Origin: Scyliorhinus canicula
Taxonomy: Eukaryota
Assembly (NCBI RefSeq): GCF_902713615.1
Contig: NC_052157.1
Span: forward strand, 58,416,325-58,480,324
Direction: 5' to 3'
Length of the DNA: 64,000 nt
Shown here: positions 1-64,000 of the stretch, piece by piece
Position numbering within the stretch: position 1 is the stretch's first letter
Layout: the number at the start of each line of letters is the position of its first letter
Position numbers and translations under genes: made by a program
Notes under the pieces: generated by a model
Databases searched by the model: none
The model's input: the letters and a program-made list of their open reading frames with translations, nothing else
What the model was told of the DNA's origin: nothing

Positions 1-755
1 ACTGGGTGAGGGCGGATAAACAGCTCACAGCTCGGGGAGAACAGGTTCATCACTTTGTCCAAAATCTTCCAAAGTTAAATTGAAACCTGACCCCAGCAGG
101 ACAGGAACAATTTGAAACCATCTCCAAAACAGCAGCTTAAACAGAATAAGAGTTCTCTTGAACCGGAATTATCAACTCTGTTTCTCTCCACACAGACGCT
201 GACAGACCTGCTGAGGTTTTCCAGAATTTTCTGGGGGGTTTTCAGATCTCCGACATCTGCAGTGTTTTGCTTTCACTGGAATCAGGTGATCAGGTTATTG
301 ATCACATTGCTGTTTGTGGGATCTTGCTGTGCATCAACTAGTCACAAATCAATCCAGTCGGAAATCAGAAGGTATTTATTTACCAGAGTGTTCCGAATGA
401 ACATTCAGGAATTATTTCACTGTCTGTGAATCGATTTGGGATGTCCTGAGAAAGGTGCTGCAGAAATTTGATTCTTTTGTCGATATGTAAGACTTTTAAA
501 CAGGATTAGAGAGATCGATAAGAGTGCATAATCCGATAACATTGATATGGACTCTCAATACATTTAATTATTGATATTAAAGAGAGTATTAAAGGTTGCT
601 TTAGGACTGAAGTGGAAATATCATCAGGTTATTGATAATCAGACACTGTGTTATAATAAGCTGTGTTTTGTATTAATGTGTAAATGTCACAGTTTGTGTT
701 ATTTCCCATTGAGTGTTGGATGTGAATTGTTGAGTAATTATAATACAGCACTTAC

Positions 756-1533
756 CAGAAACATGAAGCCGTGTTGCAGGATAATAGTTATGGCCGAGAC
801 CACTGTCAAATTCTATCCTGAAAAAATAAGGTCCCGTATCTTCCCGCCTGATGTTGTTTATTATCAGGGAACAGTCTCCGTCTTTCAGGTCTCCAGACAG
901 CCGGGTCCGATGGCGGAACCGTGGCAATTCGTGTTTGTGATCCTTGGAGTGGAAGGCTAGGGGCGCCCAGGGATTCACTTCCTCAATATTAAACCAGACT
1001 ATTCTTCGCGGTTGGTTTTTCAGACACAATGGATAACTGCAATGACTTGGAATCTTCACACACGAACCTTCCTGCGCTGTTACCTCTCGTAGAGTTTGGC
1101 CTTTCCACCAGAAACGGCCCTAGGGTTGCTGGCACCCCGGGCAAGCTGAACTTCGGCGCCCTTCGGTTGGGGGGGGGGGCTCCGTTCACCGAGGGAAGGG
1201 GGGGGGCGCCGGAGTGACCTGGTACATGATCGGGACCCACCGATCGGCGGGCCGGTCTTTCTGTCGGCAGGCCTCCTTTCTTCCACCGGCGTGCCTGGAT
1301 CCATCCGCCATGTTTGTGCGGGGCGGCCTGGGGGAGGGCGGCCACCGCGCATGCGCTGGTTGGTACCGGCCCAACTGCGCATGCGCGGGACCCGAGTCTT
1401 TTACGCGGCGCCGGGTCTCTGACGCCGGTCACACACTCCTTGATGGCGCCCCCTAGCACATGGCGCCCCGGGCGACTGCCCGAGTTGCCGGTACCTTGAG
1501 CCGGCCCTGCTTTCCACTCTTGTGACAGTTCAG
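756..1533 (-). pseudogene. Siglec-like V-set Ig exon (V2), interrupted by a hAT MITE
   Basis: AG acceptor at 1535-1534 and GTAAGT donor at 755-750, phase 1/1. Removing 1109-1509 plus one TSD copy gives a 369-nt open exon: ELSQEWKGQTLREVTAQEGSCVKIPSHCSYP...W...RTRLSGDLKDGDCSLIINNIRREDTGPYFFRIEF...TRLHVS. The net 409-nt insertion shifts the frame. Confidence 0.88.
1109..1509. mobile_element. Non-autonomous hAT-type MITE, 401 bp
   Basis: 8-bp TSD CTTTCCAC at 1101-1108 and 1510-1517. Imperfect TIRs CAGAAACGGCCCTAGG / CAGGGCCGGCTCAAGG (11/16). GC-rich interior. Confidence 0.88.
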
Positions 1534-1589
1534 CTGGAGAAAAAGATATCAATATTTACCACTGGGTGGCTTGTAGGCCCACGAGACTC

Positions 1590-1990
1590 AAAATGTATCT
1601 GAATTAGGGAGAAAGTCAATACTGAGGAAGACTGTGATCGCTGACTTTGGCAGGAAAAATAAAAAAGCTGAATATTATTTATTCTTTTATTTTAAAAGAA
1701 GAGGGACTACAGAATGTGGTGTAAAGGGATCTGAGTGTCTTTGTACATGAATTACAAAATGTTAGTATTCGTCTAGAGCAAGTGATTGGGAAGGTAAATG
1801 GAATGTAGGCCTTTATTGAAAGGGGGATGGAGTATAAAAGCAGGGAAATCTTGCTGCACCTGCACAGGGTGTTGGTGAGTTAACATTGAGAGTACTGAGT
1901 ACAGTTCTGGTCTGCATGCTTAAGGAGGGATATTCTTCCATCAGAAACTGTGAATGTTCACTATGCTGATTTCTGTGGCTGGTGGGTTAT
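1590..1990 (+). mobile_element. CR1 LINE RT fragment (degenerate)
   Basis: Sequence resembles the CR1 RT C-terminal region seen elsewhere in the window (compare 44400-44720). No open frame. Confidence 0.7.
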
Positions 1991-2289
1991 CTTATGGGGA
2001 AAGGTTGAACTCATTGGAGTACTGGCCTGGAGCAGGTGGATCTGTCCATGGCAGCATCAGTAGACGTGATCGCTGTATAGTCCTTGTGGAGACAATGTCC
2101 CGTCTTCGCATTGAGGATACCCTCCATTGTGTTGTGTGACACGACCACCGTGCTAAATCGGATAGACTTCGAACAGATCTGGCAATTCAAGACTGGGCAT
2201 CCATGAAGTGCTGTGGGCCATCAGCAGCAGCAGAATTGTACTCAACCACAATCTGCAACCTCATGGCCCAGCATACTTCTACACTTTCT

Positions 2290-5262
2290 GGGTCCGTATC
2301 CCTCTATTCTCATCCTATTCATGTATTTGTCAAGATGCCCCTTAAATGTCACTATCGTCCCTGCTTCCACCACCTCCTCCAGCAGCGAGTTTTAGGCACC
2401 CACTACCCTCTGTGTAAAAAAACTTGCCTCGTACATCTCCTCTAAACCTTGCCCCTTGCACCTTAAACCTATGCCCCCTAGTAATTGACCCCTCTACCCT
2501 GGGGAAAAGCCTCTGACTATCCACTCTGTCTATGCCCCTCATAATTTTGTAGACATCTATCAGGTCACCCCTCAACTTCCGTCGTTCCAGTGAGAACAAA
2601 CCGAGTTTATTCAACCGCACCTCAAAGCTAATACCCTCCATACCAGGCAACATCCTGGTAAATCTCTTCTGCACCCTCTCTAAAGCCTCCACATCCTTCT
2701 GGTAGTGTGGCGACCAGAATTGAACACTATACTCCAAGTGTGGCCTAACTAAGGTTCGATACAACTGCAACATGACTTGCCAATTTTTATACTCAATTTC
2801 CCGGCCAATGAAGGCAAGCATGCCGTATGCCTTCTTCACTACCTTCTCCACCTGTGTTGCCCCTTTCAGTGACCTGTGGACTTGTACACCTAGATCTCTC
2901 TGACTTTCAATACTCTTGAGGGTTCTACCATTCACTGTATATTCCCTACCTACATTAGACCTTCCAAAATGCATTACCTCACATTTGTCTGGCTTAAACT
3001 CCATCTGCCATCTCTCCGCCCAAGTCTCCAAACAATCTAAATCCTGCTGTATCCTCTGACAGTCCTCATCGCCATCCGCAATTCCACCAATCTTTGTGTC
3101 GTCTGCAAACTTACTAATCAGACCAGTTAAATTTTCCTCCAAATCATTTATATATACTACGAACAGCAAAGGTCCCAGCACTGATCCCTGCAGAACACCA
3201 CTAGTCACAGCCCTCCAATTAGAAAAGCACCCTTCCATTGCTACTCTCTGCCTTCTATGACCTAGCCAGTTCTGTATCCACCTTGCCAGCTCACCCCGAT
3301 CCCTTGTGACTTCACCTTTTGTACTAGTCTATCATGAGGGACCTTGTCAAAGGCCTTACTGAAGTCCATATAGACAACATCCACTGCCCTACCTGCATCA
3401 GTCATCTTTGTGACCTCTTCGAAAAACTCTATCAAGTTCGTGATACACAGCCTCCCCTTCACAAAACCATGCTGCCTCTCACTAATACGTCCATTTGCTT
3501 CCAAATGAGAGTAGATCCTGTCTCGAAGAATTTTCTCCAGTAATTTCCCTACCACTGACGTAAGGCTCACCGACCTGTAGTTCCCTGGATTATCCTTGCT
3601 ACCCTTCTTAAACAAAGGAACAACATTGGCTATTCTCCAGTCATCCAGGACATCACCTGAAGACAGTGAGGATCCAAACATTTCTGTCAAGGCCTCAGCA
3701 ATTTCCTCTCTAGCCTCCTTCAGTATTCTGGGGTAGATCCCATCAGGCCCTGGGGACTTATCTCCCTTAATATTTTTCAAGACGCCCAACACCTCATCTT
3801 TCTGGATCTCAATGTGACCCAGGCTATCTATACACCCTTCTCCAGACTCAACATTCACCAATTCCTTCTCTTTGGTGAATACTGATGCAATGTATTCATT
3901 TAGTACCTCGCCCATTTCATCTGGCTCCCCACGTAAATTCCCTTGCCTATCCTTCAGTGGGCCAACCCTTTCCCTGGCTACCCTCTTGCTTTTTATGTAT
4001 GTGTAAAAAGCCTTGGGATTTTCCTTAACCCTATTTTCCAATGACTTTCCGTGACCCCTTCTAGCCCTCCTGACTCCTTGCTTAAGTTCCGTCCTACGTT
4101 CCTTATATTCCACACAGGCTTCGTCTGTTCCCAGCCACTAGCCCTGACAATTGGCTCCTTTTTCTTTTTGACGAGGCCTACAATATCTCGCGTTATCCAA
4201 GGTTCGCGAAATTTGCCGTATTTATCCTTCTTCCTCACAGGAATATGCTGGTCCTGAATTCCTTTCAACTGACATTTGAAAGCCTCCCATATGTCAGATG
4301 TTGATTTACCCTCAAACATCCACCCCCAGTCTAGGTTCTTCAGTTCCCGCCTAATATTGTTATAATTAGCCTTACCCCAATTTAGCACATTCACCCAAGG
4401 ACCACTCTTATCCTTGTCCAGCAGCACTTTAAAACTTACTGAATTGTGGTCACTGTTTCCGAAATGCTCCCTTACTGAAACTTCTATCACCTGGCCGGGC
4501 TCATTCCCCAGTACCAGGTCCAGTACAGCCCCTTCCCTAGTTGGACTGTCTCCATATTGTTTAAGAAGCCCACCTGGATGCTCCTTACGAACTTTGCCCC
4601 GTCTAAGCCCCTAGCACTAAGTGAGTCCCAGTCAATATTGGGGAAGTTGAAATCTCCCGTCACAACAGCCCTGTTGTTTTTATTCGTTTCCAAAATCTGT
4701 CTACCTATCTGCTCCTCTATCTCCCACTGGCTGTTGGGAGGCCTGTAGTAAACCCCCAACATTGTGACTGCACCATTCCCATTCCTGATCTCTACCCATA
4801 TTGCCTCGCATCCCTCTGAGGTGTCCTCCCACAGTACAGCTGTGATGCTCTCCCTAACCAGTAATGCAACTCCTCCACCCCTTTTACCTCCCACTCTGTC
4901 TCGCTTGAAACATCTAAATCCTGAAACGATTAGCTGCCGATCCTGTCCTTCCCTCAACCAGGTCTCTGTAATGGCAACAACATCATAGTTCCAAGTACTA
5001 ATCCAAGCTCTAAGTCCATCTGCCTTACCTGTTATACTTCTTGCATTAAAACATATGCACTTCAGGCCACCAGTCCCACTGTTTTTGGCAACATCTCCCT
5101 GTCTTCTCTTCCTCAGAGCCATAATGGCCCTATTCCCTAGTTCTCCCTCAATGTTTTCACCTTCTGACCTATTGCTCCGGTACCCACCCCCCTGCCATAC
5201 TAGTTTAAACCCTCCTGTGTGACACTAGCAAATCTCGTGGCCAGGATACTTATGCCTCTCCA
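2290..5262 (-). mobile_element. CR1 LINE, near-complete ORF2 (APE endonuclease + RT) with stops/frameshifts
   Basis: ORFs 4487-5122 (CICFNARSI..VVAITETWL..GGGVALLV..GDFNFPNIDW), 3262-4113 (KSPGPDGIYPRILKE..QHGFVKG..VDVVYMDFSKAFDKVPH) and 2342-3238 (GVLQGSVLGPLLF..KFADDTK). Confidence 0.95.
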
Positions 5263-7204
5263 GTTGAATCTCGCTGGCCAGGGAGAACAGAAGTTGCAAA
5301 TGGGAAGGACACTTCATTAGAATTTACGAGGACATCAGGGCAGACCTCGCCAGGAGACGGGCCGAATTTAATAGAGCGAAAGCAGCTCATCACAAGAGCA
5401 GAGTGCGTTTTGGTATGCTGTACCCAGCGAAACTCTGGGTCACATACCAAAAAAGAGAATACTTCTTCACAACCCCCGCCGAAGCAAATCAGTTTATTGA
5501 GGAACCTGGGCTGGAAAAACAACAGCGAGGGTAGAAATACGGGGCCCCAGGTAAGGGGCACCCCACCCCTATCAGGGCGAGCGCACCCTGATCAAAGAGA
5601 AAACTGCTACCTGAGGGATCACCACAGGTGGGAGACCAGGCCCCAGCATGAGAGAACGAGAGCAGCGGAGAAGGGAGAGCAAGCGAAGAGAGCGCAGAGT
5701 AGGATGGGGGAAGAGCAGACAGAAAAAACGCAGAGGCTGGGCAAAGGAGAAGCGAGACAGAAATTCCCGAGAGGGGGGTCACCATACTAGCAAGAAAGTT
5801 AACGCTGGGGACATGCAGCAAAGCAGGGCCGCAGCGTGCCCCCAACAGGGGGGAAGGCGCCAGGCAGGGACGGGGGGGGGGACCACTCAACAGAGGCGGG
5901 AGAACAAACGCGGATAGGAGCAGGGGAAAGAGGGACAAAGGAGGGATATACGGGAGGGGGGGGAGAAAAGGGGGGAAAGATAGGGACCGGGTAGGAGGGG
6001 GCACAGGAAGGGAAGGACCCGGGGGGTGGGGAACGCAGGGACAGTGGGACAAACAAGGTTAGAAAAGGAACAACAATAGGGCTACAAAGTGCCACAACAG
6101 AGGGATCGGAACAAGGAATCGCCGCAAGCATCCACCCAGTACGGTCGCTGGGCGAAGGGAGGCCCCAGAGCGCAGGGGACTACCTGCGTGGCAGTCGCAC
6201 AGCGGGCGGCCATGTCGGGTGCCCCCTGGGCGAAGGGAAACCCCGGAGCGCAGGGACCCGACCGCATGGAGAGAGCAGCGACAACGGCCATCCTGGACGG
6301 CCCCCAAACAAAGGGGAACCCCGGAGGGCAGGGGCGCGTCCACCAGGTAAATATGGTTGACCCCGCAGGAGCGAGGGGACAGAAGCCCCCCAACAGGATA
6401 GTCACCTGGAACGTAAGGGGACTCAACGGCCCAGTGAAAAGATCCAGAGTCCTCACCCAATTGTTCCGGGACCTGTCCGTGGCCAATAAACAAGCAGAAG
6501 AGCAGCCAGGTAGCCAAGAAACGGGAAAGTAGCCAAAGTATGAGAGGGAGAGATAGACCGGGAGAGGGGGGGAGGGACAGCTAAATCTAAGAGGAAGGAA
6601 AGGTGAACCACAGCGCTAGGGGGGGGGGGGCGGGGCGGAGGTCAGAAGCGGGGAGAGGGGGGGGCAGAGGGGAGAGACAGGGAACAATAGGGGAGAGCCA
6701 GGGAAGGGGAGGGGGGAGGCAGGAAAACGTTAACAAACTTGGCATCCACAGGAACAGAGAAAATGGGGAAGACGGGAGAGCTGCAGAAGCGGAAGTGCGC
6801 ACGAGACGACAACGTCAGTGAAATCCGTTCGGAAGAAGCAAGGATGCACGAACGGATGCCTACATATGTGTGTAAATAACTTTGCCAAGGGTACAGAGCT
6901 GCCGCTGTTGAGCGGAGGCACAATACCGTCTGCTGACTTCGCGGGGAAAATTAACACTTCAGCAGCAGCAGCGACCCATGGGGGGGGGGGGGGGGGGGCA
7001 TTTCATTTCCTTTTTGTAAGGGGCGCATGCTCTATCCTGTTTTGAATTTACTGTTCATTTGCTAAACTGTTTATCGTTTAGAGGGTTAAGTTGTCCTGTT
7101 CTGTTGGCATGTTGCCCTTCTTTCTTTGTATTATTTTCCTTTTTGGAGGGTTTTGTAAACTTATTGAAAACTCTCAATAAATACATTTTTAAAAAATAAA
7201 TAAA
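5263..7204 (+). mobile_element. L1/Tx1-type LINE remnant, internally deleted
   Basis: ORF1 C-terminus (..RRRAEFNRAK..FGMLYPAKLWVTY..) at about 5290-5510. Endonuclease start NRIVTWNVRGLNGPVKRSRV at about 6395-6460. AATAAA and A-rich tail at about 7170-7204. Confidence 0.8.
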
Positions 7205-7674
7205 TACAAATCACTTACCTTCCCAGGTTCTCAGATGCTCTCTGGTTCTCTCCTTGCACACATTACAGGCCAGAAGAAAGAGAGCGAACAAAACAGTAGG
7301 GAAAAAGCACCTTCTCCCACTCTACACCAAATTATCAAGTTGCAATTCCCACTCTGCGTCTCACTCTGGCTGTGTCTCCTTGATCTGCGCAACGCTTACT
7401 GAGTGCGCTTTCTGTCTGTCTTTTATACAGACCTCAGCTAACCAGGGTGACTCACACTACTTAAGTTTCAAAGAGAAGAATACAATGTGCATCTTTGTGC
7501 CCCTAAACAGGCCTCAGGTGACTGACAGATAACTGCCTCTCAGCAATTAGGGTGGGGGCAGCTTCAGCCAATCAGACACAGAGCCACACACTGCACTTTT
7601 AACTGAAAAACAGCAGAATTAGACTTACCACTTACCTTTCCTGATTACTTCACTGCACCAAATTACCAAATTAC

Positions 7675-9050
7675 CAATGTGAGAGTGACTGCTCTTGACA
7701 TCAAGGCAGCATTTGAGTATGGCATCAAGGAGCCCCAACAATACTGGAGTCGATGGCAATCAGGTGAAAAACTCTTCATTGGTTTGAGTCACACCTGCCA
7801 CAAAGGAAGATGGTTGTGGTGGTTGAAGGCTAATCATCTCAGCTTCAGGTCATCACTGCAGGAGTTCCTCAGGGTAGCGTCTGAGGTTGAACCATCTTCA
7901 GCTGCTTCATCAATGACTGCCCTTCCATCATTTAAAAATAAAATTTGGAGTTCTCAATTTTTTTTCCCAATTAAGGGGCAATTTAGCGTGGCCAATTCAC
8001 CTAACCTGCACATCTTTTGGGTTGTGGGGGTGAAACCCACGCAGACATGGGGAGAATGTGCAAACTCCACACAGACAGTGACCCGGGGCCGGGATCAAAC
8101 CTGGGTCCTCACGCCATGAGTCAGCATGCTAACCATTGTGCCACTGTGCTGCCCCTTCCTTCCATCATAAGGTCAGAAGTGGGATTTGTTGCAGATGACT
8201 GTACAATGTTCAGCACCATTTGCAATTCCCCAGATACTGAAGCAATCCATGTCCAAATGCAGCAAGACCTCGACAATATTTAGGCTTGGGCTAACAATTG
8301 GAAACTTACATTCGTACCAGACAAGTGCTAAGCAATTACCATCTCCAACATGAGAGGATCTAACCATCATCCCTTGACATTCAACGGCATTACCGTTGCT
8401 GAATCCCTCACAATCAACATCCTGGGGATTACCATTGATCAGAAACTGAACTGGACTAGCCATATTAATACTGTGGCTACCAGAACAGATTAAAGGCTAG
8501 GAATCCTGCAGTGAGTAATCCAACTCCTGAATCCCGAAGACCGATCCAACATCTACAAGACACAAGTCAGGAATCTAATTGGATACTCTCCACTACCTGG
8601 ACGACAGCAGCTCCACAACACTCAAGAAGCTCAACACCATCCAGTACTAAACAGCCCGCTTGATTGCTCCCCCTTCCATAAACATTCACTCCCTTCACCA
8701 CCGACGAACAGTGGCAGCCGTGTGTACCATCTACAATATGCACTGCAGGAACTCACCAGGCTCCTTCGGCAGCACCTTCCAAACCCATGACAACTACCAT
8801 CTGACATATACCTGGGACCCACCACCTGGAGGTTGCCCTCGAAGTCACTCACCACCCTGACTTGGAAATATATTGGCCGTTCCTTCACTGTTGCTGGGTC
8901 AAAATCCTGGAACATCCTCCCTAACAGCATTGTGCGTGTGCCTACATGTCAGGGATTGCAGCGGTCCAAGAAGGTAGCTTACCACCACCTTAAGACGGGC
9001 AACTGGGGATGGGCAATAAATGCTGGCCGACCCAATGGAGCCCACATCAC
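7675..9050 (+). mobile_element. Degenerate LINE RT fragment (CR1/L2/Jockey group)
   Basis: RVTALDIKAAF, FVADDCTMFSTI motifs and a 3' tail with AATAAA. Related pieces at about 2000-2285, 21490-21935 and 30280-30600. Confidence 0.7.
7932..8157 (-). mobile_element. tRNA-derived SINE (HE1/V-SINE-like, short type)
   Basis: TSD CCTTCCATCAT at 7921-7931 and 8158-8168. Same family as 12711-12920, 29284-29487 and 41106-41328. Confidence 0.88.
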
Positions 9051-9054
9051 TTAA

Positions 9055-9172
9055 ATAAATGATTTTAAAAAGTTTAGAAGAATGATAGGTGATCTTATTG
9101 AACCATGTAATATTCTGCGGGGGTTTGACAGGATAGATACTGAGAGGATGTTGCTCATTGTGAGAATCCAAA

Positions 9173-9212
<40 letters not shown>

Positions 9213-9480
9213 CTGAGATTCAAAATAAGGGGTCAATAAATGAAGACAAAGACGAAGAGGAATTTTTTTCCCTCAGTGAGTCATTAGTCTGGGTAACTCT
9301 CTTCCCCAGAAAACAGTGAAAGTTTTGGGTCATTGAAGATATTTTAAGCTGATTTAGAGCTTTGATCAATGAGGGAGTCAAGGGTTACGGGGAGACTGTC
9401 AGGAAAGTCGAAGTTGAGACCACAACTAGATTAGCCATGATCATATTGAATATTGGGGTATGCTCGAGACGTTGACCTGC
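9055..9480 (+). mobile_element. CR1 3' fragment containing a G38 homopolymer (9176-9213)
   Basis: CR1-type 3' sequence (gatcttattgaa..gggtttgacagg..ttagccatgatcatattgaa) with a pure G run. Confidence 0.7.
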
Positions 9481-10189
9481 TAAGCTAAATTTTCTCATTG
9501 CCAAACAGGTTCAGGAGAGGCCCGGGCCCTGGACAGCCAACCTGTGGGGCCTCAGTATAAACCTATTACCGGCAAGATTCCCCCCGACAGACTAAAAGGG
9601 GACTGGTCATCTTGAACTCAGTAAATATGGAGAAGGTTAAGAAATAAACAGCAGTGAATTGGGTGACTCTGGTTTATGGAGGGGAGAATGTGCATTTGAA
9701 TAGTGAAGCCTGGTGGTAAGGAAGACATGGATGAGAGTTTCAGCAGCAGATGAGCAGAGACAGGGTGAAGTTGGGCGATATTCCGGAGGTGCAAATCAGC
9801 GGTCTTGTGATGGCACGGATATGAAGTCAGAAAATCATCTCAGGATCAAATGATGATCTCACTTTTATGACAGCTTAATTGCACCTTTTGCTGCCACAAA
9901 GTCTGTTTGTCTTTTGAACCAGTTTCAAAAGAAAATCACTGCACAGGATGCATACACATCCTAACACAGGCTTTTAAAACATTACTGCAATAAATATATA
10001 TAATATAATATAGGTCAAATTTCTTACATCCATCACAACACCTCATTAAAAAAATGAACCAGCAATATGAAAAGATGGCTTCATTTTCCAAAGCCTTTTA
10101 ACTTTAAACATTACTAAGCATCACTAATGCTCTATTAGGTACACATATTATTATATTTCGGCATGCAAATTTAAACATGATCTATTTCA

Positions 10190-11110
10190 GTCTCCCTTTT
10201 CTAACTTTGAACATTCCATTCTTTTCACATCTCAAAGTCATGATAAAGCAGCTGAAATTACATTTTCCCTTCCTGTAAAATGTACAATTTTTAAGTTGAA
10301 TGGTTGGAGCAATAAATTCCATCTAAACTCTCTTGCATTTCGATCCTTAAACTTCTCCAAAAATGTTAATGGATTATGGCCGATATATACAATTGTCTCC
10401 AATGAAGTGTTAGCAGCATTAATGCCAAAATGTTGCAATGGCGTGGAGCAACCACACTGCTAAAATGTGGCAAGAATTTCCTGTAGAAATCACTCATTCC
10501 CAAAGATCTCAGAACTTCTCTTCTCGTTGACGTTATTGGCAACTCCAAATAGCTTTCATTTTCACATTCTATGGGGGCATCTGACCATGTCCAACTGTAC
10601 GGCCTAAGAATGTGAATTGAGCACTCTCAAATTCACTTTTAACCAAGGTTGTCACCAAACCAACCACTTGCAGTTGATCGAACCTTTAAATATTCAAAAT
10701 GCTCCTTCCACATTTGACTAAACACCATCAGATGTCTGTGTATCCTGCACAATTCTTTCATCTAGAAATGACCTTTTTGGTTAGTCTTTGGAATGTTGTT
10801 GCAACAGTCTTATTCTAAATGGCATAACTTTAACTTGATACCATTTGGCGTTACGAAAGCCGAAACTTCCTTTGCCCTGTCTGATGAAGGTACTTTCCAG
10901 TATCCTTTAAGTAATTTAAGTTTGATAATGAAATTTGCATGTCCCACCTTTTCACTAGTCTTCCAAATGAGGAATAGGATACAAATCTGACATTGTAACT
11001 GCATTGACGTTTTGACAGTCCACACACAATCATTACCTTCACTCTGGTTTTGGTCAAGCAAAACCCATCACAGTACAAAAATTACTTAAATAAAGTTATA
11101 AAACACAGGG
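10190..11110 (-). mobile_element. Gypsy pol remnant (RT/RNaseH)
   Basis: Peptides KVGHANFIIKLKLLKGYWKVP..SAFVTPNG and FRWNLLLQPFNLKIVHFTGRENV in broken frames. Confidence 0.8.
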
Positions 11111-11782
11111 TTAATGCCATTCTCTGGCAAGAGAATTTTTTTGGAAGACTGCTTAAAGAGAGAGAGAGAGATTCTTTGCATAAAAAGGTTGCAGATCCCT
11201 ATCTGTCAGACTAATGCTGAATCTGACAGTCTACAAAAGCTCGATCTTAGTGACAGAGAATCCATGAGTTGTCAGCAGGCGGAGCTCTTTGAGGAGAATG
11301 TTTTCTCTGCGGACATCAGGAGGAGAGTGAACTCACAGGAGAGAGAGCACGATGAGTTAAGGTGGAGACTGAGTGAGTGGAACAGTGAAGATATCCCAGT
11401 GGGAACGTTGTTATCGTCTCTGGGAGGACAATAGAGAAGGGGATTTTGAAAGGGAGGTGAGAGGGTGGGACGCAGTGAGATGTTCAAAAGAGGAGAAAGT
11501 GACAGACGAGTCGGTGGGGGTGGGGGGAGGTCAGGCCAAGATGTGATTTGGACATAAACACCACACAAGGTCCATTCCCCTTAGATAGAGCTATGTTAAA
11601 ACTATGATGTTGATTCAATCAAACACAGTAAACTAATGGATCTGGAAGTAGAAATAGAAAATCATTAAAAACAGTGATGCTGGTTAACATGGCCACAAAT
11701 CCAGAAAATCAAACATTGGGATGTGTTACTACCCATTGAGTGTTGGATGTGAATTGTTATGTAATTATAACACAGCACTTAC

Positions 11783-12148
11783 CAGAAATGTGAAGCTGGG
11801 TTCCAGGATAATAGTTGTAGCTATTTTGGCTGTCAAATACTATTCTGAAAAAATAAGGTCCTGCATCTTCCAATTTGATGTTGTTTATAATCAGGGAACA
11901 GTCTCCGTTTTCCAGGTCTCCAGACAGCCGGGTCCGATTGCGGAACTGCAGTGTCTCGTGATTGTGATCCTTGGAGTGAAAGACGATAGATGATGGTGAC
12001 TGTTTCTTGCTTTTGTACCAGATTCCGACTCGCAGATGGTTTGCCAAATGTGATGGGTGTGTGTAATGACATGCAATCTGTACACACAAACCTTCCTGCG
12101 CTGTCACCTCTCTTGGAGTGACATAATTCCACTCTTGAGACAGTCCAA
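11783..12148 (-). CDS. Siglec-like (CD33/MAG/CD22-type) N-terminal V-set Ig domain exon (V1), intact
   Basis: AG at 12150-12149, GTAAGT at 11782-11777, 366 nt, phase 1/1, open. Encodes GLSQEW..EGLCVQIACHY..GIWY..RTRLSGDLENGDCSLIINNIKLEDAGPYFFRIVF..GTQLHIS, with the Siglec-typical extra Cys (GLCV), B/F-type Cys pattern and the F-strand Arg in YFFR. Confidence 0.9.
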
Positions 12149-12710
12149 CTGGGGAGAGAAATATCAATGTTTAACACTGAATGGTTTGAAAATCCATGAG
12201 ACTCGATTTACACCCCATCTATTACTGGTGCCCAGTGGCTGCAGGGTGGACCATCTACAGGACACAGAAGGAACTCCCCAACGTTTTACAATGGAAGGAG
12301 GAGGATCCTGGACACAGGAGTGGACAACTTCATTCAACATTGGCTCATGGTCCAGATGAGTGATGTCAGTCTTCCACCCAACACAGAATCTACAATACAA
12401 ACCAAGTGAGATACATTCAGTGCCTCTTTAACAATGCAGGAGAATGGATGAGGAGCCCTCGGAACTCCCAAAATTATCACCATCATGAGTCATTGATGAG
12501 CCTCACCTTCCTGGATCCTCACTGTCTCAGACAGAGGTTCTCATTGTAATACCCCTTTCAGGGATAGCAGCATGACATCAATAGAGAGGAATTGTGTCAT
12601 TTGATCCAGACTCAGTATCACTTTGGCCTGTGAGCAGAACACAGCACACACAGCTCTGCCGCTGGTGTCTTCAAGCTTTCCATCCTGTCTTATCAGTTGT
12701 CAGGTGCTTA

Positions 12711-12920
12711 GTTTTTAAAAATAAATTTTGAGTGCCCAATTCATTTTTTCCAATTAAGGGGCAATGTAGCGTGGCCAATCCCCCTAACCTACACATCTTT
12801 GGGTTGTGGGGGTGAAACCCATAGAAGCACGGGGGAGTGTGCAAACTCCTCACGGATAGTGACCCAGAGCTGGGATCGAACCTGGGACCTGTGCTAACCA
12901 CTGGACCACCATGCTGCCCT
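12711..12920 (-). mobile_element. tRNA-derived SINE (short type)
   Basis: TSD TCAGGTGCTTA on both sides. Family match to 7932-8157. Confidence 0.87.
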
Positions 12921-13884
12921 CTCAGGTGCTTAATTTAAATAAATCAACCCACAACATATTTACACAATCCCTTATTGGTGCATTTATATCATCTTAAAAA
13001 CACATGATGTTCACTCGTGGTCAAACATTCTGGCAGCAAGAGACAGTACAGGTACGACACGGTGAACAGCCTGAGTTCACTTACATCGCATGAGACCACC
13101 CTCGACACTTTGGTCAGACCTCAACAGAATGGCAGTATCAGAGAGTGTTGAAATCACAGCCTGGCTGACTGTGGAGGAAATCTCTGAGGACAGAAACATG
13201 GACATGAAGCCACTAACAAACCAAAACATGACCGTGATGTGCCCAGTGAGATGATGAGTGACATTTCACTTTCCAGGCTTATCCTCAAATGGCTGAAGAA
13301 TAAATGGAAGATGTAATGATTTCTCTCGGCACACCAGATAAATTAAAATGTTAGAGTTTGTGCAACAGTTGTGCTTGATAATTATTGGGCAATTGTTGAA
13401 CAATGTCACATGTTTCAAACTGTCCGTCTCATGAAAACTTAGATATCTTCAAACCATCCAAAGTGTTTGCCAGGATTTGAATCAGCTGTCCTCAGAAAGT
13501 ATTTGCTATTTGCCAAGATTGACACAGTGCATGCACCAACATTCAAACCCTGTGAATTCTACAAAATATGTATCTGCAGACATGGAAGGTCATGGCGAAA
13601 CAAACTGATATGAAACTTTCAGTGAACAGTGGTTCACTAACTCCATGTGCATGTTCCATAGTCCTGGGTTGCAAGTACCATCAATTCTACTGGGTGTCAG
13701 AAATATTCTACACTGTACAGACTAATGGCCCAGTGATCAAATGTCCACCAGCATTTTGCAAAATGCAAATTCCAGCAACTGCAAGAAGAAAAGACGAAAG
13801 ATACAATACGACAAAAACTTAATTCCTTTATTTCCCATTTCTTTTACTTTGTTGTTATCATTTATTATCCATGGATATTTAATG

Positions 13885-14653
13885 GAAATGTAGCTTTAAG
13901 TCAAGCAGAGGAAGTGAACAACTCAAAAGTTTCAAATAGCACACTGTGCTATGAGGGTTTATATTTTGAACAGAAGAGCTCAGACTTTCTGGCACCTGAG
14001 AGTTGGGAGGCATTTGGATTGAAAGGTTGGCTTGTAGCCAATGGATTGGCTAAGGGCCGTATTCTGCCCGGTGACATTGTTTCAGCCAGGTGGGGGTTAT
14101 CAGAGGACACAGAGAGAACGTTCTAGACTCCGAGTGAAAAATATGTGAGTTGTTCTATCTCAAACAAAATGTTTCTTGGCTGATGTTTCTGAGCCTGCAG
14201 TGAGGTTTTGGGATCCTGATAAATCTACAGTGAAAACCATTATAGACTGAAAGCAAGACAATCCAACCGTAAGCCGAAGCTAAAAGACTCACTGGAAGAT
14301 GTTCATCTGAAACAGAGACTTTTATCCTTTCACTATTCGTAACATTCCTTTTTACACCCCTCCTTCCCTCTGTGTTTGTCTGTCTTGTGTGTGTGTAGAG
14401 GACAGGGAGTGTCAAAGAAGGGAGGTTAGGAATTAGACAATAATTAACCAGCTGTATTTGCTGTCGATTTAATTATAACTATTGTAATTAATAAAAATTA
14501 ATTGTGTTTGAATTTATAAACCTTGTGATTGGACAGCTAAAGGCCAAAGTCTGTGGGTATTTTCTTAGAATTAATTGTTAATTTCAATTGTGTTGTGACT
14601 CCGTGTCAAGTGCGGCTCAAATTGACCGTGCACTAGCCCAGGGTGTCATAATA
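13885..14653. mobile_element. Solo-LTR-like element
   Basis: Terminus ..ccagggtgtcataa(t)a is shared with 30250-30273 and, inverted, with 16021-16060. Contains AATAAA. Left boundary approximate. Confidence 0.55.
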
Positions 14654-14864
14654 GTGTCCACAGTCATGTGACCCCATTTTGGCCATATTGGGATAATTTA
14701 GGAATCTCCCAGGAATCCTTTTGAAGGAAGACAGACCATCATTCCGGAATCTTCATGACCTGATATTTTTGCACAACTTGATCACTCACACATGGGCATA
14801 GATCAGACATGAAAATCGCAAGAGAGACAGCCTATTGGCCTGGTTTGCCCAATAACATTGAGTC

Positions 14865-15200
14865 ATCATAGAATTTACAGTGCAGAAGGAGGCCATTTGG
14901 CCCATTAAGTCTGCACCAGCCCTTGGAAAGAGCACCCCACTTAAGCCCACACCTCCACCTTATCCCCGTAACCCAGTAATCCCACCTAATGTTTTGGACA
15001 CTGAGGGAAGTTTAGCATGGCCAGTCCACCTAACCTGCACATCTTTGGACTGTGGGAGGAAACCGGAGCACCTGGAGGAAACCCACGCAGACACGGGGTG
15101 AACGTGCAGACTCCGCACAGACAGTGACCCAAGCCGGGAATCGAATCTGGGACACTCTGTAGCTGTGAAGCAACAGTGCTAACCACTGTGCTACCGTGCC
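14865..15200 (-). mobile_element. HE1/V-SINE-like SINE (long type)
   Basis: tRNA-like head, V-domain core (tccaggtgctccggtttcctcccacagtccaaagatgtg) and CR1-type tail. Confidence 0.88.
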
Positions 15201-15237
15201 CCATCATCAAGAAGTATGAGGCACGTCAGTACCATAT

Positions 15238-15574
15238 GGGGCCTCACGGTAGCATGGTGGTTAGCATCAATGCTTCACAGCTCCAGGGTCCCAGGTTCGA
15301 TTCCCGGCTGGGTCACTGTCTGTGTGGAGTCTGCACGTCCTCCCTGTGTGTGCGTGGGTTTCCTCCGGGTGCTCCGGTTTCCTCCCACAGTCCAAAGATG
15401 TGCGGGTTAGGTGGATTGGCCATGCTAAATTGCCCGTAGTATAAGGTTAATGGGGGGATTGTTGGGTTACGGGTATACGGGTTATGTGGGTTTAAGTAGG
15501 GTGATCATTGCTCGGCACAACATCGAGGGCCGAAGGGCCTGTTCTATGCTGTACTGTTCTATGTTCTATGTTCT
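15238..15574 (+). mobile_element. HE1/V-SINE-like SINE, young
   Basis: Nearly identical to 44855-45175. (TGTTCTA)n tail and apparent TSD ATATGG. Confidence 0.9.
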
Positions 15575-16020
15575 ATATGGCAGGTCAGCACAAAGAACCA
15601 TTGGTTCCACATGAGGTTCCTACCCAACCTCTGCCCAAAACCGGATCTGAGTTCCTTTGTGTTCAAGGTACTGACTTCACCGTCATCATCAAGTACTTTG
15701 CGAAGAATCCCATTATTCAACAATAAGTCAAGCACAACTGTTACACACACTTTAATTGCTATCTTCAATTTATTTAGTGTGTCCAGAGAGACCATCACAT
15801 AAAACAGTCTGCAAAATATTGGTCAGCCAATTCCGGATTTGATTGAGTATTGGAATATCGATTACACCAACTCTTCTTCTCATTACCCTCGATCTAATAG
15901 CCTAGCAAAATGAAGGATTCACCTGGTGAAGTCACAAATTCTCAAATGTAGACCGAGATCTACACATTGTAATCCTACACCCGAGAGTGACACCTTTAAG
16001 CGCAACTATTACATCGCTGG

Positions 16021-17040
16021 TGTTACGACATCCTGAGCAGTGCACAGTAAATTCCATGCCCCCTTGACCTGGAGACTCAACACTATTGAATTAACCAATA
16101 ATTCTTCGAAAAATACCCGCAATCTTTGGCCCTTGGCTGCCCAATAATTACAGTCACCAGGTTTGTAAATTTAAACACAATTACTTTTTATTTATAATAA
16201 GAACTATAATGAAATATTCAGAAAATACAACTGGTTAACTATTTTCGAATTCCTAATCCCTAATCCGCCAATTTAACTTGCCCCCACCCTCAACATGCGC
16301 ACTCACACACACACGGCAGACAGACACAGGGCGGAGAAGAGGGGTGTAAAAATAATAATGAAAGGGATAAAAGTATTTTTTCAGATGGTTGCCTTATAGC
16401 ACATCTTTCTTAAATTTAGTCTTTCAGTTTGAGGTGTTCACTGTGGAGTCATTCATTCAGATTATCTGTAGGTTCAGAAATAAAGCAGCTCAGAGAATNN
16501 NNNNNNNNNNNNNNNNNNNNNNNNNNNNNNNNNNNNNNNNNNNNNNNNNNNNNNNNNNNNNNNNNNNNNNNNNNNNNNNNNNNNNNNNNNNNNNNNNNNN
16601 NNNNNNNNNNNNNNNNNNNNNNNNNNNNNNNNNNNNNNNNNNNNNNNNNNNNNNNNNNNNNNNNNNNNNNATTCACTGCTTCCTTGAACGTCCAGGGCCA
16701 ACTCTGCTTTTCTTTGGTCTCTGGAATTCATCCCGCTCAGGCAGGATCCAATCACCACCTGTTACCGGGTAGAATACTACCATTTCGGCAATTCACTGGC
16801 CACCAGCCAACCAATCGAAGCAAGTCACACCCCATCTCGGGTGCCACTAAGTCTGAGTTCTGTTACTCGAAAACTAGCACTATATGCTGTGTTGCAACTT
16901 TTAGAACTCATAAATCTCTCTGCTGTTTCACTTAAAAAAAACATGGCCATTAAGCATCCATATATCAAAATGATAATGGCACAAAAAGAGTGGGGAAATG
17001 AGGGAATCAGCAGGAAAGACCCTTATGTTGGCAGAGCACA
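16021..17040 (-). mobile_element. Solo-LTR-like element spanning an assembly gap
   Basis: Begins tgttacgaca.., the reverse complement of the LTR terminus at 14653/30273. Right boundary approximate. Confidence 0.55.
16499..16670. other. Assembly gap (172 N)
   Basis: Run of N. Confidence 1.
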
Positions 17041-18489
17041 TTTTTGATAGTGCGCACCAATTTACATCCTCTTACTCATTCTACTGTCTCAGAAACTAGA
17101 GTATAACTTATAAAACTGCAAGAGAAGGTAGCCAACGTGCATGATAACAATGGAGCTACAGAACTGCCACGTTTACAACTGGGGCAACAAGTTAACGTCC
17201 AGGATCCCACAGAAGGTTAGTGATAACCAGCTGAGGTGACAAAGATTTGTTCAGAACCAGGGCCCTATGAGATTATCACGCACAAAGGCAATGAGCCGTA
17301 AGTGAGGAGGAACCAGATCCATTCCAGCTCCTCAGCCAGCGTACAGTCCTAACGCATCGAGGACAAGATACCAAATTAAACCAGGAACAACCTCCGATAA
17401 TGACAATCCCACAGATTACTGAGTGCAATGAAAGAAACCTCCAGACAAGGTCTCCATTACAAGATCTGGGCATAGCAGCAGATTTCCTCAGCCCTTTGGA
17501 GACTCATAGATTCATTGGCTCGACACATTTCTGTAATGGTAAATAAACATGAACAAGATCCCAGAAGCCCCTTGTTTCCTGTCCTTCTGAAACATCCATG
17601 ACTTCAGCAGGAATCTGCAGAGCTTTTGATGTGGGTCTTAAATCATCAGACAGAGGCCATTCGGCCATCATGTCTCTGCTAGCTCTTTGAAAGATCTATC
17701 CAATTAGACCCCCTACCCCCTGTCTTTCCCCCATAATCCTGCCAATTTTCCCCTTCAGTTATTGATCGCATTGGCCTTTTGAAAGATTCTGTTGAAACTG
17801 CTTCCAGCACCTTTCGAGCAGTGAGTCAATGGTTTCCTCCTGAGCTGCAAAATTCAGAGATTCTGTGAAATGTAAACTTTGCAGCAGATCAGAGATAATC
17901 ATGAGAACTCGAAATATTTGACACCTTTACACACTGACTGCTCTGTCTTCCTTCTCTTTTTCAGTTATCTTTCACACTTATTGAAGTTTCTAGCAGGGTG
18001 AGAATGGACAGGAAGTGTGACGCTAAGCAGCCCGTCTCTTCTCAGAGCTGCTGTGTTGTTCTCATGGGGAATTCTGACTATAATCAGAAAAAGACACCAA
18101 TTTCAGTCCATTTGCTATCGGAGTCCTGACATCAGGATAGAGTTCACCCCCCCAGTTTACATCTCAGATTCTCTACTCAACCCATTACCCCTGTCAATCA
18201 CTGACCTACTAACAGAAACACTTTGACTTTAGGATTCTTCCATAACCCCTGCAAACCTTCCCATCTCTGTAACATCCTCCAGTACCAACAACACTTGGAG
18301 ATGTCCGAACTCTTCGCTGTCACACAGGGAATCAGTGTACATCAGATAGCACAGGAGTGATGGGTCAATGGGACTTGCTGTGTGTTTGTCCACTGGGTCA
18401 CTGCTGTATTGGTTCCCAATCAGAGCTCAATAAGAATGATCTTTTACAAAGATGATTAACCATAAATCTGTCCGAGCTGATGATATTAC

Positions 18490-18529
18490 CTTGGAGAAGT
18501 GTCAGAAAAAAGTAAGATTTCCCGATCAT
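18490..18529 (-). CDS. Signal-peptide (leader) exon of Siglec-like gene A; full exon 18490-18571
   Basis: Polypyrimidine tract and AG at 18573-18572, ATG at 18529, MIGKSYFFLTLLQ+G, GT donor at 18489-18488. Phase 1 joins V1 in frame (..LLQVGLSQEW..). Paralogous to 52790-52871. Confidence 0.88.
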
Positions 18530-18829
18530 TGTCCACTCCCAGATATTTCATCAGCTTCTCACTCTCAAGTTCTGGAAGAGAAAGGAGTTAATGAGACCTC
18601 ACCTCTTGTCCGACAGCTCTCGAGAGATCAGAGATGCTTTTAGACAATGACTTCACAGACTAATTTGATTCAGTGTGGGATGATAGGTGCTCTGCAGAGA
18701 GTTACAATGCTTTAGGAAAGAATTATCTCACTCAACTCAGAAGCAGTAAGTCCGGATATCGAGTTCCCAATCCAGAGCCTCGACTCCCATTTGCCTGCTC
18801 AACACACCCTGGAAACGTAACGGAGACAG

Positions 18830-21420
18830 CACTGCACTGTCAGAGGTCCAATAGTGAGGTGAACAAGACTGTTGGTGGGTCAGTACTGAGAGAGTGCTGC
18901 ACTGTCAGAGGGTCAGCACTGAGGGAGCACTGCACTGTCAGAGGGTCAGCACTGAGGGAGCACTGCACTGTCAGAGGGTCAGTACTGAGGGAGTGCTGCA
19001 CTGTCAGAGGGTCAGCACTGAGGGAGCACTGCACTGTCAGAGGGTCAGTACAGAGGGAGTGCTGCACTGTCAGAGGGTGAGTACTGAGGGAGCGCTGCAC
19101 TGTCAGAGGGTCAGCGCTGAGGGAGCACTGCACTGTCAGAGAGTCAGTACTGAGGAACTGCTGCACTGTCAGAGGGTCAGTACTGAGGGAGTGCTGCACA
19201 ATTGGAGGGTCAGTACTGAGGGAGTGCTGCACTGTCAGAGGGTCAGCACTGAGGCAGCAGTGCACTGTCAGAGGGTCATTACTGAGGGAGTGCTGCACTG
19301 TCATAGGGTCAGCACTGAGGCAGCACTGCACTGTCAGAGAGTCAGCACTGAGGGAGTGCTGCACTGTCAGAGGGTCAGCACTGAGGGACTGCTGCACTGT
19401 CAGAGGGTCAGCACTGAGGGAGCACTGCACTGTCAGAGGGTCAGTACAGAGGGAGTGCTGCACTGTCAGAGGGTGAGTACTGAGGGAGCGCTGCACTGTC
19501 AGAGGGTCAGCGCTGAGGGAGCACTGCACTGTCAGAGAGTCAGTACTGAGGAACTGCTGCACTGTCAGAGGGTCAGTACTGAGGGAGTGCTGCACAATTG
19601 GAGGGTCAGTACTGAGGGAGTGCTGCACTGTCAGAGGGTCAGCACTGAGGCAGCAGTGCACTGTCAGAGGGTCATTACTGAGGGAGTGCTGCACTGTCAT
19701 AGGGTCAGCACTGAGGCAGCACTGCACTGTCAGAGAGTCAGCACTGAGGGAGTGCTGCACTGTCAGAGGGTCAGCACTGAGGGACTGCTGCACTGTCGAG
19801 GGTCAGTGCTGAGGGAGCACTGCACTGTCAGAGGGTCAGTACTGAGGGAAAGCTGCACAATTGGAGGGTCAGTACTGAGGGAGTGCTGCACCGTCAGAGG
19901 GTCAGTACTGAGGCAGCACTGCACTGTCAGAGAGTCAGTACTGAGGGAGGGCTGCACTGTCAGAGGGTCAGTACTGAGGGAGTGCTGCACTGTCAGAGGG
20001 TCAGCACTGAGGGAGCACTGCACTGTCAGAGGGTCAGTACAGAGGGAGTGCTGCACTGTCAGAGGGTGAGTACTGAGGGAGCGCTGCACTGTCAGAGGGT
20101 CAGCGCTGAGGGAGCACTGCACTGTCAGAGAGTCAGTACTGAGGAACTGCTGCACTGTCAGAGGGTCAGTACTGAGGGAGTGCTGCACAATTGGAGGGTC
20201 AGTACTGAGGGAGTGCTGCACTGTCAGAGGGTCAGCACTGAGGCAGCAGTGCACTGTCAGAGGGTCATTACTGAGGGAGTGCTGCACTGTCATAGGGTCA
20301 GCACTGAGGCAGCACTGCACTGTCAGAGAGTCAGCACTGAGGGAGTGCTGCACTGTCAGAGGGTCAGCACTGAGGGACTGCTGCACTGTCGAGGGTCAGT
20401 GCTGAGGGAGCACTGCACTGTCAGAGGGTCAGTACTGAGGGAAAGCTGCACAATTGGAGGGTCAGTACTGAGGGAGTGCTGCACCGTCAGAGGGTCAGTA
20501 CTGAGGCAGCACTGCACTGTCAGAGAGTCAGTACTGAGGGAGGGCTGCACTGTCAGAGGGTCAGTACTGAGGGAGTGCTGCACTGTCAGAGGGTCAGTAC
20601 TGAGGGAGTGCTGTACTGTCAGAGGGTCAGTACTGAGGGAGTGCTGCACTGTCAGAGGGTCAGTACTGAGGGAGTGCTGCATTGTCAGCGGGTCAGTGCT
20701 GAGGGATTGCTGCACTATCAGAGGGTCAGTACTGAGGGAGTGCTGCACTGTCAGAGGGTCAGTACTGAGGGAGCGCTGCACTGTCAGAGGATCAGTGCTG
20801 AGGGAGTGCTGCACTGTCAGAGAGTCAGTACTGAGGGAGTGCTGCACTGTCAGAGAGTCAGTACTGAGGGAGCGCTGCACTGTCGGAGGGTCAGTACTGA
20901 GGGAGTGCTGCACTGTCAGAGGGTCAGTACTGAGGGAGTGCTGCGCTGTCAGAGGGTCAGTACTGAGGGAGTGCTGCACTGTCAGAGGGTCAGTACTGAG
21001 GGAGTGCTGCACTGTCAGAGGGTCAGTACTGAGGGAATGCTGCACTATCAGAGGGTCAGTACTGAGGGAGAGCTGCACTGTCAGAGGGTCAGTACTGAGG
21101 GAATGCTGCACTATCAGAGGGTCAGTACTGAGGGAGGGCTGCACTGTCAGAGGGTCAGTACTGAGGGAGAGCTGCACTGTCAGAGGGTCAGTACTGAGGG
21201 AATGCTGCACTATCAGAGGGTCAGTACTGAGGGAGGGCTGCACTGTCAGAGGGTCAGTACTGAGGGAGGGCTGCACTGTCGGAGGGTCAGTACTGAGGGA
21301 GTGCTGCACTGTCAGAGGGTCAGTACTGAGGGAGTGCTGCATTGTCAGCGGGTCAGTGCTGAGGGAGTGCTGCAATGACGGAGGGCCAATACTTAGGGGC
21401 TGCTGCACTGACGGAGGGTC
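18830..21420. repeat. 33-bp minisatellite (GAGGGTCAGTACTGAGGGAGTGCTGCACTGTCA)n, about 78 units
   Basis: Direct reading. The 11-aa periodic pseudo-ORFs (RVSTEGVLHCQ) confirm the 33-nt period. Confidence 0.97.
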
Positions 21421-21944
21421 AGTAATGAGTAACTTCAGTGGAGTTTTAACATTAAGGAGAGAGTGTGGAAATATCTCTTCATGGAGTTGGTTTTGAAAAA
21501 TATTTACAGGATGTAGGTATCACTGGACCAGCATTAATTACCCACCCCGAGTTGCCCTTGAGAAATTGTTTGCGGCTGCTTTCTTGTACTGCTTCAGTCC
21601 CAGTGTAGGTGCATCCACCGTGCTGTTTGAGAGGCAGTTCCATGATTTTGACCCAGTGACAGTGAAGGAGTGACTGGTATATTTCCAAATCATGACGCTG
21701 AGTGACTTGAAGGGGAATCTCCAGCTGGTGTGGTTCCCAGGTATCTGCTGCTCTTGTCCTAATAGGCGGCAATGGTCCTGGGTTTGGAAGGTGCTGCCTC
21801 AGGAACCTTGGTGAGTTACTGCAGTGCATCTTGTAGATGATGCACACGGCTGCCACTGTTCGTCAGTGATGGAGAGAGTGAATGTTTGTGAATGGGGTGG
21901 CAAACAAGCGGGGCTGCTTTGTCCTGGATTGTGTTGAGCTTCTT

Positions 21945-24900
21945 TTTAAAAAACTTTTATTGAAGACATTTTCAAATATATACATAACAAAGAATCACAA
22001 AAGCCAACTGTGGCAATGGGAAACAACACCCCACCTGGTTACACCCCCCCTCCCCCCAACAAATACTCCCCACTCTCCCAGCTGCCACCCTGGCACCTTT
22101 TCTAGTTTTTCACACAAACCCCCAGCCCAAACAGAAAAAACAAAACCCCTTCTCCGTTAACGACTTCATACCCCTTCAAGAAGTCGATGAACAGCTTCCA
22201 CCTTGAGGTGAAGCCCTCCACTGCACCTAGAATGATGAACTTAATCCTCACCAAATACAAAAGCTCTGCCAAATCGCTGACCCATTTCCCTGCCCTCGGC
22301 AACTCTAAGTCCCGCCACGCAACAGAATCCGTCTCGGGGATATCAGGGGGGCAAAGGCCAACATGTCGGTCCCTCTGCCCACCTGTACTCCCGCATTGTC
22401 CGACGCTCCAAATATCGCCACCTCCAGACTAGGAGCTACCTCTACCCCCAAAATCTTTGACATTACATCCGCAAATCCCATCCAAACCCCCTCAACCTCG
22501 AACATTGCTCAAAACATATGGACAGGTATTCGCCACCCTCCCCGCGCACACCTATCTACCACCCCCAAAAGGAACTAACTCATCCTGGACGCCGTCATGT
22601 GGGCCCTTTGCCACTTTAAACTGGATGAGGCACATGGCGAGGACACATTAATCCTCCGCAAGGCTGCACTCCATATTCCAGCCCCAGAGCCCCACCAAGC
22701 TCCTCCTCCCACTTTCTCCTAACCTGCTCCAAGGGAGCACTCTCTATCTTCAATACCCTATATACCTGAGACCTTGCTCTCCCCTATCTCATCCTCGGAC
22801 TGGGGTTTATCCTGCAGCACTGGGAGTGGCAGCATTGGAAACAAAGGCACCTCCTTTCCTCATGAAGTCCCTAACTTGCAGAAACCTGAACCCAATCCCT
22901 CTTGGCAACTCGTACTCCTTCTCCAGCTCCTCCAGGTCTGCAAACGTCTCTCCGACAAACAAACCCCCAAAATATTCTATCCACACCTGCCGCCACTCCC
23001 GGAACCTCGCATCCACCCTCGCTGCTGCAAACCCGATTATCGCAAATCGGCGCCCGCAGGGACATACCTTCCATTCCAAAATGCTGCCGACACTGGCTCC
23101 ACACCCTCAGTGTTGATACCACCACCAGGTTCGTGGAGTACCTAACCGGCAAGAACAGAAAGGGCACCAACAACAGTGCCCTCAAACTGGTCCCCTTACA
23201 TGAGGCCTCCTCCATCTGCCCCCAAACTGACCACTCCTGTACCGTCCATTTCTTAACCGTTGCGATGTTTGCTACTCAATTTTAGTTTTGCAAGTTTCTC
23301 AACTCTACTCCCCACCCCCACCCCCCTCCCCCCACCCCCACACACACAGCTCCCTCTCCAGGAACACCCTCCTAACCGACGGAGGCTTCCCCACCCACAC
23401 AAACCTCAAAATCACCCCATTAATGTTCCTAAAAAAGGACTTGTCAGGAGGTTCTGGAACACAAACAAAAATTTTGGCAGTACTATCAGCTTTGCCTTCT
23501 TGAGTCGGCCTGCCAACGGCAAACGCAGCACATCCCACCTCTTAAAGTCCGCCTTCATTCCCGCCACCAGCCGCTCCATGTTCAGCCTGTGAAGTGGGCC
23601 CAACTCTGCACCACGTGTATCCCAAGGTAACGAAAACTCGTCCCTACCAATTGGAGTGGCAGTTTTACCAACCTCCTCTCGTGTCCCCAAGCATTCAATG
23701 GGAACTTTTACCAATGTTAAGCCCATACCCCGAAAAGTGGCCGAACTCCCCCAAAATCCCTATGATCCTGTTGAAGCTCCCAACCGGGTCTGAAATGTAC
23801 AACAGGCAGGAGATCATTCTCATACAAAGAAACTTGATACCCGACCTCCCCCCTCTCACTCACCCCCCCACCCCTTCGAGCCCCTAAGCGTCATTGCCAA
23901 CTGCTCAATCGACAGGGCAAAGATCAGTGGGGAGAGGGGGAAGCCCTACCTTGTCCCCTGGTGCAATTCAAAATATCCCGAGTTGACCTTGTTAGTCTGA
24001 ACACTTGCCTTAAATGCCTTATACAGCAGCTGAACCCAGCCCACAAATCCCCGGCCAAACCCGAACCGCCCCAGTATGGCACTCCACCCAATCGAAAGCT
24101 TTCTCCGCGTCTATTGCCACGACCACTTCAACTTCTCTACCCACCGGGGGCATCATAATTACATTAAGTAACCTTTGTACACTTGGTGGCAGCTACTGCC
24201 ACTTCACAAATCCCGTCTGGTCTTCACCTATCACTTCCGGAACAGAATCCCCTATCCGCATCGCTAGCACCTTCGCATCTACATTCAACAGCGAGATTGG
24301 GCGGTACAATCCACATTGCACTGAGTCCTTGTCTTTCATTAAAATAAGTGATATTGAAGTCTGAGACTGCAGGGGGGTGGGGGGGCTGGACGGGAGTGGG
24401 GGGGGGGGGGGGGGGGGGGGGGGACGGAGTTCTCCTCTCTCCATCAACTCATTATACATCCTGACTAGTAGGGGCCCCAGCTCTGACCCAAATGTCTTAT
24501 AGAACTCAACTGGAAACCCATCTGGACCCAGGGCCATCTCTGCCTGCATCGACCCCAAACAGTCCATCACCTCCCTCAACACGATTGGGACCCCCCAGCC
24601 CCTGCACCTTCGCCTCCTCCACCTTTGGAAACTCCATCCCATCCAAAAGCCGTCTCATCCTTTCATCCCCACCGGAGGCTCCGAGCTGTACAATTTCCAG
24701 TAGGAAGTCTCAACAACCCCCCCACCCCCCCACCCACCTCCGGCCCTGATACCACCGTGTCCCTATTGTCTCTCATCCTCCCAATCTCCCTCACCATCGC
24801 CTGCATCCTCATCTGGTACGCAAACATCTGGTGGCTTTCCCCCCGTACTCATAAACCACCCCCACCCCCCCACCCCCACCCCCCCCCCCCCCCCCGACCC

Positions 24901-26480
24901 CCCCCCCCCCCCCACCCCAGACTCTATTCAATTGTCCCACCACCTTTCCCATGGACACCAACCCAGACTCCATCTGAAATCTCTGCCTCTCCTTTAGCAG
25001 CGCCTCCTCAGGCATTGCTCAGTAACTCCGGTTCACCCCAGAATGACCTTCACCAATCTCAACCTCTCAGCCTGCTCCACGCTCTCCTTCTGCGCCCGAA
25101 TTGAGATAAATTCTCCACTTACCACCACCTTCAGTGCCTCCCACAGCGTAGAGGCAGAAACCTCCCCCATCTTATTTTGCTCCAATAATTCCGGATGGCC
25201 ACCCTCACCCTTTCGCAAACTCCCTTATCAGTCAATAGCCCCACATCCATCATCCACTGCAGCAGCTAGGCATCCCCCTTTGCCAATGCAGTGCATGGTC
25301 TGACACCCCAATCACCGAATACTTTGATCCAACCAGCCCCACCATCACACCAGATCTAAGACAAAGAAATCAATCCAGGAGTATACCCGGTGCACATGTG
25401 AAAAATACGAAAGCATCTTCACCCTCGACCTCTCAAACCCCCTATGAGTCTGAAGGCCCCCCCCCCCCCCCCCCCCCCCCCCCCGCCGGTGCATTTCATA
25501 AACCCCAACAGCTCCTTTGCCATGGTGGAAACCTTCAGGAACCTAGGCCGCAACTGGTCCAACCCAAGATCCGGAACCGTATTAAAATCCTTCTCATTAT
25601 TAGCCGGTGCGTGTCCAGGCCAGGAATCTTCACTAAAACCCACCTCAGAAATTCTACATTGTCCCAATTTGGAGCATATGCGTTCACCAGCACCATGGGC
25701 AACCCCTCCAACCTTTCACACACCATCACAAACCTACCGCCCGGGTCAGTCAGACCACCCACCTCAAAAACCACCCTCTTATTGATCAACACTGCCACCC
25801 TCTCGTCTTCATATTCATCCCCGAATGGAACACCTACCCCAGCCAGCTCTTCCTCAGCCTCGTCTGATCCCCCAACTTCCTCTCCTGAAGAAATAGAACG
25901 TCCGCCTTCAAATCCCTTAAATGCACAAAAATGCGAGACCTTTTAATCAGGCCATTCAAACCCCAAACATTCACATAACCAACCGGGTGGGGGGCTCTCT
26001 GCTCACCCCTCCCTCTCCGATCAGCCATAGCCCCTCTTTAACCAGCTCGCACAGGTCCACACCTTGCTCACCCTGGGCTCTCCCCAAGATGTCTGCTGCC
26101 ATCTCCCCTTATTGAAATGTGCCACATGAACTCCACCCACATCGGCAGCCCCCCTACTCCCCTCCACCCCCCCCCCCATAAACAAAGAAAAAGAAAACCC
26201 AGCACTTCCCCTCCCCCACTCCCTCCACAGCTTGACCTCCCACTTCACGCACGTTAACTAGCCAACTAGCTAGCATGGTGGCTCCTAATCAAACTGTCGC
26301 CTACCCCCCTTTCTCCCAGCCACCATTCACTCGCACTTCCCCAAGACACCCTTTACCCCCACTTACCCACTCAGCATCCAAACACAGTAAGTACAACAAT
26401 CTGCCCGGCGTACACACCCACAATCCCCAAAGTTCAATGCCCTCACACTACTCCCAGTCCATGGTCTCATAAATTCACTT
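21945..26480 (-). mobile_element. L1-type LINE ORF2 and 3' end (degenerate)
   Basis: VNVWGLNGLIKRSRIF..DVLFLQE (EN), ALGPDGFPVEFYKTF..YRPISLLNVDAKVLA..DQTGFVK (RT). AATAAA/A-rich 3' end at about 21945-21965. Long C/G homopolymers inside. Confidence 0.9.
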
Positions 26481-26559
26481 ACCTCCTCCAGTGAGTAGGT
26501 ATCTGTGCCAGATGACAAATTCTCTTCTTTTTCTTTAGATTCCGCACTATGAACATTAA

Positions 26560-28235
26560 CCTGTCTAGACGCCTGTTTGGCAGATTTAAATGCGAGTAAT
26601 GATCTGCACTGAGCAGCAAAATAGTTTAAGTTGCCACATTGTGAGCATTGTTTTCCTCTGGCAGGTCATTTGTTTTGGAAGTGGGAGGTTCCACACCTTG
26701 AATACGTCATGACGTTGATGTCATTACGCACAACACATCTTCGCGCATGCGCAGATCGCCTCTCATCAGTCTCGCATTTTTTTCACAAACTGTGCATGTT
26801 CAGTGTTTGAGTCCGCGCCCGCAAGATGGCTGCCAACCGAAACGTGCATCTTCTTCAACTGCGACACCGCTTTTACACACTCAACCTCATGGTGGATTTT
26901 CGCGCCCATTTCATGGACATAATACTCTTGGTACTGATTCTTGCATTGTTGATGAGCAAGGCATTTTTCGATTGCTATTTCTAACGTTAAATCTTTTTGT
27001 CTCAGTAATCTCTCTCTCTGAGGTGCTCATCATTGATACCAAACACTATTTGGTCCCGAATTAAAGAATCATGCAGTGCTGGAAAGTTCCAGGATTGTGC
27101 AGCAGTCTTAGATCTGTTCCAAAGCTGTTGAACAATTACCCCTTGTTTTGTCATCTTTTTATGAAAAATTAGGCGTTCAAACGTCTTATTAGTCTGCATC
27201 TTACAGTGGTCGTCGGATTTACATCAAACTTCGTTTTGTCCTGACCCACAGAGTATTGAAGGGCAGCACGGTAGCATAGTGGTTAGTACAATCCAGGGTC
27301 CCAGGTTCAATTCCCGGCTTGGGTCACTGTCTATGCGGAGTCTGTATGTTCTCCCCGTGTGTGCGTGGGTTTCCTCCGGGTGCTCCGGTTTCCTCCCACA
27401 GTCCAAAGATGTGCAGGTTAGGTGGACTGGTCATGCTAAATTGCCCTTAGTGTCCAAAATTGCCCTTAGTGTCATGTGGGGTTACTGGGTTATGGGGATA
27501 GGGTGGAGGTGTGGGCTTGAGTAGGATGCTCTTTCCAAGAGCCAGTGCAGACTCGGTGGGCCGAATGGCCTCCTTCTACACTGTAAATTCTATGAAAAGA
27601 GTTGTAAATTTCTATTGCATTTTGACCAGCCATAGATAATAGCAGTGTAATTTTGCAAGCATCGTTGCATTAGTTAAATCAGTTGGTTCCAGGTAAATTA
27701 AATTTGAAATTGCTGTTTAAACAGCCACCAGTTTGAATTCAAATTACTGGTTATCCTTAGGTGTCGAGGAGCTTGAGTTTTGCCCATCAAGTCATTTGTC
27801 TTCGAAGGTCTTGTTTGTTGATGCTTCTCGAGTCGAATAGCTGCTGAGGTTTCTTCTTTTTCTGATCTTACTATATACCAGCCAAAACCTGGTACCATGT
27901 TATCGTTTCTTTTTGCTTTATGTTTCCAGAATGATCCGATGGTGTGATTCTCAAGAAACCACCAATCTTTAACTCAAAGCAAAATAGGTTTAATGAATAA
28001 CGAATTAAATAATGTTAAGTTTGTTCGCTCTTACAGAACCACAACTAGTGAATAAGTAATTCAGAATAAAGTATTAATTATATTTTACAACACGTGCTAA
28101 CTATGCTATCATCTCTCTGACACACCGCTGTCTAATCACTCCTGGTTCGAAGAGACCCAAGATCCTTTGAGTTGACATATTTATACATGAATCTAGTGCT
28201 GCCATCTAGTGGGTGTATTCTATATGTACATATCA
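26560..28235 (-). mobile_element. Truncated Gypsy element (5' LTR 27898-28235, PBS, gag) inserted between L1 ORF1 and ORF2
   Basis: On minus: TG..gataaca followed by TGGTACCAGG (PBS-like, 27897-27888). gag peptides MGKTQAPRHLRITSNLNSNWWLFKQQFQI and SLIRDQIVFGINDEHLRE. Confidence 0.72.
27261..27595 (+). mobile_element. HE1/V-SINE-like SINE
   Basis: V-domain core and CR1-type tail. Confidence 0.87.
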
Positions 28236-29095
28236 CTAAACAGGGCAGCCTTGACCTGATTCAACCCAGCCTGCCGCTTGGCTAACTCCGTAGCCAAGCC
28301 CTGGTAGATCAGCAAGTACACTTCCTTCCTCGGTGCACTTTCTCATCTCCTTCGCCCACCTCAGAAACTTCTCCTTATCAAGAAAACAATCCAATTGCAC
28401 CACCATCGCCCTCGGCTGCTCCCCCACCTTTGGCATTCCCCTCAATGCTGTACGCTCGATCCAACTCGGGGGGGCTGGTCAAAGACACCCTCCCCCACCA
28501 AGTTCTCAAACCTATTCACTGCATACTTTGTGGCCTGCATTCCCTCAACCCTTTAAGGGAGCCCCACAATCGGGAAATTCTGCCTCTTGGAGCGATTCTC
28601 CAGGTCCTCCACCTTCACCCCCAGCCGCTTCTGCCCCTCTTTCACTAGCACCACCTCTGCCTCCAATGAGGCCAGCCAGTGCTCATGTTCCACCATCAAC
28701 TTCTCCACCCTCTGGAGCACTGAACCCTGCACCTCCAGCCTCTGCTCCATCCTCTCAATAGCCGCCCACAGTGGCTCCACCACTTTAGCCAGGTCCTCTG
28801 AGGTTTCCTGCCTGTGCTGCTGCAACTTTGCATTCAAGAAGTCCACTAGTTGCTCAGTAGATCGCATGGGGGTGCAACAACATCCCAGATCTCTCCGTCA
28901 CCTTTCCCTCTGTTGTACTTTAAAAGAACCTCCCGGCCAGACTGCTGCTCTTGCTCGTTACACTCCTCGTCTGATAAGCCATAAATCGGCCACATCGGAG
29001 GAGCACTTCTATCCCTCAGTGTTCACACACCTCACACCAGCAGACACCCCTAAAGTGGATGAAACAATTCGTCCTCGAGCGGAAACCACCAAATC
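28236..29095 (-). mobile_element. L1-type ORF1 (coiled coil + RRM), degenerate
   Basis: ..KVEDLENRSKRQNFPIVGLP and PRAMVVQLDCFLDKEKFLRWAK resemble L1 ORF1p. Confidence 0.82.
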
Positions 29096-29283
29096 ATAGA
29101 ATCATAGAAACGTTACAGCACAGAAGGAGGCCATTCGTCCCATTGTGTCCACAACAGCGCTAGGATACCCAGGTGCCCTTTCTAATCCCACCTTCCTGCA
29201 CCTGATCCAGAGTCCTGTGGCTTAGAGCACTTAAGGTGAGTTGTGAAGAGCTCAATTTTGTCCTGAGTCCTGTGAGGAATATT

Positions 29284-29487
29284 TGTTTTTAAATTTAGAG
29301 TACCCAATTCGTTTTTTCCAATCGAGGGGTAATTTAGAGCGGCCAATCCACCTAACCTGCATATCTTTGGGTTGTGGGGGCGAAACTCATGCAAACATGG
29401 GGAGAATGTGCAAACTCCACACGGACAGTGACCCAGAGCTGGGATCGAACCTGGGACCTCGGCGCCGTGGGGCAGCAATGCTAACCA
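29284..29487 (-). mobile_element. SINE (short type, 5'-truncated)
   Basis: 16-bp TSD TCCTGTGAGGAATATT at 29268-29283 and 29488-29503. Confidence 0.9.
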
Positions 29488-29499
29488 TCCTGTGAGGAA

Positions 29500-30273
29500 T
29501 ATTCAGGCAGGAAGTAGTTGAAAAGCACTCTCTCTCAGCTCTCTCTCCCAGGCGATGTAAGAGGCCCCTAGCCAGATCTGTGGAAGGCATTCCTATTTAA
29601 AAGACGGCTGGCAATAGCCAGACCTGTTAAGGGGAACACTGGAATGAAAGACTACGAGCAAGTTTTCTCACCAGGTCTGGAACAGTTTCATCCTCTGCCT
29701 GAATGGCTGGGAAAAGCCAAGTCTGAGGACTATCTTCACAATACAGTCAGAGTCTCTGCGCAGAGATCAGACTAGCAGAAAAAGCTGTAAATCTCAGGTA
29801 TGGAGCTCCAGTAATATCTCAGTGAGATAGGGGCTGCATCTGGTGGTCGAAGGATAGAATTGCACCAACATGAATCTGTGTAATTCGATGACCCAGAGGA
29901 TCGCATTAGGAGAAGACGGGAGCTAGCAGAGACCACAACATCAGCAGCGAAGATTCAACTCAAAACCATTCCTTCAATTCCCATTTAATCCATCCCGCAC
30001 CTCTGCACCATGTGTCTGGGTGCACGGTGGGATGGGGTTTGGGGAATAGTTAGCCCATTGTTCCGTTATTTCTATTATATGTTCATCTTTTACTCTTGTT
30101 CTAAGTAAACAGCTTGTTAACGTTTCACTCATAAATCTGTAACTCATTGGAGCAGTCAAGAGTTAAAGATCTCAGGAAAATACACAAATTATTGGTTAAT
30201 TCACTTCTGTTGGGACTCCGGGGCATGTGGGGTTGGAACTGACCGTGCACCACTCACCCAGGGTGTCATAACA
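29500..30273 (+). mobile_element. Solo-LTR-like element
   Basis: Ends ..cccagggtgtcataaca. Shares its terminus with 14653 and 16021, and internal sequence (inverted) with 54480-54620. Confidence 0.6.
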
Positions 30274-30939
30274 CAGGGCAACACTCTCCCGACTGGATAC
30301 AATTGTGCCACCACCTCTGCTGGGTCTCTCCTGCTGGTGGCACAGGACATACCCAGGGATGGTGATGGCGGTTTCTAGGATATTATCGATAATCTGATTC
30401 CGTGAGTATGTTTACATCAGGCTGTTGCTTGACTAGCCTGTGAGGCATCTCTCCCAATTTTGACACCAGCCCCAGATGACAGTAGGAAGGGCTTTGGAGG
30501 GTTGACATGGCTGGGTTTGCCATTGTCATTTTTGGTGCCCCAGTCAATGCCAGGTGCACCACCTGGTTTCATTTCTTTTTGTTCCATTTGTAGCGGTTGA
30601 ATGGGTGTAAATTCCAGGAATGCGGCAGGAGGGAAGGGCTGAGAGGAGTGGCTTGGAATTGCTTTCGGAAGGAGCAATCACAGAGATGATTGGTTGAATA
30701 GCTTCCGAAATTGCAGTAACCACTTTCGTTCCGAGAATTTTTGTCAATCTCAGCCCCATCAGAATGTTTCTGGTAAGATGTAACGGTGGAAGAAAGAATT
30801 TGAGGAACAAACACTGTTTCTGAAAGTTTATATATTTAGTTCATCAAATTGAGAAGTTTGCATTTCATTTCATTTTTCTTTCTCATTCCCACTTCCTAAT
30901 TTAGACAATGGTCAGGATTGCAGTAATTTGCACAGCACT

Positions 30940-31260
30940 CGGAGTGTTAGTACTGAGGGAATGTTGCACTGTTGGAGGGTCAGTTATGAGGGAGATCAGC
31001 ACTGTCAGAGGGTCAGCACTGGGGGAAATCTGCTCTGTTATAGGGTCATTCCTGAGGGAGGTCAGTTCTGTCGGAGGATTGGTACAGAAGATGATCTGCA
31101 CTTTCGAAGGGTCCATACCGAGGGAAATCTGCATTGTCGGAGGGTCAGTACTGCAGGAGATTTGCACTGTTGAAGGGTCAGTACTGAGAGAGTGTTGGAC
31201 TGTCGGAGGCTCAGTACTGAGGGAGATCTGCACTGTGCGAGGATCAGTACTGGGAAATTA
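30940..31260. repeat. Degenerate copy of the 33-bp minisatellite (about 10 units)
   Basis: Periodic gagggtcagtactgaggga..ctgcactgt motifs. Confidence 0.85.
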
Positions 31261-31575
31261 CTACAATTGACAGTGTCAATACTCAGTAGTGTTGCACTGT
31301 GCATAGAGTGATAAGACTTTTAGGAAGAAAAAAAATGAAGAACGTGCATTTCTCTAGCACCTTTCACCACATCAGGACATCCCAAAGTTCATGTCTCTTC
31401 CTCGGCTCTTGAACTAGAAAGACGTTCTGTACGACAGACTTGAGCCTCAGACCCAGATATCAATACTAAGTGGAAACCGTTCAAAGGCATCAATCATTGG
31501 AACCTGTCTTTATAAATTTGCAACATCAACAAAGGACAATGTTGGTTGTAGAATTCCAATCATTATGTTACTTAC

Positions 31576-31716
31576 CCAGCAGCTATCTGACTGCTCGCTT
31601 GTGGATTAATTTACGACACGCTCTTCCTGGTCTGAATGAGCTCTTCCTGTTCCGCTCCCTCTGTGTATTTAATTGGAAAGTGTTAATGCGTGACTGTGAG
31701 TCAAAATGAGGAAGTT
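31576..31716 (-). promoter_or_regulatory. Putative promoter and non-coding exon 1 of Siglec-like gene A
   Basis: GTAAGT donor at 31575-31570, AT-rich TATA-like box at about 31665-31672, ETS/PU.1-type AAAATGAGGAAGT at 31703-31715. Homologous to 50432-50578 and (inverted) 52095-52235. Confidence 0.65.
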
Positions 31717-31856
31717 ATCACAGTGATGAAACAGCATTGTTCTCTCAGGAAGAAAATCCCACAGACTAATAACCTTTGAAATAAAAAATCCTCCTCACCT
31801 CTGTCTTACATGGGAGACCTGACATTTTGAATTTGTGCCCCCTTGTTCTAGATTCT

Positions 31857-32190
31857 GGGGGCGACAAGGGGTACAGTGGTTAGCACTGCTGCCTCACAGT
31901 GCCAGGGACCCAGGTTCAATACTAGCCTTGGGTGACTGTGTGGAGTTTACATATTCTCCCCGTGTCTGCGTGGGCTTCCTCCGGGTGTTCCAATTTCCTC
32001 CCACAGTCCAAAGATGTGCAGGTTACGTGGATTGGCCATGATAAATTGTCCCTTAGTGTCCAACGGTTAGGTGGGGTTATGGGGTTACAGGGAGAGGGTA
32101 GGGGATTGGGCCTAGTAGGGTGATCTTTCAGAGGGTTGGTGTCGACTCAATGGGCTAAATGACCTCCTTCTGCACTGTACGGATTCTATG
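31857..32190 (+). mobile_element. HE1/V-SINE-like SINE
   Basis: V-domain core and tail. Confidence 0.87.
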
Positions 32191-32379
32191 GTTTCAGGAC
32201 GAGGGGAAATATCTTCTCAGCATCCACCCCTCTTCAGACCACCTCAGAATCTCCTATGTTCCAATAAGATCACCTCTCATTCTTTTAAACGCCTGTGAGT
32301 ATAGACCCAACTTGCTCAACCTTTCCTCATTAGATGAATCCCCTTCATCTCCGGAACCAGCCTAGTAAACATTCTCTGA

Positions 32380-35140
32380 ACTGCCTGCAATGCAACATAG
32401 AGGAATAAGAGCGATAATATATGCAGCTGGGGTCAAGGCATTGGGGGCAACGGCTTTAGCTATGGATCTGCATGTCCAAGGCCTGGGGTATTCTGTGCAG
32501 GTGGGGTCCCAGGCACAGGACAGGGTTGCTGCCTCACAGGCAGCCAAGTGCCAGGGCCACCTGGTCGTTGCAGTGGCAATACTGAGCGTGGCCCAGTCAT
32601 AGCAGACCATGGCTGAGAACATTGGCGACATTGGCCAGGTACTGGCCGACATGGTGCAGACACATAGTGAGGTGACCCAGTCCCAGAGGGAGATGGTGCA
32701 ATCACTAGCTGATGTGGCGCAGTCCCAGACGGAGATGGTCCACTCTCTGTGCTCCATGGTCACAAGAATGCAGACCCTGGTCCAAACCTGGGCTGGCCTC
32801 CTTGCCATGCAGTGCGAGTTGTCAGGGGAGCCTCAGGGGATAGCTCCACTCGCACCTAGTCCCATGGAGTAGCCCAGGGGTCATGGGGCCCCCCGATGGA
32901 GGAGGAGGTGATGGGACCCGTTGCTGTGACTCCCGCAGGGGAGGTGCTGGAACACTGCAGCACTTCAGACTCCCCCTCCATCCTGTCTCTGGTGTATCTG
33001 GTGGGCAGCGGGCAGAGCAGGTTGGCACCACGACACCCAGGATGCCCGAGCAGCATCGGGGCCCATTCAGGCCCGGTCTCCCCAGAACACGGCCGCCAAG
33101 GGGGAACACAGGGCGGGAATCACAGCAGACTGCCTCCACTCCTACTGTACATTCTGGGGATTCACCAAGACGTAATGTTAGGGCCCGTAAGGCCAGGAGG
33201 CTTGACACCAATTAAGTTGGCACGGGTGCAGGGCACAGTTTAGCTGTATGGGCTGAGGCACTAACCTGTAAATTCCTTGTCACATTAAACACCCGTTCAC
33301 ACTGTTATAACCTGCCTTGGTGTTCTGTCAGAATGGTGTGGAGGCGGGCCGGTCTGGGCGGCCAGAGAGGAGATGCAGTGGTGGGGGAATGGGTGGACGT
33401 TGTGGGTTGCCTGGTCTCTCCACCTTTCCCACCCCCCTCTCCCCCACTCTCCACCGTCACCCCAGGGGTCCGATGGCACCGTGTGATGGAATGGCCAGCT
33501 CGCATGCAGGGACCACCCAGGTGGATGATGGAAAGTGTTACCGTGGGCAGGAGCTTATCGCAGATAATGGACCCTCCATCTAATGGACCAGATCCAGTGT
33601 TACTGCCAACCCAAGGCCTGCATCTGTAGTGTGGAGTGGTGTATCATGGAGGGGGTTTCAGGCGGGGGGAGGGTGTGGGGATGGGATGCGGTGCCCAGGT
33701 GTACGTGCTCCTGTCCAGTTTTCCCACCCCCGCTCCCCCACAGTCGGTGAACCTGGAGGCGATCAGAGCGCCCCATGTGCATTGGCCCAGGCCCACACAG
33801 AATGCCTGCTTCGGCCCCATGTCCTGCCCATCCTCCCCCTCCCCTGCATGCTCCTTGTTGGACGAGGCCTGGCGTTAATCCTCCTCCTCCAGTATGTCGC
33901 CCCTCTGCTGCGCGATGTTATGGAGGGCGCAGCAAGCCACCGCGGTGGGCGACCCTCTCAGCATCATACCACATCTTCAGGAGCCCGAAGCATCGCTCGA
34001 TCATGCCCTGGTTGCAGCTTGGGCGTCATTGTAGCAGGTCTTGCCGTGGGTCTGTGGCCTACGGATAGGAGTCATCAGCCATGACTGCAGTGGATAACCT
34101 GTCACACAGGAGCCAAACACCCCAACCGGGGGGTACATCTTAAACATATCAGGACTGGTTGAGTGTGCCAGGATGAAGGCATCGGGCACACTTCCTGGGT
34201 ATCGTGCGCAGACGTTTATGATGCGCAGCTGATGGTCACACACCAGCTGCACGTTCATCGAGTGGAACCCTTATCGGTTTATGTTGAGTGGTCTGTCATC
34301 TGCTGGTGCTTGTCGGGCGACATGCATCCCATCGATCACCCCATGGATCTGGGGCATGATAGCAATGGCGATGAACCCTGTTGCCCGGGCACCCTAGTGG
34401 GCTCGGTCCACATTGAAGTGGATGTATTGTGCCGAATGGGAAAATAGGGCCTCCGTGACGGCACGGACACACCTGTGCACCGAGATCTGTGAGATCCCGG
34501 ACAGCTGCCCACTCGGCGCCTGGAAGGACCCAGTGCCGTAAATGTTCTGGGCCACTGGCACCTTGATGGCCACCGGGAGTGGGTGTCCTCCACCATACCC
34601 CCACAGTTCCAGGTGTGCCATGATCGTGCAGATATGTCGCACTGTCTCCCGGCTCAGCCAGAATCTTTAACGGCATGCCCGGTCCGGCAGGTCCTCAAAT
34701 GACAGGCGCTGCCTGTACGCACGAGGTCTCATGCGGTGCCTCTGTGGCACCTGCTCCTACTCGGCCTGTTGGGCGACCAACACTACATCCTGGTTGGCTG
34801 CCTCTTGTTCCTCTGGGTCATGCTCCACTGCTGCCTGGTCCGCTGCTGCAGATTCCTCCTCCTCCCCGAGCAGCTCCATCTCGTACAGCCGCAGGACATC
34901 CCCCAGGGCTGCGGTTACCAGCAGGAAGGCCACCATTGTTGGTTGAATTCCAATATCCATTGGCTGCAGAGGGTGAAAGGCCGAAATGTTAGCATGGTCC
35001 TACCCTGTGCTCAACCAGGTCCGATGGGCTACATGGTGGTCCCGGCTGGCACCGTGGGCTCTGCTCCCGTGTTTTCCCTCCATCTTCGCACTTCCGGTCT
35101 CGTCATTGCCCGGCAACATGAGGACTCTAGCCCTGGCACC
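32380..35140. mobile_element. Degenerate PIF/Harbinger transposon (transposase on minus, second gene C-terminal part on plus)
   Basis: NVQLVCDHQLRIINVCARYPGSVPDAFIL..GYPLQSWLMTPIRRP (DDE_Tnp_4/HARBI1-like) at 34001-34258. GISQISVHRCVRAVTEALF at about 34430-34500. Heptad-rich ORF at 32609-32872. Confidence 0.85.
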
Positions 35141-35159
35141 TGTCCCTGATGCCAGGGGT

Positions 35160-36495
35160 TGGATTGGTTTATTGTCACGTGTACACTGAAAAGTAGTATT
35201 CTGCGTACAGTCCAGATTGTTCAGACATGAAAAAAAACATAGAGCGTACATAAATACACAATGTAAATACACAGACACAGGCATCGGGTGAAGCGTACAG
35301 GAGTGCAGTACTACTCAGTAGAGAAGACGTGTGAAGAGATCAAATCAGTCCATAAGAGGATTATTTAGGAGTCTGGTAGCAGGGGAGAATAAGCTGTTTT
35401 TGAATTTGTCAGTGCGTGTTCTCAGACTTTTGTATCTCCTGCCCGATGGAGGAAATTGAAAGAGTGAATAACCTGGGTGAGAGGGGTCTTTGATTATGCT
35501 GCCCACTTTCCCAAGGCAGCGGGAGGTGTAGACAGTGTCAATGGATGGGAGACGGATTCACGTGATGGACTGGGCTGTGTTCACGACTCTGTAGTTTCTC
35601 ACAGTGTTGGGCCGAGCAGTTGTCATACCAGGCTGTGATGCAGCAAGATGGGATGCTTTCTATGGTGCATCTGTAAAAGTCGGTGAGAGTCAATGTGGAC
35701 ATGCTGAATTTCCTTAGTTTCCTAAGAATGTATAGCTGCTGTTGTTCCTTGGTCACAGTGTCGACGTGGGTGGACCAGGACAGATTGTTGGTGATGTGCA
35801 CCCCTAGGAATTTGAAGCTATTAACCATCTCCATCTCGGCACTATTGATGCAGACAGAGGTGTGTACGATACTTAGCTTCCTGAAGTCAATGACCAGCTC
35901 TTTAGTTTGGCTGACATTGAGGGAGAGATTGTTGTCGTCACACCACTCCACTAGGTTCTCTATCTCCCTCTTGTATTCTGAGTCATCGATGTTCGAGATC
36001 CAACTCACTACGGTCGTGTCATCAACAAACCTGTAGATGCAGTTGGAAACAAAATTCACCACACAATTGTGTTTGTATAGGGAGTATAGTAGTGGCTAAG
36101 TACGCAGCCTTGTGGGGCCGCAGTATTGTGGAGGAGGTGTTGTTGTTTTTCCTTAATGATTGTGGTCTATGGGTCAGAAATTCAAGGATCCAGTTGCAGA
36201 GGGAGGAGCTCGGTCCTAAGTTTTGGAGCTTTGATATGAGGTTGCCTGGGATTATGGTGTTGAAGACGAAGCTGTAGTCAATGAATAGGATTCTGAGACA
36301 GGAGTCCTTATTGTTGAGGTGCTCCAGGGATGAGTGTAGGGCCATGGAGATGGTATCTGCTGTGGACCGGTTGCGGCCGTATGCAAATTGAAGTGGATCC
36401 AGGCATTCTGGGAGTATGGAGTTGATGCATCTCAAGACCAACCCCTTGAAGCACTTCATAACGATCGATGTCAAGACCACCGGACAATAGTTAGA
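35160..36495 (-). mobile_element. Rex1/Babar-type LINE RT, 5'-truncated
   Basis: [44 protein letters not shown], and [34 protein letters not shown]. Confidence 0.85.
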
Positions 36496-36897
36496 GTCAG
36501 CATGGATTAATGAAGGGAAAATCATGCTTGACAAATCTGTTGGAATTCTTTGAAGATGTAACCAGTACAGTTGACAAGGGGGAGCCAGTCAATGTGGTAT
36601 ATTTGGTCTCTCAGAAGGTGTTTGGCAAAGCCCCACTTCTCAGTGTCACCGCAGATGATTGTCACATGAGAGTTTCCAATCCTCACTCCCAAAAAAACAC
36701 GCTTTCAAATCTTCCTGCAAAAAACCCTTTCCATCAGCCGTTTGCATTTAAGAATCCACTCCAGGTTTTCCAACTGGCCTTTCAAACAAAGCATCTTTTA
36801 ACAAGGAGGCCAGCATCTGGCTTTCCATCTCTCCATTCAGGCTTCCTCTCTCGAGTTGCAACATGCATCCAAAATTCTACACAAACTCAGATACTCA

Positions 36898-37612
36898 GGG
36901 CGCGAATCTCCCAGAAAGGGAGAAATCGTAAGGCTGGCGTCAAATCCGGGCGGGTTTGACGCCAGCCTCCCCCTCCCCGACCGGGAACCGATTCTGGTCC
37001 CCGGTCGGGGCTAGTATGCCGCGGCCGTGAACTCCGGCATCGCGGGCTTAACGAATTTCGTTAAGCCCGCTTGCCAGAGTTTGCGACGGCTGACGCGTCA
37101 CATGACGTCAGCCGCGCATGCGTGGATTGAAAGACTCCAACCCGCGCATGCGTGGATGACATCATCGCGCATTTGCGCGAAACCCGCGCATGCGCGGGCT
37201 GGGATGCCCCTCAGCCGCCCCGCAAAGTGATACAGCGGGGCGGCGGAAGGACAAAGAGTGCGCGGGAATCGGACCCGCTGCGATCGCGGGCCCATGGCAC
37301 CCTTGGCACGGCCGTGGTACTGCCGTGCCAATCAGTGCCATGGTTGCCAAGATCGGGACTTTACGGCCGTTTTTATGAACGGCCAGACCAGGTGTGTTTG
37401 CCGTTCGTAAAAATGGCCGTAAAGGGCTTGGAATTCGGCCCATCGGCCAGCTGTGAATCGCTGCTCGCCGTAAAAAAACGGCGGCAGCGATTCGTGTCGG
37501 GAGTTGGGCGTGGGGGGGGGAGAATAGCGGGAGGGCGTCGGACTAGCGTGGCCGTAAAAATTTACGACCCCCGCTATTCTCCGCACCGTCGTGAGTGCGG
37601 AGAATTTCGCCC
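36898..37612. mobile_element. Harbinger-type MITE, 715 bp
   Basis: TIRs GGGCGCGAATCTCC / GGAGAATTTCGCCC and 3-bp TSD TCA (36895-36897, 37613-37615). Confidence 0.85.
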
Positions 37613-39169
37613 TCAGTCTCCAACAGAATACTATTGCTTCAAACACTGGGAATAAGGATACAACGTCTGATTTGGAGCGACCCTACCTCTGGACCAGAAA
37701 CTCCGGGTTCAAGTCCAACGCCAGGACTTGTTGGCCACAGAAGGAGCGTTCATAACACGGCTCAACAGGCTGATGACCAGCTGAGAAATCCTTCCACCAC
37801 TATTCCCCAAAGCAGGAAAAAAAGTGCGTGTGTGAAGATATACTTGAAGAACCACGGCCTCAGTCCTGATCCAGAAGATAATCTTTACACAAACTGATTT
37901 TGATGAGGGTCCAGTTACGCAAATGTAAAACTGAGAAAGAGTGAGACACACACAGTGTGGGGAGAACACAGAACATGAGAATCATTCAAAGTCCAATTTA
38001 CCCTCCAAAAAACCACAGGAACTCATTCCCAAGAAATAGCTTGAAACCTCTTGATATAATCTGTTGAGACACCTTTGAAATGATCTTTCTGAGATGATTC
38101 TCTGTTATTTTCAATTTGTACAGCCTCTTTCAGGATTATCCCTTACTGTCGGAAACACCCTTCTCCCCATTCTGATCAGAAATGTCTTTAGATATTCTTC
38201 GATGATCCACCAGGACTGAACAGACAAATTCTATCGCTGCATATGAGTGAATTCTTATTTTGTCATTCACTTTCTTGTCAGTCAGTGTTTAGAGAAGTGT
38301 CGACTTCAGGATCAGTGGATAACTGGCCAGAGTAGATCGGTATAATTTACTCACAATTTGACCGTCAAACATATTTTCAGATATTTGAATTTTATAATTA
38401 ATTCTTAAATATTAAAACTAACAGCAATTTAGGAAGCAAATAAACAGAGTTGGTTCGAGAATTGGGAGAATCTCTGCAGAGGAAAACAGGAGAAAACAGT
38501 GCCACCACTGGTAGGAAGGCATCATTACAATGTGACATATTTACGTTGACATTAGCAATGTAATTGTGAACAGAGGAAATTATAACATGTGAGGTGGTTG
38601 CAGATGTACCTTTTTCATTATGTCATGGATGAGTGAGACAGCTTTGAGTACAGAATGAGCTAAAGCTGCAATAAACAATCATTTTATCTTTCACTCTCAG
38701 GAAGTACAATGAGCAAATGGCTGAGTGGATGGGTTGAACTATGTGGTGTATTGCAGAGCACAGAGACCAACCTTCTGCTTCTGCTCTGCGTTTCAAGACC
38801 AGATTTCAACTGTACGTTTGTCTCAATGATAGTCACTAATTCACCTGCATTAATCTATAACATGTCATTCACTCTGTTAATCACAAGGTGATATAATGGA
38901 GTTTGAGTGAACTCCCCTCTAACTGTCCATTTACAGTGGAGGTCATTGAGCCCTCTCATGCCTGCTACACTGGAACAGGAGGAGGTCCATTCAGAACTTT
39001 GAGGCGGTTGCACAGGAATAAAGAGGTCCAATTCAGCTCCCACAAGCATGTTACACTGGATTGGAGGAGACCATTCAACCCACTCGAGCACTGGGGGAGC
39101 CCATTCAACCCCTCAGGTTTGCTACAGAGGAACTGGGGGAACCCATTGAGCCCCCTTGAGTTTGTTACA

Positions 39170-39545
39170 CAGAATCACAGGATCGGTGTAATGCCATTCA
39201 TTGAACACTTCCTTGTCACATTACTCTTTCCAAAGTGGATCACCTCACACTTTTCGTGGTAAAGGTCCATCAGCCATTTTTCTGCCCATTTGACCATCCC
39301 GGCCATATCTTTCTGTAACCCAAGACACTCAACTTCACTTTTAACCTCCCGACCAATCTTGGTGTCATCCGCAAACTTTCTGATCTTACATCCCGCATAG
39401 ACATCTATGGCGTTTTTATGAATGACAAACAATAGGCGACCCAGAACAGATCCCAGTGGTAAGCCGCTGGGCACTGGCTCCAGCCACTAAAGCAGGCATC
39501 TGTCATCACCCTCTGTCTCCTACAGCTAAGCCAATTTTGAATCCA
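39170..39545 (-). mobile_element. CR1 RT fragment
   Basis: GLPLGSVLGRLLF..KFADDTKIG..KCEVIHFGK (ORF 39175-39474). Confidence 0.85.
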
Positions 39546-40192
39546 CTCCGGCGTCGGGCCGCCCCAAAGGTGCGGAACCCTCCGCACCTTCAGGGGCTAG
39601 GACGATGCCGGAGGAGTTTACACCCCGCCGGCCAGCGTGGAAGGCCTTTGGCGCCGTGCCAGCTGGGGCCGAAGGGACTCCTCCAGCCGGCGCGGGTCCG
39701 CGCAAGCGCAGGAGCATCAGTGGCTGCTGACGTCATCCCCGCGCATGCGCAGGGGGGTTCACCTTCGTGCGCATTGCAGAGGCCTACATGGCCGGCGCGT
39801 AGGAATAGAGTGCCCCCACGGCACAGGCCAGCCCGCGGATTGGTGGGCCCCGACCCCAAGCCAGGCCACCATGAGGGCACCTCCCGGGGCCAGATTCCCC
39901 CGCGACCCCAAGAACCTCGGAGCCCGTCCGTGCCACCAAGTTCCGCCGGTAAGGGACTAACTCCAATTTACGCCGACGGGACCGGCATAGAACGGGCGGG
40001 AGTTCATCCCATCGTGAACCGGAGAATCACCGGGGGGGGGGCACTGCCAGTGGCCGCCGACTGGCGCGGCGCGATTCCCGCCCCGCCAAATCCCCGGTGC
40101 CGGAGAATTCGGCAGCCGGCGGGGGCGGGATTCACACCGGCCCTCCGGCGATTCTCTGGCCCAGCCGGGGGGGGGGTCAGAGAATCCCGCCA
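39546..40192. mobile_element. Harbinger-type GC-rich MITE (left end eroded)
   Basis: Right end ..agagaatcccgcc with repeated gattctcc/ggagaatc subterminal motifs. Confidence 0.7.
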
Positions 40193-41105
40193 CCTGTGTT
40201 CATAGCTGTGAACACCGAGACACTGGTCGAGGCGGATGTGGCACTCCTGAACCGGCAGCACCTCCTGAACTGGCAGCGCCTCAGGGCTCAGCTCTGCTCG
40301 CACCCCCATCTCATGGAGTAGCCCACAGGCCATTTGGCACCCCGAGGGAGGAGGAGGTGATGGGGCCCCTGCTGGTCACTGTCACAGGGGAGGTGGCGGG
40401 ACACCACAGTGCCTCGGACTCCCTCCTCCTGTTCTGTCCCTGGCGCATCAGGTGGGCAGCGGGAGAACAGGGCGGCACCACTGACGTCACAGGAAAGCTG
40501 TGACCTAATTGGCTGATAGTGAACCTGTGCTAAATTTAAGAAATAAATACAGCAAAAGTAATTAATTAACTAAGTAGAGATGGTTGGGCAGGTGATGTGC
40601 TGTAGCTGCATGACGTGGGAACTGGCAATGACCACATCAGCAGCAAGTGTTTGTTGCTCAAGGAATTTCGGCTCAGAACTGATGAGCTGGAGTCTGAGCT
40701 TCAGGCACTGGCATATCTGGGAGGGGCAGAGTTACCTGGACGCTTTGTTTCAGGAGGCGGCAGATTAAGTACCTCAAATTTTGCAAGTTGCCAGGGACAG
40801 CAGGGTGTGAGGCAGGTAAAGGAATCCTGAATTTACTAATGGAGGAGCCTCAGCTCTTGACATTGTCCAACAGGTACGTGGTATGTGCTCCCTGTTTGGA
40901 TGAGGAAAAGGACTGTCGGGAGGATGAGTTAGCCGACAACTGCCACAGGAGGCCATTCAAGTGGGGGGAACAAAAAGACAAGTGGTTGCTGTAGGGGATT
41001 CTATAATTAGGCGGATTGATAGCATCCTTTGCAAACAGGACCAAGAGTCCCGCGTGGTATGTTGCCTGCCTGATGCCAGGGTGAGGGACACCTCTTACTG
41101 GCTTT

Positions 41106-41328
41106 TAAAAAAAAATTTAGAGTACCCAATTATTTTTTCCAATTAAGGGGCAATTTAGCGTGGCCAATCCACCTATCCTGCGCATCTTTTGGGTTATGGG
41201 GGTGAAACCCACGCAGACACGGGGAGAATGTGCAACTCCTCACGGACAGTGACTCAGAGCCATGATTTAAACCCGGGTCCTCAGCGCCATAGGCAGCAAT
41301 GCTAACCACTGTGCCACCGTGCTGCCCT
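41106..41328 (-). mobile_element. SINE (short type) in CR1 ORF1
   Basis: 14-bp TSD CTCTTACTGGCTTT at 41092-41105 and 41329-41342. Confidence 0.9.
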
Positions 41329-44061
41329 CTCTTACTGGCTTTAAAGAATATTGGAGAGGGAGGGAGAGGATGCAGTTGTTGTGGTCCATGTTGGGACAAA
41401 CAACATAGGCAAGACTAGGAAAGAGGGTCTGTTTGGGGGTTATCAGGAACTAGGAACAAGATTAAAGAACAGTTCCTCAAGCGTTATAATCTCTGGATTA
41501 CTACCCGAGACATGTGCAAATTGGCAAAGGGATGAGAAAATTAGGGAAGTAAACACGTGGCTAAAGGAATGGTGAGAGAGGAAGGGGTTCCATTTCATAG
41601 AGCATTCGGATCAATATTGGAACAGGAGGGAGCTGTACCATTAGGACGGTCTCCACCTGGACTGATCTGGGACCAGTGTTCCAGCAGAAAGGATAAATAG
41701 GACTTTAAACTAGCAAGTGGGATGGAAGGGAAGGGTAAAGCTACAAGAGGTATAATGGTTAAAGGGAACCAAAACAGCAGGTTGGTATGTGAGGAGAAGG
41801 TAGAGGTTAATAGGATAAACAGGCAAGGCCAGTCCAACGACTACAGAGGGGAAACAAAACCTAAAAAATCAAAATGTAAGGAGACTGTGAGAGTGGAATT
41901 TGGGGATGAGGCTGAGTGTTGTCAGAGATTAATAAAGGAGGTCAGAATGTGTGAAAAGCAGAGTGCACAAGAAAATCCTGCAAGGGGAAGGCAAATCAGT
42001 AGGACATATTTAAAAACATTGGCCCGAAATGCACGCAGTATTCAGAATGAGGTCAATGAGCTAAGGACACAAATAGAGGCAAATGGGTATGATTTGGTGG
42101 GGATTACTGAAACACGGTTGCAGGAGGACCAGGACTGGGAGTAGATTGCCCAACGGTACTCAGCATTCCGAAAGGATAGACAGGCTGGAACAGGAGGTGG
42201 AGTTGCATTATTTGTTAAAGATAATATCAAAGCTGTGTTAAGAAATTATATCGGCACTAAGGGCCAAAATGTTGAATCGATCTGGGTGGAAATTTTTAAA
42301 AACGGGAAAACTCCTTTGCAAGACTAATTTACAGGCCCCCGAACAATACTTCAAAAAATGGGGCATAGTATAAATCAAGAAATAATGAGGGCTTGCGAGA
42401 CGGGCACACCGGTAATCATGGGTGATTTTAATACTGACTGGATTAATTAAATTGGCAAGGGTAGCCTCAGGGAGATTTCATAGATGTCTGAGGGATTTCT
42501 CGGAGCAAAACATAATGGAACCAAATAGGGAGAAGGCCATTTTAGATTTAGTATTTTGTAACAAAGAAGGTTTGATAAATCATCTTGTTATTAAGTATCC
42601 TTTTGGAAGGAGTGATCACAACATGCTAGAATTTCAAATTCAGATTGAACGAGAGGGGACAGAGTGTCACACTGGAGTTTTAGCATTGGGCATAGGTAAT
42701 TATACAGGCCTGAGGAAAGAGTTGGCCCAAGTAGGCTGGGCATAAATAATTGAGGGTAGGGCAGTTGAGGAACAACTGCGGATGTCCAGGGAGATATTAA
42801 ATACTACTCAATCAAAGTACATTCCTGAGAGGAAGTGGAATTCTAAAAGGGGAGAAAAACGTTCCATGGATAAAGATGGAAGTCAAGGAAGACATAAAGG
42901 CAAAAACTAGGGCATATCATACTGCAAAAGCTAGTGGTAAGCTGGAGGACTGAGAGAACTTTAAGGTTCAGCAGAAGGTTATTAAAAATAAAATCAAAAG
43001 AGCCAAGATGAACACTGAAAATAAATCAGCAGAAAACATAAACACTGGTATGAAGAGTTTCTATAAGTGTATAAAGAGGAAGAGAACAGCGAAAGTAAAT
43101 GTTGGCCCTTTAGAGGATGATACTGGTGAGGTAATAATGGGGAACACAGAGATGACGGAGGCAATGAACCAACATTTTGTCTGTCTTCACGGTAGAAGAT
43201 AATAAAAATTTTCCAAAATCTACAGTTAATGCAGAGGAACTTGGCACAATAACCATCACTGGCATTGAAGAAACTGATGGGATGAAGTGCTGATAAGTTT
43301 CTGGGAGATGATGGCTTGCACAGTTGCCATACTAAGGGAGGTGGCAGTGGACATAGTGGATGCATTGGTTATGATATTTCAGAATTCCTGGATTCTGGAA
43401 GGGTCCCACTGGATTGGAAACCTTCTAATGTGACGCCCCTCTTCAAAAAGGGAGAGAGGTAAAAGGTAGGAAATTATAGACCAGTCAGCCTGACCTCTGT
43501 GGTGGGGAAGTTGCTGAAATTAATCACTCTGGCGACCAGGGGATTTTCACAGTAACTTCACTGCAGTTTTAATGTAAGCCTACTTGTGACACTAATAAAG
43601 ATTGTTACTGTTATCATCATCATGAAGGAGGTGATGATTGAACATTTGGGAAGACAAAGCTCAATCCACCATTATTAGCATGGTTTTATGAAGGGTAAGT
43701 CATGCTTGACAAACTTGCTTAAGTTCTTTGAGGATGTAACCAGCAAGATGGATAATGGGGAACCTGTGGATGTGAAATATAGAATATATTAAGACTTCCA
43801 GAAGGCATTTGACAAGGTGCCACATAAAAGACTGAGCAAGAAGGTGAGATCGCAGGAGATTGGAGGAGAGTACTAGACGGATGAGGATTGGATGACTGAC
43901 AGAAAGCAGGGGGTCAGGATAAATGGGCCCTTCTCTGGCTGATGAACTGTAACTAGCGGGGTGCCGCTGGGGTCAGTCCTCGGATCTCAACTGTTTACAA
44001 TCTATATAAATGATCTGCAAGCAGGGACAGGGGGTAACATAGCAAACTGTAAGGATGATAC

Positions 44062-44297
44062 TGTGGTAGTCGCTACTGATGTATTATACTGTATATATGG
44101 GTTTTACGGTAAGCCCCTGTACTACAGGCATGGGGGTAGATCCCTGCCTGTTGGCTCCGCCCAGTAGGTGGAGTATAAATGTGTGTGCTCTCCGAACAGC
44201 AGCCATTTCGTCAGCTGCTGTAGGAGGCCGCACATCTCCATGTAATAAAGCCTTGATAACATTCTACTCTCGTCTCGTCATAATTGACAGTGCATCA
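44062..44297 (+). mobile_element. Gypsy solo LTR, 236 bp, inserted in the CR1 RT DDTK codons
   Basis: TG..CA ends, 5-bp TSD GATAC (44057-44061, 44298-44302), TATAAAT and AATAAA. Removal restores KDDTKIG. Related to the LTRs at 55868 and 60777. Confidence 0.85.
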
Positions 44298-44854
44298 GAT
44301 ACTAAAATAGGTGAGAAAGCAGGCAGTGAAGAGGAGATAAAAACTTTTACAGACGGATATAGATAGGCTAGGAGATTGGGACAAACTTTGACAGATGAAG
44401 TTTAATGTGGATAAGTGTGAAGTTGTCCATTTTGGCAAAAAAAATAGAAAGGCAAGTTATTATCTCAATGGAAAGCAGATTCAAAATGCATCTGGGCAGA
44501 GGGATCTGGGTGTCTTTGTTCATGAATCACAGAAAGCCGGTATGCAGGTACAGCATGTAATTAAAAAGGCAAATGGAATGTACGCATTTATTGCAAAAGT
44601 ACTGGAGTATAAAAGTAGAGAAGTGTTGTAATTGTACAGGGTGTTGGTGAGACCACATCTGGAGGATTGTGTCCAGTTTTGGTTTCCTTATTTGATAAAG
44701 GATGTGGTACCATTTTAGTCAGTTCAGAGGAGGTTCACCAGACTGGTTCCGGGATGAGGAGAGATTAAACATTTTGGGCTTATACCTGCTGGAGTTTAGG
44801 AGGATAAGAGGGGATCTGACTGAGATGTATCAAATCAGATCAACAGGCAAATTT

Positions 44855-45175
44855 GGGGCCTCACGGTAGCATGGTGGTTAGCATCAATGCTTCACAGCTC
44901 CAGGGTCCCAGGTTCGATTCCCGGCTGGGTCACTGTCTGTGTGGAGTCTGCACGTCCTCCCTGTGTGTGCGTGGGTTTCCTCCGGGTGCTCCGGTTTCCT
45001 CCCACAGTCCAAAGATGTGCGGGTTAGGTGGATTGGCCATGCTAAATTGCCCGTAGTGTAAGGTTAATGGGGGTTGGGTTACGGGTATACGGGTTACGTG
45101 GGTTTAAAGTAGGGTGATCATTGCTCGGCACAACATCGAGGGCCGAAGGGCCTGTTCTGTGCTGTACTGTTCTAA
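44855..45175 (+). mobile_element. HE1/V-SINE-like SINE, young
   Basis: Nearly identical to 15238-15574. Confidence 0.9.
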
Positions 45176-45469
45176 ATGCTTAATGGGATTGATGAAGTAA
45201 ACATAGACCAAATGTTCCCCCTTTGTGGGGAAATCTAGAAAGAGAGTTCACGGATATAGGCTGAGGAGCAGTAGATTTTGAACTGAGATGAGGAGAAAGT
45301 ACTTCTTGCAGAGGATGGTGAAATTGTGGAACTCCCTGCCCATAGTGTGATTGAATCTGAGTCATTTAATGTTTTCAGGAAAGAGATCAGTCATGATCTG
45401 ATTAAATGGCAGAGCAGGCTTGAAGGCCTGAATTGCCTACTTCTGCTCCTAATTCCTGTGCTGCTATGT

Positions 45470-48285
45470 GCCATGCCACCTGGGACACCCAAGCAGCTGC
45501 CGGGCCCATCCAGGCGTGGTCATCTTAGAAGATGACCGCCAAAGGGGATCCAGGTAGCAGGGCAGGAATTGCAGCAGATCACCTCCACTCCCTGATGTAA
45601 CGCCTGGGGATCTACCTATGTGTAGCATTAAGGCCCATAAGGCCAGAAAGGTACACACTAGTTAAGATGGCATGGGTGCAGCACATAGGACAGTGTTCAG
45701 TGCTAGGGCACAACGCTCTGTATATAAGTTCACTTCTTCGCATTAAACACCTGCTCACAACATTGCAATCTTCCTCGGTGCTCTGTCAGAGGATGTGAGG
45801 GATGGGATGTGCTGGCGGCAGAAGGGGCGGAGGAGGGGGATGGGCTTGGCGCAGGGTCCCCAGTTGAGCCAGCGCTCACTGCTCTGGTGTTCAGCCCCAA
45901 TTCCCCCCCCCCCCCCCGCGCAAAAATTAAATGGGAGCTTGCGATCAAATGGCTAGTTCGCATTCTAGGATCACCTAGGTGGACGGTGAAACATGCTACC
46001 ATGAACAGGTATTAGACATTGTCGAAAGGTGCAGAGCATTGCAGACCGGGATGCCATCATCCTCCATCCCATGGACCATTACTGCCAACCCAGGGTCCAC
46101 ACCCAGTAGTACGGCAGGTACATATCACAGAGGGGGTTTGGAGGGGTTGGTCAGCAGGGGGTGAGGATTGGGATGGGATGCCCATGCCCCCCTGATCAGG
46201 CCCGCTAGTCAGTGAACCTGGAGGCAACTGGAGCATCCCATGCACGCAGCCCAGTTGCACACGTTGTGCTGCCTCCAGTGCTGCCTGGACCTGCCATTCC
46301 TCCTCCTATAGCATGTCACCCCTCTGATGCGATGTTGTGGAGGATGTAGCAGATCACCACAATGTGGGAGACCCTCCTAGTGCTCTATGGAGGGCCCCTC
46401 CACAGCAGTCCAGACACCTGAACCACATCTTCAGGATGCTGAAGCGCCGCTCATCCATGCATGGGCGTCGTTGTAGCGGGATCTCCATGTCTGTCTGTGG
46501 TCTCCGGATGCATGTCATCAGCCACAGCCACAGTGGATAACTCCTGTCGCCCAGGAGTCAACCTCCCCAGCTGGTGGTGCACCTTGATGAGGCCAGGAAC
46601 CATTGAGTGTGCCATGGTGAAGGCGTGGTGCACACTGCCAGGGTATCGGGCACAGACGTGCATGATGCGCAGCTCATGGTCACACACCAGCTGTACATTC
46701 ATCAAATGGAACCCCTTTGGGTTTGTGAACACTGGTCTGTCATGGACGGTGCTTTTAGGCCCATCAATCACTCCCTTGATCTTGGGCATCTCGGCGATGA
46801 CAGCAAACAAGGGCATCGTGGTGGGCTGGGTCCACATTGAATTTCATGTATTGTGCGACTGGGCCTCCTGTGCACCGAGCTCTGTAAGATCCCTGACAGG
46901 TCCCCACTCAGCACTTGGAAAGACCCCGTGCCGTAAAGATTCAGGGCGAACGTCACCTTGATGGCCAATGTGAGAGCGTGTCCTCCCCATACCCCTGCGG
47001 TGCCAGGTGTGCCATGATCTGGCAGATATGTCGCACCATCTCCCTGCTCAGCCGAAGTCTTCAACAGCATGCCCCGTCCAGCAGGTCCACGAATGACAGC
47101 CACTGCTGGTAGACATGAGGCCTCATGCGGTGCCTCCTTCCAACCTCCTCCTCTCAGGCCTGTCAAGCGCCGGGTCTCCATCCTCACTGGCTGGCTCCTG
47201 TTCCTCTGGGGCTGGCTCCGCCGTTGCACGGTCTTCCCAGAGGAGCTTGCACAGCCTCAGTGCATCCCCCAGGGCTGTGGCGACTAGGATGAAGGGCACC
47301 GATCCTGTTGAATTCCAAATTCCATTGTCTGCAGTTGGTGTCTGCAGCTGTGGCTGATGGAGACTGACATGGAGACCCACTGCAACGACGCCCATGTACC
47401 CCAACGTACGCCAGTGCCCGGTCAAATCCACCAGGCTACACAGTGGCCCCAGTCTGCACGACAGACCCTGCCCCACATGTGTGTCCTCCACCCATCCACA
47501 CCCGGCCATTCCCCGGCACACTGCCCTAGCCACATCAGTGCTCAGCACCATGGGGGCCACTAGCCCTTGCGCCAGCTTCTGTTGCCAGGAGTGCCGTTGG
47601 CTGCTCCGCTGGTAGGTAGTAGCCAGTCCGGGGGGAGGACAAAGTTGGAGGAGTAGGGGGTGCTGGCTGGAGTGCAAGGGATGGTGGGTGGGGGCACCCA
47701 TACGGCCGGAGTCACTCTGCACAACCAGTCACCACGGTGGGCGGTCAGCGGGGTGCACAGCAAGATGGCTGCTTTGCCATCCCAGGCCTGTGGGGTGTCA
47801 CCCTGACCCACAACCCATCCCCTGGTCACACCCTGTCACCCCCTGCTGCCCCCCAGGCCTGGCAGAGGCCCCCCCCCACAGGCTTCTTAGAGAACCACCT
47901 CCCAGCCAGCCCTGTCAGTGGCAGGACCGGCAGCCCACGGCCGCACCTCTCCATGTCCTAACTCCTCTCTCTCCCTCATCAGCCACGGCACCTCTTTCCC
48001 GATTTGTAAAACCACAAGGGAACCCCCCATTGGTAATTCCAGCAGGTGGAGCCAGCGAATCGCCGAGGCCACGGAGAATACCGGGTCAGACCCGCTCATG
48101 ACATGCGAACAGCATTTACTGTACGTACGGAGTAGAACGTATCAATGCTGCTGTCGAGGTACTGGAGCATGGCACTCTGACCTGTGCCTGGCACCCGCCA
48201 TGATTTTGGCGTCATGACCAATTCTCCGCCCAATCGCATTTAACGATTTTAGCAACGTCCAGCCGGAAACCCCGCCTTTGATTTC
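45470..48285 (-). mobile_element. Degenerate PIF/Harbinger transposon
   Basis: KIKGVIDGPKST..FTNPKGFHLMNVQLVCDHELRIMHVCARYPGSVHHAF (ORF 46451-46837). Subterminal motifs at about 48220-48285. Confidence 0.85.
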
Positions 48286-48296
48286 TCTCTTTGACA

Positions 48297-49975
48297 TCAA
48301 CCAACAGTGTTCACAAAGGAGAGGGGTAATGTTGTTGAGGAGGATAGTGCGATACAGGCTGGTAGGCTGGAGGAGGTAGATATTTTGAAGGAAGATGTGT
48401 TAGAAATTTTGAGAAGCCTGAGGATAGATAAGTCCCCTGGGCCTGATGGGATATATCCTCGGATTCTTTGGGAGGTGAGTGATGAGATTGCAGAGCCTTT
48501 GGCTTTGATCTTTATGTCCTCACAGTCTACAGAAATAGTGCGAAAAGACTGGAGAGAAGCGAATGTTGTCCCCTTGTTCAAGAAAGGGAATAGGTATAAC
48601 CCTGGGAATTATAGGTCGGTTAGTCTCACTTCGGTCGTAGGTAAATTATTGGAAAGGGTCCTGAGGGATAGGATTTATGATCATTTGGAAAGATACAGCT
48701 TAATCCAGGATAGTCAGCATGGATTTGTGAGGGGTAAGTCTTGCCTCACAAGTATGATGGTATTCTTTGAGGAGGTAACTAAGTACATAGATGAAGGTAG
48801 AGAAGTTGATGTTGTATATATGGATTTTAGTAAGGCGTTTGATAAGGTGCCCCATGGTCGGCTCATACATAAAGTAAGGAGGCATGGCATAGAGGGAAAT
48901 TTGGCTGATTGGATCAGTTACTGGCTGTCACATAGAAGACAGAGGGTGATGGTAGATGGTAAATTTTCATCCTGGAGCCCAGTCACCAGTGGTGTACCAC
49001 AGGGATCAATGCTGGGTCCTCTGCTATTTGTGATTTTTATCAATGACTTGGATGATGGAGTTGAAGGTCGGGTTAGTAAATTTGCTGATGACACCAAGAT
49101 TGGTGGAGTAGTGGATAATGTGGAGGGCTGTTGTAGGCTGCAAAGAGACATTGATAGGATGCAGAGCTGGACTGAAAAGTGGCAGATAGAGTTTAACCCT
49201 GATAAGTGTGAGATGATTCATTTTGGTAGGACAAATTTGAATGCGGATTACAGGGTTAACGGCAGGGTTCTGAAGAATGTGGAGGAGCAGAGAGATCTCG
49301 GAGTTCATGTCCATAGATCGCTGAAGGTTGCCACCCAAGTGGACAGAGCCATGAAGAAAGCCTATCGTGTGTTCGTGTTTATTAACAGGGAGATTGAGTT
49401 TAAGAGCCGTGAGGTTATGCTGCAACTGTACAAGACCTTGGTTAGACCACATTTGGAGTATTGTGTGCATTTCTGATCACCTCATTATAGGAAGGATGTG
49501 GAAGCATTGGAAAGGATGCAAAGGAGATTTACCAGGATGCTGCCTGAATTGGAGGGTAGGTCTTATGAGGAAAGGTTGTGGGAGCTATGGCTTTTCTCAT
49601 TGGAGTGAAGGAGGATGAGAGGTGACTTACTTGAGGTGGATAAGATGATGACAGGGATAGATAGAGAGGACGTTCAGCGACTTTTTCCTTGGGTGGATAT
49701 AGCTGTTACAAGGGGGCATAACTATAAGGTTCATGGTGGAAGATATAGGATGGCTGTCAGAGGTAGGTTCTTTACTCAGGGAGTGGTTGGGGCGTGGAAC
49801 GCACTCCCAGCTATGGTAGTGGAGTCGGACACTTTAGGAACTTTCAAGCGGTTATTGGATAGGCACATGGAGTGCACTAGAATGATTGGGAGTACGTTGA
49901 TTTGATCTTAGTTTCAGGCTAGTTCGGCACAACATTGTGGGCCGAAGGGCCTTCCTGTGCTGTATATGTTCTATA
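48297..49975 (+). mobile_element. 5'-truncated CR1 LINE with a long open RT
   Basis: ORF 48307-49476 (KSPGPDGIYPRIL..DFSKAFDKVPH..GVPQGSMLGPLLF..KFADDTK). 3' tail shared with the SINEs (ggccgaagggcc..tgttcta). Confidence 0.95.
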
Positions 49976-50084
49976 TGTTAACTCTCATTTTGACTCAGAC
50001 TGACACATTAGCCCTTTCAAGTTTAAATACACTTCCATTTCTGTGGCATCTTTCACCTGCCCAGGATGTACCAAAGTTGTAAAT

Positions 50085-50237
50085 GGGATTCTCCGCCCCG
50101 CCATGCCACAGTTCTGCCTCACCCAGCCAGCGGCATTCTCCGTTACGCTGGCCGGTCAATGGGGTTTCCCATTGTAGTGCAGCCCCACGCCGTCGGGAAC
50201 CCCCCGGCCTGTCTGCAAAACGGAGCATTCTGCCCTT
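50085..50237. mobile_element. Short Harbinger-type MITE
   Basis: gggattctcc..ggagcattctgccc ends. Same family as 52433-52621. Confidence 0.7.
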
Positions 50238-50431
50238 CATCTCTATATCTCACTTGTCCCTTGAACTGGAAAGATGTTCAGTATGACCGTTTTGAGCCTC
50301 ACTCCCAGATCTCAATAATAAGTAGAAATCTTTCAATGACGTATATTATTGGAATCGGTTTTCTCAAGTCACAACATCAACAAAGGACAACATTGGTCGT
50401 GGAAATTAATTTCGGTTGTTACCTTACTTAC

Positions 50432-50578
50432 AAAGAGTAAGGACCTGTACAACTGCTCACATGAGACTGAAACCGCGGAAACACTCTGTTTAGGGTGAAT
50501 TGTATCTTCCTGTATTGTTAATTCTGTGTATTTAGGTAAAAGGGTTGATATGTCACTGTGAATCAAAATGAGGAAGTT
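50432..50578 (-). promoter_or_regulatory. Third copy (C) of the Siglec-like promoter/non-coding exon 1 module
   Basis: GTAAGT donor at 50431-50426 and GTCACTGTGAATCAAAATGAGGAAGTT at 50552-50578. Colinear homology to 31350-31716 extends over about 50030-50580. Confidence 0.62.
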
Positions 50579-50632
50579 GGGTCAAGTGAAAAACAATACT
50601 TTGCTCTGCCCCATTAGCATACTCTGTGGCAA

Positions 50633-51841
50633 TGTAAGAATATAACAATATGAAAAAAATGTCTGCGAGTCTGTAGGTTGGTTTAAGGCCTTCACTGTAA
50701 AGAAGGATTTATGACCCCTGAAGCAAACACAGGGTTAGCAACAAGGGACCCTGACAGAAAAGTGGAAGCTGTTAATGCTGTTGAAAGGATCTTTCCCAGA
50801 AACTGCTAGAATACGCAGGACAATAAAGAGGGACACAAAACAGGTCACTGAAACTAAAAGTTCCAGAAACCAGGCAATAGGACACAAGAGAGTTCCAGGA
50901 AGACTGAAGTCAAAGCAAGAAATTACAGGAGTTGGAACAACGTCCTCCTCACTGAAGTTGAAGCAAGACCAGCGCGAGGCTACCCGTTAAAGACAGACTG
51001 GTGACATTGTTCAATGAGAAGCCAGACATCCAAAGTGATGAAAGAGTTGGTGACACCTCAATAAAACCTGTGAAACAGTTGTATTCTTTTGGCATCACTG
51101 GGTATCTGAGAGATTGTGTGGAAGCTGGAATGTACGTGGTGCCTCAGTGCAGTGCAATACCAAAAGGAGAAGTTGAAACCCTGGATCCGGCTCCTTGGTG
51201 GAGGTATCCAGGAGAGATTATTGTTTGGGAGAAGATTCCAAGGAACATTCTCCCAGGGTGGAGAGTGGAAACCCTCGTGTGGAGGTCAGAGTTCCAGTGA
51301 AATCAGTTGGCTCATAGTGTAACAAGCATCTAGGGGGAATCCACAAAAGTTGCATTGGGTTGCATCTGTCACTTGGTTTCAGTGTGTGAGAGGTTTGACC
51401 ACAATTCATTGATTAGTTTACAGCCAACTGTGCATTTATTGCGAACATTAGAGTATCAGATCAATTTTGTAACGTCTATTATCCTTATAAGTCTGTATAT
51501 ATTTGTAAAATTCTAGCCGCGGTGAAGAGTAGTGTGATATAGATCATCAGATCATACAATTTACAGTGCAGAAGGAGGCCATTCAGCCCATCGAGTCTAC
51601 ACCAGCCCCTGAAAGAGCATCCTACCCAAACCCCCGCCTTCATCCTATCCCTGTAACCCAGAAACCCCAGCAATGCCTTTTGGACTCGAAGGGGCAATTT
51701 AGCATGGCCAATCCACCTAACAGTTAATCACTTCTTGTTTAAGAAACGTTTATTTTTCTGTTACAAGTTCATCAGTAATCCTGTGACTCTATTCATCCAG
51801 GTATCTAAATACCCTAGGAATTGACTTGTCCAGATGTAACA
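50633..51841. mobile_element. LTR-like insertion (with a SINE 3' half at about 51545-51720) between promoters C and B
   Basis: TG..CA-bounded, LTR-like composition with AATAAA. No TSD confirmed. Confidence 0.45.
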
Positions 51842-52094
51842 TCATCTGGGATTGTAACAAAAGTGGGGTTTCAAATTCTTTCTCCTGACTTCAGATACTT
51901 TCCCGCAAGAAGCACATTGCATATTGTTCTGCTGGCATATTCCAAGTTTGCCTTTGGGATTTGGACAGCCTGGCACTGACCACCTACCATAACAGAACAT
52001 ACCCCATTTCATAAGCTCGAATATCATCATAGAGTCAGGCCAAAAGGTTACAAAATTTCTTAGAATGCAGAACATTGTTTACCACTGTTTTGCA

Positions 52095-52235
52095 ATTTCC
52101 TCATTTTGAGGCACAGTGACACCTCAACACTTTATCATTTAATACATAAAGGGAGAAGCATAGGAAGAGATTGTTCAGCCCGTTTGGAACGTGTCAGCAG
52201 TTACCACCCTGGGGAGCAGTTGGGACAGTTTGTGG
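52095..52235 (+). promoter_or_regulatory. Putative promoter and non-coding exon 1 of Siglec-like gene B
   Basis: ATTTCCTCATTTTG (inverted ETS/PU.1-type) at 52095-52108, TACATAAA at about 52143-52150, GTAAGT donor at 52236-52241. Inverted homolog of 31576-31716. Confidence 0.68.
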
Positions 52236-52432
52236 GTAAGTAACGTCAATGATTGGAATTCACTTTCATGAGCACCATCATCTTTTGTCAATATTGTGAA
52301 TTTATAACGACACCTACCAATGATTGATGCCTTTGAAAGAATACTACTTGGCGTTGAGGTATAGGTGTGAGGCACAAGTCTGTTTTACAGAACGTTTTTC
52401 TAGGTCAAGGCATGTGGGGAGTGCAGAGACAT

Positions 52433-52621
52433 GGGCCGGGATTCTCCACCCGCCGCCCCGGTTTTCAGGTGCAGTGCGTCCCCGCCGGCGGCAGGATTCT
52501 CCGTCCCGCCAGCTGGCCCATGGGGTTTCCCATTGTAGGCAACCCCATGCCGTGGGGAAATCCCCAGGCATGGGCGCGTTGCCGACGCAATGGAGAAACC
52601 CGCCAGCAAAGAATCCAGCCC
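52433..52621. mobile_element. Harbinger-type MITE, 189 bp, in intron 1 of gene B
   Basis: TIRs GGGCCGGGATTCT / AGAATCCAGCCC and 3-bp TSD CAT (52430-52432, 52622-52624). Confidence 0.82.
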
Positions 52622-52831
52622 CATGGGCTTTCAGATGTCCCAAGGTGGTGTAAGACTTTCTTTCTTAAAGCCATTAATTCTCTGCAAAGCACCTATCATC
52701 TTACCTGCTCAAATTATTCTGTGAAGACATTGATCACTCGAGAGCTGTCGGACAAGAGGCGAGGTCTCATTAACTCCTTTCTCTTTCAGAGCCTGAGAGT
52801 GAGAAGCTGCTGAAATATCAGAGATTGGACA

Positions 52832-52871
52832 ATGATCGGGAAATCTTACTTCCTCCTGTCACTTCTCCAAG
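52832..52871 (+). CDS. Signal-peptide (leader) exon of Siglec-like gene B; full exon 52790-52871
   Basis: tttcAG acceptor at 52788-52789, ATG at 52832, MIGKSYFLLSLLQ+G, GTAATA donor. Same 82-nt size and phase as 18490-18571. The downstream V exon is not in the window. Confidence 0.86.
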
Positions 52872-53069
52872 GTAATATTGTCAGCTCAGACAGATTTGTG
52901 GTTAATTGTCTTTGTAAAATATCATTCATAATGAGCTCTGATTGGGAACCAATTCAGCAGTGACCCAGTAAATAAACTCACACCAAGTCCCATTGGCTCA
53001 TTGGCAATGCCGAATATTTAACATTCAGGTCATGGTGTCGAAATCTCTCCCTGACCTCACATTTATTTG

Positions 53070-54480
53070 TTGGCGCAATTTAACCAAAACGTTTCTAAGT
53101 GTGCTAGAGAGCAGGAACTGCAGCAAGCTTCCCGATGCTCGGACTGGCGAGGCCGTCATTGCTATAAAACATTATTGATCCACTTAAAGAGGCCCCATGG
53201 GCTTCACGCCGCAAATGATGGTCCCGCCGGTTGATTTGCCGGGACCGCGCTCTCCAGCCCCCTGCTAACAAGGGACAGCAGCAGTTAAACCGCCCCTGCA
53301 CAGCCAACCTCACTCAGCTCACAGCCATACCATCGAGGAGACCAACTCTATGATTCAGGGATGCCGATGTGGGCAGATTGTTGGACGTGGTAAAGGCCAG
53401 ACTGAATTCCCGGTTCCCCTGAGGGTCTCAGAGGGTCAGCCACTGGGCAGCCAGTGCTGCCTGGGAAGTGGTAGCAGCTGTCAGCTCGAGGAGTGTGACC
53501 AGGAGGACCAGGGCCCAGTGCCATAAGAAGATCAACGACCTGCACTGGGCCACACGGGTGGGTTGGCATCGGACCTCAAAACCACTCCCTCCTGAGAATC
53601 TGCCTGGCACTGTCCATGCCCAAAGTTCCATGCCCCAGCCCACCCATCTACAGCAGTGCCCTCCACGCCGCCCACCCCCATACACCCAATCCCCATACTG
53701 TCCACTCCCCTTCTCCCCCTTCCCCATATAACCCTATCCATCCCACTCCCCATCTCCCCCCCACCCAAAACCCCCACCCACATCTGCGCTGAACAACACG
53801 TGCAGTCTGTGTCCCCGCAAGAGAAGTTGGAATATAACAGATGGGAGAGGGCCCAGATGTGCGGCGGGGTGCCAGACATCAGTGTCCTCACCCCCGACGA
53901 GGAACAGGCCCTGGAGGTCACCGGGTGGCCAAGGACAGATCTGTCACTGACGTAGAGGTTGACGTGTGGTGCAGAAGTGAGGCTTCACCAGCCCCTACCG
54001 AGATGACCTGTTACACATGAGTTGTTAATGCCACACAGAATTACTCACCCCTCCCCACTGATCACATGTCCATTCTCCCACAGGATCACCATCCGATGGT
54101 GCCGATCCATCCGGGCTGGTCCCTTCCACCTCCTACCTCAGAGGGGAGCTCTGAGGACACCACCTTATTCGCGGCACAGCTGTCACCCCCACCCTCCCCC
54201 AGCGCGGAAACACACAACTCGGTGGGTGACAGCAGTGGACAGACTCCTGGGGCACATTCTGGTGAGCACCACACAGTTGCTGGTGCACATCAGGAACACC
54301 TGGGTGAGAAAGCAGTCGGAGGTCTGCTGGATCCCAGGATCCAGCTGGATCCCAGTCAGCTGCTGAGCCTCTGGACCAAGGTTACCCCACGCTGATGCAG
54401 ACATTAGGGTGTGGCAGCCGGGACATTCAGAAGGGGATGTCAGCGACACTCCAGCAGGTCCATAGCTGATTGGAGGAGCC
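53070..54480 (+). mobile_element. Harbinger Myb/SANT-like gene remnant
   Basis: FRDADVGRLLDVVK..AWEVVAAVSSRSVTRRTRAQCHKKINDL, and EKLEYNRWERAQMCGGVPDISVLTPDEEQALEV. Confidence 0.8.
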
Positions 54481-54623
54481 CCACAGACCTAACAATTTGA
54501 ATTTCCAAAGATCTTTAACCCTTGACTACTCCATTAAGTTACAGATATCAGATTTATAAGTAAAACATTAATAAACTGCTCATTACTAAAAAAGTGACAA
54601 GATGAACATATAAGAAAACAACA

Positions 54624-55270
54624 GGGGTGGGATTCTGTGATCCTGAGGCTAAGTGTTGATGCCGTCGGAAACACCGTCACCTTTCTCGACGGCGTCAACA
54701 CGGCCTCAGGATCAGCAATTCTGGTCCCTACAGGGGGTCAGCGCGGCACTGGAGTGGTTCACGCCGCTCCAACTGTTGATCCTGTCGGGAACTGGCCGCC
54801 GCGGGATCCGCGCATGTGCAGTGGGGCCAGCGCCAACACGCGCATGCGTAGTGGCTTCCTTCAACCCGCCGGCCCCAACGCAACATGGCGCAGGGCTGCA
54901 GGGGCTGGCGCGGAGGAAAGGAAGCCGCCAGCCAGAGGGGCCTGACCGCCGATCGTTGGGCCCCGATCGAGGGCCAGGTCACATCGGAGGCCCCCCCAGC
55001 GGTCGGACCCCTCCTCCCCTCTCCCCCCACTCCCCTCCCACCCCACAGGCTGCCCCCGGACCCTTCAATGCCGCGGTTTTTACAACGGCAGCTCGCCCCA
55101 TCAGGGGCCGAGAATCGGCAGGCTGGCCACGTAGAGTGGCCCCAGACTGGCGCCACACCAACCACACCACTCTGCGGAGAATCGCGTGCCAGTGTCGGGG
55201 TAGCGTGGCGCGATTCACGCCGGTCGCCGGGATTCTCCAGCCCTGCCCCGGGCTGACAGAATCCCGCCCC
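54624..55270. mobile_element. Harbinger-type MITE inside an LTR fragment (54480-55400)
   Basis: TIRs GGGGTGGGATTCTGTGA / TGACAGAATCCCGCCCC. Confidence 0.8.
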
Positions 55271-57005
55271 CTGGTTCTCTAATTCATTGATCTATGATGA
55301 CCATCTACTAGACTACCTAATCCCAGGACCCCATCCCACCCTCTGCCCAGACACACACAAGACAAGCACAAGGTAAGGGTTGCTGAGCATTAAAAAACAG
55401 GGATTAAAGGGGTAGGTTTGAAATAATTCTTCACTACTGTGGTTGCAGCCTCTGGGAAATAGATTTACACGAGAAGTTCAGCTTGGCGCAATTCCATCCT
55501 TCGGTCACCAGATGGTGGTTCATTTAAGAATTCTAGGTTGGTGCGACAGCCCCAACACATACAGTTCGAAGATTACTGACCTTTGGGGGGCGTGGGGGAT
55601 GTGCAGGGGTAGGGTGGGTGTGGGGGTTTGGAGGGGTGGGGGAGGGGTGGGTGGGGGACGTGGGGGTGGGTGGCATGGGGGTGTGGGAGGGTTGGGGGGG
55701 TGTGCTGGGTGTGGGGTGGTGGGGTGGTGAGGTGTGGTTGGGGTTGCGTGGGTGGGAGGGGTGTGGGGGTGGGGGGGTCTGGATGTGGGAGGTGTGGGTG
55801 GGGGAGTGGGTGTGAGGGGGTCTGGGTGTGGGGGTTTGGGGGGTCTAGGTGTGAGGGGAGTGGGGTGTGTGGTGATGTACCACTGTATATATGTGTGTGC
55901 TTGCATTAGGGGATGTACGACAGTACCTGTATTACAGGTTTTCCGGTAAGCCCCTGCCGGCTAGCTCTGCCCACAGGAAGCAGTATAAATATTCATCAGT
56001 TTCCCTGAGATGCCATTCTACAGCTGCAGCCGAAGGAATAGCATCTCACTGTAATAAAGCCTCTCTTGTATCGATTCGAGTCTTTGTGTGCAATTGTTAG
56101 CGCCACAATTTATTACAGTGAGATTTTCCAACATCATGGACATCAGAATTAAGCCTGATCGCCTGCAGCTGGATCCACAGTCGCCGCAAACAAGGAAAGA
56201 CTTTAACCACTGGCTGGCTGTTTTCGAGGCCTACATCACCTCAGCGGACCCTACACCATCGGAGGCTCAGAAGGGACAACTCCTATACTCAAGGTTGAGC
56301 TCCAGCGTGTTCCCGCTAATTCAGGACGCGCCTAACTACGCCCGGGCCATGGAACTTCTCAAAGAGAATTACGCCCAGTCGAAAAACACTCTGTTGGCGA
56401 GACATGTACTCGCCACTCGCGTTCAGCAACCGGGTAAGTCGATTGAGGACTTCTGACGGGCCCTTATCCCTCTAGTACGGGACTGCGACTGCCAGGCCGT
56501 CTCGGCCACGGAACATTCGAATCTCCTCATGCGGGATGCATTTGTAATGGGTATTGCATCGGACCCCATCCGGCAACAACTGCTGGAAGGGGTCGCTCTC
56601 GATCTTGCGGCAACAAAGACTTTAGCGCTCTCAATGACGGCTGCTTCCTGTAATATGCAATCCTACCCTGCCCACAACGCAGCCCACCCATCCTACCCCT
56701 CGTGGACCCCGTAACCGATCCCTCCGACTGGGGCCACTCCCGCGCAGTATGCCTGCGCTGCTCGCTGCACCGCGCACCCTAGGGGTCCCCGCTGCTACTT
56801 CTGTGGTCAGCACAAGCACCCCCACCAGCGCTGCCCAGCCCGCATCACGACCTGCAAATCCTGTGGCAAGAAAGGCCATTTTGCAGCGGTGTGTCAGGCC
56901 CACGCAGTTGCCGCTATCGCGCCCGAACTCTCCCCCTCGCCTCAGTCGATCGCGCAATGGGCCCTGCCGTCCGCTACTCCCGGGGCCACGTGGAACCAGT
57001 GGACA

Positions 57006-57300
57006 CCGCCATCTTCCTTCCCCGACTCCACGTGCGATCAGTGGGCGCTGCCATCTTTCGCCGCCCCCGCCATGTGCACACCATGGGCGCCGCCATCTTC
57101 ATCCTCCGACTCCATGTGCGTTCCATGGTCGCCGCCATCTTGCCCCGCCCCCACAACGTGCACTCCATGGTCTCCGCCATCTTGCCCCGCCCCCACAACG
57201 TGCATTCCATGGTCGCCGCCATCTTGCCCCGCCCCCGCAACGTGCGCTGCATGGGCGCCGCCATCTTCTTCCCCGCAGGTACTCCAGACGCCGCCATTTT
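57006..57300 (+). repeat. 42-bp-period tandem repeat in the Gypsy gag-pol linker
   Basis: CCGCCATCTT core at 57006, (CTG variant) 57048, 57090, 57132, 57174, 57216, 57258, plus CCGCCATTTT at 57291. Confidence 0.92.
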
Positions 57301-60039
57301 GTCCTCCCCTCGGAACTGGACCACTGGACCCGGGTCGATCGCCCGCTACTCGCCTCCATGACGCTCGACCAATCCCGTCCTCGCAACCTGGCCACCGCTT
57401 CTACGATGGTGCTTATCAACGGCCAGTCGACCTCCTGCCTCATCGACTCTGGGAGCACGGACAGTTTCATCCATCCGGATACAGTAAGGCGCTGCTCCCT
57501 TGCGGTCCATCCCGCCAACCAGCGAATCTCCCTGGCCTCCAGATCCCACTCTGTCCTGATCCGGGGCTTCTGTCTGGTCAAACTCACCGTACAGGGCGTT
57601 GAATTCAACCGTTTTCCGCCTGTACGTTCTCCCCAACCTCTGTCCCACACTATTACTGGGCCTGGACTTCCAATGTAACCTCCAGAGCCTCACCCTCAAA
57701 TTCGGTGGGCCCCTACCCCCACTCACCGTTTGCGGCCTCACAACCCTCAAGGTTGACCCTCCCTCCCTCTTTGCCAATCTGACTGCAGATTGCAAGCCCG
57801 TCGCCACCAGGAGAAGACGGTACAGCACCCAGGACAAGTCCTTCATCAGGTCCGAAGTCCAGCTGTTGCTACGGGAGGGTATTATCGAGGCCAGCAACAG
57901 TCCCTGGAGAGCCCAGGTGGTGGTGGTTAAAACTGGGGAGAAACACAGGATGGTCGTGGACTACAGCCAGACCATCAACTGGTACACGCAGCTCGACGCG
58001 TACCCCCTCCCTCGCATATCTGATATGGTCAATCAGATTGCACAGTACCGGGTCTTGTCAACAATTGACCTGAAATCCGCCTACCACCAGCTCCCCATCC
58101 GTAAATTGGACCGTCCCTACACTGCCTTCGAGGCAGATGGTCGACTGTATCAATTTCTTAGGGTTCCCTTCGGTGTCACTAACGGGGTCTCGGTATTTCA
58201 GCGAGAAATGGACCGAATGGTTGACCGGTACGGACTGCGGGCCACGTTTCCGTACTTAGACAATGTCACCATCTGCGGCCACGACCAGCAGGACCATGAC
58301 ACCAACCTTGCAAAATTTCTCCACACCGCATCTCTCCTCAACCTCACATATAACAAGGAGAAATGCGTGTTCCGCACAGACCGCTTAGCCATCCTCGGCT
58401 ATGTAGTCCAAAACAGACTACTGGGGCCCGACCCCGACCGCATGCGCCCCCTCGTGGAGCTCCCCCTCCCCCACTGCCCCAAGGCCCTCAAACACTGCCT
58501 GGGGTTCTTCTCCTACTACGCCCAGTGGGTCCCACAATACGCGGACAAGGTCACCCCACTGATCCAGTCCACACAATTTCCCCTCACGGCCGTATTCGCT
58601 CAGACATAGCCAAGGCCGGGATGCACGCAGTAGACGAGACACTGCCCTTCCAAGTAGAGAGCGACGCTTCAGTTGCCGCCACTCTAAACCAGGCAGGCAG
58701 ACCCGTGGCATTCTTTTCCCGCACCCTCCATGCCTCCGAAATCCGACATTCCTCTGTTGAAAAGGAGGCCCAGGCAATCATTGAAGCGGTGCGGCACTGG
58801 AGGCATTACCTGGCCGGCAGGAGATTCACTCTCCTCACTGACCAACGGTCGGTAGCCTTCATGTTTAACAACACGCAGCGGGGCAAGATCAAAAATGACA
58901 AAATCTTGCGGTGGAGAATCGAGCTCTCCACCTATAACTACGAGATCTTGTATCGCCCCGGCAAGCTCAACAAGCCCCCAGACGCCCTCCCCCGAGGTAC
59001 ATGTGCCAGCACACAAGCAGACCAGATCCGTGCCTTGCACGAGAGCCTTTGCCATCCGGGGGTCACTCGGTTGTACCATCTGGTCAAAGCCTACAATCTG
59101 CCCTACTCCGTCGAGGAAATACGGACAGTCACCAGAGACTGCCAGGTCTGTGTGGAGTGCAAGCCGCACTTCTACCGGCCAGACCGCGCGCGCCTGGTGA
59201 AAGCGTCCCGCCCCTTTGAACGCCTCAGCGTGGATTTCAAAGGGCCCTTCCCCTCCACCGACCGCAACACCTACATCCTTAGTGTGGTCGATGAATTCTC
59301 TAGGTTCCCCTTCGCCATCCCATGCCCGGATATGATGTCTTCCACCGTCATCAAGGCCCTTGATTCCATATTCGCTCTGTTCGGTTTCCTCGACTATATC
59401 CACAGTGACAGGGGATCCTCGTTCATGAGTGATGAGCTGCGTCAGTTCCTGCTCAGCAGGGGTATCGCCTCCAGCAGGATGACCAGCTACAACCCCCGGG
59501 TAAAGGGCAGGTAGAGAGAGAGAACGGGACAGTATGGAGGGCCGTCCAGCTGGCCCTACTGTCCAGGAACCTCCCAGCCGCTCGCTGGCAGCAGGTCCTC
59601 CCTGACGTGCTCCATTCCATTCGGTCACTGCTGTGCACCGCAACTAACAACAGACGCCATAAACGTGTTTTTGCCTTCCCTAGGAAGTCTACATCTGGGG
59701 TGTCGCTCCTGACCTGGCTCTCGATCCAGGGCCGGTCCTTCTTCGTAGGCATGTCAGACTCCACAAGACAGACCCTCTGGTGGACAAGGTACGCCTGCTC
59801 CACGCGAACCCCCAATATGCCTACGTGGAGTTCCCCGACGGCCGCCAGGATACAGTCTCGTTCAGGGACCTGGCTCCCTCGGGTGCTGATCCCATGCCCA
59901 CACTCCTCCCTACCCACGCGCCACCCTCCTTTTCCCCAGCGCCCCCGACTTCAGCCCCACCAGGTCCATCCCTCGTTCCCCTGCCCACACTAGAGGACAT
60001 GGAAGATTTCAGCTCGCTCCCGGAGTCATCCAGCCACTG

Positions 60040-60556
60040 GCCAGCACCAACACCGCCAGCACCAACACCGGCAGCACCAACACCGCCAGCACCAACACCG
60101 CCAGCACCAACACCGCCAGCACCAACACCGCCAGCACTAACACCGCCAGCACCAACACCGCCAGCACTAACACCGCCAGCACCAACACCGCCAGCACCAA
60201 CACCGCCAGCACCAACACCGCCAGCACCAACACCGCCAGCACCAACACCGCCAGCACCAACACCGCCAGCACCAACACCGCCAGCACCAACACCGCCAGC
60301 ACTAACACCGCCAGCACCAACACCGCCAGCACCAACACCGCCAGCACCAACACCGCCAGCACCAACACCGGCAGCACCAACACCGCCAGCACTAACACCG
60401 CCAGCACCAACACCGCCAGCACCAACACCGCCAGCACCAACACCGCCAGCACCAACACCGGCAGCACCAACACCGCCAGCACCAACACCGCCAGCACCAA
60501 CACCGCCAGCACCAACACCGCCAGCACCAACACCGCCAGCACCAACACCGTCAGCA
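60040..60556 (+). repeat. 15-bp tandem repeat (CCAGCACCAACACCG)n, about 34 units, in frame with the integrase C-terminus (PAPTP)n
   Basis: Direct reading; ORF 59780-60655. Confidence 0.97.
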
Positions 60557-61079
60557 CCTACGCCGTCGATGCCGACACCGCCTGTGCAGACGTCGCCACC
60601 ACTGCTGCGTCGCTCACAACGGAGCGTCCGACCGCCGGTCCGACTCAACCTGTGACGGGCACCGGGTTGCCCGATGGACACTTGGTTCTTTTTCCCCCCC
60701 CCTCTTTAAGTAGATCACGTTTATGTATTATAGTTTCACGTCACCCCCGCCGGACTCATTATTTACAGGGGGTGAATGTGGTGATCTACCACTGTATATA
60801 TGTGTGTGCTTGCATTAGGGGATGTACGACAGTAGCTGTATTACAGGTTTTCCAGTAAGCCCCTGCCGGCTAGCTCCGCCCACAGGGAGCAGTATAAATA
60901 TTCATCAGTTTCCCTGAGATGCCATTCTACAGCTGCAGCCGAAGGAATAGCTTCTCACTGTAATAAAGCCTCTCTTGTACCGATTCAAGTCTTTGTGTGC
61001 AATTGTTAGCGCCACAGGGGGGTGGGGAGGGGGTGGAGGGTGACTTGGGGGAGGGGGTGGTGGGCAGGTTGGGGGGGGG

Positions 61080-63038
61080 GGGATAATCAGTGTCCAAAGA
61101 CTACAATTTAACCAGAAATCCCAAAGGCTGCAGTAACTTTGTAGAAGCTGCCCCCAAATCATGTACACAGGAACTGGAAGCAGGACGGGCATTAGAAGGG
61201 AACACAGATGGACATAGCCAGGTGCTGCGGAGCTGGTCCTAGTCACAGGTGGGCATTGCTGGAGCGCTCCAGAACATATCCCAGTCACTGTGCTGCAGAC
61301 AATGGGGAGCCGCCAGGGCTGGCAGCGCCAGATGACGCCGGGCAGCCAGGGCTCAGTCCAGCTGCCCCGAGTTGAACCCCAGAGCCCTATGGGCACTGAC
61401 TGGGAGAAGCAGGCACTGGGTGCCAACCCCGAGCCACCCAGAGTGCTGATGGCGCCCAAAAGCGTCTCTGCGACCTACCCTCCCCTGACAATGGTGAGAC
61501 TCAGAGTCAGCACCCGGAACTGGGCCGCACAGCAAGGCCAGCGCTGCCGGCAAGTGTCCCGGAGACCTCCGGTCCTAGGGCCACCAGAGGATGCCTGCCA
61601 GGGGCATCGACGGCCACAGGACATAGGAGGCAACACCTCTGATGTGCCTCCACCTCTGATGTGCATTCTGGGGACACACCCAGATGTAACAGTAGAGCAT
61701 GGAAGGGTAAGCTGGTTAAGGATCACGGAGTGGGCACTGTGGGGAAGGAGGTAGGAGGTAACGGGGCAAGAGTGCTTTGGGGAGGGGAAGAGGTTGGGGT
61801 GGGTGTTTGGCAGAATGGGGCTGCACCATCAAGGGATTGGGGTATTTGGGAACACGTTTGTATCGAATTTTTAAAAGGTGACCTCGGTCAATATGACGCC
61901 TCTGGCACTTATTTCTGCAATGCGGGCCGTGCATTAATCCCATGCCCCAACTCCCAGGTCATGGATGCCTCTTCCCCCAACTTGTCCCCCCAGAGCCCCC
62001 CCTCATACCCACCCCCTCAACCCCACCCCTGGCACACAATGTGCTGATGACGGGTGTGAGCGAGCACTCAGCAGACAGGCAGGGGTCAGACTGTGGCATA
62101 GATTGAGCAGCACCAGCGCCCAACTCGCTGCGGGTTATCATCACCGCCACCCCACTTACCCTCGACAGTGACCCGCTGACAGTGCTGACACACTCCCATC
62201 ACCCTGGAGTGCAGTTACACAGACCCTGTGAGGGTGGGACGGAAGAGGGAGAGAAGGGGGAAGGCTGAAGGATGTGGCGGAGGGGGGTGGGAAGACGGGC
62301 TGGTGGGGAGGGGGGTGAATGATGGACGAGACCGCATCCTATGTGAAGCAGGTAAGGGTGAAGTCCTCCCTGTCCCTCCGGATTTGTCGGACTCTCGCTG
62401 CTGTCGCCTGTTCTTCATCTACCGACTGGTCCTGCGGTCACTGGTCTCCGTACTGGCATCATTCGCTAGGTCCTCAGCAGATAACCCTTATCCCCAAAAG
62501 CCAAACAGCTGCCCTGGTGTGGTCCTCAAAGAGGCTGAGGATGTCCAACTGTCCTTGGATTAAGTTGTCAGGTACTGGAACCCATTCCTGTTGACATCGG
62601 GCATGCCCAGATGGCTCAGTGACGCAAGGCTACATGCGTGCCATCTATTAGCCCCTGGACCAAGGGCATCCTGTCTATGGCAGAGAATCCTACTGCCCAA
62701 GCATCTTGTTGGGCCTGGTCCATATCAAAGTTTATATAGTTTGCCGCCCGGGCAAACAGGGCATCTGTGACTTCACGGACTTCACTTATGGGCTGCAGCA
62801 TGTGAGATGCTGTACAATTCCCTGCTCGAGCCCAGGAATGATCCTGAGGTGTAGCAGTTCAGGGCCGCGGTGACCTTGATGGCCACCAGGACCGGGTATC
62901 CTCCTCCTCCACATGGTGCCAAGTCCATGAGGTCATGGCACAGGTGCCACACAGTTCCTTGTTGAGGTGGAGACTCCTGTGGCACATGCTGTCCGTCATC
63001 TGATCAAAAGACCAGCGACGCCTGTAAATCTTGGCCCC
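61080..63038. mobile_element. Degenerate Harbinger transposon (transposase on minus)
   Basis: VLVAIKVTAALNCYTSGSFLGSSRELYSISHAA; EVTDALFARAANYINF..VQGLIDGTHVALR. Possibly one element with 53070-54480. Confidence 0.8.
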
Positions 63039-63049
63039 TGTGGTAATGG

Positions 63050-63400
63050 TGATTTCTCAATAAAATGAGATTCTCTGAGCTCCTCCAGATCTGAGGTTCA
63101 GGGAGGGAATTCCAGAGCTTAGGGTCCAGGCAGCTGAAGGCACAGCTGCCAGTGGTGGAGCGATGGAATTGAGGAAGGTGATCGAAAGGCTGGAGCGTAG
63201 AGATCAGGGATGTTCAAAGGGACTGGACAAGGACACAGAGAAAGAGAAATGGCTGGTGGAGTTCAGAAAAAGAGTTCTAGGAACTGCAGGAGGTTACAGA
63301 TTTTAGGGATGGTTCGGGGTGGCAGCATTCCGGGCTGGAGCAGGTTACAGGGATAAGGGGCAGGATTTAATGGGCATGTGGCGCTTAAGCGAGAGCATGG
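63050..63400 (-). mobile_element. L2-type LINE 3' fragment
   Basis: gggagggaattccagagcttaggg..cagctgaaggcac.. resembles L2 3' ends. Degenerate. Confidence 0.45.
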
Positions 63401-64000
63401 CGAGGCCTTTAGATCGCAGGGAAGGCCAAAATCGAGAACCACGCCAACTGATCGATTTGCGATCTAACCGGCCTACCCCTGTTGGTGAAATCAGGATCCT
63501 GCCGTAGCGTGGCAAGAAACGAATAATCATCACTTAAGGCCAATCTGGACAGAAATAACAGGAGAGAAACTCGAGGTGGTGGCCCATGTGCAGCACCCCG
63601 CTCCATTTCCTGAGGTCCAGGCCGTCCATCAGACCAGGGAGGAACCCAGAGAGGGAGGCTGATGGTGCAACAACAGTTAGAATAGACAGAGAGAGTGCAG
63701 TCCCCACACTTCCTGCCCAGTTTCGCCATCAGAGTGACCACAATAGGCAAGTTAAACAACTGAAAGTTAAACAGATAGCTCAGCGAGCAGTGTAGAAAGG
63801 TGAGACATTTACTCAGTTATCCTGTGTGCCTTGTAGACTCTGTGTTTGGTGGATGACTGGCTTCACTCCCCAGGGTCCTGAGGACATTGAGCCAATGTGG
63901 AATAAACTTGTCCACTCCTGTGTCCAGAATTCTCTTCCATCTACTGTGAAACCTTGGGGAGCTCCTTTTGTGGCCTGTCGATGGTCCACCCGCTCTGCCA

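Follow-up and report, generated by a model that had tools for sequence, protein, structure and literature searches.

We show that the minus strand of a 64,000-nt stretch of Scyliorhinus canicula DNA (NC_052157.1; hereafter the window, meaning the whole stretch analysed) holds the 5' half of a single annotated Siglec gene, whose second V exon is split by an insertion. When the coding part of the leader (18529-18490) is joined to the first V exon, V1 (12148-11783), the product matches residues 1-135 of XP_038669858.1 exactly. The minus-strand gene is the gene of this 415-aa S. canicula protein, which RefSeq names "Siglec 13" (sialic acid-binding Ig-like lectin 13) and which is a computational (Gnomon) model, labelled P0188 in our analysis set. 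After residue 135 the model reads DFTDNPRIVP..., a C2 domain that the window does not encode; it joins V1 straight to C2 and omits the second V exon, V2. Its CDS spans 26,597 bp, which puts the CDS end about 8 kb to the left of the window and the C2, TM and ITIM-tail exons past the window's left edge. Taking the evidence together, we think it very probable that this is an annotated single-V Siglec gene in which V2 is broken and skipped, transcription starts at exon 1A, and promoter copy C is a leftover.

V1 (11783-12148, minus strand) is a phase 1/1 exon, just as an initial annotation of this DNA had described it; it is intact, measures 366 nt, encodes residues 14-135 of the model and has Pfam matches to V-set (E=1.2e-16) and Ig_CD22 (E=4.6e-11). 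In Siglec V domains, an essential Arg on strand F binds the sialic-acid carboxylate, and the three Cys comprise a B-E intrasheet pair and an extra Cys linking to the C2 domain. V1 has both the Arg (YFFRIVF) and all three Cys (C21, C26 and C83). V1 matches solved Siglec V domains with E values between 1e-9 and 1e-13, and the essential Arg falls in line: phmmer, aligning V1 to 1url/1od7, pairs it with the Arg of sialoadhesin YNFRFEI. The corresponding column is 94% Arg across the family alignment. V1 has the V-set, essential-Arg and three-Cys features of the Siglec family, whose members bind sialylated glycans. The rest of the protein model, encoded by exons outside the window, contains a C2-set_2 match, a TM free of charged residues and, in the tail, the motifs LPYATI and MEYAEI. 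The gene is predicted, from its sequence, to encode an inhibitory Siglec of the CD33-related type.

The V exon V2 measures 369 nt in two pieces (1533-1510 and 1100-756), which, without the insert and one target-site copy, align colinearly with V1. Its 24-nt 5' piece (1510-1533, minus strand) opens with A-ELSQEWK and has the target site GTGGAAAG at its end. The insertion (1101-1509, minus strand) comprises 401 bp (1509-1109) and a second 8-bp copy of the target site (1108-1101), and the 345-nt 3' piece (756-1100, minus strand) has an open frame, keeps the essential Arg in the motif YFFRIEF, ends at a GTAAGT donor after 756, and matches V-set (1.1e-9) and Ig_CD22 (7e-8) in Pfam. The direct repeat CTTTCCAC, present at 1101-1108 and 1510-1517, 409 nt apart, is a target-site duplication. 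The insert itself is GC-rich, both of its ends start with CAG, its short terminal repeat is inexact, agreeing at about 8 of 12 positions, and it carries a 13-nt subterminal inverted repeat that is 85% complementary; one partial relative occurs within the window (54802-54997, 71% identity). Since the duplication is 8 bp long and both ends start with CAG, we infer the hAT class, and the insert looks like a non-autonomous hAT-like element (MITE) that would have entered V2 24 nt from the exon start.

The 409 added bases shift the V2 frame, so that the full 778 nt (778 mod 3 = 1) run into a stop after 181 codons. The initial annotation was right to see a V-like exon with good splice sites at 756-1533, but its statement that both V exons are phase 1/1 and frame-neutral holds fully for V1 only, since V2 is not frame-neutral; a single 778-nt V2 exon was rejected in favour of an interrupted 369-nt exon that reaches a stop. 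Among the Cys, the first and third are kept, the 99%-conserved second has become Ser, and a new Cys stands two residues later; a 96%-conserved Gly is also lost. Since, the insertion aside, V2 has 123 open codons and both splice sites are consensus, the loss of this exon would be recent, and it could be polymorphic or bypassed. V2 was found in no retrieved protein, the best match being 82% identical and from another species. As the exons are phase 1/1, skipping V2 stays in frame, and transcripts of this gene probably do skip it. An mRNA that kept V2 would go out of frame and be translated only in part; the receptor would be encoded only by V2-skipping transcripts, in which V1 would be joined directly to the C2, TM and ITIM-tail exons across more than 11.8 kb of DNA that contains V2.

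V2 might nevertheless still be used, if the insertion were polymorphic or a feature of the assembled haplotype, or if it were mostly removed as a cryptic intron. The open frame, consensus splice sites and essential Arg of V2 would suit such a reading, and an intron running from a GT at 1494-1493 to an AG at 1102-1101 would turn V2 into a 384-nt exon, in frame and five residues longer. However, this donor (AAG/GTACCG) is weak, as is the acceptor tract, which is rich in purines; V2 is missing from the RefSeq model, and the conserved Cys and Gly are gone, so that we regard continued use as very improbable. That V2 was used in the past is another matter: the gene was probably once a two-V receptor that has since lost its second V, because V2 starts AELSQEW like the internal V exons of its relatives, which start AEPS or AELS. 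First V exons of relatives always start (V/A)GL, and no first V in our set has Glu there. V1 and V2 lie in tandem, and neither a leader nor a C2 exon separates them; they differ with a dS of 0.49 and share 58% amino-acid identity, and their dN/dS of 0.54 does not point clearly to positive selection or to pseudogene drift. Their age as duplicates and the rapid duplication in this family would also fit V2 having been the first or sole V of a downstream gene in its own right whose promoter and leader were then lost, the present gene then being a fusion of two tandem genes rather than the outcome of an intragenic V duplication. In a maximum-likelihood tree of 137 V domains (119 columns), V2 groups weakly (85/84) with the sole V domains of two other catshark genes (P0008 and P0201), but the tree is largely unresolved and does not place V1. 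No leader or promoter trace was found between V1 and V2, and the AELS start with its Glu also speaks against a former first V, so we judge the fusion unlikely; under either origin, a two-V transcript would have existed before the insertion. The two-V receptor proposed earlier is therefore a likely ancestral state, given the tandem arrangement, splice sites and AE(L/P)S start, and not the present one: a two-V receptor has both V exons intact and in the mRNA, while here a 409-nt frameshifting interruption sits in V2 and the RefSeq model runs from V1 to C2.

The upstream part of the locus contains several promoter/exon 1 copies, some of them apparently leftover pieces. Promoter/exon 1 copy A (31576-31716, minus strand; homology block 31380-31760) contains AACTTCCTC plus TGACTCA and has a GTAAGT donor after 31576. 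Copy C (50432-50578, minus strand; homology block 50231-50619) is homologous to it. It retains an ETS-like core and a second GGAA block, and 50432 is followed by the donor GTAAGT but by no leader. Copy B (52054-52235, plus strand; homology block to 52438) belongs to a divergent plus-strand Siglec gene whose leader exon (52790-52871, plus strand; ATG at 52832) encodes MIGKSYFLLSLLQ and lies only about 550 bp from its promoter; the segment 63831-63991 matches the intron just upstream of V1, and a V exon of the plus-strand gene is predicted to lie just past 64000. A degenerate fourth copy of the promoter core (49977-50032, plus strand; nhmmer E=1.4e-5) has a mutated TTCC core. The 21-nt core motif common to the copies has three occurrences in the window, where chance alone would give 0.03. 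An earlier count of two promoters and one leader was thus correct for A, C and the minus-strand leader, and overlooked copy B with its leader as well as the degenerate copy.

Exon 1A is likely the first exon of the minus-strand gene, and the same 33-bp satellite flanks both it and the leader exon. Transcription would most likely start at exon 1A (at about 31.6 kb), which would be spliced to the leader over a 13-kb intron full of minisatellite and transposons, and the leader then to V1. Copy C looks like an orphan duplicate and probably is one; together with the adjacent degenerate fragment, it would represent leftovers of local duplication beside promoter B. The earlier suggestion that the modules are relics of duplicated genes fits these two pieces. 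Copy C may still be active because its perfect donor and core motifs are kept, and, lying upstream of A on the same strand, exon 1C could serve with exon 1A as an alternative promoter of one gene, both being spliced to the leader at 18571. But 32 kb separate C from the leader, and A lies within that interval. The cluster of duplicated pieces to which C belongs looks like debris: at a distance of 200 bp stands the degenerate copy, and at 1.5 kb, on the opposite strand, copy B. Moreover, a single accession is on record for XP_038669858.1, and hence a single transcript variant, which leaves alternative promoter use decidedly improbable. With V2 broken, one variant recorded and promoter C lacking a leader of its own, the idea that this gene chooses among V cassettes and promoters is not supported here.

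The leader exon (18490-18571, minus strand) has an AG acceptor, an ATG at 18529 and a phase 1 donor, encodes MIGKSYFFLTLLQ, and is real, as the initial annotation had it. The same exon holds an upstream ATG at 18551, which is out of frame. Intron 1 contains a 33-bp minisatellite of 77 copies (18877-21429) and a diverged patch of it at 30939-31252, just downstream of exon 1A, with transposon-derived sequence between the two. The leader-V1 intron includes an assembly gap (N, 16499-16670) in whose flanks no Siglec exon match was found. Splicing the leader to V1 across this gap gives the exact RefSeq protein; frame continuity is therefore not at stake and no coding sequence is needed from the gap, which may hide an exon. 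Long ORFs across the gap and through the 33-bp satellite were dismissed as artefacts.

Across the whole window, searches with tblastn, using 10 full-length relatives, and with nhmmer profiles found no exon for C2, TM or tail, and the minus strand yielded no leader besides the one at 18490-18571. With tblastn extended to E values of up to 10, these searches gave no additional remnant of a V, leader, C2, TM or tail exon in the window, and the nhmmer profiles returned two leaders, two V exons, and three promoter copies plus the degenerate one in total. Both methods agree with the initial annotation that no C2 exon lies between V1 and V2 and no leader between C and A or between V1 and V2. Rfam had no match in the window at the gathering threshold.

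The catshark gene shares with mammalian CD33, Siglec-5, -7 and -10 a V-set with the Arg, and its full protein model has C2-set domains, an uncharged TM and a tail with the two motifs given above. Identity to mammalian CD33-related Siglecs is only about 30%, and RefSeq numbers are automatic names, with orthology to the numbered Siglecs not established. Primate Siglec-12, a CD33-related Siglec, has two tandem N-terminal V-set domains (PMC6288428). Like the human Siglec-XII gene, the catshark locus is predicted to have lost part of its binding capacity. The routes differ: human Siglec-XII was inactivated by mutation of the Arg and by null alleles, whereas in the catshark the second V exon was hit by a transposon and is probably skipped while the first V retains its Arg. 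The elasmobranch tandem-V genes come from an expansion within their own lineage, so the two genes are not orthologues.

Closer parallels exist among elasmobranchs. At least 10 elasmobranch species have tandem-V Siglec models, and multi-V models include S. canicula XP_038670868-74 (three to four V), Hypanus sabinus XP_059815055 (four V), Mustelus asterias XP_078093144 and Cetorhinus maximus XP_078389734. Like the present gene, they have the leader MIGKSYF..., V domains of the same family, tandem V exons of compatible phase and AEPS/AELS internal starts; they differ in that all of their V exons are intact and included, while here this is true of V1 alone. Tandem-V Siglecs are thus widespread in sharks and rays, and our literature searches found no paper describing multi-V Siglecs in sharks, the only case in the papers searched being primate Siglec-12.

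The locus is mostly ordinary. A picture of interchangeable V exons and two promoters gives way to that of an annotated single-V Siglec, predicted to be inhibitory, with a second V killed by a probable transposon and the debris of duplications; relative to the record for XP_038669858.1, the window adds the disrupted V2, the orphan promoter copies and the transposon content of the introns, none of which the model contains. At least one catshark paralogue, that of XP_038670868-74, has annotated alternative V-exon use: its RefSeq isoforms X1-X3 have a common leader and tail with six different V exons between them, which hints at variable combination of V exons. A 61-nt intron segment that follows each V exon is 92% conserved and could be a splicing control element. 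We tentatively raise the possibility, doubtful as it still is, that elasmobranch CD33-like Siglec genes carry phase-1/1 V exons in arrays and combine them variably, so that one gene would give rise to receptors differing in the number and kind of their glycan-binding domains. If so, the present locus would be a member of this group that recently lost one cassette to a transposon. It offers a dated-looking case of a lectin receptor that appears to have lost a binding domain to a mobile element and would remain in frame through exon skipping.

We found that the minus-strand Siglec locus is an annotated gene showing ordinary decay features, in a window of vertebrate DNA (50% GC, CpG observed/expected 0.46) with numerous LINE, Gypsy and Harbinger-like ORFs. 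Its first V-set exon, V1, matched elasmobranch proteins that are Siglec-like by RefSeq name (phmmer, whole library), and a second search recovered XP_038669858.1 (P0188, 415 aa), the computational RefSeq model "Siglec 13" of S. canicula, as a 100% match to V1. Splicing 18529-18490 to 12148-11783 reproduces residues 1-135 of this protein exactly. On a 165-Mb chromosome of GCA_902713615.2 the coding sequence extends over 26,597 bp, and it therefore ends about 8 kb past the window's left edge. The RefSeq model passes from the leader through V1 to "DFTDNPRIVPAEIIAGKRVDINC...", the first C2 domain, skipping the second V-set exon, V2, and continues with a second Ig domain, an uncharged transmembrane segment and a tail carrying LPYATI and MEYAEI motifs.

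Both exons that open the model are as the initial annotation described them. The leader exon (18571-18490, minus strand) follows a pyrimidine-rich AG acceptor, carries its ATG at 18529 and closes with a GTAATA donor in phase 1; tblastn and nhmmer profiles found no second minus-strand leader in the whole window. The same exon holds an upstream ATG at 18551 (minus strand) that does not share the frame of the main one; the equivalent of this upstream ATG is in frame in the paralogue XP_038670868 (MKYLEGTMIGKSYF) and changed to CTG in leader B, that of a divergent plus-strand gene. V1 (12148-11783, minus strand) is a phase 1/1 exon of 366 nt matching Pfam V-set (E=1.2e-16) and Ig_CD22 (E=4.6e-11), as well as the solved V domains of sialoadhesin, MAG, Siglec-10, Siglec-5, CD33, Siglec-7 and Siglec-8 (E 1e-13 to 1e-9), with whose essential Arg its own is aligned. 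The window's only N run (16499-16670) lies inside the 6.3-kb leader-V1 intron, and its flanks hold no Siglec module detectable by tblastn with ten full-length relatives or by nhmmer profiles. This gap, whose N run need not reflect its true length, may conceal an exon; splicing across it still yields the RefSeq coding sequence, and no claim on the locus depends on continuity or frame through it.

V2 had been described as a frame-neutral exon bounded by 1533 and 756. The boundaries hold, with consensus acceptor and donor around V1-colinear pieces, but frame neutrality does not (778 nt; 778 mod 3 = 1), and we reject a single exon because an insert separates the two pieces. On the minus strand, 24 nt (1533-1510) and 345 nt (1100-756) are colinear with the V1 alignment; between them lie 401 bp of GC-rich sequence (1509-1109) plus a repeated copy of the 8-nt target site GTGGAAAG, read on the plus strand as CTTTCCAC directly repeated at 1101-1108 and 1510-1517. 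Judging by the 8-bp duplication and CAG termini, the insert is probably a non-autonomous hAT-like element, a class that is unproven given imperfect terminal repeats and a single, partial relative in the window. Read through unaltered from the V1 donor phase, V2 loses the reading frame and terminates after 181 codons. With the insert and one target copy set aside, its frame is open and retains the essential Arg; the second Cys (99% conserved) has become Ser, a 98%-conserved Tyr is Cys and a 96%-conserved Gly is Ile. V2 is present in none of about 250 proteins compared, the best match (82% identity) being from Cetorhinus. The duplication that gave V1 and V2 is old, as indicated by dN 0.26 and dS 0.49 (ratio 0.54), and the disabling insertion looks comparatively recent, since the target copies are identical.

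Before that insertion, the transcript would have encoded a two-V receptor, considering the phase-1/1 symmetry and that neither a leader nor a C2 exon separates V1 from V2. The claimed absence of a C2 exon there withstood tblastn with ten full-length relatives, including C2, transmembrane and tail regions, and nhmmer; both methods agree on a total of two leaders and two V exons across the whole window. V2 starts with A-E-L-S-Q-E-W, and internal V exons of multi-V relatives in Scyliorhinus, Mustelus and Cetorhinus begin AEPS, AELS or TELS, whereas first V exons always start with (V/A)GL(S/A/T). Alternatively, the arrangement could have originated by gene fusion, a reading to which a tree lends something by placing V2, weakly, beside V domains that stand alone in other catshark genes. 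The initial observation is confirmed in part and its interpretation supported in part; the two-V receptor it proposed fits an ancestral state but not the present day, V2 being disrupted and skipped in the RefSeq model. Immediately after each V exon, the initial 61 nt of the intron (minus strand, 695-755 after V2 and 11722-11782 after V1) are 92% identical between the two, above the 75% identity of the exons themselves, a likeness that could stem from conservation of a splicing element or from local gene conversion.

Promoter/exon 1 copies A (about 31.6 kb) and C (about 50.5 kb) on the minus strand are indeed paralogous blocks of about 390 bp, sharing TTCCTCATTTTGA..CACAGT, a second AGGAAGA block and the GTAAGTAA donor; the 21-nt promoter core occurs three times in the window (0.03 expected). 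The count of two promoters and one leader was incomplete, as it overlooked a third copy, B, on the plus strand (52054-52235) with its own leader at 52790-52871 (MIGKSYFLLSLLQ), beginning 553 bp after it. A second, divergent Siglec gene (gene B) starts at 52054-52871, its promoter head to head with C at 1.5 kb; a degenerate fourth core lies at 49977-50032. Plus-strand sequence at 63831-63991 matches the intron immediately upstream of V1, so the V exon of gene B is expected about 90 bp past the window's end. Its leader-V intron holds a Gypsy-type LTR retrotransposon (55862-61016, plus strand) with LTRs 96% identical (55862-56107 and 60769-61016), gag-pol ORFs in between and, within its span, a 15-bp repeat encoding (PAPTP)n (60040-60558). 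Directly downstream of copy C (50060-50230) and again within the first intron of gene B (52420-52640) lies a SINE- or MITE-like element rich in GC (GGGATTCTCC...GGGGTTTCCCATTGTAG).

In gene B, promoter and leader are close together, and in the minus-strand gene the same 33-bp minisatellite borders exon 1A (30939-31252) and the leader (18877-21429). We infer that A and the leader originally formed a single unit, and that satellite expansion and transposons then enlarged its intron 1. The minisatellite (77 copies, 88% matches) forms two patches in this intron, with about 9.5 kb of transposon-derived sequence between them, and generates long spurious ORFs on both strands. A Harbinger/PIF-like transposon carrying DDE-type ORFs is present twice between A and C (33028-34975 and 45471-47340), the copies sharing about 70% identity. 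Promoter C fits a relic of duplication. The suggested choice among V cassettes and promoters is unsupported at this locus: V2 is skipped in the RefSeq model, and the record of XP_038669858.1, a single accession where some paralogues have several per protein, offers no hint that an alternative first exon exists.

Across elasmobranchs, tandem-V models proved common when an HMM derived from these V domains was used to find directly adjacent V domains: two in Mustelus, Carcharodon, Cetorhinus, Chiloscyllium, Hemiscyllium, Rhincodon and S. canicula, three in S. canicula, S. torazame and Mustelus, and four in S. canicula, Hypanus and Mobula. Primate Siglec-12 is the only two-V Siglec described in the literature searched, which yielded nothing on multi-V Siglecs of sharks. 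The S. canicula gene XP_038670868-74 is annotated with three isoforms (P0156, P0151 and P0001) that share leader and tail and combine 4, 3 and 3 V exons, with six different V exons among them; as annotated in these computational models, this would be alternative V-exon use. The wider tandem-V and alternative-V pattern of the family is a more interesting lead than this locus.
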